Assembly (NCBI GenBank): GCA_027923505.1
Contig: BROI01000023.1
Coordinates: forward strand, 372,001-436,000
Length of the DNA: 64,000 bases
Origin: Mayamaea pseudoterrestris
Lineage: Eukaryota
Direction of reading: 5' to 3'
Below, piece by piece: positions 1-64,000 of the stretch. A program made the translations under genes and the position numbers. Every line of letters starts with the position of its first letter. Within the stretch, counting starts at the first letter, position 1. The notes under the pieces are model-generated. The model was not told the origin of the DNA and did no database searches. It saw nothing but the letters and a program-made list of their open reading frames with translations.

Positions 1-269
1 GACCATGTCAACTGTCTCTACGCTATTGATATACTTGACTATTCAACCATACTTGATAACAACTATTGGTAGCTTGTTTACAAGTCTATAATTGTCATTT
101 GCTACGGTAGTCCGATACCTACTCGCCGGTTCAACATGAATGAGTTGACGGTAGATATTAGCAAAGGCCAGCCATGATTGATCTACCGGTAGTTGCGCCG
201 TATCAAGATAGTGCGCTGCCACGCAACATGATGTCAACTTGTTCTCGGCCATCTATAATGTATATACTC

Positions 270-2443
270 TTACTTGCGTTTCGAAAAGCCAAGGTTCGGA
301 TCGTCCCAAAAGCTTCCATTGGGACGACTCGCAGCAACACTTTCGAGACGGCGCTTGCTGGAGTTGGCGACGCATGTTTTGCCGCTGGTCGAGGCCTTGC
401 GTTTCTTAGTAGGCGACGAGGGTGCCTTGGCCGTCATCTTTGACTCCTGTGAAAGCTGGGAATTCTTATAGAGGCCCGTTGGCGTTACAACCAACGTGGA
501 CGATGAAGGGTGCTTGCCATTCTTGTCATTCAACGGACTAGCGCCATCATTTGTCGAAGAGCGCCGGATCTTGACGACAATATCGAGAGGATTGGGGTGC
601 GGGGGCGACGATTTCCTCGAAGACAGTGAAGGTGACTTGACTTCGTGACGTTTCTCCTTTCGTCCGGAGCCGACGCACTTATCTGGCTCGTTTGCCTTAA
701 TCTTGGAGCGCAATGTGGAAGTGCCCCTCGGATTGGATGCAAGTGCATGGGCGTTAGCATGGTGCTGCATGACTATATCACGAAGCATATTAGCCGTCGG
801 AGCACTGAGACGCGAAAGGACCGACTGTATGAGGTCAGCTTTGGTAGCTTTAAACTTATCGCGCGCCTCCCGAGCTGTCTGCAATACATCCCCGCCAACC
901 TTTTTGATTCTGCCAATTAGTTCGTTGCCGACATTGGTGATATGTGCAGCCTTGGCATCCAGCAACTTGTCGTGCGTTTTGAACTTGGACTCGGATGCAG
1001 ACATTTTGGAATCAAAAGCACTCGCCATGTTCGTCTCCAACGCCTGCGCTTTCTTGTCTAATGCACTTGCCACTGTTTCCTCCTTTTGCGCCAGCTTGGA
1101 CTCAGCTTCGGCAGCCATGTTTTCGAAAGCGTGTTCTTTTTCCGTCATCTTGCTTTCTAAAGCGCGTCCCTCCTTGGCCAGCGCGTCCTTCAACTGCTCC
1201 TTGGTTTCCAACATTTCGCGCAATACCGACTCCAAGGCGGATTTCGTCTTTTCGTCAACAGCGTCGAAGATTTCCTTGGTAAACTGTGCAATTTGGCTGC
1301 TATCAATGGTACCCTGCGAATGAGTTTGATTGTTGTTGTTGCATCCGCTCAACATGGATTGGAGCGTACTCATTGGACCAGCATTCGATAGCAACGTGGT
1401 ATTTCCAGTCGCGTTGGTGTTCCGGGTTCGGTCTTGCACGCTGTTATCTGGCGCGGACATGGAGGAATGGTGCGTCTGCTGAGTTTGGGTGGGCATGAAG
1501 GATTCGTTGGCGACGGACGGCTGGCTTGAATGATGCATCATTGAAGCTGATGCACCGGAGAAAACGGAAGACGGCTGGTTTGGTTGATGATGGGAATGCA
1601 TCGTAAATTCATAGTTCATAAACTGGTGCTCGGCTGGCTTCTCGTTCTGCATGAATGGTGGCTTGTAGTTTGGACCGACGGAGGAATGCTCGAGCGGCAA
1701 GAAAGATAGATTCATCGCTGCATTACCAAACGCAGCATTACGAGCGCTTCCGTAGTAGTTCCGGCTTCCAGTCACAAACGGCGGCGCCATGGACAAGGGA
1801 GGAACAGGTGGAGGCCCTTGGCGTCGTGAAACGGCGGCGCTGACTTGACTTGTGGCGGCGAATCCAGTGCGATTCATATTTCCGTGCAGCTTGGACGATC
1901 GTCCATCTCCAGCAAATTGGTTCAAAGTGGAAGCATGGCCTGGAATATACGGTTGAGAGAATATTGAGTTAATGGCTACCATTGTCTAGCAGGCGTCGCG
2001 GCAAAGGCAAACTTACTTGACGGCTGCGAAAAAGATGGCTGCCCCATGGTGACACTTCCCATGAAACCGCCGCTGCCGGATCCTTGACTCTCTGAGAGTT
2101 GCGAAAAGTCGACATTTTCATTTTGAACATGAATGTAGCGTCCAGAAGGCAAAATTTGTTGCTTTTGTGGAGCAGGTGGAAACATTAAAGGCGCCTGCTT
2201 GAATGAGGTGCTTATCGACTTGCCTGGTCCGCGGCGAAGGGGCGGAGCACAGTACTTGGACTTGTCAAATGTCTTTGACTCATTTACAGATGGACGTAGA
2301 GGCGTCTTGAAGCTGTTATAGCTAGTCGCTGCAGCCTTGACACTCGACTTTGACGAAGCCTTGGTGATGCTGCTGCGAGACTGCGACGAATCCTTGCGTT
2401 TCGTTTGCTTGCTCTGACGCGTCGACTGACTCTGTTTTCCCAT
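270..2443 (-). CDS. Hypothetical low-complexity protein with central coiled coil (~700 aa, two exons)
   Basis: ORFs 1976-2443 and 270-1982 join in frame (TCA A|GC CAT) across a 77-nt intron at 1940-2016 (GTAAGT...TTCCAG). S/Q/N-rich N-terminus, heptad-rich middle, basic tail. A further 3' intron (GTAAGA near 272) cannot be excluded. Confidence 0.75.
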
Positions 2444-4279
2444 GCTTACTTTAATACTAATGAAAAAGATGAGACCAATTTATATGATAGGGGAGTTTCT
2501 AGTTGCAGGATGGCAAGCTGGGATGCTGCAAGTTGCATCGTCCATGGTCGTCGGCAAGTTTTTTGTGTCGCTGCCATCACCGCGTGACGCTTGACGTGAC
2601 GCCGGCACGTGCCAGCCGTTTCCAACGGACAATTCAAAATCCTTGCGAGAGGGAACACAGAAACGCAAACACATTCGCGGGGCGGGGAGGTGGTAGGATC
2701 AATGGTTTCACAAAGCCTGCAAAGACTTTTGCGCGCTCCGCGCGCACAAACACTGCCAAACAGACAGCAGATACAGTGGCCTTCAAAGCAACCATTGGAT
2801 GGGTTGGTGCCAACAACACTTGTCTATATGGAACCAAAGGAGAGGCGAGAGATTGCAGTAATTGAGTGGTAATCGATGATTTAAGAGCATACTCCTAAAG
2901 TAAAGCAATGCGTTTTTAGGTAGCGAATACGGTCATTGTGAGGGTCATTGCATGTGCCCAACGCCTGACGTCATATCCGTCGCAGTGGCAGCGACTATTA
3001 ATGTCGTGAAGCATGTTCGGATATATCCTACCACAAAAAGTCTCTACTATCCATTGACTCTATTGACTGTAAAGCAGTTAACGAGACTTCCTGTCGCGCC
3101 GTACTTTGCTACTAGTAATTTATTTGGTTGAAGGCGAAGGGGAGTGGAGACTTCGAAATGTGCAATCAACGTGTGCGTGCTTGTGACAGAGAATCGTAGC
3201 GGTTCTCTCGTCTCGTTCCATTCGATCTTTTGATGCCATGCCACATGCCATCGTCGCTTCCTCCTCGTTCGTCCTATTGGACGTTAACAGCAATAAATCC
3301 AACATAATGGAGCTAGTCATTCTGGACCTAATACTGGCTGTTTTGCATCACGAATTACGTTGAGTCTCTGCTTGCGAGCTGCGAGCTTGTAAGTTTTTTG
3401 GATCGAAAGCTATCGCTTACATGATTGAGCAAGTCGAGCCGCCTCATACAAGTACTTTGGAATAGCAACAGCTCTGTTGGACAATTGTCAGTATGCGACA
3501 AATGCGATGAATAGATTCCTATATGCCTCTTTATCACAAGGACTCAGTTGATTCGTCTCGTGGCTCGTAGTAGCGCGATTCTTGTCAAACCAAGGGAGGG
3601 CTAACAAATGTCGTGAGCCCTATCTACAATTCAAGAATTCATTTGTTAGTCGCGATAAAAGGACGGGATTATGCGAGTCTGTTCGGTTGTTTTCGTTCGT
3701 GGCGCCTTGCGTTGCATTGAAACTTGTCGCACACTGGGATTTAGATGCGTTGAGCGCAACCTCGAGAGGCAACTTTCTTTCAATAATCACATCGAGGATT
3801 CTGACGCGAGGCGGGTCATCAGTATAGGTAGACTGACTACATTCGGTGCGGTTTGTTGCAGTTTCGATCACTCGGCAGCGGCCAGCGATTTTTCAATGGA
3901 ATGTTTGGAATTTGGCCGGACGCAATCGACACGTCACAGAAAATATCACCAAATGCAGCTGACTTACTTGCCTCGCCCGCAACGATAGCATGTCTCGTTC
4001 GTTCGCTGGCTATCTACACCCGTTCGAATCATTTTTGGAGCACCAGAATATGCTGTTGAGTCGAATTAACATTATGATTCACAGTGAACTCGGTCGCGTC
4101 TTTGGACCGTATCAGCAAGGAAACAACGAAAACATTGTCTTGTTTCTGATTCTTTACGACAGGTCCGTCCGTGGAAAGGTAGATTGGCAGAAGCAGACTA
4201 TCGCCTTTGCTTGGAGGTACAGTTGTTCGTCGTCGAAGTTAGACGCCTGCTAATGCAACATCGAATTGGAAAGTGTGGA

Positions 4280-7200
4280 TCAACACATTCGAAATTTAAC
4301 GATCCATGATGGTCTTCTGTTCATGCTACCAGGATTGCGAACCCAAGCCGAAGTGACATGTGCTTTGCGGTTTGCTTTGCTGCAATGCTTGTCGTCGTTG
4401 CCCGCACCTTCATTATAGATGTTGCTGACTACCTTGCCGTTTGCATTAGAATGAGATGAAAGCTTCCCACTCAGACGCTTGCGAATAAAGTTAGTAGAAA
4501 CGAAAAAAGTGTAATTATCCATACGCTTGTTTATTGTGGCACTATCGTACATCGTCCGATGCTTCGCTAAAAGTTGAATACTCATTTGGGCTGAAACTTT
4601 GCTCAATACTGTATTCATTGTCCGTACCCGTGAACGTCCCCTCAATGTCAGTGTCGCCTCGCGCATTAACGCCGACCCAGTTTGCAGTTTTGCTATGGCG
4701 ATATGATGACGCCAGTGAGTGCGATCCTGCCCTAGTGTAGCCATCCTCGTCATCCAAGGAGAGAAGATCCATAAAATTCACGCAAAATTTGGTTTCAACC
4801 ACTTCAAGTTCCTTGGTTAGTGGTTTTGTATTGATGTCTGAAGTCTGCTTCGCTTTGCTTGAACTCTTTGATGGCCGAGATGTCTTTCGCTGGCGAGGTG
4901 GCGACAGGATTTTGCTGAGTTCATCGTGAGTGATAGTTGCGCCTTTTAAATTTGCAATTTGGGCCAACAGCTCATCCGTAACGATCACGGACTCCTTTTT
5001 GCCAAAAGCGACCGGCTTCTTGGATACAAGCATTTGTCGCAAATGACCGCGTGAGTACTTGGAAGTGCGACTGCGATGGTCATCCGACACATTACTACTT
5101 GCGTACGGGGCAGGTGACGCGTGCGTCCATCCTGAAGGACTCATCGGAGCTAAGTTGTCACGTGACAATGATACACTCGGAGATTGTTTGCTAGCTTTTA
5201 AGCGAGTCGTTGAAGCATACTTTGTCGCCAGCATACCAGACGGCTGACTAGTTTTGCTGCTGCTGCTAATATCCGTTCGACTCTCTTTGGACATCCGGCT
5301 GCCATTGCTTGTGACTTTCTTGGGAGTGACAAAAACAATTTCCTCGACACATGGCTCGTCATCATATTCCTGAGTTTGGACGCCGCAAAAGTTAGTGCCG
5401 CCGATATTTGGTTGTCGTTGGCTTTCCATTCTCCCAGTCAATGATTCCGGTTGGTATCTGTTAGATTTGTCGGGCGACGTGTATGCCTCACTTTCGACGA
5501 TCACTCCTTCTTTCTTGTCGATCCCTGGTGCCTCGTTCTTGGAGGATATGGATGATGAGGCAGAATGTGTGCTATACCCAAAACACAGATTTGTTCCTCG
5601 CACTGAATGCTTCTTTACAATAGCAGTCACTTCATATTTGTCGCCACCAGCAGGTTTGTCGCCACCAAAAGCAGACTTCATTTCCTCGCATTCCACCATT
5701 ACCTCACCAGATTCATTTTCGCTGTGATTATCGATGCTGCCATGCTCGTACACGTCCTTGCCGTGGAGGACGAGAGTGCTTTCGAGAACAGTCGGCAAAC
5801 TTGCTTCGATTTGCTGTTCAACACTGAGAGAATGCGATATAATAATATCTGGCCGTTCCAGAAAAAATGTACCGGAGTGTTCATGCTCATCAACGATGAC
5901 CATACTAGTTTCTCTCTTTTTCCCTTCGCTAGGATCAATTCCTTCAAATACACTTCCCGACATGACTTCTTCCGGTATGGTGTCAGTGTCAGTTGGATGA
6001 GCGCGAGAATAGATCTCTGGATTGCAATATGGCAGTGATATCCCGACGGCAGGAACGGCGGGTACAACATCCATTGCTTTTTGGTACGCGGGAACAGTGT
6101 TCAGTGTGAATGCTGACATGGAAACGACAGTCGATTCGTCGGCGCGAGCATTCTGTAACGAGTCCTTCACAATTTCGCTCATCTCCATCATCGCTGCCTC
6201 TCGTGCACGACGCATAGAATCTTGAACGAGCTCCTTAATTTCGGCTTGGGCTGATTCTCGAGCTTGCTTCATTGAATCGCGTACGAGTTCAGCAATCTCA
6301 TGCTGGGCCGCTTCTCTCGCCTTCCTCATCGACTCCTTAACCAAGTCCGCAATTTCGTCCTGCGAGAGAAGTTTATATCCATCATTTGTTTTGAGACCTA
6401 TTTTGTCTTTGTGGCGTTTAGATTCATTAAGAAGTTCTTGTATCTCGACTCTAGCTGTTTGTTGAGCCCTGTCCATCGAGTTGTGCACGATATTTTCAAT
6501 TTCTCGGTCTGAAAACTGCCGATCGGCATTATTGTTCAAGTCTTCGGAAAGCGGATGAGTTTGTTCTGACTTGTCATCTCGATGGCTACTTTTGGTCCAT
6601 CCGGGCATTGCTTCTTCCACAGGATCAAGTTTCGTCTGTCGCTCGGGACACGCGCAATCTAAGGCCGTATCTGCATCTGGTTCCATTGTTGGAGAGTCCC
6701 TTTTAGTAGAAAAGATCTCCTCTGGATCAGATCTATTCTTTTCTTTCACCGGATCTGCTGCCCACGCGGCAATCTGCTTCTTTGGTGTATTTCGTAGATT
6801 GAATTGCGCCAATCGCTCCTTTCCTCTCGACAAACTTCTTGGCCGACGTATTTGCTTCTTGTTTGGGACACGGGTAGCAGTTGCGGATACAAAAAGATTT
6901 TGTTTTTCATCATCGTCGGCTTCGGACAGTTTTCCAATTTTATCTCCGACAATGTCGTCACTTCCATGCGTCGGCTTTTTTTGCTCGTCTGCGACGGCGG
7001 TGTCCTCGGGCGCCGCCATACTACAATCGGACTCTAAAGTATGTGGTAGATAAATTGAGATCAAATCCTTTTCCTTTGACGTTTCTTTTCTTGGAAATGA
7101 CGAAGAAGAGACTTGGCTTCCGGTGGACTTACTCGAAGCGTGATTTAGAATCGAACCAGAATTTGGCTTGCTGCGTTCACTCTTACTCGACTTGGTGGAT

Positions 7201-8357
7201 ACAATGCATAAGTCAGCCCGTCCAGGCATTTTTGAGCCCACAAGACTGCCATGCGCCTGTACAACTGCTTCCATGTGCTTGATTGCGCGCTCTTCCAAAG
7301 CCGACAGAGGAGTCACCAGTTGCTGTTTCTCCCTTGAGGGCGCGCTCTCCGCGGAGACAGGACTTTCCTTGACCGTTGTTGTCTTCTCATGGAGAGGCGT
7401 ATCAGGAAAGAAGTACTGCTTCTTCGACTCCTTGGAAGCCGCCGTTCCTTCATCGTCCACAATGGGCGACAATGGATGCGCATTTCGAATCGTTTCAATT
7501 GGATCACTCGCCTCCGTCATACCTTGAAGCATACGACGCGCATTTCGCAAGACATCCTCGTGGACGTCAGATTCGCTGTCAAGATAGGAGGCGCTACTTC
7601 CGCTGCTACCTAGTTTGCCTCGCTTGCCGTCACTGAGTTCGTCCGTGATGCGACGGAGTGCCGACGGTTCCGTCAATTGCGAGGGTTCCGTATCGGCCAC
7701 CGAAACGGCGTCGCAGTTGCTTCTGTTGCCTTCTGCCTGTGCATCGGCCACGTCACACTTCTTGCGTTGCTCCGGCAAAAGATGTTTCGTTGCATCTCGC
7801 TTTGGCTTTCTTTGCAACCTATTAGGAGTGCTCAAGTGACGCGCGTGCGGAGACGACTCGTGCAACGCTCGCGTTTGTTGACGTGCCTTGATAATACTGT
7901 TTCGCACCAGCATGTTAAGTTCCGACTGCGAAAGTTGCTTTGAGCCTTCTAGCTCTGTATTGACGGTGTATGATTCAAAGGTGGGCTGCTGTCGAGCCAA
8001 GTCGTCGCGATCATGATACGCATCCGACGACAGACGATTGTCGTCGTAATCCGCTCCACTGTCTCGTACTTCCGTACTGGGACTCTTGCGATTGTCGGCA
8101 CCAAAGCTATCATCTCGCGTTTCATTGGCTGATTTTGTTGGTGATCGTTTGCGCTTTTCCGGAGACTCGGATCGTTTCCGATAATGCCGAGGCGTAGTAG
8201 TAATTGTCGTCGAAATCAATGGCTGACGCGGACTTTCGTCCTTGGCTCGCTTCATCGTCTTGCGGACGAGTTGTGACATTTCCTCTTGAGACATTTGTAT
8301 GACCTTTCCACTCTCAGTCCGAATGGTATAATGTGACGAAGCGGCTGTGGACTCCAT
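4280..8357 (-). CDS. Large S/E/K-rich disordered hypothetical protein with an ~18-aa helical repeat
   Basis: 1271-aa ORF at 4542-8357. A probable 73-nt intron at 4478-4550 (GTACGA...CTACTAAC...AAG) extends it in phase 0 to the stop at 4280; this 3' end is less certain. Confidence 0.75.
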
Positions 8358-8811
8358 TATTGGTGCTGGCAGTTGGCAGCAAATCGAAGCCGACGAGCAA
8401 AACCAATGCTCCTTACGCTAGTAGACCCCAGTAATCGTCGTCACTTTATCAATGACTATGATGCCCGCCCTATGCTTTTCCTGTATTGGACTCGAGGGCG
8501 CAAAGATATACTCTGACGAGGGTTGCGGTTTCGCCTCCGATTTGGATTGGCGAGACCGAAACCATCGCCACCGCGCCAGTCGGGCTTCGCCCCAAGGTTA
8601 CTTAGGCAAATGTGTGTCCCAGGGTTCGTTTTCAGTGTTGCTTGGAGTCTGCGATTGATGGTGCGACATCATCCATTTCGCGACGCTCGACGACGACTTC
8701 ACCATGAAACGTCCGCACATTCACAGTGAGTTCCATGAGATGAGAGAAAGCTGGATCAGATGAGATGAGATTTAATGGACAAGTCTTGATGAACGACAAG
8801 AACTAGTCAGT

Positions 8812-11349
8812 ATGAATTCCCTATATAGCGATACAACACCAAAGGAAGCAATTGCTTCGCAACTTCCGAGGACGACGTCCACCAACAGCAACAACAGCAA
8901 CAACAGCACGCAGAGCAATACAAGCGTCACATTTGCAGCGCAGCAGAACTTACCTCGCCTTCCCATTCCCGATTTGGAAGTTACCATGCGCAAATTTCCA
9001 GCTGTGCTGGCTGGTATCCAAGACGAAGAGCAACAAGCGGAAACCAAGCGAGTCGCTCTAGAATTCCTGCAAGGTCCAGGTCCAATCCTGCAGCAAGCGC
9101 TCATTGATTACGAACGACAAGGTTTCGAATCGGGTGATTTGGGTTCCTACGTGGAGGAGTTTTGGAACGAGTCGTATCTTGCGCCAGACGCTTCCGTTGT
9201 TCTCAATTTGAACCCATACTTTTGCTTATCGGATTTGCCAGACCCCAAGACGGCCAAGGATCCTTTACGATGCGCAGCTTCCTTGGCTTTTTCATCCATC
9301 AAGATTGCCTCTTTATTGAAACATGAAGCTTTGCCGCCGGATGTTTTTCGAGGAAAGCCTTTGTGCATGGATCAGTTTCGAGCCTTGCTTGGATCGAGCC
9401 GAGTGGCCAAGCGCAACTGCGACGAGGTCAATGTCTATCCTGATTCTCAGCATGGTAAGCATTTACAGCAGGCGTGCATACACGTTCGTGAGCAATATTA
9501 TGGCTGATAAAGATATTCTGTCCTTTATAGTCATTGTCTTGTGCAAGAATCAATTCTATTCGTTTGCGGCACTTTGGCCAAGCACTGGGCACGTTGCTGT
9601 TGACGAGGAAGATGTTCTTGAGATTCTGCGAGCAATTGAACTACATGCGTCGCAAACACTACCGGAAGAAGCGTCTCGTAATGCAATTGGCGTTTTGACA
9701 AGCGCGGCTCGATCCGAATGGGCCGATGCGCGCAATGAATTAGAGCTGAATCCAAAGAATGCCGCGGCTCTGCATATTATAGATTCAGCGCTCTTTGTTT
9801 TGGTACTAGATGACTTTGTTCCACCTAATATACATGCGGCGGGAGCAAACATGCTACATGGAACGAGTCTACTGAATGAAGACAATCTACAAGTGGGCAC
9901 TTGCTTGAATCGTTGGTACGACAAGCTTCAGCTCATAGTTTGCAAGGATGGTACCAGCGGAATCAACTTTGAGCATTCGACCATTGACGGACACACGGCG
10001 CTTCGGTTTGTGTCAGACATGTATGCGGAGACTATTATTACGTTTGCGGAAACCATTGTTGATTTGATTCACGGACGAGGACGCATTCAGCACATTGTTG
10101 AGGCGACAATTCGGCGAGCGGCCACTGCCACGAACGGCGAAGTGCTAGATGTTCTTCCGAAAAAGATTCTATTTGAAGTATCAGAAAGAATGCAAGAGCG
10201 CATCTATTTTGCAGAGACAAGCCTTTGTGACGATGTCGTTTCAACAGACACGTTTGTGCTAGAGTTTACTGGGTTTGGCATGGCATTAATGAAGAAGAAC
10301 AATTTCTCGCCCGATTCGTTTGTGCAAATGAGCATCATGCTGGCATACTACAAGCTTTATGGAAAGCTTGTTTGCACATACGAGCCGGTCCTCACCAAGG
10401 TACGATGCCGCCTGTGCCAACTGGGTTTATTATAGACTTGTCAACCTGACATCTTTGACTCTATCTCGCCACCTTACAGATGTTTTATCACGGCCGCACC
10501 GAAGCCATGCGTAGCGCGACACCTCAAGTAAGGGAGCTATGCGAAATTTGGTGCCGCAAATCGTCGACCACTCGCGAAAAGCTGCAGGCTCTCCGTGTCG
10601 CCACGATTGAACATGCGAGACTGGTCAAGGACTGCGCAATCGGCATGGGCGTTGACAGACATTTGTTTGCACTCAAGTGTATTGCTGAGCGCAAGGATAT
10701 GGCCATGCCCGCATTTTTTCAGAGTCAAGCTTGGAGCATGCTGAACCATACTATCTTGTCAACCTCCAACTGCGGCAATCCAGCGCTCCGCCTTTTTGGT
10801 TTTGGCCCCGTCGTCCCCGATGGATTTGGAATCGGCTACATTATCAAGGACCATGGCGTGAGCTACTCTGTGTCAAGCAAGCACCGACAAACCCTTCGCT
10901 ACGTGCATTGCCTCGAGGCGACGCTCAAGGCCATGCAGGAATTGCTGACGCCAATGTCGAATGTTCGCGTCGAACCACGCACGTCCCTCCGTCACATTGG
11001 CGAGTATATGCAGCAGCAGCCGCCCTCTCCAGCGCAGACTAGCTACGATGACGTATACGGCGAAACGAGTAGCTACATTCCTCGCTCTCCCAACAAGTTG
11101 TCGGAGCAAGTGATTCATGAGCATGCCGTTGGCGTCGGAGACGGTGAACTAGATTTGAGCAATGGCGACAACCAAGGCAGCAACAGTACTCCCGGTCGGC
11201 CACGACTGGAGCGGCGAACGAGCAAGCAGTTTCGTCGGGTTCAAACGAGGACTCGCAGTTTGGACTTTTTGACTGATCCAAACGTTCAAGTTGCGTTGGA
11301 CTTTGTTGCAGGCGAGCAAGGAGGGCATTACGAAGAGTCTACTATATAA
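8812..11349 (+). CDS. Choline/carnitine O-acyltransferase family protein (carnitine acetyltransferase-like)
   Basis: Motifs LPRLPIPDLE, NRWYDKLQ, catalytic FEHSTIDG, SPDSFVQM, FYHGRTE, GVDRHLFAL, ILSTSNCG, GFGPVVPDGFGIGY. In-frame introns at 9455-9530 (GTAAGC..ATAG) and 10400-10479 (GTACGA..ACAG). Confidence 0.95.
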
Positions 11350-11373
11350 TCTAATCATTCTGATCCAGTAGCT

Positions 11374-11796
11374 TTATAGTATAGCAAAACAATCTACATC
11401 ATCATCTCCATGTTCCTTGTAATCTTTGTCTTCATCCTCACTGCTGCTGCTGTCCACCATGAGTGCTTGTTCCAGTCGCCTAATGGCATCCGTTTGCTGT
11501 TGCTTCTTCCTGTTGATTGTCGGTTCTGGCTGCGACGTTTCGGAGCATTCTCCTATAGCTTTTACTAACGCCGCTTCATGAGTTCGTAACTTGTCCAGTC
11601 CTTGTTTCAGCAGACGCTCGGTTCGCACAAGGTCGGCGTACTCTGCGTCACACTCTTGTGCAGCTCGCAAAAGTGCTGCTGCAGCTGCATCGTCGTCGTC
11701 GTCATGCTCGGCGTCGTTCCCTTTGCCTCGCTCAGTATCTTGTAGCGGTAACGTCATTCGTGAGTCATTATCAAGATCATTGTTACCTGAAGGCAT
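11374..11796 (-). CDS. Small coiled-coil protein with acidic tail, SNAPC5/SNAP19-like
   Basis: The ORF is open from 11910; ATG 11796 is the likely start. Segment QECDAEYADLVRTERLLKQGLDKLRTHEAALVKAI resembles the SNAPc19 N-terminal leucine-zipper pattern by eye. Acidic C-terminus. Confidence 0.6.
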   Translation of the reverse strand: MPSGNNDLDNDSRMTLPLQDTERGKGNDAEHDDDDDAAAAALLRAAQECDAEYADLVRTERLLKQGLDKLRTHEAALVKAIGECSETSQPEPTINRKKQQQTDAIRRLEQALMVDSSSSEDEDKDYKEHGDDDVDCFAIL

Positions 11797-11960
11797 GCTA
11801 ATGTTGGTAACGTTGCAAGTTGCTTCGTCAAAGCGGATGACAAGCTGTGCTCGTTGTATCTGTTCCATCGCAACGCGCGCGATCGCGGCGCACCGTGACG
11901 TCAAGGTCATTTGATGACGTATGATTCATCCAATCATATCACTGCATTTCAAAGGGCCTT

Positions 11961-12062
11961 TTTTCAAAGTTTTTGGACTACTCTTTGGGACATAGTATCC
12001 AATAACTTTGATTTTCAAAGTTTTTGGCACTACTGTTTGACTCTCAGTGCCAATAACTTTCC
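11961..12062. repeat. Two tandem ~51-bp hairpin-forming units
   Basis: TTTTCAAAGTTTTTGG-(variable)-CCAATAACTTT occurs at 11961 and 12012. The two arms are near reverse complements. Confidence 0.7.
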
Positions 12063-12378
12063 TTGTCAAAGGGTAGTGGAAACGACGATTCGTCGCAGCG
12101 ACAGATTCGACCATGAGAGTGATGGTCCTTGTTCATCGCGTAATTCTCTCCTTGAAACGGTCAGACTACTCGAAACAGGCCATACAAGTTGATCCCGTGA
12201 CAAGGAAGCCATTGCTGTTCTAGAGGTGCGAAGGAGTCGTATGGGACGACCGGTCAATCCCGCTTTTCCGACGGTCGTCTCGTCCATTCATGCTCACAAA
12301 ATTTCACTCTGCTGCCGAGCGATTCCTATTTTGTTTCTTGATTACTGTACTTTCACTACTATCACTATTACTTTCAAA

Positions 12379-13983
12379 ATGGCGCCTGCGAAACTGAACA
12401 TTTCTGCTGCAGCTGCAAGGAAGCGCAAGGCGCTTGCAATCAAATTAAAGGCGGCGGTGGCAAATAATTTAATCACCGAGCCGCCCAAGCGCTTGACCAA
12501 AGAGGAAAAGGCAGAGTCGTGCCGGCGGGCCAAGCTTCATGTGGAGCAGGAGAAGCTCAAATCGGAGCGTTTGGCTGCGGCGGGTCGAGCCTTGACTGTG
12601 AAAAGGCGTGCTGCTCCATTCGTTGTCACTGATGCACGAGGAGTTGCCGTGCCGGCGCCATTTCATGCTGCTGCTGCTGCTGCTCCAGTCGTTCGCGCAA
12701 TGAAGACGTCAATGCCAGTCGTTTTGGTCCCTGATGTCATCATGGATGCTGCGCCATTTGCCGATGACGAGATTGTCATGTACAATCACAGCTACGACCA
12801 TGCCATTGCTAGTGTGCATGTTGCGAGTAGCAAGCGCAAGGCGACAAAGTTTGAGCAGAGCAGTAATTTAATCAGTTGCGCGGGTCCATTGCTCAAGCTT
12901 GTTGTCGTCACTTGTTTCGTCGGTCCATTCATGGCCAGTCAATTCATGGGCATGCCAGCGAGACTCGTGCCGACGACAATGGGTCCGCCGACGAGCAAGT
13001 ATTCGGTGCCGCAGCTTGCCCATTACTTTACAAGTACAATCGCAACAGACTCTTTCATGTCGGATCGATGCGCCATGGCGACTGCAATGAACAGGGTCTT
13101 TGCTTGTCCGGCTGGCGGAATATGCGAGGGCGGTGAGCTTGTTACGTGCGGCGGATTCGACAATGCTACTGCCAACGCGCTGGTTGTTAGTGCGGATCGA
13201 ACGGCCTGCAGCTTGTCGGCGGATGCGCAATTCACATTTCAAACCATTTACCATCGTCTCCAAGATTTAGTAGTCGCAGATTTTTGCAGTGACCAGTCGT
13301 CGTCGATTGCGATTCGAAACCACGGATCCGCGACCATGGTTGATTACTTTGATCTTGCGCTTGATTTGGAGAAGCAGCAAACAAGTATTGATGCGGCCAC
13401 GCTCTCATGGCTCCAGTTTGCTTTGGAAAATGGCATTGTGTCGGGCTTGGCTTTGGAATGGACGGCGGATGAGCCTGTTTGGATTGGCTTGTCGGCCGCC
13501 TCGATGCAGACGCTTGTTTTCCCTTCCAAGTGCATCGCCCAGCGCGCCATGCTTTCGACCATTTATTCGACGAAATCGTTTGTTTGGGACTCGCTCATGA
13601 AACACAGTTGCAGCTTCGTTTGGTTTGCTTTTTGCCAAAACCGTTGGACTTGCATTGGATTGACACTTGTCGTCTACCTTTGCTACATTCGCCTCGTCAG
13701 AAGCAAGGCGGCCAAGGAGCACAACAAGCAGGTCAACCTTGCCACGCCATTGGTTTTTGATATTCTGAAAGCTACAAATGCCTGGACGAAGGTCGGTGCC
13801 ATTCGCGATGAGGTCAAGGAGCGCCTATACCCTGGAGACGATGTCGCGCAGGCTCAGTTTGTTCGAGGCGCCTGGAAGTCGATCATCCGCTACGTCGACC
13901 GGGATGCGCGCATTGGTTCTCGGGATTTGTTCATTGATGGCCGCATTTGCAGCATTTGGAAGTGGCAGGGAATGGGAGTCTGA
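12379..13983 (+). CDS. Man1/Src1 (MSC-domain) inner nuclear membrane protein
   Basis: Basic N-terminus and two hydrophobic segments flanking a Cys-rich luminal region (CPAGGICEGGELVTC). C-terminal winged-helix-like IRDEV...WKSIIRYVDRDARI...IDGR...IWKWQG. First ATG is at 12379. Confidence 0.8.
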   Translation: MAPAKLNISAAAARKRKALAIKLKAAVANNLITEPPKRLTKEEKAESCRRAKLHVEQEKLKSERLAAAGRALTVKRRAAPFVVTDARGVAVPAPFHAAAAAAPVVRAMKTSMPVVLVPDVIMDAAPFADDEIVMYNHSYDHAIASVHVASSKRKATKFEQSSNLISCAGPLLKLVVVTCFVGPFMASQFMGMPARLVPTTMGPPTSKYSVPQLAHYFTSTIATDSFMSDRCAMATAMNRVFACPAGGICEGGELVTCGGFDNATANALVVSADRTACSLSADAQFTFQTIYHRLQDLVVADFCSDQSSSIAIRNHGSATMVDYFDLALDLEKQQTSIDAATLSWLQFALENGIVSGLALEWTADEPVWIGLSAASMQTLVFPSKCIAQRAMLSTIYSTKSFVWDSLMKHSCSFVWFAFCQNRWTCIGLTLVVYLCYIRLVRSKAAKEHNKQVNLATPLVFDILKATNAWTKVGAIRDEVKERLYPGDDVAQAQFVRGAWKSIIRYVDRDARIGSRDLFIDGRICSIWKWQGMGV

Positions 13984-15420
13984 GTGTCTTTGCCGTTGCG
14001 TTGCCCTTGATGTCATCATGAATGTTATGTCAATGCGCGTGAGTTGCGTGTGAGCGTTTGCGTGAGTGTCTATTGCGAGCGAGTGTATGCATTTATGAGT
14101 GAGTGCATGATGCGTGCGAGTGTTTTATTCTCCATTTTACTACGTTTCAGCGCCTTAAGAGGATGCATATTGCATACTCCTACTTGTGAAGCAAACTAAA
14201 TCGATGAGACAGAGACTGGGGTGGTGCTTACGGAGCCAAATCTACAATAACATTCATAACCCATATTAGCAACCGCGTTAACTTGAACTTGCTCTACTAG
14301 TCTGTAGTACATTACAATCTCATCCGTCCGTCGACAAGCTCGATGTGCACCGACTGTATACTGACGTACCGGTAGCCAATGTAATCTAATCCAACGCTCG
14401 AGCCAATTGCCGTCAGTACTTGTATTATTAGCAAAGTCGGGATTGATACAGCGCTTTACGTCAACAAATCGTGGCCCTTGATGCATGACGAGTGATGGCC
14501 CTCGCCCTTGGCAGCTTGCAACGTTTCCACGCAATGAAAAGTTTTGTCCCTATTTCGTATCTGCGGCCACTGCGCCTCCATGAAAATGAGACTCCGGGCA
14601 GCATGCCTTTCATCGTACGAGCCGAAAGTTCAAAACAGAGGGGTGATGCCATGCAAAATCGTCTTTTGGCCTCAATCCATCCAATTCATCCGTCGCCAAC
14701 CACGATCGAGTGCTCGGTGGACGACGCTGTCGCTCGAAGCGAATGCACAAAGTCTGTCCATTCAGCGCCGCCTGCGCGCCACCTGCGCGCCACCTGGCAT
14801 GGAAGTGCCTTCAATTAGCATTGCATGCTCTGACCAGCAATTATTGTGATCGACATTGGTTTGTGCAAAATGCATGTTCAATCCATCAATCCATGTCCAC
14901 GAGCTTCACGAATGTCGGCCCAAAAGACTTAGCGACGCCGTCTTCAGTTTAAGCGAAAGCAATCCATTTGATCAGACATCGTCGCATACCAGATTCCTTT
15001 GGATGGTATTAGACTGATCGGCTCAGAATGCGAGAATCTCCGCCACTCCGCATCACCCACAGCGGTTCAATGCAGCTGTACTTTACTTCCGATCTTGCCG
15101 ATCCAGCGTACTCTCGCGATTCATTGTCCTTGTGTTTTGACATTCATTTCATCAATAATGGGTATAAAATGATTGATAACTGATACAGTGTCGCCTTGTT
15201 GATGCTGTTGTTATTGTTGATTGTTCAATAATCAAACTGAGAATGATGGGCCGGACAAATCTACCATCATTCACAACCCACCAGCAGTCGAAACACTCAA
15301 TGTATGCAATACATCAGTGCGGTGCGCTTCAGTCCAACCACCAAGATGAGAGGACAATGTTTGCGCAGCCCAAGGGCATCATGGTGGACGAATGATCGGA
15401 CCCGTCGAAACCAGTCATGA

Positions 15421-15720
15421 GGCAATAGTACGAAACAAGTGCCAGTGTCAATTACGTCACGAGACAATAGTATGAAACGACTGCCAGTGAAAACTGCGTC
15501 ACCAGGCAATAGTATGAAACGAGTGCCAGTGAAAACTACGTCATAAGGCAATAGTACGAAACGAGTGCCAGTGAAAACTGAGAATGAACTGGAAGGCAAT
15601 AGTACGAAACGAGTGCCAATGTCAATTACGTCACAAGGCAATAGTACGAAACGAGTGCCAGTGTCAATTACGTCAGAAGGCAATAGTACGAAACGAGTGC
15701 CAGTGTCAATTACGTCACAA
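15421..15720. repeat. 42-bp minisatellite, 7 copies
   Basis: Consensus GGCAATAGTACGAAACGAGTGCCAGTGTCAATTACGTCACAA. Copies start at 15421, 15463, 15505, 15547 (48-bp variant), 15595, 15637 and 15679. Confidence 0.95.
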
Positions 15721-15886
15721 GTCGAAACGCTTTCACACTTGAATGTCACATGGCTTCCACGTGTCGCGCCGCGATGAATGACGAACGACGCGGCCACCAT
15801 GGGTTCCTTCATTCTTCCTCCAGCCGCTCCTTCCACATTCCCTTGACCTCCGCTACATCAACTATCAACTACAGTACTGCAAAATC

Positions 15887-17161
15887 ATGATCGACGCATC
15901 AGGCAGCAATCCATTTGGTGGCAGTGCGCATGCCGATGTCTTGGAGGCTCAAATTCCGGCCGATAATATCGGCCGAAGCGTCCTTTTGAATGAAGTCAAG
16001 AACCGCGCCAAGGCGGCAGTCTCGGCCAGTCAATGGTTCGACGCGCAGCGCTTGTACGAAAAGGCCATTGCAATCTGCAAGGAGAGTGATGACAAGGCTG
16101 AATCTGCCATTTGCTACTCGAACTTGTCGCTGGTCTTGGGCAAGATGCAAAAATGGAGCCAAGCCAAGCAAGCGGCCGTTACTGCGACGGAACTTGACTC
16201 GTCCTACACCAAGGGATACTGGCGACTCGGATCGGCTTGCGCTGCTTTGAAGGAGTATGATCAAGCCTTGAATGCACTGGAAATAGTGAGAATGCATGAG
16301 CCGACGAGCAAGCTGCTTGCCAAGGAGATTGATCGCATCAAGAATGACCGAGCGAAACATGATGAACAAGCACAGGCGCAAGCATCGACTCCTTCGTCGA
16401 CTTCTGCTGCTCGACCAAAGACGACGCCAGCTCCTCCGCGGAGTCAGCTACCAAAGAGCTCCGGTTCGTCATCGACGACTGCTCCTGCTGCATCAGCTGC
16501 CATTAACGACGAAACGACGGTGGAAGACGACCATGGCAATATATTTACAAAGTCCGAAGTTACGCGCGGCTACAAGATTGTCAATGGAAAGAAAACTTCA
16601 TACTTTCACAATGAGCTAGACGAACAAACCAAGCAGCTGATCGGAGACATTGCCCCAAAGAAACTGGAGCATGCATCGAGTAGTGTTAGTGTCGCTAGTA
16701 GCGACGATGCCACCATGGGCAGCGCTTGGAACCAGGCTGGAACTTGGGAGGAACGCGATGTCAGCAAATGGGCATGCGAGACGTTACAGCAAGCCATGAT
16801 GGAGGCAAAGTATGAGGACAATGAAATTGCCGCGACAATCACCAAGGCTGAAATTACTGGATCGGCCAGCGTTGCCATGGTGCGAGGCAAGAAACGATAC
16901 ATTTACGAGTTAGCCGCAACCATTCATTGGAGTGCGACTGGTAGCGACGCGAATGCAACCGCAAGCGGAAGCATTACCTTTCCCGACATTGATGGAACGT
17001 GCATGCTGGGCGAGCCGTACGATGTGGCGGGGTTCAACGTTGCGTCAAACGCTGGGTTGGATGCGACGGCGTTGCACGCCAAGATTTGCAAGTCTGGTTT
17101 GCGAGACGAGTTGCACAAGGCGATTGATGGATGGGTGCAGCTGCTCAAGGAGACGTATTGA
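15887..17161 (+). CDS. TPR + Aha1 N-terminal domain Hsp90 co-chaperone-like protein
   Basis: Three TPR helical pairs (YEKAI..., CYSNLSLVLGKM..., YTKGYWRLGSA). C-terminal Aha1_N signature GSAWNQAGTWEERDVSKWA...GSASVAMVRGKKRYIYE. Single 424-aa exon. Confidence 0.88.
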   Translation: MIDASGSNPFGGSAHADVLEAQIPADNIGRSVLLNEVKNRAKAAVSASQWFDAQRLYEKAIAICKESDDKAESAICYSNLSLVLGKMQKWSQAKQAAVTATELDSSYTKGYWRLGSACAALKEYDQALNALEIVRMHEPTSKLLAKEIDRIKNDRAKHDEQAQAQASTPSSTSAARPKTTPAPPRSQLPKSSGSSSTTAPAASAAINDETTVEDDHGNIFTKSEVTRGYKIVNGKKTSYFHNELDEQTKQLIGDIAPKKLEHASSSVSVASSDDATMGSAWNQAGTWEERDVSKWACETLQQAMMEAKYEDNEIAATITKAEITGSASVAMVRGKKRYIYELAATIHWSATGSDANATASGSITFPDIDGTCMLGEPYDVAGFNVASNAGLDATALHAKICKSGLRDELHKAIDGWVQLLKETY

Positions 17162-17331
17162 CGTATAGATGATCCGGGCGGATATTTGGATTACCTGACG
17201 GTTGAGCGTACACAATAGCGGCGTAGTTAACATAGACTGGTTGTTTTATAACTCCGTAATCACCTTCCTAGTCCAAACAGCGAACCGCATCAACATGTTT
17301 CTATTATATAGCGCCATTCAGTATTAACATT

Positions 17332-19355
17332 TTAAATTCGCGTTGACTGAGGCGTTGCCCGAAAACTAAAGCTATCGTATCCAGCCAGCTCGGACCGCGC
17401 CATGTTTGCCACTGACTCGCCCAGCAACGGACTCAGAACCGACAGTCGACTCACTCCTGTCAACTGAGACGAGGAACCAGCTTCCACATCCATACTGCCA
17501 TCGGACATGTCGGCGCCCGTCTTCAAGCACCACCAAAACCCAATCGGATATGTTCGAAAGGCGCGAGCATCCTCCACTGAGTGATACAAGGTCAACTCCA
17601 AACCTTCGTCCATCCAGCTCATAATCACAACAAACAGCGTTACACCCGACAAGGCGAACAGCAGTTGAATGTCACTGTTCATGAGATATTCCAAAGCATT
17701 ACCAAGATTTTTGCCGTAGCACATGACTGCCGCAGTGAGGCTAACGGCCAGCAACACAATCGTTTGGATGGCGTACGCCAAGACAAACCAGCATCGATGG
17801 CGCGGGTCAATGGGGACGCGCTTGACATGCATCGATTTGATGAAGAGCGTGCTGAGTAACACCGTCGAAAGACCTCCGCACACCAAATTTTTGGCCGGTC
17901 CTGGGAGCGCCGCTGTGGCCGCCAAGTAAGAATGCGTCAGTAGATTCAAGCCCGATCCCAAAATGGTCGTACTCAGCAGCAAACCAAACATTCCCAGATT
18001 GTAAAAGGCTCCGGCCCATCGATTCACCAATAGTGCATGGTCTTGCGCAAGTGTGTCAGTGTCGTCCACGTATAGTAGCTTAATGCAAAAGAGCAACAGG
18101 CACGAGGATCCTATGAAGCAGTAGTCGGTAATGGATGGCGTTTGATAGGCAAAAAACTCACTCGCAACCACGACAATGCTTTGCAGCAGAAATCCCAGGA
18201 GTAAAATGAATAGAACACTTCGTTTCGAGCAAGCGGCTGAATTATGACAGTGACCAGCAATGCGCAGAAAATGAGCGAATGACTAACACAAAAGGCGGCA
18301 AGAACCTCCACTCGCCTCGCATTTCGCTGGCAATACGTACCATGAAAATCATTGGCGAGAAACGCCCTCGGCACCCGCAACGCCGCCAAGCCAACCCCAG
18401 TCGCAAAGACGGCCCATCGATAGTTCCAATCTTGTGGAAAGTAGCATATTCCAATCACCCAGACGGCCGTTTCCAGTAAGTTCATGACGAGATTGACTAT
18501 AGCGTAGGCTCGCACCCGCTTGGCAAGTTGCAGTTGCTCTACCGGTGAAAACGAAGGAGTCGCGGGCGTGTTGCTGCCGCTCATTGGCGTTAAATTTGAT
18601 TGATTTACACTTGCATTGTTCCCACTGCTCAACCTTGCTTTCGCCGAGTTCCAAACCGTGAAAACGACTCGCAAATGCAGCAGCGCATGCAGTCCAGCGA
18701 CTGCCGCCGCCATGACCATGATGCGCGTTCCATCCTGGCTGTCCATGGGTGCTTGCACGCTGAGTGACGCAAAGAGTACCAAAAAGCAAGTCAGCAACGT
18801 TTCCACTTGCGCGGACAAGTCGCTGGTGTCGAATCTCGTTCCATAGGAAACCTCCTTGGTCCATACCGTGTAAAAGACGGCAAAGTACAGCAGGGCATCA
18901 AGTGAGAGAGTTCCTTGTATACTGACGGCGACGCCGACGCGTGTAAAGGCTGTGACGACCACCAAACTGAAGAATAAGTCGGAGAGTGGAATGGATGCCA
19001 TGGTCTTGGCGGTTCTTCTTGGTTGCGACTGCGAAACATTCTGCGCAACTGCTGGAAGCAATTCAGGAGACCTCCAAAGTCCTCCGTCGTACCAGTTGCG
19101 GTCTCCGTAAGCGGCTTGATCGGCCAGAGCGGATGAAATCTGCTTTTCCATTCTCAATTCGTCGGCAAGCTTGACGAGTGAATGAAAGAGCTTGCGCTTG
19201 CCGGCCTTTTCGTGACTAATTTGTTCCCGCAGCGATGCTAACTGATCTTGGAGTTCTTGCAATTGTTGCCTTTGCTGTTGATCTTGGTGCTGCCGGTGCT
19301 GTTGCGTAGCGTTGGAGGAGTTTGCGGCAGTATCCAAAGGCGAAGGCGACGACAT
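17332..19355 (-). CDS. LtrA (low temperature requirement A)-like multi-pass membrane protein
   Basis: Motifs SDLFFSLVVV and YGTRFDTSD with many TM segments. A 104-nt intron at 18237-18340 (GTACGT..TTCAG) joins the ORFs in frame (DFHA|ACSKRSVLFILLLG). First ATG is at 19355. Confidence 0.8.
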
Positions 19356-20409
19356 GATTGCGACGCAACTTGGAATTGATGAAATGTTACTAATCACCAA
19401 CAGAATGAATATTATCAGTTCCTTTAGCAAAGACTAGAAGCATCCGCTTAGTATAGAGCCGTTGACGCACTATCAAAGCTCAGTGTTGGTCGCGAAACGG
19501 CTCTAGGAAATCCCAAGGTTGTTGATGGCAGTCGTCCGCTAGCGTTTTTTCATTTTGTCGCAGTGGCTCACAAACGTCTCACCGGTGATGGACGATTTTC
19601 TTCGTCGCCATGGAAGTTTTCGAGATGCCGATTGCTTGATGTGATGGCTCCATCAACATGTGATGCAAAAGTTAGTCACTGCTGGTATGCAATACTAGCT
19701 TCATGTTTGAGTGAGATGGATGTCTCTTGTGTCCTCGATACTTGCTGCGTCATTCCATGCTTTCCAAGAGCAGGCCATCGGCTACGTTGCGATTATCCTT
19801 GCGCAGCAATCATCCTCCTGAACGAGACGCCGAGACGACTACGAACGACGAGTGACTGCTACATTGATGACAATTCGTCATTATCATTTTCGGTTGCATG
19901 GACGCTTCTGTATGCAGCTGCACAGAAGGTAGTAGGATTCAGGTTGTGACTCTTTTTCGATTCAAAAGGGAGCCACGTGAACCATTGGATGGCCTGCATC
20001 CTCCGACGGCGCCTCGCGAAACGGACGGTAGCAGCTGCAAACCCTGGCGAGAATGACTCAGGCAGCAATAACAACAACAACGACGAGCACTAGTAGCAAG
20101 GAAATCGGCGCCTGGCATCTGCAAACACTCCTACCGACTACATTGAACCAGCATTGCCGGAGCAGGAGGCGACATCACAGCAGCAGCAGCAGCAGCAGCA
20201 GGTGATGATTTGTCCACGGATCCTCCAGAGTTGCAGTCGTGCTCTGTGCAAACACTTCGTCGGCGTCTCGCAAGACCGGTTCAAGGGACCTATTTCACAA
20301 CGCTCTATGATTTTAAGCAGATGGGCTTGCGGCAACTAATGAGAAGTTAGAACGCAATGTGACGTACGTAAACATCTATTAGTTGTGGTCAGAAACACAT
20401 AATTTACGA

Positions 20410-20640
20410 CTAGCGTTGGCGCATACGTGTGACGAAATCGTACATTTCGTCGTCGGCAACAAATCTGATGATGACTTCTTGCAGTGCAGATGCCATCATT
20501 GTCCGTTGTTGCTGCTCTAACTGCTCCAGATGCTGCTGCAGCAGCAGCTGCTGCTGCACCACCTGTTGCTCGAGCCGCTCCTGGTACTGCAGCCGCACTT
20601 GCCGGAACTCTTGCTGCGTTGATTCATAACCCAACAACAT
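20410..20640 (-). CDS. Possible short Gln-rich coiled-coil ORF or gene fragment
   Basis: 76-aa ATG-initiated ORF with a CAG-rich helical segment; no recognisable domain. Confidence 0.25.
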   Translation of the reverse strand: MLLGYESTQQEFRQVRLQYQERLEQQVVQQQLLLQQHLEQLEQQQRTMMASALQEVIIRFVADDEMYDFVTRMRQR

Positions 20641-23600
20641 TTGTTAAAGTCGATCGTTTCTCTCATTGTTTCTATCAATATGCTCGTGTAATAGACTTCA
20701 AAGGTTTTCAATGTGACGCTGCTGAAGAAATATCACAACGTCTGGGCTAGCAGGATGTTGGTTGTCGCTGGGTGAAGGCTCATTTCTATGCGCGTAGGCG
20801 CGTGGAACTGCGGCGTCCTTTGAAGCGACTGTGTCGCGCTCAAAGCCGACTGACTCATCATCAGCATCTGCAGGATTGACAAATTTGTGAATCTGGTGCT
20901 CCTCTCAACGCCAATGTCCCTTTTTTACTAAACATACACCAAATGCGTTTAGCATTGCGCATGGCAAATCCGACAAATGTCTTCGCAGCAGATGGAGACG
21001 AAACAGCTGTGAATTGAGGCGTAAATTTTACCCACCGTTGTCGTCGGGAATGGTAAATTGGTAAATTGATATCCGGCATCAGAGCGACATGGATATACCG
21101 GCCAATATACACTGCGAGACGTGCTTCACTTAGCCGGTGTACGGTACGGGCAAAGGGAGCTCATGCATCGTTTAACAAAGCGAATGAACTCCAATGTTCC
21201 ATCGTCCGACGAAGGACTCCTTGAGCATTCGTCGCTCGGCATCGGCATCGGCATCAAGCGACTGTATATTAGGCGAAGAGGAGTGATTTGCTCGCTTTTT
21301 TGCACTGATTTGTCAGAGAAAGGAACAGCGCATTGGAACTGTATGCGATGGAGTATCTGTTGCGGTCTTTGCAGCGACTTTTGCGTAAGAATCCCCTTGC
21401 AGGTGCTCCATCGATGCGAGCAGATTGGTCGTCGCAGCAATCGTGGCAAATAAATCTTGTCTGGAAAAAAGGACCGTCCGATATTTTCATTCTTGGAAGT
21501 ATTCAGCAGTGCCGCCGTCTCTTACATTCGGCAAGGAAATGACGCAAGCAAGCAGCAGCTGCAAGTCGCTGCAAGTAGCTGCTCTATCTTCAATTTCCAG
21601 CTCGATTCGGCCGCTGATCGCAAATGTCTTACCGAGAATAAAAATAGTCGTACCGGTATTAGAATTCCATCATCTGTCATTCGTCCGTGAGAATGACGGC
21701 CTCTCGTTCCGACAGCACGATCGCTGCAGCGACAACAAACTCCATGCTCCATCCGCAGTCGCTGTAAAAGGGTCGCATTCAACAACTGTTGTGAAAGAAA
21801 CGACCATGGAATTTACAAGCGGTTTTTGTCACCGCAATAAGGATGACGAAATAGCTGAGGAGCTCGGCGAGAGTGAACCTTGGATGCAGCGGCGAGCGGC
21901 GAGCGAAACGCTTGAAAGTTAGTTGCGAGAAACCGTGCGCTGCTCCTATGCTTTTGCAGGTATGTTCTGGTGATCTAGTCGCTGCGAAAGCCCTGTATTC
22001 TATTGTTTTTGATTCGTGCATGATTGGCGATTGCTTTAAAAGCAGCTACAATTGTGCATGGACGATTTGTCGCTCGTTGCGGAAGCGCTTGTTTTATTGC
22101 TCTGCCTATACTTTGTTTCTTTATCCATGATCTGCGATCCAGTGACAACGAAATTACCGATGAGGTCACTGTTAATTTCCTGCAACTTCCGTGTGCAGAT
22201 TGTGTGTTGAAAGGTCGTGTTTGAAGTTGTTGTTGGGCATTGAACGTGATGGTGGCTGCATTGAAATTCGTATTGCTTTTTCGGTTTGAGTACTAAAGCT
22301 AGCTATCGCCTATCTCACATTCTTCAACATCATTGTAGTTTCAGTTGGATTTGCTGATCGCAACAAAGCGATATTGCCATGATAGCTTGCAATGGACCTT
22401 GAATCTTTGAGGAAGATGATTTCGCGACGAGACTTCCTTTTTGAAAGGCTCGTTTTGGGAGCAGTTCCTCTTTCATTCTTCACGCTGCAAGCGCAGGATT
22501 TCAAGCATGAATGCCAGATCCATGAAGACTGTGTATCTAGTGACGTAGAGCTGCAATTCTCTGCTCCAAGCGTTTACTTTCGACTTCAACAGCTAACCGC
22601 GTCGAGTGATTCCGTCGAGAGTCGAGTCAAGCAGATTCATCGAGCGCACGTTAAGCTCAAAAGACGTGTGGAGCAAAGCTTTCGGAATTTGTTGGTTGTT
22701 GCGGCTTCTATTGCCGCCTCGGCGCGTTGAGGTCGACGCGCCAAGTACTAGTGCGTGAAACCATGATTAACATTATCGAGCTGCGAGCTTTTGCCAGCTG
22801 GAGCCGCAGATGGCGGCAAAATCCTTTTAATGGCACCAAAAGCTCTGCCTTTTCATTAGTCAAGAGTTTCGTAAACCTGCTGCATCGAAATTTCGAGAAT
22901 CATCGCACAATGCACCTTAACGATTGGACGAGTCTTGAGCGAGATCATGGTGGCGTGCCTACTGCAAGACCCACTCGCAAGCCTCTGTATGTACTTGTGA
23001 TGGAGCTAGTGGCAAGTTCTACAAGTTGGTCCATTTATCAAGGAAGTGGTGAAGGAGCCATGTCTCGTTTAAACAAGTGCGGTTTCGCGTTGCCGCCCTT
23101 GTGCCAGAAGGCAGTTTCGGATAAGACGAGTGCGTTCAGATGCTGCAACAGGTAACTTGGTCAGGCTCTGCGCAACGACGTTGGCCGGAGCGCAGATTTT
23201 GATAACATTCTTGGGTTCTTCGCTCGCCCACATTGACGCTTTCTGAGCGTTGCGGTGCTACTCTTCCGTGAGTATGATTTAACCTTTTTCCAAGTTGAAT
23301 GCCTTGTGCGAGTTCCATTGGTGTGCCATGCTCCTGTGACAAATGCGACTAGACATGGCGCTGATGGATGGGGCTCCGAGTGCTGCAACACCGGCTTTTG
23401 CTGCATGGGTGTGTCTCGTGGAATAGTATGTCTGATTCGATGCTTTTTACGCTCCGCGTCAATGTTTCGACTGAAGGCGCCTCTGCCGACGTGGCGACGA
23501 TATTTTGCTACCGTGCTTTCGCCAGAGCTGCCGCGGAGTCGATTTTGTCGAGAGCAAGGCATCGATGTTTGTTCAAGCCGACCGTCAGCCTAATAGAAGG

Positions 23601-23955
23601 TAGGTTTTGATGGCAAAATGGCAAGAAATTGCAGCATTTGAGGGATTCTTCTCCAGCGGCGTTGCTTCGTGGAGCGTCAAGGGATTGTGTAGCTGCCTCA
23701 ACGTTTCTGGACGCTCTCTGCTCGATTCGCTTGCAATAGAATGAATAAATATAACTATCCTGTCGTCCATTCGCTTGGATAGGTCATGGTCACTTTGTAT
23801 TTGATGCTATGGCGCTGCGTAGGTTGTAGTACTAGTTCTACGTGCGTCAACATTTTCGCGTCGCACAAAATAATGGACTCGTCGTCGTTGGATGTTCGTT
23901 GGTTTGTTCTTTGTCACTCTAGCTTGTTTCCACAGTGACAATATTGAACTGTAGC

Positions 23956-26900
23956 ATGTCATCTGCCATTTCCTCTCCTACTGGTAGTGGAGACGACAAG
24001 GATCAAAAGCGTCGCAAGCAGTTGAAGCGCATGACAAAGATTCTCGAGTCGGCTTGGCAGGAGTCCGATCCTTGCTTTCAGCAGCAAGACCAGGACGACG
24101 GAGTCTTTTCCTTGGCTGCCATTGGAAACAAACTTGATCAAATGGAGTATCGATTGGGAAAGCATGGATGGGAAGACTTTAGCAAAGACCTCGGCGGAGT
24201 TTACAATCTTCACGTCAAAAAGTAAGCGACGACGGATGAAGAATGAAGGGATCGACCAATTCTGCAGCTCAAATTGTGAGCGATTTCTTCTACTGCATCA
24301 TTCACTCATTCTTGCTCATTCTCCATTCGATTCTTTACTCTTTAACAATAGAAAAACTAAACGAGCAACCTTGGCAAAGCAGACGCTCGACAAGATACTT
24401 CCTTTGCTTCCAGCTCCATCACTTCAAGACGCTGCGTCGAGTCATGTTCCTACAGCAGCTGCTGCAACAACGACTAGCAGAAATAGCAAGAAAAAATCTC
24501 CGGCTTCTTCCGCTACCAAAGGACACAAGAAACGGTCTGCGGCATCCACGAGTGCCGATGCCGACTACAACAGTCCAGCGCGAGGTGGCGACTCACAATA
24601 TGAATCACGCACCCATAGTCCGGCCCGCAAAAAGAACAAGACGCAAGAACTTGCCGATCGAGAGGATCGATCCATGGAGCTATTGAGGCATTTTGTTACA
24701 GAGCGAGGAGGCGATGCAAGGCTTGTTGAGAATTTCACGTGTCGCGTCACGAAAAAGGCAGATACAAATGCTTTCAATGTCAACTTTTACGGAGCAAATC
24801 AAAGGCGCTTTCGAAGCATGCTGGAAGTTGGAAGACACTTTGGACTGCTGGAGCAAGGCGCGGCAGGACAAGCTAATAGTAGAAATAACAATAATAAGCA
24901 ATCAATTCGACGAAAAGCTTCATCCAACGAGAGTGAAGCAGAAAAGAAGCAGCTGCGAAAGGAATTGGACAAGCTTCGCAATCGACTCAAGACGGCAACG
25001 AAGGCACTTGATAATCATGCTTCCGGTGCAAGCACTGCAGCAACAAACACCGCGGACGGCAAGGAGGCGGCTCTTGCAGACCATGTTACCGGCTTTGACA
25101 TTGAACCCGTTGACGATTACTTGCTGGAAGATGGAATCACACGATGTTCTTGCGCAGCAGCTCGTATTCCAGACATTACTGGCTTTCCCATGGTGCCGGA
25201 GCATTGCATACCAGACGTGCTCATGGCGTGGGACTTTTTGTGCACCTTTTCACGAGCCATTTCCTTGACGCCCATTGGTTTGGATGACTTTGCAGCGGCT
25301 CTCACGTACACGCCGCCGGATGGGCAATTAGGCGATGATGTAGCCGCGCCTCCAGTTTACTTGGCCGAGGCACACTTGGGGCTACTCAAACTATTGCTGC
25401 AGGACGCTTACAGCGACGATTGGTGGTGGGCGACGCTGGAAACGGTGGAAGAGGAAACGCCAGATCTCCTGAACCTTGTCGACAAAGGCAAACCGGTGAT
25501 CAAGGTGGATATGAACGCGCTGCTGTCCGAGCAAGAAGACCCACTTATTACGAATAGCTGGCTCAAGTCGCTCGAGTCAGTTGGGAAGGATGCGACAGTC
25601 ACGCAACTAAACGAGGCGAAAGCAGCAATAAAAGCGGCACTAGGCTTGGTGAGCAACAAGTGGGTACACGCGTATCTGCGAAAAACACTCGACGCATCAA
25701 AACTGACGAACGCTGCCGCGTTCATGTGTCAGTCCGTTTTGTTTTTGGTAAAATGTGTTCGCGAAGCTCGACCTGACTTGATCAATTGTACGGCGCCATC
25801 GGAGAAGGTACGCCAGGTCAAGGAAAAGGTTGTCGCGGAAGCGAGCGAGCAAATGGCCAATTTAACTCCATCGGCGCCATGTGTCGCGAACGAAGATGTC
25901 GTATCGGACTTTGAATACGAAAGCGAGGATTCAGACGACGAGGACGCTGAACATCATGGGAAAGGTGGTATCCGACATCATCGACACAGCAAAGAAGCAT
26001 CTGAAAACGATATACTGGAGGCGGACGATTATGCAAAATCCGCTTCAGTCATTCCACCACGTCCGACGCCTACAATTGTCGATCTTTTGATGCCCCCGAC
26101 TAAGCCAGGCCCAGATAGCGAATATTTGAATCCTTTTACTTGGTATGCCATGGTTGGAGCAACGGCGCACCGTGTGTTGCACCGTAAGAAGCGATTGCTG
26201 AATGAGGTTGATGATTACATGCGGGCACAGCACGATCTGAAACCTCCATCTGTCTTGGAGCGGAGCGAACGAGAGAAGGTTGCAGCTAGCCGCGTGCTTA
26301 CCGAGTGTGAAATTGCCATGGACGGAGGTTCGCCGACTGAAGCTGCGATTCAGCACTTGTGCAAAGGCGGACATTATCTACAATTGTCGACGGCCGAGCG
26401 GCTGTGCCTCCTTCGGCTAATGATTGAAGCGGCCTACGACACAAATCGCTTGTACGAAGTGGTAAATGGAAACATCAAACAACGCCAAAGTGCCATGAAA
26501 GCGTTAGAAGTTGAACAGCGTCGAGCAAAAAAGGACGAAAAGGAAAAGGCGATTGCAGATGCATCTACTGCTCGAGAACGACTTGCTCTAGAGGCAAAGG
26601 AACGTTTTTTGGACGAAAAGCGCGAGGAAATTCGGAAGCTAAACGAAAAATCAAAGGAGCTTTCAGATGATGTAATTGAGTCTCTTACCGAGGAAGATAT
26701 TGTAGACTTTGACGATGACATCACGGCTGACTTTTTGGCGCTACCGTCACCCGATTTTTTTAGCAAGGCTGACGTTAAAGGCATGGTAGATCGTATGCAC
26801 GAGGAAGCAGCTTTCGACTGCGACTCGCTTCGAATCATCACCATGACTGACTTGTCTGAACGAGAAAGACGCCACCTCGAAGAGATGGAAGGGCAGCTCG

Positions 26901-28882
26901 CAGGCTTCGGTGTCGAAGACGCCGCTGCCAATTCGCACCTGGACAAAGAGACATTTCGGTCGATAGACCGTTTAAAGAGGGACATTGCAAAGGCTAAGGA
27001 GCAAATGGAAAAGCTTCCGGCTCTTCGACAACGAGCGATGATGCACCTCAGAGATGCTATAGAGGACGGAACGATTAAAGTCTTACGCGCTGCGATCACT
27101 GCGGCGAAGAGGGCGAAATTGTCTGGACCAGACGAGGAGACTGGTGGCGTGTGGGCTATTGATCTGATGAGAGATGCTGCGCTTGAGCTCGACCGCGCCA
27201 AAGCAAGCAAGCGCGTTATTGATGCCCAGCGAGATTTGGTTTTGAAACGTAACAAATGCTTTATTCGGACCGAACCATTAGGAATTGACCGGTTTGCGAA
27301 CCGATTTTGGAAGTTTGATGGAGATGAAGATGGACGGTTTTGGGTAGAAACGGAATACACTTTCAATGAGGGCGCCGAACCGTCGCGGCCGGCACCAGGT
27401 TTTTTGAAGTTGCAGAGGAGCCCATCGCAGATTGCCTTCGGCGCAAGTGAGTTCGAGCAAGATTTTAATAGCAGAGAGGACTTGGATAGCGCAGAAGATT
27501 TTTGTCGTTTTAGCCGACGTGAGCATCATTCAAATGGATTTGCACCTGCCCTTGCGAAGCACAGTTGGGGGTGCCAAGCCACAGAGGAGTCGCTGCGAGC
27601 AACAATAAAGTTATTAAACGGTAGAGGCTTCAAGGAAGGTACATTGAAGGCTGAGCTCAAAGAATCGTTGGAACAGACGGTTGGTAATGACGAGAAGCAC
27701 GAGAACACAGATGCCGTTGGAACAATTGAAGATGTCACTGCCGCCGTGGAGAGTGCCGACGCAGTCACCGAAGCCGTTGAGTCGTTATCGAGTATTGTTC
27801 AAACTATTGGTGATTCCAACGCGTTCATGGCTGCCAAAAACAAGGCGATTCCCCATGGCAGCCAAGGCGCAACAATGAATGGTCATGCAAACAATGGCCT
27901 CGACCTAATCGAGTCGGCTATGGGGCAAAAGGTGAGAGTTCGCCAAGAAATTGACGGAAGTCGGAAGGATCTTGCCGTGGCACGTTACGAAAATGGAACA
28001 GTCGTCGGATGGAAATATGCAAACGAGGACAAAGAAGCGAACGATGACGGTGAAGAGATGTTGTCTACTCCTATTGTGTTAACTCTTGAAATTCCTTACT
28101 GGAAAGTTGCTTCCGAACGAGGCCATACTTTGTGGCTAAAAGGCGACGCACTGCTCCAGTCGATGAATCGATTCGAAAAGTGGAGCAGAGGTCAAGGTTA
28201 CTTCGAAGACGATGCTGCTTTCTTTGCATATCGAAATGACCTTGGCAAATTTCTTGGTGGCGCTAAACAAGCCCCTTATTCTTGCAGTCCCAACTCATTT
28301 GCTTCAGTCATGATCAAACGAGAAAGCGAGCTATATTCGAAGCTCAAGATCCTCAGCTATGACAATAAGTGGGGAGGCAAGTGTGGCGCTCGGGCGCTGT
28401 GGACCAACTCAATGAAAGACTATGCTTTCGATTTTGCCACAGTTAAACAGGGTCTGGTCACGCTCGAAAAGGCATTTTTCGAACTAATAGGGGAGTTTCC
28501 TGACTATAATGATGCATCCGGCGATGAACCCAACGCAAAGGCTTTATTGAACGATCCGTTCACTCGAAATGACATTGAACTTGAGTCGATTGAAAAGAAC
28601 ATCCCTGGTCTGTGGAACTCCAAGGCATCTCGCCTTGTCTTTCTTGAAATCGTCACGTCGAGCAAAACCACAGGAATTCTCGCTCTATGTCTCGACTTGC
28701 TTTGTCGAAATACAATGGCGTACCTGCGCAAACACAAGCTGCTGAACAACACAGAGGCAGGCGAATTGTTTGCGTCGGAAGATTATAGTTATATGGACGA
28801 TACGTCAGGTAGCCGACGAGTGCGTGGACTAAATCTATGGCAACGAAAGAAGAAGACAGTAAACTACGAAGAATTTTTTTGA
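23956..28882 (+). CDS. BAZ/TIP5/MBD9-like chromatin protein (degenerate bromodomain, MBD-like, DDT, WHIM1, WSD)
   Basis: In-frame intron at 24222-24351 (GTAAGC..AATAG). MBD-like VNFYGANQRRFRSMLEVGRHF; DDT DVLMAWDFLCTFSRAISLTPIGLDDFAAAL; WHIM1 YLQLSTAERLCLLRLMIE; WSD IRTEPLGIDRFANRFWKF...LLNGRGFKEGTLKAEL. Confidence 0.88.
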
Positions 28883-29165
28883 GCAACGATTGAACACTAC
28901 AACACAAACGCGTAATGTTGTGTGCATTTTACTATTGCTGCAAGGATCCCACCACTACGGTTACTAGGCAATGAGGCGCTATGAGAAGGAGTATTTTCCA
29001 TTTTCACAACATTGCAACGCTTGAAGCGTGTGGGTCCATATGGTACTTGGATGAAGTTAGGTTGCAGTAAAACGTGGTTCCTGCATGACGATTGGCTGAT
29101 TGGACAACTGCTAAAGATATTACACCTACACAGAAAATACTGCTAGCCTATTGTCCATCATAAAT

Positions 29166-30927
29166 ATATTCATTTGGCATGGTGAAACCCCTCCATGGCA
29201 TCCAAGTACCTCAGTGATGGCGAGAAGGAAAATCCTTCTGAGCGCCAGTTGTAGAGGCATCTGCCTAGAAGACGCCACTGGAGCACCAATGGAGCATCCA
29301 CTGAGCACCTGCATGGCCAAACCCTTGTCCCGTATGTTCATGTGGTGTGGTGAAACCCCTCCATGGCATCCAAGTAGCTCAGTGCAGGCAAGAAGAAAAA
29401 TCATTCTGAGCGCCACTTGTAGGGGCATCTGCCTAGAAGGCGCCACTGTTGCACCAATGGAGCATCCTATGAGCACCTGCATGGCCAAACCCTTGTCCCG
29501 TATGTTCATTTGCCATGGTGAAACCCCTCCATGGCATCCAAGTAGCTCAGTGACGACAAGAAGGAAAATTATTTAGAGCGCCACATAAAGGGTCATCGGC
29601 CTAGAAGGCGCCACTGGTGCACCGATGGAGCATCGTATGCACCTGCATGGCCAAACCCTTGTCCCGTATGTTCATTTGGTGTGGTGTAACCCTTCCATGG
29701 CATCCAAGTAGCTCAATGACAGCGAGAAAAAAATTCCTTCTGAGTGCCACTTGAAGGGCCATCTGCCTAGAAGGCGCCACTGGTTCACCAATGAAGCATC
29801 CAATGAGCACCTGCATGGCCAAACCCTTGTCCCGTATGTTCATTTGGCGTGGTGAAACCCCTCCATGGCATCCAAGTAGCTCAGTGATGGTGAGAAGGAA
29901 ATTTCTTCTGAGCTCCAGTTGTAGGGGCATCTGCCTAGAAGGCGCCACTGGTGCACCAATGGAGCATCCTATGAGCACCTGCATGGCCAAACCCTTGTCC
30001 CGTATGTTCATTTGGCGTGGTGAAACCCCTCAATGGCATCCAAGTATCTCAGTGACGGCAAGAAGGAAAATCCTTCTGAGCGCCACTTGAAGGGCCATTG
30101 GCCTAGAAAGCGCCACTGGTGCACCGATGGAGCATCCAATGAGCACCTGCATGGCCAAACGCTTGTCCCATATGTTCATTTGGCATGGTGTAACCCCTCC
30201 ATGGCATCCAAGTAGCTCAGTGACGGCGAGAAGGAAAATCCTTCTGAGCGCCAGTTGAAGGGCCATCTGCCTAGAAGGCGCCACTGGTGAACCAATGGAG
30301 CATCCAATGACCACCTGCATGGCCAAACCCTCGTCCCGTATGTTCATTTGGCGTGGTGAAACCCCTCCATGGCAACCAAGTAGCTCAGTGATGGCGAGAA
30401 GGAAAATTCTTCTGAGCTCCACTTGAAGGGGCATCTGCCTAGAAGGCGCCACTGGTGAACCAATGGAGCATCCAATGAGCACCTGCATGGCCAAACCCTT
30501 GTCCCGTATGTCCATTTTGGCGTGGTGAAACCCCTCCATGGCATACAAGTAGGTCAGTGCATGCAAGAAGGAAAATCATTCTGAGCGCCACTTGTAGGGG
30601 CATCTGCCTAGAAGGCGCCACTTGTAGGGGCATCTACCTAGAAGGCGCCACTGGTGCACCAACGGAGCATCCAATGAGCACCTGAATGGCCAAACCCTTG
30701 TCCCCTATGTTCATTTGGCGTGGTGAAACCCCTACATGGCATCCAAGTAGCTCAGTGACGGCGAGAAGGAAAATCCTTCTGAGCGCCACTTGAAGGGCCA
30801 TCTGCCTAGAAGGCGCCATTGGTGAACCAATGGAGCATCCAATGGGCACCTGCATGGCCAAACCCTTGTCCCGTATGTTCATTTGGCGTGGTGAAACCCC
30901 TCCATGGCATCCAAGTAGCTCAGTGAC
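29166..30927. repeat. Satellite A: 168-bp monomer, ~10.5 diverged copies
   Basis: The GGTG(A/T)AACCC anchor recurs at 29181, 29349, 29517, 29683, 29851, 30019, 30187, 30355, 30524, 30722 (after a 30-bp internal duplication) and 30890. Confidence 0.95.
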
Positions 30928-33900
30928 ACCAGCAACTTCTGCGGATCTGGAAGCAGGCAACATGCAGGAGGCAAATGCACAAAGTGAATGCACTATACAA
31001 TATCCATTTGTGACCTTGGATCATGCCCCAAGCCAGTTTACAAAGAGATGGTGGGGATCTGATGTTTGCCACTGCTAGGGTAGGCAGTCACATAGTACCT
31101 GCTAACTGAAGCTGCTGACCTGAAGGCAAAAGGCAAGCAGGAGGCTGATGCGCAAAACAAATTCACCAAGGAGGTATGTCTTGTGCCCTTGGATCATGCA
31201 CAGTGGCTGTACGCATAGAGTGTGTGGGAACTTCATGTTTGCCACTGCTAGGTTGGTGTTCAGCAGTTGGGTAGTACATAGCAGCAACTTCTGCGGATCT
31301 GGAAGCAGGCAACATGCAGGAGGCAAATGCACAAAGTGAATGCACTATACAATATCCATTTGTGACCTTGGATCATGCCCCAAGCCAGTTTACAAAGAGA
31401 TTGTGGGGATCTGATGTTTGCCACTGCTAGGGTAGGCAGTCACATAGTACCTGCTAACAGAGGTATGTTTTGTGCCATCGGATCATGCACAGTGGCTGTA
31501 CGCATAGAGTGTGTGGGCACTTCATGTTTGCCACTGCTAGGTTGGTGCTCGGCAGTTGGGTAGTACATACCAGCAACTTCTGCGGATCTGGAAGCAGGCA
31601 ACATGCAGGAGGCAAATGCACAAAGTGAATGCACTATACAATATCCATTTGTGACCTTGGATCATGCCCCAAGCCAGTTTACAAAGAGATTGTGGGGATC
31701 TGATGTTTGCCACTGCTAGGGTAGGCAGTCACATAGTACCTGCTAACTGAAGCTGCTGACCTGAAGGCAAAAGGCAAGCAGGAGGCTGATGCGCAAAACA
31801 AATTCACCAAGGAGGTATGTCTTGTGCCCTCGGATCATGCACAGTGGCTGTACGCATAGAGTGTGTGGGCACTTCATGTTTGCCACTGCTAGGTTGGTGC
31901 TTGTCAGTTGGGTAGTACATACCAGCAACTTCTGCGGATCTGGAAGCAGGCAACATGCAGGAGGCAAATGCACAAAGTGAATGCATTATACAATATCCAT
32001 TTGTGACCTTGGATCATGCCCCAAGCCAGTTTACAAAGAGATTGTGGGGATCTGATATTTGCCACTGCTAGGGTAGGCAGTCACATAGTACCTGCTAACT
32101 GAAGCTGCTGACCTGAAGGCAAAAGGCAAGCAGGAGGCTGATGCGCAAAACAAATTCACCAAGGAGGTATGTCTTGTGCCCTCGGATCATGCACAGTGGC
32201 TGTACGCATAGAGTGTGTGGGCACTTCATGTTTGCCACTGCTAGGTTGGTGTTCGGCAGTTGGGTAGTACATACCAGCAACTTCTGCGGATCTGGAAGCA
32301 GGCAACATGCAGGAGGCAAATGCACAAAGTGAATGCACTATACAATATCCATTTGTGACCTTGGATCATGCCCCCAGCCAGTATCTGGAAGCAGGCAACA
32401 TGCAGGAGGCAAATGCACAAAGTGAATGCATTATACAATATCCATTTGTGACCTTGGATCATGCCCCAAGCCAGTTTACAAAGAGATTGTGGGGATCTGA
32501 TATTTGCCACTGCTAGGGTAGGCAGTCACATAGTACCTGCTAACTGAAGCTGCTGACCTGAAGGCAAAAGGCAAGCAGGAGGCTGATGCGCAAAACAAAT
32601 TCACCAAGGAGGTATGTCTTGTGCCCTCGGATCATGCACAGTGGCTGTACGCATAGAGTGTGTGGGCACTTCATGTTTGCCACTGCTAGGTTGGTGTTCG
32701 GCAGTTGGGTAGTACATACCAGCAACTTCTGCGGATCTGGAAGCAGGCAACATGCAGGAGGCAAATGCACAAAGTGAATGCACTATACAATATCCATTTG
32801 TGACCTTGGATCATGCCCCCAGCCAGTAAGAGTGGGGGGACATGTTTGCCACGGTCTACATATAGAACTGAGCTGCATTGGAAGCAGGCAATGGGGGCAA
32901 TGCACATAGTGAGAATTTTGTGACCTTGGATCATGCCCCAAGCCAGTTTAAAAGAGATGTGGGGTGATGTTGCCATGCTAGGATAGACAGTCACATAGTA
33001 CCTGCTAACTGAAGCTGCTGACCTGAAGGCAAAAGGCAAGCAGGAGGCTGATGCGCAAAACAAATTCACCAAGGAGGTATGTCTTGTGCCCTCGGATCAT
33101 GCACAGTGGCTGTACGCATAGAGTGTGTGGGCACTTCATGTTTGCCACTGCTAGGTTGGTGTTCGGCAGTTGGGTAGTACATACCAGCAACTTCTGCGGA
33201 TCTGGAAGCAGGCAACATGCAGGAGGCAAATGCACAAAGTGAATGCACTATACAATATCCATTTGTGACCTTGGATCATGCCCCAAGCCAGTTTACAAAG
33301 AGATTGTGGGGATCTGATGTTTGCCACTGCTAGGGTAGGCAGTCACATAGTACCTGCTAACTGAAGCTGCTATCTGGAAGCAGGCAACCTGCAGGAGGCA
33401 AATGCACATGATAAATATCCATTTGTGCCTTGACCCCCAGCCATTTACAAAGAGTGGGGATCTGATGCCACTCTGGTAGACAGTCACATAGTACCTGCTA
33501 ACTGAAGCTGCTGACCTGAAGGCAAAAGGCAAGCAGGAGGCTGATGCGCAAAACAAATTCACCAAGGAATTATGTCTTTTGCCCTCGGATCATGCACAGT
33601 GGCTGTACGCATAGAGTGTGTGGGCACTTCATGTTTGCCACTGCTAGGTTGGTGTTTGGCAGTTGGGTAGTACATACCAGCAGCTTCTGCGGATCTGGAA
33701 GCAGGCAACATGCAGGAGGCAAATGCACAAAGTGAATGCACTATACAATATCCATTTGTGACCTTGGATCATGCCCCAAGCCAGTTTACAAAGAGATTGT
33801 GGGGATCTGATGTTTGCCACTGCTAGGGTAGACAGTCACATAGTACCTGCTAACTGAAGCTGCTGACCTGAAGGCAAAAGGCAAGCAGGAGGCTGATGCG

Positions 33901-36900
33901 CAAAACAAATTCACCAAGGAGGTATGTCTTGTGCCCTCGGATCATGCACAGTGGCTGTACGCATAGAGTGTGTGGGCACTTCATGTTTGCCACTGCTAGG
34001 TTGGTGTTCGGCAGTTGGGTAGTACATACCAGCAACTTCTGCGGATCTGGAAGCAGGCAACATGCAGGAGGCAAATGCACAAAGTGAATGCACTATACAA
34101 TATCCATTTGTGACCTTGGATCATGCCCCAAGCCAGTTTACAAAGAGATTGTGGGGATCTGATGTTTGCCACTGCTAGGGTAGGCAGTCACATAGTACCT
34201 GCTAACTGAAGCTGCTACCTGAAGGCAAAAGGCAAACAGGAGGCATGAGCCAAAACACCAAGGAGGTATGTCTTGTGCCCTCGGATCATGCACAGTGGCT
34301 GTACGCATAGAGTGTGTTGGCACTTCATGTTTGCCACTGCTAGGTTGGTGTTCGGCAGTTATGTAGTACATACCAGCAACTTCTGCGGATCTGGAAGCAG
34401 GCAACATGCAGGAGGCAAATGCACAAAGTGAATGCACTATACAATATCCATTTGTGACCTTGGATCATGCCCCAAGCCAGTTTACAAAGAGATTGTGGGG
34501 ATCTGATGTTTGCCACTGCTAGGGTAGGCAGTCACATAGTACCTGCTAACTGAAGCTGCTGACCTGAAGGCAAAAGGCAAGCAGGAGGCTGATGCGCAAA
34601 ACAAATTCACCAAGGAGGTATGTCTTGTGCCCTCGGATCATGCACAGTGGCTGTACGCATAGAGTGTGTGGGCACTTCATGTTTGCCACTGCTAGGTTGG
34701 TGTTCGGCAGTTGGGTAGTACATACCAGCAACTTCTGCGGATCTGGAAGCAGGCAACATCATGCAGGAGGCAAATGCACAAAGTGAATGCACTATACAAT
34801 ATCCATTTGTGACCTTGGATCATGCCCCAAGCCAGTTTACAAAGAGATTGTGGGGATCTGATGTTTGCCACTGCTAGGGTAGGCAGTCACATAGTACCTG
34901 CTAACTGAAGCTGCTGACCTGAAGGCAAAAGGCAAGCAGGAGGCTGATGCGCAAAACAAATTCACCAAGGAGGTATGTCTTGTGCCCTCGGATCATGCAC
35001 AGTGGCTGTACGCATAGAGTGTGTGGGCACTTCATGTTTGCCACTGCTAGGTTGGTGTTCGGCAGTTGGGTAGTACATACCAGCAACTTCTGCGGATCTG
35101 GAAGCAGGCAACATGCAGGAGGCAAATGCACAAAGTGAATGCACTATACAATATCCATTTGTGACCTTGGATCATGCCCCAAGCCAGTTTACAAAGAGAT
35201 TGTGGGGATCTGATGTTTGCCACTGCTAGGGTAGGCAGTCACATAGTACCTGCTAACTGAAGCTGCTGACCTGAAGGCAAAAGGCAAGCAGGAGGCTGAT
35301 GCGCAAAACAAATTCACCAAGGAGGTATGTCTTGTGCCCTCGGATCATGCACAGTGGCTGTACGCATAGAGTGTGTGGGCACTTCATGTTTGCCACTGCT
35401 AGGTTGGTGTTCGGCAGTTGGGTAGTACATACCAGCAACTTCTGCGGATCTGGAAGCAGGCAACATGCAGGAGGCAAATGCACAAAGTGAATGCACTATA
35501 CAATATCCATTTGTGACCTTGGATCATGCCCCAAGCCAGTTTACAAAGAGATTGTGGGGATCTGATGTTTGCCACTGCTAGGGTAGGCAGTCACATAGTA
35601 CCTGCTAACTGAAGCTGCTGACCTGAAGGCAAAAGGCAAGCAGGAGGCTGATGCGCAAAACAAATTCACCAAGGAGGTATGTCTTGTGCCCTCGGATCAT
35701 GCACAGTGGCTGTACGCATAGAGTGTGTGGGCACTTCATGTTTGCCACTGCTAGGTTGGTGTTCGGCAGTTGGGTAGTACATACCAGCAACTTCTGCGGA
35801 TCTGGAAGCAGGCAACATGCAGGAGGCAAATGCACAAAGTGAATGCACTATACAATATCCATTTGTGACCTTGGATCATGCCCCAAGCCAGTTTACAAAG
35901 AGATTGTGGGGATCTGATGTTTGCCACTGCTAGGGTAGGCAGTCACATAGTACCTGCTAACTGAAGCTGCTGACCTGAAGGCAAAAGGCAAGCAGGAGGC
36001 TGATGCGCAAAACAAATTCACCAAGGAGGTATGTCTTGTGCCCTCGGATCATGCACAGTGGCTGTACGCATAGAGTGTGTGGGCACTTCATGTTTGCCAC
36101 TGCTAGGTTGGTGTTCGGCAGTTGGGTAGTACATACCAGCAACTTCTGCGGATCTGGAAGCAGGCAACATGCAGGAGGCAAATGCACAAAGTGAATGCAC
36201 TATACAATATCCATTTGTGACCTTGGATCATGCCCCAAGCCAGTTTACAAAGAGATTGTGGGGATCTGATGTTTGCCACTGCTAGGGTAGGCAGTCACAT
36301 AGTACCTGCTAACTGAAGCTGCTGACCTGAAGGCAAAAGGCAAGCAGGAGGCTGATGCGCAAAACAAATTCACCAAGGAGGTATGTCTTGTGCCCTCGGA
36401 TCATGCACAGTGGCTGTACGCATAGAGTGTGTGGGCACTTCATGTTTGCCACTGCTAGGTTGGTGTTCGGCAGTTGGGTAGTACATACCAGCAACTTCTG
36501 CGGATCTGGAAGCAGGCAACATGCAGGAGGCAAATGCACAAAGTGAATGCACTATACAATATCCATTTGTGACCTTGGATCATGCCCCAAGCCAGTTTAC
36601 AAAGAGATTGTGGGGATCTGATGTTTGCCACTGCTAGGGTAGGCAGTCACATAGTACCTGCTAACTGAAGCTGCTGACCTGAAGGCAAAAGGCAAGCAGG
36701 AGGCTGATGCGCAAAACAAATTCACCAAGGAGGTATGTCTTGTGCCCTCGGATCATGCACAGTGGCTGTACGCATAGAGTGTGTGGGCACTTCATGTTTG
36801 CCACTGCTAGGTTGGTGTTCGGCAGTTGGGTAGTACATACCAGCAACTTCTGCGGATCTGGAAGCAGGCAACATGCAGGAGGCAAATGCACAAAGTGAAT

Positions 36901-39815
36901 GCACTATACAATATCCATTTGTGACCTTGGATCATGCCCCAAGCCAGTTTACAAAGAGATTGTGGGGGGGTATGATGGTTGCCACTGCTACGGTAGGCAG
37001 TCACATAGTACCTGCTAACTGAAGCTGCTGACCTGAAGGCAAAAGGCAAGCAGGAGGCTGATGCGCAAAACAAATTCACCAAGGAGGTATGTCTTGTGCC
37101 CTCGGATCATGCACAGTGGCTGTACGCATAGAGTGTGTGGGCACTTCATGTTTGCCACTGCTAGGTTGGTGTTCGGCAGTTGGGTAGTACATACCAGCAA
37201 CTTCTGCGGATCTGGAAGCAGGCAACATGCAGGAGGCAAATGCACAAAGTGAAGCAACAATATCCATTTGTGACCTTGGATCATGCCCAGCCAGTTTACA
37301 AAGAGATGTGGGATCTGATGTTTGCCACTGCTAGGGTAGGCAGCACAAGTACCGCTAGCGCTGACCGCAACAACGGCATCCGGATGTCTCCCTCGGAAGT
37401 GGCTTACGAGAGTGTGTGGGCACTTCATGTTTGCCACTGCTAGGGTTGGTTTCGGCAGTTGGGTAGTACATACCAGCAACTTCTGCGGATCTGGAAGCAG
37501 GCAACATGCAGGAGGCAAATGCACAAAGTGAATGCACTATACAATATCCATTTGTGACCTTGGATCATGCCCCAAGCCAGTTTACAAAGAGATTGTGGGG
37601 ATCTGATGTTTGCCACTGCTAGGGTAGGCAGTCACATAGTACCTGCTAACTGAAGCTGCTGACCTGAAGGCAAAAGGCAAGCAGGAGCGAGCATGCAAAA
37701 CAAATTCACCAAGGAGGTATGTCTTGTGCCCTCGGATCATGCACAGTGGCTGTACGCATAGAGTGTGTGGGCACTTCATGTTTGCCACTGCTAGGTTGGT
37801 GTTCGGCAGTTGGGTAGTACATACCAGCAACTTCTGCGGATCTGGAAGCAGGCAACATGCAGGAGGCAAATGCACAAAGTGAATGCACTATACAATATCC
37901 ATTTGTGACCTTGGATCATGCCCCAAGCCAGTTTACAAAGAGATTGTGGGGATCTGATGTTTGCCACTGCTAGGGTAGGCAGTCACATAGTACCTGCTAA
38001 CTGAAGCTGCTGACCTGAAGGCAAAAGGCAAGCAGGAGGCTGATGCGCAAAACAAATTCACCAAGGAGGTATGTCTTGTGCCCTCGGATCATGCACAGTG
38101 GCTGTACGCATAGAGTGTGTGGGCACTTCATGTTTGCCACTGCTAGGTTGGTGTTCGGCAGTTGGGTAGTACATACCAGCAACTTCTGCGGATCTGGAAG
38201 CAGGCAACATGCAGGAGGCAAATGCAATAGTGAATGCACTATACAATATCCAATTGTTACCTTGGATTATGCCCCAAGCCAGTTTACAAAGAGATTGTGG
38301 GGATCTGATGTTTGCCACTGCTAGGGTAGGCAGTCACATAGTACCTGCTAACTGAAGCTGCTGACCTGAAGGCAAAAGGCAAGCAGGAGGCTGATGCGCA
38401 AAACAAATTCACCAAGGAGGTATGTCTTGTGCCCTCGGATCATGCACAGTGGCTGTACGCATAGAGTGTGTGGGCACTTCATGTTTGCCACTGCTAGGTT
38501 GGTGTTCGGCAGTTGGGTAGTACATACCAGCAACTTCTGCGGATCTGGAAGCAGGCAACATGCAGGAGGCAAATGCACAAAGTGAATGCACTATACAATA
38601 TCCATTTGTGACCTTGGATCATGCCCCAAGCCAGTTTACAAAGAGATTGGGGGGATCTGATGTTTGCCACTGCTAGGGTAGGCAGTCACATAGTACCTGC
38701 TAACTGAAGCTGCTGACCTGAAGGCAAAAGTGACCTGAAGGCAAAAGGCAAGCAGGAGCGAGCGTGCAAAACAAATTCACCAAGGAGGTATGTCTTGTGC
38801 CCTCGGATCATGCACAGTGGCTGTACGCATAGAGTGTGTGGGCACTTCATGTTTGCCACTGCTAGGTTGGTGTTCGGCAGTTGGGTAGTACATACCAGCA
38901 ACTTCTGCGGATCTGGAAGCAGGCAACATGCAGGAGGCAAATGCACAAAGTGAATGCACTATACAATATCCATTTGTGACCTTGGATCATGCCCCAAGCC
39001 AGTTTACAAAGAGATTGTGGGGATCTGATGTTTGCCACTGCTAGGGTAGGCAGTCACATAGTACCTGCTAACTGAAGCTGCTGACCTGAAGGCAAAAGGC
39101 AAGCAGGAGGCTGATGCGCAAAACAAATTCACCAAGGAGGTATGTCTTGTGCCCTCGGATCATGCACAGTGGCTGTACGCATAGAGTGTGTGGGCACTTC
39201 ATGTTTGCCACTGCTAGGTTGGTGTTCGGCAGTTGGGTAGTACATACCAGCAACTTCTGCGGATCTGGAAGCAGGCAACATGCAGGAGGCAAATGCAATA
39301 GTGAATGCACTATACAATATCCAATTGTTACCTTGGATTATGCCCCAAGCCAGTTTACAAAGAGATTGTGGGGATCTGATGTTTGCCACTGCTAGGGTAG
39401 GCAGTCACATAGTACCTGCTAACTGAAGCTGCTGACCTGAAGGCAAAAGGCAAGCAGGAGGCTGATGCGCAAAACAAATTCACCAAGGAGGTATGTCTTG
39501 TGCCCTCGGATCATGCACAGTGGCTGTACGCATAGAGTGTGTGGGCACTTCATGTTTGCCACTGCTAGGTTGGTGTTCGGCAGTTGGGTAGTACATACCA
39601 GCAACTTCTGCGGATCTGGAAGCAGGCAACATGCAGGAGGCAAATGCACAAAGTGAATGCACTATACAATATCCATTTGTGACCTTGGATCATGCCCCAA
39701 GCCAGTTTACAAAGAGATTGGGGGGATCTGATGTTTGCCACTGCTAGGGTAGGCAGTCACATAGTACCTGCTAACTGAAGCTGCTGACCTGAAGGCAAAA
39801 GGCAAGCAGGAGGCA
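30928..39815. repeat. Satellite B: 352-bp unit (dimer of 173+179-bp halves), ~25 copies
   Basis: Identical short ORFs recur every 352 bp (e.g. 34947, 35299, 35651, 36003, 36355, 36707). ATGTTTGCCACTGCTAGG occurs twice per unit (31062, 31235, 31414). Confidence 0.96.
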
Positions 39816-39949
39816 AAACAAATCTGCCCTGATACAGGGTATGCCAATGCACAGTGGCTGTCGCATAGAGTGTGTGGGCACATGTACAACCAGGACTGCT
39901 GAGGTACCATGGGTACGGGCCCCATGCATGGTAACAACATCCAAGTGGG

Positions 39950-42900
39950 TATGCCATTGACAGGTGCAGAGTCTCAATGGTGCAAAAGGACTGCTCTGGA
40001 GCGCTGACACCATGGGCACGGCCTCACGTGTGGGTATGGCCAACACCACAAGTTGTAGATTCTGACCTGTCAAACCCCCATGCCCTGGCCACCCAAACCA
40101 ATGAGTCAGGCAAACATGTCCAGGGTGGATCCATTGACAGTGCAGAGTCTCAAATGGTGCAAAAGGACTCCTGCGAGGCTGACACGGCATGGGGACGGTG
40201 GGTATGGCCAACACCACAAGTTGTCGATTCTGACCTGTCAAACGCCCCATGCCCTGGCCACCCAAATACCCAATGAGTCAGGCCAAACATGTCCAGGGTA
40301 TGCCATTGACAGGTGCAGAGTGCAAAAAGGACTGCCTGGAGGCTGACACCATGGGTACGGCCTCCACGGTGGGTATGGCCAACACCACAAGTTGCAGATT
40401 CTTCCCTGTCAAACGCCCCATGCCCTGGCCACCCAAATACCCAATGAGTCAGGCCAAACATGTCCAGGGTATGCCATTGACAGGTGCAGAGTCTCAAATG
40501 GTGCAAAAAGGACTGCCTGGAGGCTGACACCATCTGGTACGGCCTCCACGTGGGTAGTGGCCAACACCACAGGTTGTATTCTGACCTGTCAAACGCCCCA
40601 TGCCCTGGCCACCCAACTACCCAATGAGTCAGGCCAAACATGTCCAGGGTATGCCATTGACAGGTGCAGAGTCTCAAATGGTGCAAAAATGACTGCCTGG
40701 AGGCTGACACCATGGGTACGGCCTCCACGGTGGGTATGGCCAACACCACAAGTTGTCGATTCTGACCTGTCAAATGCCCCATGCCCTGGCCACCCAAATA
40801 CCCAATGAGTCAGGCAAAACATGTCCAGGGTATGCCATTGACAGGTGCAGAGTCTCAAATGGTGCAAAAAGGACTGCCTGGAGGCTGACACACACGGCCT
40901 CCACTGTGGGTATGGCCAACACCACAAGTTGCATAGATTCTGACCTGTCAAACCCCCCATGCCCTGGCCACCCAAATACCCAATGAGTCAGGCAAAACAT
41001 GTCCAGGGTATGCCATTGACAGGTGCAGAGTCTCAAATGGTGCAAAAAGGACTGCCTGGAGGCTGACACCAAGTGTACGGCCTCCACAGTGGGTATGGCC
41101 AACACCACAAGTTGTAGATTCTTCCCTGTCAAACGCCCATGCCCTATGCCCTGGCCACCCAAATACCCAATGAGTCAGGCAAAACATGTCCAGGGTATGC
41201 CATTGACAGGTGCATAGTCTCAAATGGTGCAAAAGGACTGCCTGGAGGCTGACACCATGGGTACGGCCTCCACTGTGGGTATGGCCAACACCACAAGTTG
41301 CAGATTCTTCCCTGTCAAACGCCCCATGCCCTGGCCACCCAAATACCCAATGAGTCAGGCAAAACATGTCCAGGGTATGCCATTGACAGGTGCAGAGTCT
41401 CAAATGGTGCAAAAAGGACTGCCTGGAGGCTGACAACATGGGTACGGCCTCCACTGTGGGTATGGCCAACACCACAAGTTGCAGATTCTTCCTGTCAAAC
41501 GCCCCATGCCCTGGCCACCCAAATACCCAATGAGTCAGGCAAAACATGTCCAGGGTATGCCATTGACAGGTGCAGAGTCTCAAATGGTGCAAAAGGACTG
41601 CCTGGAGGCTGACAACATGGGTACGGCCTCCACTGTGGGTATGGCCAACACCACAAGTTGCAGATTCTTACCTGTCAAACGCCCCATGCCCTGGCCACCC
41701 AAATACCCAATGAGTCAGGCAAAACATGTCCAGGGGATGCCATTGACAGGTGCAGAGTCTCAAATGGTGCAAAAAGGACTGCCTGGAGGCTGACAACATG
41801 GGTACGGCCTCCACTGTGGGTATGGCCAACACCACAAGTTGCAGATTCTTCCCTGTCAAACGCCCCATGCCCTGGCCACCCAAATACCCAATAAGTCAGG
41901 CAAAACATGTCCAGGGTATGCCATTGACAGGTGCATAGTCTCAAATGGTGCAAAAGGACTGCCTGGAGGCTGACAACATGGGTACGGCCTCCACTGTGGG
42001 TATGGCCAACACCACAAGTTGCAGATTCTTCCCTGTCAAACGCCCCATGCCCTGGCCACCCAAATACCCAATGAGTCAGGCAAAACATGTCCAGGGTATG
42101 CCATTGACAGGTGCAGAGTCTCAAATGGTGCAAAAAGGACTGCCTGGAGGCTGACACCATGGGTACGGCCTCCACTGTGGGTATGGCCAACACCACAAGT
42201 TGCAGATTCTTCCCTGTCAAACGCCCCATGCCCTGGCCACCCAAATACCCAATGAGTCAGGCAAAACATGTCCAGGGTAGGCCATTGACAGGTGCATAGT
42301 CTCAAATGGTGCAAAAAGGACTGCCTGGAGGCTGACACCATGGGTACGGCCTCCACTGTGGGTATGGCCAACACCACAAGTTGCAGATTCTTCCCTGTCA
42401 AACGCCCCATGCCCTGGCCACCCAAATACCCAATGAGTCAGGCAAAACATGTCCAGGGTATGCCATTGACAGGTGCAGAGTCTCAAATGGTGCAAAAAGG
42501 ACTGCCTGGAGGCTGAGAACATGGGTACGGCCTCCACTGTGGGTATGGCCAACACCACAAGTTGCAGATTCTTCCCTGTCAAACGCCCCATGCCCTGGCC
42601 ACCCAAATACCCAATGAGTCAGGCAAAACATGTCCAGGGTATGCCATTGACAGGTGCAGAGTCTCAAATGGTGCAAAAAGGACTGCCTGGAGGCTGAAAA
42701 CATGGGTACGGCCTCCACTGTGGGTATGGCCAACACCACAAGTTGCAGATTCTTCCCTGTCAAACGCCCCATGCCCTGGCCACCCAAATACCCAATGAGT
42801 CAGGCAAAACATGTCCAGGGTATGCCATTGACAGGTGCATAGTCTCAAATGGTGCAAAAGGACTGCCTGGAGGCTGACAACATGGGTACGGCCTCCACTG

Positions 42901-45900
42901 TGGGTATGGCCAACACCACAAGTTGCAGATTCATCCCTGTCAAACGCCCCATGCCCTGGCCACCCAAATACCCAATATGGTGCAAAAGGACTGCCTGGAG
43001 GCTGACAACATGGGTACGGCCTCCACTGTGGGTATGGCCAACACCACAAGTTGCAGATTCATCCCTGTCAAACGCCCCATGCCCTGGCCACCCAAATACC
43101 CAATGAGTCAGGCAAAACATGTCCAGGGTATGCCATTGACAGGTGCATAGTCTCAAATGGTGCAAAAGGACTGCCTGGAGGCTGACACCATGGGTACGGC
43201 CTCCACTGTGGGTATGGCCAACACCACAAGTTGCAGATTCTTTTCTGTCAAACGCCCCATGCCCTGGCCACCCAAATACCCAATGAGTCAGGCAAAACAT
43301 GTCCAGGGTATGCCATTGACAGGTGCATAGTCTCAAATGGTGCAAAAAGGACTGCCTGGAGGCTGACAACATGGGTACGGCCTCCACTGTGGGTATGGCC
43401 AACACCACAAGTTGCAGATTCTTCCCTGTCAAACGCCCCATGCCCTGGCCACCCAAATACCCAACGAGTGCAGAGTTCACCCAAATACCAATGAGTCAGG
43501 CAAAACATGTCCAGGGTATGCCATTGACAGGTGCAGAGTCTCAAATGGTGCAAAAAGGACTGCCTGGAGGCTGAAAACATGGGTACGGCCTCCACTGTGG
43601 GTATGGCCAACACCACAAGTTGCAGATTCTTCCCTGTCAAACGCCCCATGCCCTGGCCACCCAAATACCCAATGAGTCAGGCAAAACATGTCCAGGGTAT
43701 GCCATTGACAGGTGCAGAGTCTCAAATGGTGCAAAAAGGACTGCCTGGAGGCTGAAACCATGGGTACGGCCTCCACTGTGGGTATGGCCAACACCACAAG
43801 TTGCAGATTCTTCCCTGTCAAACGCCCCATGCCCTGGCCACCCAAATACCCAATGAGTCAGGCAAAACATGTCCAGGGTATGCCATTGACAGGTGCATAG
43901 TCTCAAATGGTGCAAAAGGACTGCCTGGAGGCTGACACCATGGGTACGGCCTCCACTGTGGGTATGGCCAACACCACAAGTTGCAGATTCTTCCCTGTCA
44001 AACGCCCCATGCCCTGGCCACCCAAATACCCAATGAGTCAGGCAAAACATGTCCAGGGTATGCCATTGACAGGTGCATAGTCTCAAATGGTGCAAAAAGG
44101 ACTGCCTGGAGGCTGACAACATGGGTACGGCCTCCACTGTGGGTATGGCCAACACCACAAGTTGCAGATTCTTCCCTGTCAAACGCCCCATGCCCTGGCC
44201 ACCCAAATACCCAATGAGTCAGGCAAAACATGTCCAGGGGATGCCATTGACAGGTGCAGAGTCTCAAATGGTGCAAAAAGGACTGCCTGGAGGCTGACAA
44301 CATGGGTACGGCCTCCACTGTGGGTATGGCCAACACCACAAGTTGCAGATTCTTCCCTGTCAAACGCCCCATGCCCTGGCCACCCAAATACCCAATGAGT
44401 CAGGCAAAACATGTCCAGGGGATGCCATTGACAGGTGCATAGTCTCAAATGGTGCAAAAAGGACTGCCTGGAGGCTGACACCATGGGTACGGCCTCCACT
44501 GTGGGTATGGCCAACACCACAAGTTGCAGATTCTTCCCTGTCAAACGCCCCATGCCCTGGCCACCCAAATACCCAATGATTCAGGCAAAACATGTCCAGG
44601 GTATGCCATTGACAGGTGCATAGTCTCAAATGGTGCAAAAAGGACTGCCTGGAGGCTGACAACATGGGTACGGCCTCCACTGTGGGTATGGCCAACACCA
44701 CAAGTTGCAGATTCTTCCCTGTCAAACGCCCCATGCCCTGGCCACCCAAATACCCAATGAGTCAGGCAAAACATGTCCAGGGGATGCCATTGACAGGTGC
44801 AGAGTCTCAAATGGTGCAAAAGGACTGCCTGGAGGCTGACAACATGGGTACGGCCTCCACTGTGGGTATGGCCAACACCACAAGTTGCAGATTCTTCCCT
44901 GTCAAACGCCCCATGCCCTGGCCACCCAAATACCCAATGAGTCAGGCAAAACATGTCCAGGGTATGCCATTGACAGGTGCATAGTCTCAAATGGTGCAAA
45001 AAGGACTGCCTGGAGGCTGACAACATGGGTACGGCCTCCACTGTGGGTATGGCCAACACCACAAGTTGCAGATTCTTCCCTGTCAAACGCCCCATGCCCT
45101 GGCCACCCAAATACCCAATGAGTCAGGCAAAACATGTCCAGGGTATGCCATTGACAGGTGCAGAGTCTCAAATGGTGCAAAAGGACTGCCTGGAGGCTGA
45201 CAACATGGGTACGGCCTCCACTGTGGGTATGGCCAACACCACAAGTTGCAGATTCTTCCCTGTCAAACGCCCCATGCCCTGGCCACCCAAATACCCAATG
45301 AGTCAGGCAAAACATGTCCAGGGGATGCCATTGACAGGTGCAGAGTCTCAAATGGTGCAAAAAGGACTGCCTGGAGGCTGACAACATGGGTACGGCCTCC
45401 ACTGTGGGTATGGCCAACACCACAAGTTGCAGATTCTTCCCTGTCAAACGCCCCATGCCCTGGCCACCCAAATACCCAATGAGTCAGGCAAAACATGTCC
45501 AGGGTATGCCATTGACAGGTGCATAGTCTCAAATGGTGCAAAAAGGACTGCCTGGAGGCTGACAACATGGGTACGGCCTCCACTGTGGGTATGGCCAACA
45601 CCACAAGTTGCAGATTCTTCCCTGTCAAACGCCCCATGCCCTGGCCACCCAAATACCCAATGAGTCAGGCAAAACATGTCCAGGGTATGCCATTGACAGG
45701 TGCAGAGTCTCAAATGGTGCAAAAGGACTGCCTGGAGGCTGACAACATGGGTACGGCCTCCACTGTGGGTATGGCCAACACCACAAGTTGCAGATTCATC
45801 CCTGTCAAACGCCCCATGCCCTGGCCACCCAGATACCCAATGAGTCAGGCAAAACATGTCCAGGGTATGCCATTGACAGGTGCAGAGTCTCAAATGGTGC

Positions 45901-48900
45901 AAAAAGGACTGCCTGGAGGCTGACAACATGGGTACGGCCTCCACTGTGGGTATGGCCAACACCACAAGTTGCAGATTCTTCCCTGTCAAACGCCCCATGC
46001 CCTGGCCACCCAAATACCCAATGAGTCAGGCAAAACATGTCCAGGGTATGCCATTGACAGGTGCAGAGTCTCAAATGGTGCAAAAAGGACTGCCTGGAGG
46101 CTGACAACATGGGTACGGCCTCCACTGTGGGTATGGCCAACACCACAAGTTGCAGATTCTTCCCTGTCAAACGCCCCATGCCCTGGCCACCCAAATACCC
46201 AATGAGTCAGGCAAAACATGTCCAGGGTATGCCATTGACAGGTGCATAGTCTCAAATGGTGCAAAAGGACTGCCTGGAGGCTGACAACATGGGTACGGCC
46301 TCCACTGTGGGTATGGCCAACACCACAAGTTGCAGATTCTTCCCTGTCAAACGCCCCATGCCCTGGCCACCCAAATACCCAATGAGTCAGGCAAAACATG
46401 TCCAGGGTAGCTTGACAGTGAGCTCAAATGGTGGCCCCCCAGCCACCCAAACCCAATGACATTGAAAAAAAGACTAGGTGACACATGGTACGGCCTCCAC
46501 TGTGGGTATGGCCAACACCACAAGTTGCAGATTCTTCCCTGTCAAACGCCCCATGCCCTGGCCACCCAAATACCCAATGAGTCAGGCAAAACATGTCCAG
46601 GGTATGCCATTGACAGGTGCATAGTCTCAAATGGTGCAAAAAGGACTGCCTGGAGGCTGACACCATGGGTACGGCCTCCACTGTGGGTATGGCCAACACC
46701 ACAAGTTGCAGATTCTTCCCTGTCAAACGCCCCATGCCCTGGCCACCCAAATACCCAATGAGTCAGGCAAAACATGTCCAGGGTATGCCATTGACAGGTG
46801 CATAGTCTCAAATGGTGCAAAAAGGACTGCCTGGAGGCTGACAACATGGGTACGGCCTCCACTGTGGGTATGGCCAACACCACAAGTTGCAGATTCATCC
46901 CTGTCAAACGCCCCATGCCCTGGCCACCCAAATACCCAATGAGTCAGGCAAAACATGTCCAGGGTATGCCATTGACAGGTGCATAGTCTCAAATGGTGCA
47001 AAAAGGACTGCCTGGAGGCTGACAACATGGGTACGGCCTCCACTGTGGGTATGGCCAACACCACAAGTTGCAGATTCTTCCCTGTCAAACGCCCCATGCC
47101 CTGGCCACCCAAATACCCAATGAGTCAGGCAAAACATGTCCAGGGTATGCCATTGACAGGTGCATAGTCTCAAATGGTGCAAAAGGACTGCCTGGAGGCT
47201 GACACCATGGGTACGGCCTCCACTGTGGGTATGGCCAACACCACAAGTTGCAGATTCTTCCCTGTCAAACGCCCCATGCCCTGGCCACCCAAATACCCAA
47301 TGAGTCAGGCAAAACATGTCCAGGGGAGGCCATTGACAGGTGCATAGTCTCAAATGGTGCAAAAAGGACTGCCTGGAGGCTGACAACATGGGTACGGCCT
47401 CCACTGTGGGTATGGCCAACACCACAAGTTGCAGATTCTTCCCTGTCAAACGCCCCATGCCCTGGCCACCCAAATACCCAATGAGTCAGGCAAAACATGT
47501 CCAGGGGATGCCATTGACAGGTGCAGAGTCTCAAATGGTGCAAAAAGGACTGCCTGGAGGCTGAAAACATGGGTACGGCCTCCACTGTGGGTATGGCCAA
47601 CACCACAAGTTGCAGATTCTTCCCTGTCAAACGCCCCATGCCCTGGCCACCCAAATACCCAATGAGTCAGGCAAAACATGTCCAGGGTATGCCATTGACA
47701 GGTGCAGAGTCTCAAATGGTGCAAAAAGGACTGCCTGGAGGCTGACAGGTACTACGGCCCCACGTGGGTATGGCCACACTACAAGTGGGACAACCCATTC
47801 AAAAGCCCCATGCCCTGGCCACCATACCCAATACAGCAAAACTTTCCAGGGGATGCCATTGACAGGTGCAGAGTCTCAAATGGTGCAAAAAGGACTGCCT
47901 GGAGGCTGACAACATGGGTACGGCCTCCACTGTGGGTATGGCCAACACCACAAGTTACACCACAAGTTGCAGATTCTTCCCTGTCAAACGCCCCATGCCC
48001 TGGCCACCCAAATACCCAATGAGTCAGGCAAAACATGTCCAGGGTATGCCATTGACAGGTGCATAGTCTCAAATGGTGCAAAAAGGACTGCCTGGAGGCT
48101 GACAACATGGGTACGGCCTCCACTGTGGGTATGGCCAACACCACAAGTTGCAGATTCATCCCTGTCAAACGCCCCATGCCCTGGCCTCCCAAATACCCAA
48201 TGAGTCAGGCAAAACATGTCCAGGGGATGCCATTGACAGGTGCAGAGTCTCAAATGGTGCAAAAAGGACTGCCTGGAGGCTGACAACATGGGTACGGCCT
48301 CCACTGTGGGTATGGCCAACACCACAAGTTGCAGATTCTTCCCTGTCAAACGCCCCATGCCCTGGCCACCCAAATACCCAATGAGTCAGGCAAAACATGT
48401 CCAGGGTATGCCATTGACAGGTGCATAGTCTCAAATGGTGCAAAAAGGACTGCCTGGAGGCTGACAACATGGGTACGGCCTCCACTGTGGGTATGGCCAA
48501 CACCACAAGTTGCAGATTCTTCCCTGTCAAACGCCCCATGCCCTGGCCACCCAAATACCCAATGAGTCAGGCAAAACATGTCCAGGGTATGCCATTGACA
48601 GGTGCATAGTCTCAAATGGTGCAAAAAGGACTGCCTGGAGGCTGACACCATGGGTACGGCCTCCACTGTGGGTATGGCCAACACCACAAGTTACAGATTC
48701 TTCCCTGTCAAACGCCCCATGCCCTGGCCACCCAAATACCCAATGAGTCAGGCAAAACATGTCCAGGGTATGCCATTGACAGGTGCAGAGTCTCAAATGG
48801 TGCAAAAGGACTGCCTGGAGGCTGACAACATGGGTACGGCCTCCACTGTGGGTATGGCCAACACCACAAGTTGCAGATTCTTCCCTGTCAAACGCCCCAT

Positions 48901-51900
48901 GCCCTGGCCACCCAAATACCCAATGAGTCAGGCAAAACATGTCCAGGGTAGGCCATTGACAGGTGCATAGTCTCAAATGGTGCAAAAAGGACTGCCTGGA
49001 GGCTGACAACATGGGTACGGCCTCCACTGTGGGTATGGCCAACACCACAAGTTGCAGATTCTTCCCTGTCAAACGCCCCATGCCCTGGCCACCCAAATAC
49101 CCAATGAGTCAGGCAAAACATGTCCAGGGGATGCCATTGACAGGTGCATAGTCTCAAATGGTGCAAAAAGGACTGCCTGGAGGCTGACACCATGGGTACG
49201 GCCTCCACTGTGGGTATGCCAACACCACAAGTTGCAGATTCTTCCCTGTCAAACGCCCCATGCCCTGGCCACCCAAATACCCAATGAGTCAGGCAAAACA
49301 TGTCCAGGGGATGCCATTGACAGGTGCAGAGTCTCAAATGGTGCAAAAAGGACTGCCTGGAGGCTGACAACATGGGTACGGCCTCCACTGTGGGTATGGC
49401 CAACACCACAAATTGCAGATTCATCCCTGTCAAACACCCCATGCCCTGGCCACCCAAATACCCAATGAGTTAGGCAAAACATATCCAGGGTATGCCATTG
49501 ACAGGTGCAGAGTCTCAAATGGTGCAAAAAGGACTGCCTGGAGGCTGACAACATGGGTACGGCCTCCACTGTGGGTATGGCCAACACCACAAGTTGCAGA
49601 TTCTTCCCTGTCAAACGCCCCATGCCCTGGCCACCCAAATACCCAATGAGTCAGGCAAAACATGTCCAGGGTATGCCATTGACAGGTGCATAGTCTCAAA
49701 TGGTGCAAAAAGGACTGCCTGGAGGCTGACACCATGGGTACGGCCTCCACTGTGGGTATGCCAACACCACAAGTTGCAGATTCTTCCCTGTCAAACGCCC
49801 CATGCCCTGGCCACCCAAATACCCAATGAGTCAGGCAAAACATGTCCAGGGTAGGCCATTGACAGGTGCATAGTCTCAAATGGTGCAAAAAGGACTGCCT
49901 GGAGGCTGACAACATGGGTACGGCCTCCACTGTGGGTATGGCCAACACCACAAGTTGCAGATTCTTCCCTGTCAAACGCCCCATGCCCTGGCCACCCAAA
50001 TACCCAATGAGTCAGGCAAAACATGTCCAGGGGATGCCATTGACAGGTGCAGAGTCTCAAATGGTGCAAAAAGGACTGCCTGGAGGCTGACAACATGGGT
50101 ACGGCCTCCACTGTGGGTATGGCCAACACCACAAGTTGCAGATTCTTCCCTGTCAAACGCCCCATGCCCTGGCCACCCAAATACCCAATGAGTCAGGCAA
50201 AACATGTCCAGGGTATGCCATTGACAGGTGCAGAGTCTCAAATGGTGCAAAAAGGACTGCCTGGAGGCTGAAAACATGGGTACTACGGCCTCCACTGTGG
50301 GTATGGCCAACACCACAAGTTGCAGATTCATCCCTGTCAAACGCCCCATGCCCTGGCCACCCAAATACCCAATGAGTCAGGCAAAACATGTCCAGGGGAT
50401 GCCATTGACAGGTGCAGAGTCTCAAATGGTGCAAAAAGGACTGCCTGGAGGCTGACACCATGGGTACGGCCTCCACTGTGGGTATGGCCAACACCACAAG
50501 TTACACCACAAGTTGCAGATTCTTCCCTGTCAAACGCCCCATGCCCTGGCCACCCAAATACCCAATGAGTCAGGCAAAACATGTCCAGGGTATGCCATTG
50601 ACAGGTGCATAGTCTCAAATGGTGCAAAAAGGACTGCCTGGAGGCTGACAACATGGGTACGGCCTCCACTGTGGGTATGGCCAACACCACAAGTTGCAGA
50701 TTCTTCCCTGTCAAACGCCCCATGCCCTGGCCACCCAAATACCCAATGAGTCAGGCAAAACATGTCCAGGGTATGCCATTGACAGGTGCAGAGTCTCAAA
50801 TGGTGCAAAAAGGACTGCCTGGAGGCTGACAACATGGGTACGGCCTCCACTGTGGGTATGGCCAACACCACAAGTTGCAGATTCTTCCCTGTCAAACGCC
50901 CCATGCCCTGGCCACCCAAATACCCAATGAGTCAGGCAAAACATGTCCAGGGGATGCCATTGACAGGTGCATAGTCTCAAATGGTGCAAAAAGGACTGCC
51001 TGGAGGCTGAAAACATGGGTACGGCCTCCACTGTGGGTATGGCCAACACCACAAGTTGCAGATTCTTCCCTGTCAAACGCCCCATGCCCTGGCCACCCAA
51101 ATACCCAATGAGTCAGGCAAAACATGTCCAGGGTATGCCATTGACAGGTGCATAGTCTCAAATGGTGCAAAAAGGACTGCCTGGAGGCTGACACCATGGG
51201 TACGGCCTCCACTGTGGGTATGGCCAACACCACAAGTTACAGATTCTTCCCTGTCAAACGCCCCATGCCCTGGCCACCCAAATACCCAATGAGTCAGGCA
51301 AAACATGTCCAGGGTATGCCATTGACAGGTGCATAGTCTCAAATGGTGCAAAAAGGACTGCCTGGAGGCTGACAACATGGGTACGGCCTCCACTGTGGGT
51401 ATGGCCAACACCACAAGTTGCAGATTCATCCCTGTCAAACGCCCCATGCCCTGGCCACCCAAATACCCAATGAGTCAGGCAAAACATGTCCAGGGGATGC
51501 CATTGACAGGTGCAGAGTCTCAAATGGTGCAAAAGGACTGCCTGGAGGCTGACAACATGGGTACGGCCTCCACTGTGGGTATGGCCAACACCACAAGTTG
51601 CAGATTCTTCCCTGTCAAACGCCCCATGCCCTGGCCACCCAAATACCCAATGAGTCAGGCAAAACATGTCCAGGGGATGCCATTGACAGGTGCATAGTCT
51701 CAAATGGTGCAAAAAGGACTGCCTGGAGGCTGAAAACATGGGTACGGCCTCCACTGTGGGTATGCCAACACCACAAGTTGCAGATTCTTCCCTGTCAAAC
51801 GCCCCATGCCCTGGCCACCCAAATACCCAATGAGTCAGGCAAAACATGTCCAGGGTAGGCCATTGACAGGTGCAGAGTCTCAAATGGTGCAAAAAGGACT

Positions 51901-52120
51901 GCCTGGAGGCTGACAACATGGGTACGGCCTCCACTGTGGGTATGGCCAACACCACAAGTTGCAGATTCTTCCCTGTCAAACGCCCCATGCCCTGGCCACC
52001 CAAATACCCAATGAGTCAGGCAAAACATGTCCAGGGGATGCCATTGACAGGTGCAGAGTCTCAAATGGTGCAAAAAGGACTGCCTGGAGGCTGAAAACAT
52101 GGGTACGGCCTCCACTGTGG
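39950..52120 (+). repeat. Satellite C: 180-181-bp monomer, ~67 highly homogeneous copies
   Basis: 181-bp period of ...GGGTACGGCCTCCACTGTGGGTATGGCCAACACCACAAGTTGCAGATTCTTCCCTGTCAAACGCCCCATGCCCTGG..., with a few recurrent SNPs and A4/A5 length variants. Confidence 0.97.
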
Positions 52121-52250
52121 GGATGGGGAAAAGGTGAGGGACAAGAAAAGGGAGAGAGAAAAGAAAGAAGAGGTAAAAAAAGAGAGGGGAATTAAAGAGA
52201 AAAGGAAGGGTTTCCACAAAAAGCCTTAAGCCCCACTAAAAAAAAAAAAA

Positions 52251-52624
52251 TATTGTCTACCGGTCGTGTCATTTTGTACTGGCCATCCCGTAGGCGGGAT
52301 GGCTCTCGTCCGTCTACAGAACTGGCGGTATAGTCTTCACTGCTGGTAGTGTTTGCACGGCTTCGCTCTGTAGAGTCCCAACATTCGCTGTGTACACCGG
52401 TTCCGGTATTCGATGTACCTGTGGTAGTCTTTCTACGGTTGTCAGTCGTGAATTCTTCGGGTACGGTGAAGTGTGTAGGGTTTGGGCCAGTGGCTGACTT
52501 TCTACTCTCGCCGTCGTAGGAGTGTGGTCGTGAACGGGATGTTCCGTGTCTTGATGCCGCTGGGACCGTGTCGATGTCCTTTTCAATGTTGCTTTGTTCG
52601 TCAGCCAAAACGGGGATCCCAGCA
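52251..52624 (-). repeat. 3' LTR of element 1 (end truncated or corrupted)
   Basis: Starts TGCTGGGATCCCC directly after the PPT and matches 58694-59050. The expected last ~80 bp are replaced by purine-rich low-complexity sequence at 52121-52250. Confidence 0.88.
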
Positions 52625-52634
52625 CCCTTCCCTT
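52625..52634 (-). promoter_or_regulatory. Polypurine tract of element 1
   Basis: AAGGGAAGGG on the minus strand immediately precedes the TG of the 3' LTR. Confidence 0.85.
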
Positions 52635-54262
52635 GGAGAGCGATGGTTTCAGGCATTGAGTCCATCTTGTAGTACTCATCCTCTCCAACTAGGATCCGTG
52701 CATGGCGATTGAAGGTAGAAAGGTCCAAGTTCTTGGTGAAGATGTCGGCCGTGTTCTTCTTGGTTTCAATGTACTTGACAAGGAGGATGCCGTGTTCTTT
52801 GAGCTCTCGAGCGAAGTTATGGCGTACGTCAACATGGCGTGTGCGCCCTCCTGTCTTCCAGCTGTTGATGATGTCGATTGCGCCGCTGTTGTCCATTTCC
52901 AGGACCATTGGTAGTTGGACTTTGAGGCCTATTGACTGAAGAATGGCATGTGTGTGGAGCATGTCTTGTATGACGTCGGTACCTGCGGACATTTCGGACT
53001 CAGTTACTGAAAGGGAGACGTGTTTCTGTAAGCGGCAAACTTCAGCGACGGGAACGCCTTCAAGGAAGGTGATGCCACCGGAATGACTCTTGTGCTTGTC
53101 GGGATCCTTGGCGTAATCTGAATCGCTTCTGGCGCTGATGATAAAGACGTGGTTTGGGCCGGTATACTCGCGGTTTGGGAGGAACAGTCTGCCTCTCTTT
53201 GGTGTTGCACACATGTAGCGGATGGCTCGGTACATGGCTTTCTCGTGGGCTTCTTCTCCCGTCTTCATGGCTCGGCATAAGTCATTTATGGCGTAGAGTG
53301 TCTCTGGTCGAGACCATCGGGCGAGGTAAAGTAGTTTGCCTAGGCCTTGTCGAAGGGTCGTCTGCTTGTTGTTGCTTAGAGCGGAAGGATCGCCTTCTTT
53401 GACGCATGGTAGCACCGTTCCGGGTTGAGCAGGGACGCATGCTTCTTGGCGCCTCGGCGGAGGGATTGTAAACTCGTCTTGTAAGCTTTGCAGGAGGACT
53501 GGTTGCGTCCATCGCATGTAGTTTTCGCCTCGTTCAATCTTGCAACCGATGTACTCGTTCATTGGTCCACCGTCTTCGCCGTCAAAGTGCTGTAGAAGTT
53601 GTTTCTTGGTGTCTTCGATCATGTCCGGAGGGCCGCTTAACAGGAGATCGTCGATGTGCGAGACGATGTGCATGTGGCGGTCGCCATCTTGTTTGTAAAA
53701 CAGGCAAGGGTCGGCAACACTCCGTTCAAATCCTATCTGTCGAAGTGCTTTAACCAGTTGGTCCCAGAACGCTCGCGCAGCTTGTTTAGTTCCGTATAGC
53801 GTGCGCTTGAGTAGCCAAACGTGATTGGGTGGATAGTCGTCTTGGAAACCTTCAGGTATGTGCATGTAACACTCGTGGCCTTCGTCAAACGTGCCGTAGA
53901 GGAATGCTCCGCTTATATCGAAGATGTGTGGCTCGTATCCCATCATGATGGCAAGAGTTGTGACAATCTTGATGGACGTTGGCGATGCTACTGGAGATGA
54001 GATCTTGTTGCTGTCATAATGGATACCGTCCTCTTGCTCGTAGCCTCTTGCTGTGATTCGTGCCTTGTACGTGCCGTTTGACTTCTTCTTGAGCACCCAC
54101 TTGCTTGTCATGCACTTTGTTCGAGGTGGTATCATGCTGCGTGAAACAACTTGGAATGTGCCGTGCTTGATGAGGTTGTCCTTCTCCTTGTGTATTGCCT
54201 TGATCCATTCAGGACGCTCTGGACTGCCCATGGCTTGCTTGAACTTGATCGTGCTCAGGGGA
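52625..54262 (-). pseudogene. pol: Copia reverse transcriptase-RNase H fragment (5'-truncated pol)
   Basis: RT motifs KWVLKKK..YKARITARGYEQ, FDISGAFLYG, LKRTLYGTKQAARAFW, SHIDDLL. RNase H motifs SDSDYAKD, SVTESE, EMDNSGA, RTRHVDVRHNF, NTADIFTKNL. The frame is open but is fused to satellite upstream. Confidence 0.93.
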
Positions 54263-54940
54263 GGCTGAACAGGTACGGCCTCCACTGTGGGTATGGCACC
54301 ACAAGTTGCAGATCTTTCCCTGTCAAACGGCCCATGCCCTGGCCACCCAAATACCCAATGAGTCAAAACATGTCAGGGGTGTGACAGGATAGTCTCAAAT
54401 GGTAAGGAGCTGGAGGCTGACACCATGGAATTACGGCCTCCACTGTGGGTATGGCCAACACCACATGTTACAGATTCTTCCCTGTCAAACGCCCAATGCC
54501 CTGGCCACCCAAATGCCAATCCAGGCAAAACATGTCGGTGCCATTGACAGGTGCATAGTCTCTGTAGTTGCAAAGGACTGCCTGGAGGCTGACACCATGG
54601 ATACGAGCCTCCACTGTGGAGTATGCCAACACCACAAGTTGCAGATTCTTCCTGTCAAGCATGTTGCCTGGCCACCCAAATACCAATGAGTCAGGCAAAC
54701 ATGTTCTAAAAGTATGCCATTGACTGGTGCAGAGGTCTAAATATGGTGCCAAATAGGACTGCCTAGAGGCTGACACGGCCTCCACGTTGGGTATGGCCAA
54801 CACCACAAGATTGCCGATTCTGACCTGTCAAACGCCCCATGCCCTGTACCCAAATACCCGATGAGTCAGGCAAAACATATCCAGGGTATGCCATTGACAG
54901 GTGCAGAGTCTCAAATGGTGCAAAAAGGATTGCCTGGAGA
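54260..54940 (+). repeat. Degenerate Satellite C block (~4 monomers) inside element 1
   Basis: SatC motifs with many small indels lie between the RT fragment and the gag tail. Confidence 0.9.
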
Positions 54941-56480
54941 GGCTGCTCGATTGATGAATCATCTTCCGATGAATAGTCTTTAATCTGATGTGGCTGTAGA
55001 CCGCGCCAATTGGTTTGTGGATATAAAGGCAACGGTGTTGGAGCTGCAGGAGTGCGAGTAGGGAGTGCTGGATAAGTTTCATCAACTAAGTTGGCATGTA
55101 TGAAGGCAAATTTGCTCCTTGAGTTTGTAGAAGGATAACGGTGGCTTGAAGAGGAATGTTGCAAAGAGGAACGATGCGATCGCTGAGTCAACTGAAGGGC
55201 TTCGTGTACTGCTGCAAGTCCTTGTTCGAGTAATGGCGCTTGACGAGGCACTTGTTTGCGCATGATGGTTCGCGGGTGAGGCTCTTGATGATGGTTTTGA
55301 TGCTCAAGTTGACGCGGTTGCTCTTGATGATCTCGGCGACGATAATCATTGTCTCTTGGTTGGTCTCTTGTGCGCTCATTGTTGCGATTCTGGCGATAAC
55401 GACGGTCTTCTTGCTGATCATCATGAGGAGGACGATGATCTTGCTGTTGATTTGAATTGCGAGGACGCTCTCTTGGTTGTTCTAAACCACGTTCTTGTTG
55501 CTCTCATGCTTCTTGATCTTCCATCAGACAGCTTCGTTTGACGAGTTCCATGCGGCATTTTTGACTCGTTCAAAGCAGTCGGCGCTTCGATGATATGGTT
55601 GATGGCAAAGGTAGCATTTGAATGATGGTGGATTTTGCGTGTTGTTAAAGTTGGTTTGAGGGCGTTCATTGCGAGTTGGCGACGCTTGATGCTGACGAGT
55701 GTTTTGTTGGCGTGAAGTTTCTTGTTGCGGCAGTTCTGGTTGCGCTGCATATAGAACAATTTTGTTGACTCCTTGTATTAAAGCTTCTTCGTCTTCTGCT
55801 GCGTAAATTGTTTGGTAGATAGTCGATACGACGCCTTCCATTTCGGTTTTGGTCAATGCGCGTTGCTTGGTCTTTTGCTCTTGTGCTAAAGTGAGGCAGT
55901 ATTGAGGTGGCAGCTTGTTCATGAGCGTAGCCATCAGGTCGTCTGCAAGAAGTGTTTGGTTGAACTTGATGGCTTGCGATTGCATGAGGTCGATGAGGTC
56001 TTGAGGGTTTGCTTTTGGTCGTTCGAGCTTGAGGTTTTGGATGCTTCGTCGATAAAGTGTTGGCGCCATGAACTTGTCTGGAGAGAACTTGATTTCCAAT
56101 GCATTGATAACTTTCCAAGCTTCATCTCCTGGATACTCTGTTGATTCTGCTCCAACAAGATGGTCGTTCAACTCGGGGAATGGCGACAGTGCGATGGAGA
56201 GCATTTGCATGAGCGTTTCATTCTGCTTGCGTTCCGCTTGTTTGTTTCGAATGATTTGGATTTCGTCTGCTGTTGCGTTAGCTGCGGGATCAGTAATGAC
56301 TTCATTTTGAGTAGCTGGTAAGTGCTCGGGTCGACTGCCTCTTATAGGACGACAACAGCCTGCAATTCTTGCATGATTCTTGAACTGGTTGAACCATGAT
56401 GGAAAGGCTTCAATGGTGTTGGTTATCTTTGGCATTTTGTAGAGCGCATTCATAGTGATGTCTTCTTGTTGGTCGGTCAT
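54940..56480 (-). pseudogene. gag: Copia gag with premature stop and frameshift
   Basis: 318-aa ORF (FPSWFNQFKNHA...AWKVINALEIKFSP...LMNKLPPQY) with zinc knuckle CYLCHQPYHRSADC and TGA at 55524-55526. An R/Q/D-rich reading then continues in another frame to the satellite junction. Confidence 0.85.
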
Positions 56481-56488
56481 GGTTGCGA

Positions 56489-58386
56489 TTAGAATGAGTA
56501 GTAAAAGTTTTGGCTATTGGTTGGACGTTGATAGCTAACGTTGTTGTCGGAGAATAAAGATTGACGGTTTGGGGTAGCTAAACATTGCTGACGTGGCCAA
56601 TTGAGTTGCTGATGTGATGGAGTTTGAAAACGTGAACGAGTGTGGAACTGCTGAGCATGTTGATCGCGACGATGGACACATTGTTGATTTGTCACTTGTT
56701 GATTTCGTTGAGCTTGTAAGTGCTGCTGTTGTTGTTGTTGATTAAGAAGATGATTTAAACGAGTTACTTGAGCTTGAAGACTGTTTAAATCGCGTGTATG
56801 ATGAGTTGTAGTGTTGCGAGTGTCGTTGATGCGAGGCTGGACTTGAAGAGTTGGATTGGAGGTTCGGTTTTGCTGTCGGGTTGGCGTGACGATTCGATTT
56901 GCTTGTTGCTGTCTTAAACGCTGCTGGTAAGGACGACTGCTGTTGTCAGTTTGGCGATGGTCCTTTGACTAACAGTGATTGATTGCGTTGAAGATTGATC
57001 GACTTGTTGCGGTGATGCGCCCTCTTTGACTTGCTGTGCCGTCCGTATTGTTGTTGAACGCAGGCCTCGCGATGCGAGGTGCTTCTTGGTAAGTGCTTGA
57101 AACGTTCTGAGAGTGAAGAGTTTGTTGCAATGGTCTCGTGTCTTGGCGAAGCGCTTGACTAACTGGCGCTTGATTTGCTTCTTGTTGGCGAGTCGGATGG
57201 TTCGATCGGTGGGCTTGCGACGTGCTTGTTGGAGATGTTTCTAATTGCTCGTTGGTTGGTGATGAGTTGTTGCTTGGGGAGGGTACGTGTGCTTGCGGGT
57301 TGGCAATGCACACTGAACAAGCGCACGTCGTCTCTGTGTTTATATCTGGTACTTCACAAAGTCTTTGCAAGTCTTGACGTCTGTTTTTCTTCACTTTGCG
57401 GAAGCAGAAACTAGGGTAAGAGTTACTGGATGCGATAGGTTGCTGTTCATTGTTTGTTGCGCAAAGTGTCTTCTAGTAGAAGAATCTCCTTCTCTTCGGG
57501 CGTGAAAGGATCGTTCGGTTGGCAAAGATCAAGGCTCTTGTAAAAGTCTGCTCGCTTTTCATCAAGGAAGATTAATGACTTTGGAGAAAAGATGAAGGCT
57601 TTGAGAAAGGGTATGCTGCTGTCGATGTAACTTGTTTCGACACCCGATTGTGCGGTTCACTCGGCAACTTTTGCTAATTCTTCTTCTTTGAATTCTTCCG
57701 CAATGTGATTGTAAAACACTTCGTTGTTGGCAAGGTCTTTAAACTGATTGAAGCGCTGCTCACAAGCTTGTTCCGGGTTGATTGGCTTTGATGAAGGCGG
57801 CGGTAGAATGCCTCGAAAGATCCAGGTGAAGCGCTTGTCTTCTTCGTCCCAAGTCCAAGGGGTTGGAGGAGAGACGCGTACATACACCAGCCGTATCGAA
57901 GGCGGTGGTTGTAGACTGCTCTTTGATGGTTCCAGTTAAATGCCAGTCTTTGGGGTTGTTCGGTGAAAGTTGGTGTGCGCTACTCTGTTGGAATGCGGCT
58001 TTTGTTGCTGTGCAAATTTGATCGGCGGCGGTAAGACGGATTACTGGATGGCCTTCTGGAGTGACCAATTGGGAACTTGAAGGATTGAACTCGTGTAAAG
58101 TAATGTTGGTGAAGAGGACGACGACTTGTAGAAGGCGTCGTGAAGAATTAAAGACTTGGCGGCTTGTGTTGAAGCGGCGAAGGAAACTGTAAAGAAGGCG
58201 CGTGACTTGTGGAGTGAGAAGCGACTTGAAAAGAGTGCTCGGCAGACTAGGTAAAGTAGTTCTGCTCAACTGATGGAGACTTGAAATCTGCTCGACGACG
58301 TTGGCCTTGATCAAACGCTTGATCCGACTCGAGGTAAACTGAAAGATAAAGGCAAAAGGGTCGCTTGTAGGCTTGCTCTTGCTCAC
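56489..58386 (-). pseudogene. Degraded additional ORF upstream of gag (~630 codons)
   Basis: Fragments 57760-58386, 57657-57887, 56969-57394 and 56489-56695 chain through about two frameshifts and isolated TGA/TAG stops. The chain ends 8 nt before the gag ATG. Confidence 0.6.
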
Positions 58387-58611
58387 TCAATACTCCGCTT
58401 GTTGCTGCAGAGCTTTGGAAATTCGAGGTTGACAGAAAGGGCTTGAAGAAATCCGCGTCCGGTTTTGTTCAATGCTTTGGAAACTTGGTAAAAAGATCTT
58501 GGTTCAATCGGCAAGTAATTACTTTGCTTGAGATCCAAGATGAAGGTCCGTACGGAAGTAGGGAGAAAAGACGGTTTAAACGCTAAAAGACTGGGGAAAC
58601 TTTGAATCTAT

Positions 58612-59050
58612 TGTTAGTAGATCCGCTAGAATGAGACAAAAGTGAAGCGGTCGATTTCACATCCAAGAGTGGCTTCTCATTCATACGTATGTATATTGTC
58701 TACCGGTCGTGTCATTTTGTACTGGCCATCCCGTAGGCGGGATGGCTCTCGTCCGTGTACAGAACTGGCAGTATAGTTTTCACTGCTGGTAGTGTTTGCA
58801 CGGCTTCTCTCTGTAGAGGCCGAACATTCGCTGTGTACGCCGGTTCCAGTATTCGATGTACCTGTGGTAGTCTTTCTACGGTTGTCAGTCGCGAATTCGC
58901 GAATTCTTCGGGTACGGTGAAGTGTGTAGGGTTTGGGCCAGTGGCTGACTTTCTACTCTCGCCGTCGTAGGAGTGTGGTCGTGAACAGGATGTTCCGTGT
59001 CTTTGGACCGTTGTGACCGTGTCGATGTCCTTTTCAAGGGGATCCCAGCA
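58612..59050 (-). repeat. 5' LTR of element 1 (~439 bp)
   Basis: TG start at 59050 abuts satellite. The end ...CTACTAACA at 58612 is inferred because the partner LTR end is corrupted. Confidence 0.8.
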
Positions 59051-60659
59051 TGTTGGCCATACCCACAGTGGAGGCCGTACCCATGGTGTCAGCCTCCAGG
59101 CAGTCCTTTTTGCACTTTTTGAGACTCTGCACCTGTCAATGGCATACCCTGGACATGTTTTGCCTGACTCATTGGGTATTTGGGTGGCCAGGGCATGGGG
59201 CGTTTGACAGGGATGAATCTGCAACTTGTGGTGTTGGCCATACCCACAGTGGAGGCCATACCCATGGTGTCAGCCTCCAGGCAGTCCTTTTTGCACCATT
59301 TGAGACTCTGCACCTGTCAATGGCATACCCTGGACATGTTTTGCCTGACTCATTGGGTATTTGGGTGGCCAGGGCATGGGGCGTTTGACAGGGAAGAATC
59401 TGCAACTTGTGGTGTTGGCCATACCCACAGTGGAGGCCGTACCCATGGTGTCAGCCTCCAGGCAGTCCTTTTTGCACCATTTGAGACTATGCACCTGTCA
59501 ATGGCATACCCTGGACATGTTTTGCCTGACTCATTGGGTATTTGGGTGGCCAGGGCATGGGGCATTTGACAGGGATGAATCTGCAACTTGTGGTGTTGGC
59601 CATACCCACAGTGGAGGCCGTACCCATGGTGTCAGCCTCCAGGCAGTCCGTTTTGCACCATTTGAGACTATGCACCTGTCAATGGCATACCCTGGACATG
59701 TTTTGCATGACTCATTGGGTATTTGGGTGGCCAGGGCATGGGGCGTTTGACAGTGAAGAATCTGCAACTTGTGGTGTTGGCCATACCCACCGTTGAGGCC
59801 GTACCCATGGTGTCAGCCTCCAGGCAGTCCTTTTTGCACCATTTCAGACTCTGCACCTGTCAATGGCATACCCTGGACATGTTTTGCCTGACTCATTGGG
59901 TATTTGGGTGGCCAGGGCATGGGGCGTTTGACAGGGAAGAATCTGCAACTTGTGGTGTTGGCCATACCCACAGTGGAGACCGTACCCATGGTGTCAGCCT
60001 CCAGGCAGTCCTTTTTGCACCATTTGAGACTATGCACCTGTCAATGGCACACCCTGGACATGTTTTGCCTGACTCATTGGGTATTTGGGTGGCCAGGGCA
60101 TGGGGCGTTTGACAGGGAAGAATCTGCAACTTGTGGTGTTGGCCATACCCACAGTGGAGGCCGTACCCATGGTGTAAGCCTCCAGGCAGTCCTTTTTGCA
60201 CCATTTGAGACTCTGCACCTGTCAATGGCATACCCTGGACATGTTTTGCCTGACTCATTGGGTATTTGGGTGGCCAGGGCATGGGGCGTTTGACAGGGAA
60301 GAATCTGCAACTTGTGGTGTTGGCCATACCCACAGTGGAGGCCGTACCCATGGTGTCAGCCTCCAGGCAGTCCTTTTTGCACCATTTGAGACTATGCACC
60401 TGTCAATGGCATACCCTGGACATGTTTTGCCTGACTCATTGGGTATTTGGGTGGCCAGGGCATGGGAATCTGCAACTTGTGGTGTTGGCCATACCCACAG
60501 TAGAGGCTGTACCCATGGTGTCAGCCTCCAGGCAGTCCTTTTTGCACCATTTGAGACTCTGCACCTGTCATTGGCATACCCTGGACATGTTTTGCCTGAC
60601 TCATTGGGTATTTGGGTGGCCAGGGCATGGGGTGTTTGACAGGGAAGAATCTGCAACTT
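59051..60659 (-). repeat. Satellite C, inverted orientation, ~9 monomers
   Basis: Reverse complement of the SatC monomer with 181-bp period; one copy has a short deletion near 60465. Confidence 0.97.
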
Positions 60660-63600
60660 TGCAGGATGCGAACGAAAACAGCGAAAATCGGGCAAGTCAC
60701 ACCGAATGTCCGATAGGGTGACACAGCGGCACTCGCGGCTCACCACAGCCTCACGATCGCGTGATGCGTGGCAGCGACGGCTTCGAAGCGATTCAACGAG
60801 CATATTGCTGAAACTAGTGCGATATAGAGTAGAAACAAGCAGACTTACTAAGCTTGAAGAGTTAAGAAAGCGATTTATTCGTCTCTCGTATTGTAGCAAC
60901 TGCAAGCTTGGATTGGCCATCCAAGGACAGCTACAAGCGAAAGGTGCAACGATTTGATTTACAAGTTACAAGATTAACACTGTCTTGAGACTCATTGCCT
61001 CGGCATAGAGACTTTATCGACGAAGAGTACTATTGATTTACGAAGTAACGTGGACGCACGTTGGTTCTTGGCCCGGAAAGTTCCGCAGGTGATAGCAAGA
61101 ACATTGTCACGACGACAACGATGGCGGAAACTCGCGCGCAGAAAGACGCGGCGTTTGCGCATGTTTACGAAGAGAACGTAGGCGTTTTCCAAGATCCTCA
61201 GTTCAAGGAGTTATTCGACGAACTCGGAGTAGAATCGCTTACGCAATTGATCGAGATGGAGTACGACGATTTCGCGACGAAGTGGAACGTCACGACGACG
61301 ACAACGACGACGACTGACGATGGCGACAATGTCACGCAGGAAACGAGCGAACACTCGCTAACGAAGATGAAACAACGCACGATCACGAACGCGATCGAAT
61401 GGTATTTGGCGCAAGAGTCGCCGGACATCAAGACATGGTCGCAACTGACCACCGAAACGCTGGCGACGTTCGTCACAGCACGAGCGAAGGAACGAGTCCA
61501 AGCGCGCAACATTGCGAGCGTGGGCAGCGGAAGCGGAGCGAAACCTCCAGCGAAGGAAAGCGAAACGGAATCCAAGAAGGACGAATCCAAGGACTCCACG
61601 CTAACGAACGAAGGCGACGAGTCGAAGCCCGACTCGGCCGACAAGGTGCCACCGACGAGCGTGGACGTGGACACGAAGCAGTCACCGACATCCGTACTGG
61701 ACCTCGGCGACGACGAAGACGACGAGAAGTATTCAGACCAATTTACGAAGTCTATCAAGTTCTCGGCGAAGGATTGTAAAGAAATGAAGCTGGATTCCTC
61801 GTGGAAACAGTGGATTTCCGAGTTGAAAGTCATCGCTACATTGCACGACTTCCACGAAGTCTTTGACGACGATTATGACCCGAAGGAAAAGGGACCGAAG
61901 GAACAGAAGGCGTATGCAAAGAAGAATGTGTTTGTATACAGAATCTTTCTCACGCACTGTCGAACTCCGTCTGCATCACTCGCAGTACAGCAGTTCAAGA
62001 AGACGATGGACGGACGCGAAGTCTACCAACGATTGCGAACGCGATACGAAGAAGGCGCTACTGCTCACATCGAGAAGGAACGCGCGCGAACGGAACTGCA
62101 GGGAATGCGGCTGACCGAGAAGTGGTCACGGCCGACGATCGAATTTCTCGCACTGTTCTACAAGAAAGTCATCTGGCTGCTCGAAATGGACGCAGAAGCT
62201 CTGACAGGTTTACAACGATACGACATGCTACGCGACGCTTTCTCCGAGCACACTGGATTCAGCGCCTCGCTAGCAGGTTTTGACGGAATGATTGCCATCA
62301 AGAAACACATGGGGCAACACGACTCGGAAGACAATTTCGCGCAGTTGTACGCGCACTTAGAAGAGTGCTGCATCAAGTATGACAAGAAACACCCATCGAC
62401 GACGAAGACTAAGCGCACAATCAATCAAGCGCAGTCTAGTGGAACGAAAGGAGGCGGCGGCGGCAATGGCGGCGCGACTCCAAGCGGCTTATCGGCGGAA
62501 CGATTTGCAGCGATCATGAAGAAACCTCACGCGAGCGTGAAGGATGAAGTCTGGTTGGAGATGAAGTTTGATCAGCGAAAGCAGTTGAAGGACAAGCGTG
62601 CGACGGCGCCCAAGACACCCGAAAACGGATGGCGACCGCGCAACCAACGAGGCACGGCTACGACGCAGACGCAAGTCAACGCGGCGCATCAAGAGCGTCA
62701 CGCGACGGAATCTGTAGCGAACGATCACGCAAGCGTTCCTGGCACGATTAATATTCAGCCCGGCAATAGTGGAATGTCAGTCCAAACGGCTGCACGATCG
62801 GTTCTGCAAGCGAACAATGCGAGTACTACAACTCAGCAAGTGACAGGATCGTTGACGACTGATAACACCGGACGAGGTACATTCAGCTTCAACATGCATC
62901 GTCGTATGCGCGTCAATCGCGCACACTACGAGCGGATCAACGAAGGCGCGCTCATCGACAGCGGCGCGAACGGAGGCTTATGCGGAGGAGACATGCTCGT
63001 CGTTTCGGAAACGAACGCCGAGGTGGATGTGACTGGTATTGACGATCATATTGTCCCAGCTCTCAAGATTGGCACTGCAGCTGGACTGGCAAAGACCCTT
63101 AGTGGCGAAACCATTCTGCTTCTGTGTCACCAGTATGCTTTAAAGCGAGACGGACCGACGATTCATTGCCCGAATCAATTGCGCGCAATGGGACATCGCG
63201 TCGACGATATTCCGACCATGTTTGGCGGAACGCAACGAATTACGACGAACATTGGAGGCTACGTTTTGCCATTGGCGATTCGCGATGGCCTGGTGTACTT
63301 GGACGTGACGAAACCCACGTTCGATGATTTGGATAAGTATCCGACTGTCATCATGACGTCGGACGTGCCGTGGGACCCGACTGTTTACGATGTCGAGCAC
63401 GCGCACGACGATTTCGACGAACGAGATCACGATTATGGATCTTTCGACGAACGATTCGATGATGACGGTATCACGCACCGCAATCGTCACACGCCGACAC
63501 GCACTGGCGACGAACTTGACGTACTGATCAATCGGTGCGTGCGACACGCTCAGTTTTCACGCGTTAATTTGCGGAAGCTAAGAAGCAAGGAACCGGACTA

Positions 63601-64000
63601 TAATGCTCTTCGGCCGTACCTCGGATGGGTCCCGACTGAGCGAGTTCAACAGACTTTACGTCACACGGAAGCATGGTATCATCTCAGCGAACACCCGCGA
63701 TTACCATTTCGACACCTCACGAAATCACGATTTCCGGCCGCGAACGTTCAGCGGTTGCGCGAACTATTCGCCACGGACACGATACACTCTGACACGCCAG
63801 CTTTGGATGATGGAATTCTAGGGCATGGGGGAGCTACTAAGATGCAGCTCTTTGTTGGACGAGAAAGTTTTTACACGCGCGGCTACCCGATGAAGTCGGA
63901 GAGCGAAATGTCAAACGCGTTAGAGGATTTTATCCGCGAAGTGGGCGCTCCTAACGGACTGCTCAGCGACAATGCCAAGTCGGAGACTGGCAAGGCTGTG
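60660..64000 (+). mobile_element. Ty1/copia (CoDi-type) LTR retrotransposon 2, 5' part, apparently intact
   Basis: Satellite stops at ...GCAACTT|TGCAGGATG. Putative LTR 60660-60979 (TG...GATTAACA; end inferred, partner LTR outside the window), followed by a long gag-pol ORF. Confidence 0.9.
61121..64000 (+). CDS. CoDi-type gag-protease-integrase polyprotein (partial, 960 codons, runs off window)
   Basis: Absent from the ORF track because it has no stop. ATG 61121 MAETRAQ...; gag FTKSIK...WKQW...VFDDDYDP...KNVFVY; protease ALIDSGANGGLCGGD (~62948); GGTQRI...LPLAIRDGL...TSDVPWDP; integrase core FATDT...LEDFIREVGAPNGLLSDNAKSE; all in one frame. Confidence 0.93.
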   Translation, partial: MAETRAQKDAAFAHVYEENVGVFQDPQFKELFDELGVESLTQLIEMEYDDFATKWNVTTTTTTTTDDGDNVTQETSEHSLTKMKQRTITNAIEWYLAQESPDIKTWSQLTTETLATFVTARAKERVQARNIASVGSGSGAKPPAKESETESKKDESKDSTLTNEGDESKPDSADKVPPTSVDVDTKQSPTSVLDLGDDEDDEKYSDQFTKSIKFSAKDCKEMKLDSSWKQWISELKVIATLHDFHEVFDDDYDPKEKGPKEQKAYAKKNVFVYRIFLTHCRTPSASLAVQQFKKTMDGREVYQRLRTRYEEGATAHIEKERARTELQGMRLTEKWSRPTIEFLALFYKKVIWLLEMDAEALTGLQRYDMLRDAFSEHTGFSASLAGFDGMIAIKKHMGQHDSEDNFAQLYAHLEECCIKYDKKHPSTTKTKRTINQAQSSGTKGGGGGNGGATPSGLSAERFAAIMKKPHASVKDEVWLEMKFDQRKQLKDKRATAPKTPENGWRPRNQRGTATTQTQVNAAHQERHATESVANDHASVPGTINIQPGNSGMSVQTAARSVLQANNASTTTQQVTGSLTTDNTGRGTFSFNMHRRMRVNRAHYERINEGALIDSGANGGLCGGDMLVVSETNAEVDVTGIDDHIVPALKIGTAAGLAKTLSGETILLLCHQYALKRDGPTIHCPNQLRAMGHRVDDIPTMFGGTQRITTNIGGYVLPLAIRDGLVYLDVTKPTFDDLDKYPTVIMTSDVPWDPTVYDVEHAHDDFDERDHDYGSFDERFDDDGITHRNRHTPTRTGDELDVLINRCVRHAQFSRVNLRKLRSKEPDYNALRPYLGWVPTERVQQTLRHTEAWYHLSEHPRLPFRHLTKSRFPAANVQRLRELFATDTIHSDTPALDDGILGHGGATKMQLFVGRESFYTRGYPMKSESEMSNALEDFIREVGAPNGLLSDNAKSETGKAV

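Follow-up and report, generated by a model that had tools for sequence, protein, structure and literature searches.

We read the part of the 64-kb stretch of DNA analysed here (hereafter, the window) that follows its genes as one edge of a block of constitutive heterochromatin, made of satellites, on a nuclear chromosome of a diatom. Three satellite arrays (A, B and C; 22,962 bp combined) come right after the genes and are succeeded by a Ty1/Copia element with a relic of C inside (element 1), by an inverted C array and by element 2. The window ends within this last element, and the block is visible from one flank only. The layered architecture of satellites and LTR elements set out in the original prediction was borne out by array and ORF mapping, the LTR elements being of Copia type; from this architecture, we tentatively propose that the block marks a (peri)centromere.

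From genes to satellites

By every named protein relative, the source organism is a diatom, in line with what had been thought probable: the best named relatives are T. pseudonana, at 55%, and a Mediolabrus comicus cluster, and all six rows with an organism name in the Aha1-TPR search are Bacillariophyta. The last gene before the block codes for a DDT/WSD-domain protein (1586-aa ORF, 24122..28882, plus strand; PF02791, E 2.2e-10; PF15613, E 4.9e-12). In the ORF and Pfam searches, this final long ORF stops at 28882 and the satellites start at 29165, as abruptly as had been claimed; past 28882, there are at least 35 kb with neither gene nor chromosome end, up to the window end at 64000.

We placed the arrays with Tandem Repeats Finder and by BLAST/nhmmer mapping. 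A, B and C are satellite DNA, in other words long head-to-tail arrays of non-coding monomers, and the predicted 23 kb or so of three abutting satellites with nucleosome-sized monomers was recovered, with periods of 168 bp (A), 352 bp, i.e., 173 + 179 (B), and 181 bp (C) confirmed by Tandem Repeats Finder. Satellite A (29165..30926, plus strand; GC 0.53) holds about 10.5 copies of its 168-bp monomer, and no ORF runs across its span, although 168 is divisible by 3. Satellite B (30928..39823, plus strand) is built of a 352-bp dimer, the two halves of which (173 and 179 bp) are 63% alike; its 18 whole dimers share 97.8% identity. About one-third of this array consists of rearranged units, with variants showing 289-, 445- and 93-bp periods, mostly within its first 2.7 kb, and identical dimers follow each other in a run at about 34.7–36.7 kb; nine consecutive 200-bp steps of B are 100% identical at lag 352. 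A degenerate transition of 123 bp (39824..39946), in which a piece of 36 bp resembles B and a stretch of 90 bp is 68% like C, leads into the main C array (39947..52126, plus strand; GC 0.54). The latter has about 67 copies of the 181-bp monomer that are about 97% alike (70 nhmmer matches, 61 of them full length), no higher-order period was found in it, and it terminates at unit position 62. Further on, the inverted C array (59051..60659, minus strand) has 9 units, 95% alike and 94–96% like those of the main array; its start falls at unit position 69 and its end at 72. The GC of the arrays lies between 0.49 and 0.54.

The outermost array is the most diverged, as predicted, with a mean pairwise identity of 0.899 in A (9 full units) against 0.978 in B and about 0.97 in C. 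Homogenisation is local to each array: identical B dimers are neighbours, C is 97% uniform with more diverged edge units (0.887–0.943 for the first six beside B), and a C stretch with pieces of retroelements on both sides has drifted, its identity being down to about 84%. Such arrays would be kept uniform through unequal exchange and gene conversion.

Other origins and signals were also considered. No similarity was found among A, B and C that would make them kin to one another, nor between any of them and the two retroelements as a possible source; tandem RNA-gene arrays (5S, snRNA, tRNA) were ruled out, the window giving 0 Rfam and 0 tRNA matches. No word of at least 10 bases is common to A, B and C, hence no CENP-B-box-like element was seen. 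Dyad symmetry shows no excess over shuffles in B and C (z 0.14 and 0.27, respectively) and is only marginal in A (z −2.13; 6 of 200 shuffles fold as well).

Retroelements within array C

A GA purine-rich filler of 123 bp (52127..52249, by direct reading) separates the main C array from element 1, which lies on the minus strand. Its 3' LTR (52250..52624), recognized as a direct repeat and by sequence reading, starts TGCTGGGATCCCC just past a polypurine-like tract and is 93% identical over 345 bp to its partner at 58693–59037; the 5' LTR (58692..59050) directly adjoins the inverted C array. The reverse transcriptase-RNase H of Ty1/Copia type (52573..54258; PF07727, RVT_2, E 4.4e-43) belongs to an ORF at 52192–54372, also on the minus strand, whose open frame continues into the LTR. 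All eight full-length relatives tested match this pol only from 54258 downwards, and the truncated pol is adjoined exactly by the C relic (54260..54945, plus strand), about 4 units of about 171 bp that are 82–86% like C and 72–76% like each other. The remaining interior (54946..58691, minus strand) gave no Pfam family above weak chance-level matches. It contains a gag-like ORF (55539–56435), separated from the 5' LTR by about 2.2 kb of unassigned sequence, and this gag-like region finds a match in one of the eight relatives (P0192, residues 39–334, its gag part, E 2e-15). Element 1 thus shows RVT_2 then RNase H, an LTR pair and a polypurine tract, as Ty1/Copia elements do, without the complete gag-protease-integrase-RT order: protease-integrase is missing, its place being taken by about 0.6 kb and the C relic. 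Its target-site duplication is not readable, since the flanking C arrays have opposite orientations.

Element 2 (60660..64000, plus strand) belongs to a different Ty1/Copia family. Its LTR or leader starts TGCAGG at about 60660, and its gag-protease-integrase ORF, with a protease D-S-G motif identified by eye, begins at 61049 on the plus strand and runs off the window. A near-identical relative (P0123, 630/632 aa) is found on another contig; the Copia order was seen on this relative, with rve at 591–651 (E 4.7e-4, below Pfam's cut-off) then RVT_2 at 1096–1307 (E 3.9e-25), the window holding only the gag-protease-integrase of element 2. The alternative of a single inverted element split into elements 1 and 2 was rejected, as each family has its own reverse transcriptase and these are only 21% identical over RT-RNase H; nor does the gag-protease-integrase of element 2 resemble the element 1 interior. 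No chromodomain (E up to 0.1) was found in P0123 and three relatives of element 1, and the CoDi-like LTR elements mentioned in PMC11541908, which bear a chromodomain and target heterochromatin, differ from them in this trait.

Both elements are inserted in C, pointing apart, with clean LTR-to-satellite junctions. The original prediction of embedded LTR elements and flipped orientation stands: the RVT_2 on the minus strand, the gag-protease-integrase on the plus strand and the reversed C at 59051–60659 are there. Two corrections apply: calling the array that hosts them "innermost" is an assumption, with one side seen, and element 1 is not a clean insertion, given its missing protease-integrase and the C relic inside. 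Three satellite junctions with a retroelement or a break lie within 11 bp of each other on the 181-bp unit; as a side reading of the full satellite-centromere proposal given at the end, this clustering suggests that phased nucleosomes on array C may have steered integration. The embedded retroelements would be younger than the arrays.

CpG depletion and genome-wide abundance

CpG observed/expected falls to 0.39 in A, 0.23 in B, 0.16 in the main C array, 0.13 in the inverted one and 0.24 in the C relic, as compared with 1.13 in genes and 0.96–1.57 in the retroelements, and TpG+CpA reaches 1.5–1.78 times its expectation in the satellites. Among about 1,160 windows of equal size in the gene part, those equally CpG-poor number 3 for A, 0 for B and 0 for C. 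One has to keep in mind that the argument comes down to effectively three or four independent monomers. CG methylation at repeats via DNMT5a is reported in diatoms (PMC9998398). Long CpG methylation of the arrays would explain a CpG loss and a TpG/CpA excess confined to the satellites, and we infer that the two together are probably the footprint of long-term cytosine methylation. In our literature search, we came across no diatom for which plentiful satellite heterochromatin bearing such a footprint had been described.

Short-read contigs of two studies (runs X1 and X5) were mapped on a stretch comprising the flanking gene, A and B. In run X1, word depth was 89 over the flanking gene and averaged about 127,770 over six A bins and about 158,866 over six B bins; in run X5, the corresponding values were 31.9, about 9,003 and about 12,998. 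Summed word depth relative to the flanking gene is, thus, about 1436× (X1) and 282× (X5) for A and about 1785× (X1) and 407× (X5) for B, bearing in mind that, as the mapping tool itself cautions, summed contig word depth is not a copy number. A local origin does not account for such depths, because the roughly 10.5 A units and 25 B dimers of the window would give at most about 10× and 25×. Moreover, 5,913 (X1) and 1,375 (X5) distinct contigs fall on 3.4 kb of satellite, and two of the loose-end sequences joined to B are not present in the window; depth, variant number and these foreign loose ends together point to multiple loci. A and B are high-copy genome-wide, with hundreds to thousands of copy-equivalents by summed word depth. 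A single-locus origin, which would have told against the original prediction, does not fit these two satellites, at some 280–1800 times the depth of the neighbouring gene in two studies. The flanking gene itself is covered at single-copy depth by contigs of both studies, which stop 27–33 bp into array A.

Two further runs of the X1 study, X2 and X3, made on different organisms, also contain A- and B-like pieces at low depth (up to 148 and 260, respectively), with the gene nearly absent, and one X2 contig carries variants missing from X1; either the satellite is common to relatives or there was carry-over between libraries. An exact-pattern scan of metagenome contigs returned 0 loci for a 44-mer of C and 0 for a 32-mer of B.

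Centromere or other heterochromatin

The centromeric satellite monomers of plants and animals measure, for example, 178 bp in Arabidopsis, 171 bp in human alpha-satellite and 155 bp in rice CentO. The block resembles the satellite centromeres of these groups in its head-to-tail nucleosome-length monomers (168–181 bp) forming several layered families, its homogenised core with diverged edges, its nested LTR retrotransposons, its strand switches and its apparently heavy cytosine-methylation footprint, deduced here from CpG depletion. It differs from them in that the arrays seen here are kilobases and not megabases long and GC-balanced rather than AT-rich, that C has no higher-order repeat and that no protein-box motif is common to A, B and C; diatoms, moreover, unlike plants and animals, are otherwise known for tiny non-repetitive centromeres. 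Diner et al. (bioRxiv 10.1101/096016) give a general account of such regional satellite centromeres. The combination of nucleosome-length monomers, homogenised core and nested retroelements is the sequence architecture on which we base the (peri)centromere reading. CENH3 nucleosomes would then sit on one of the arrays, C being the best candidate, or immediately past the window, over arrays that had been CpG-methylated for a long time; CENH3 on or by the arrays would amount to a regional satellite-based centromere replacing the short low-GC type.

Within the phylum of the block's host, the known cases look different. Phaeodactylum tricornutum and Fistulifera solaris centromeres, where one per chromosome is expected, are described as 0.5–3 kb long and without repeats, with a GC below 33% over 500 bp in the former and of 36–42% in the latter, and short low-GC centromeres are predicted for the centric T. 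pseudonana as well (bioRxiv 10.1101/096016; 10.1101/2021.11.10.468027). The contrast with Phaeodactylum drawn in the original prediction is, therefore, correct and true of Fistulifera too (Diner et al., Maeda et al.). A Phaeodactylum-type centromere, as defined by Diner et al., has at least 500 bp with GC < ~33% and a cluster of 100-bp windows at ≤ 32% GC, and is not composed of repeats. In the 64 kb, we found 0 windows of 100 bp (50-bp steps) at ≤ 32% GC, the lowest 500-bp GC is 41.8%, and the block is entirely repeats. That centromeres are short, low in GC and free of repeats in the two diatoms for which there is experimental evidence or a prediction, as described in these sources, speaks against a centromere here, as do the GC balance of the arrays, the lack of excess dyad symmetry in B and C and of a CENP-B-box-like word, and a high copy number that equally fits subtelomeric or knob-like satellites.

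Non-centromeric heterochromatin is an alternative that we rate only slightly below the (peri)centromere reading: the block would be a satellite island resembling a knob, either interstitial or close to a subtelomere, in which weak recombination and selection let repeats and retroelements accumulate, and the real centromere would be short, low in GC and elsewhere. The repeat-free low-GC centromeres described for a pennate, an allopolyploid pennate and (as a prediction) a centric diatom favour it, and heterochromatin in general tends to be rich in copies, poor in CpG and invaded by retroelements, as the block is. An abundant subtelomeric satellite is reported in Ectocarpus (PMC11541908). Since repeats of this kind are a frequent breakpoint of assemblies, the block may be near the end of its 525,119-bp contig. 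As described in the same paper, however, the subtelomeric satellites of Ectocarpus (about 98 bp) and Chlamydomonas carry TTAGGG in the monomer and adjoin the telomere; the arrays studied here are likewise abundant and in tandem, but the 64-kb window has 0 matches to TTAGGG/CCCTAA, no monomer holds a telomere-like word, and neither of these subtelomeric marks is, thus, found within the 64 kb. (As a sign that TTAGGG is avoided throughout the genome, this lack of matches is weak under higher-order composition, with an expectation of 3.3.) The at least 35 kb without gene or chromosome end, the absence of any low-GC stretch in a window that spans only 64 kb, and three layered families of which the most homogeneous bears the retroelements also speak against such heterochromatin, the last point being more typical of centromere regions.

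A narrower version, in which the arrays only flank the kinetochore and CENH3 lies either past the window, on sequence rich in retroelements as in Phytophthora or Ectocarpus, or on a small unique core, seems improbable to us. Retroelement density does rise toward the window end, the family of element 2 is young, as judged from the 630/632-residue copy, and other stramenopiles that have been studied usually have centromeres of the transposon type (PMC7082073, PMC11541908): CENP-A regions of Phytophthora sojae are filled with Copia-like elements (CoLT clusters), and Ectocarpus centromeres are marked by LTR elements (ECR), one element family being common to all centromeres in each case and tandem repeats being minor (3.5% of Ectocarpus centromeres). 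Like these centromeres, the window has LTR retrotransposons in a stretch that is devoid of genes but adjoins active ones, and they are of Copia type as in Phytophthora. In contrast to these two cases, satellites dominate here, just two elements are visible, from two families, and a search of them and their relatives gave no chromodomain or other targeting domain. Abundant satellite families are known from one more stramenopile, Phytophthora parasitica (PpSat1/PpSat2), whose link to centromere or telomere is left unsettled in PMC7290008; they come from another organism, and their sequences are not related to A, B or C.

Very improbable, finally, is an assembly artefact, i.e., real satellites whose abutting order, sizes or inversion come from collapsed or mis-joined long reads. 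The perfectly identical steps in B, the coincidence of the orientation flip with retroelement ends, and short-read contigs that end at the array edge, leaving the internal order without independent confirmation, would fit it. Yet contigs from both studies contain the junction between the gene and A, and a chimeric join would yield neither array edges with graded divergence and degenerate transition units nor clean LTR-to-satellite junctions with TG starts.

Coming back to the (peri)centromere reading, its fullest form, a diatom whose centromeres are regional satellite arrays, balanced in GC, methylated at CpG and with Copia elements nested in them, at about one A/B/C block per chromosome, strikes us as somewhat unlikely. 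Should the block not be a centromere, it would still document abundant diatom satellite heterochromatin with a methylation footprint. Diatom centromeres are described as short, low in GC and permissive, to the point that foreign AT-rich DNA can serve as one, and both diatom episome vectors and thinking on gene acquisition build on this view. If the fullest form holds, plant- or animal-like satellite centromeres would exist in a diatom and the low-GC picture would not be general; diatoms would have changed their centromere type, either away from or toward the tiny, low-GC and sequence-permissive one of Phaeodactylum, low-GC episome designs may not carry over to all diatoms, and the group would offer a system to study the turnover of centromere types within one phylum.

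Genes and satellite arrays

The window is GC-balanced from end to end (0.46–0.54 in 2-kb steps). By ORF calling and Pfam, positions 1–28882 hold densely packed eukaryotic genes, among them those for proteins of the DDT/WSD, LtrA-like and Aha1-TPR types (the last starting at 15887) and for a carnitine O-acyltransferase split into three ORFs. The LtrA-like protein is spread over two adjoining minus-strand ORFs (17332–19430), each resembling one half of LtrA (low temperature requirement A), a family of bacteria (E 2.4e-9 and 1.2e-5); they may form a single gene interrupted by an intron or frameshift. ORFs 270–1982, 4542–8357 and 12226–13983 (570, 1271 and 585 residues) had no Pfam family; the 1271-residue one is identical to a protein annotated in the public record. 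A 42-bp minisatellite (seven copies, 83% matches, 15420–15721) lies directly upstream of the Aha1-TPR start. The best matches of the carnitine acyltransferase reach 83% identity, the best with an organism name being Thalassiosira pseudonana (55%), and one further cluster includes a Mediolabrus comicus protein; among the 120 matches listed for Aha1-TPR, the six with an organism name are all diatoms (37–44% identity). These relatives identify the source organism as a diatom, which the original prediction had deemed probable and left to the flanking genes to settle; judging from these proteins, it would be distant from every named species among the relatives found.

Tandem repeats, mapped with BLAST and nhmmer, begin at 29165 and open a block of satellites and retroelements reaching the window end. 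Array A (29165–30926) has a 168-bp monomer in about 10.5 copies; array B (30928–39823) a 352-bp dimer that pairs a 173-bp with a 179-bp half, 63% alike; and array C (39947–52126), separated from B by a degenerate 123-bp transition, a 181-bp monomer with 70 matches, 61 of them full length. The three families have no detectable mutual similarity and no common word of 10 bases or more, and their monomers match no RNA family or tRNA. Mean pairwise identity is 0.899 in A (nine units), 0.978 in B (18 whole dimers) and about 0.97 in C, in agreement with the arrays as originally described, the most diverged being outermost. Array C is without higher-order period (identity 0.969–0.972 at every lag from 1 to 8), and its first six units, adjoining B, are more diverged (0.887–0.943). 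Array B contains rearranged variants, concentrated in its first 2.7 kb, and a run of identical dimers: at 34700–36700, neighbouring 352-bp dimers are 100% identical over nine 200-bp steps in a row, a sign either of amplification in the very recent past or of an assembly over-polished or collapsed here. On the minus strand of array C (40150–52003), scarce stop codons leave a series of ORFs of 189–249 residues; these are not coding, since the 181-bp period changes frame with each unit, though they are apt to mislead gene callers.

Retroelements in and beyond array C

Two Ty1/Copia retroelements lie here in opposite orientation. Element 1 carries a reverse transcriptase–RNase H on the minus strand (52192–54372; RVT_2, E 4.4e-43), and a 345-bp direct repeat (52250–52586/58693–59037, 93% identity) behaves as its LTR pair: both copies open with TGCTGGGATCCCC on the element’s strand, the 3′ LTR is preceded by a polypurine-like tract and the 5′ LTR lies directly against satellite C (59050/59051). 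Between the end of array C and the 3′ LTR is a 123-bp purine-only-like (GA-rich) tract (52127–52249) without counterpart at the 5′ LTR, so this junction is not the original insertion junction. Full-length relatives (1456–1519 residues, 45–46% identity) were found among 1.84 billion representatives searched; in a local tblastn, all eight have their matches from 54258 downwards and nowhere else in the window, except that one of them also matches a gag-like ORF (55539–56435; E 2e-15). By this pattern, element 1 comprises LTR, gag, RT–RNase H and LTR, with protease–integrase lost; in its place are about 0.6 kb without assignment and a diverged relic of satellite C (54260–54945, 686 bp), 82–86% like C, with its own units 72–76% alike. 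On the far side of the 5′ LTR lies an inverted array of nine C units (59051–60659), 95% alike. The three points at which satellite C gives way to a retroelement end or is broken off (52126, 59050 and 60660) correspond to positions 62, 69 and 72 of the 181-bp unit; by a rough, post hoc estimate, random breakpoints would cluster this closely, all three within 11 bp, with a probability of about 0.01. Integration at a preferred site, or nucleosomes phased along the array, could account for the clustering.

Element 2 opens with TGCAGG at about 60660, and its open frame, from 61049, runs off the window. The ORF within the window has no Pfam match of its own; it agrees at 630 of 632 residues with P0123, a polyprotein of 1602 residues in which an integrase precedes RVT_2. 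The latter is present in 17 of 39 homologues, the named ones being Nitzschia proteins and one labelled as a bacterial MAG. P0123 is recorded on a 1,237,716-bp contig and the single-copy genes of the window on another (525,119 bp); the element 2 family is thus multi-copy and probably recently active. The two elements share 21% identity across RT–RNase H and hence represent separate families; neither P0123 nor three relatives of element 1 showed a chromodomain.

Abundance and CpG footprint of the satellites

Eight public short-read runs from two studies were found, and contigs of four were mapped on 24001–32600 (gene part, A and B). In X1 and X5, one from each study, word depth is flat over the gene part (89 and 31.9), and one contig per run crosses from genes into array A, stopping 27–33 bases inside it, so the junction is confirmed twice. 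Mean summed depth over six bins is about 127,770 (X1) and 9,003 (X5) in A, and about 158,866 and 12,998 in B; as summed contig depth is not copy number, we used its order of magnitude alone. The original prediction would not have survived satellites confined to a single locus; A and B instead stand at about 280–1800 times single-copy depth in runs of both studies, of which the window’s own copies explain at most about 10× (A) and 25× (B). Over 3.4 kb of satellite lie 5,913 (X1) and 1,375 (X5) distinct contigs, with more than 100 loose ends, and both of the two checked are absent from the window. To an order of magnitude, A and B occupy many further places or much larger arrays. X2 and X3, which belong to one study with X1 or X5 but are labelled as other organisms, also contain A- and B-like contigs (29167–32600, depth up to 148 and 260), the adjacent gene being nearly absent; one 382-base X2 contig has variants absent from X1 and X5. 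Such contigs point either to cross-library carry-over or to a satellite that relatives also possess.

The CpG observed/expected ratio is 1.13 for the gene part and 0.96–1.57 for the retroelement parts, against 0.39 in A, 0.23 in B, 0.16 and 0.13 in C and 0.24 in the C relic, with TpG+CpA at 1.5–1.78 in the satellites. Among some 1,160 gene-part windows of the same size, three are as CpG-poor as A and none as B or C. CpG loss with TpG+CpA excess is what CG methylation and deamination over a long time would leave behind. Diatoms are described as methylating repeats via DNMT5a (PMC9998398). The satellites would thus have been under long-term CG methylation, a reading for which the independent monomers number, in effect, three or four; the retroelements, without CpG depletion, would then be younger arrivals, in keeping with the almost identical copy of element 2 found on another contig.

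A possible (peri)centromere or other heterochromatin

We hold the reading of the block as a (peri)centromere tentatively, as quite possible. For it count the layering of several satellite families, with LTR elements nested among them and a change of strand, the heterochromatin footprint, the abundance of A and B across the genome and the lack of any telomere motif across the 64-kb window. Of the 2,080 canonical hexamers only four are missing from the window, TTAGGG/CCCTAA among them; this is a weak signal, since about 15.6 occurrences are expected from dinucleotide shuffles but just about 3.3 from a higher-order Markov estimate. Against it count the single flank of the block within the window, the lack of a motif common to A, B and C, and the lack of excess dyad symmetry in B and C (marginal in A). 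Moreover, abundant nucleosome-length satellites are found in subtelomeres and knobs too, which keeps us from a firmer view and leaves non-centromeric heterochromatin a reading only slightly less likely.

Known centromeres point both ways. Stramenopile centromeres elsewhere are described as rich in LTR elements (PMC7082073, PMC11541908), which counts in favour; short, low-GC, non-repetitive centromeres are reported in Phaeodactylum (ChIP-verified; bioRxiv 10.1101/096016) and Fistulifera (predicted and episome-tested; bioRxiv 10.1101/2021.11.10.468027) and predicted in T. pseudonana (bioRxiv 10.1101/096016), which counts against, whereas the arrays here are GC-balanced repeats. No Phaeodactylum-type stretch occurs in the window (no 100-bp window at or below 32% GC; lowest 500-bp GC 0.418). 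That CENH3 sits on the A, B and C arrays themselves is possible but less likely than not; a pericentromere beside a core of retroelements or unique sequence, a reading that overlaps the (peri)centromere one, seems improbable, and an internal order of the block created by the assembly very unlikely.

In the full-text literature, subscription journals being mostly outside the search, we found neither satellite arrays at diatom centromeres nor diatom satellite heterochromatin. Regions combining satellites and retroelements are a well-known kind in eukaryotes; while the absence of an earlier description is not proven, they would be new for diatoms.
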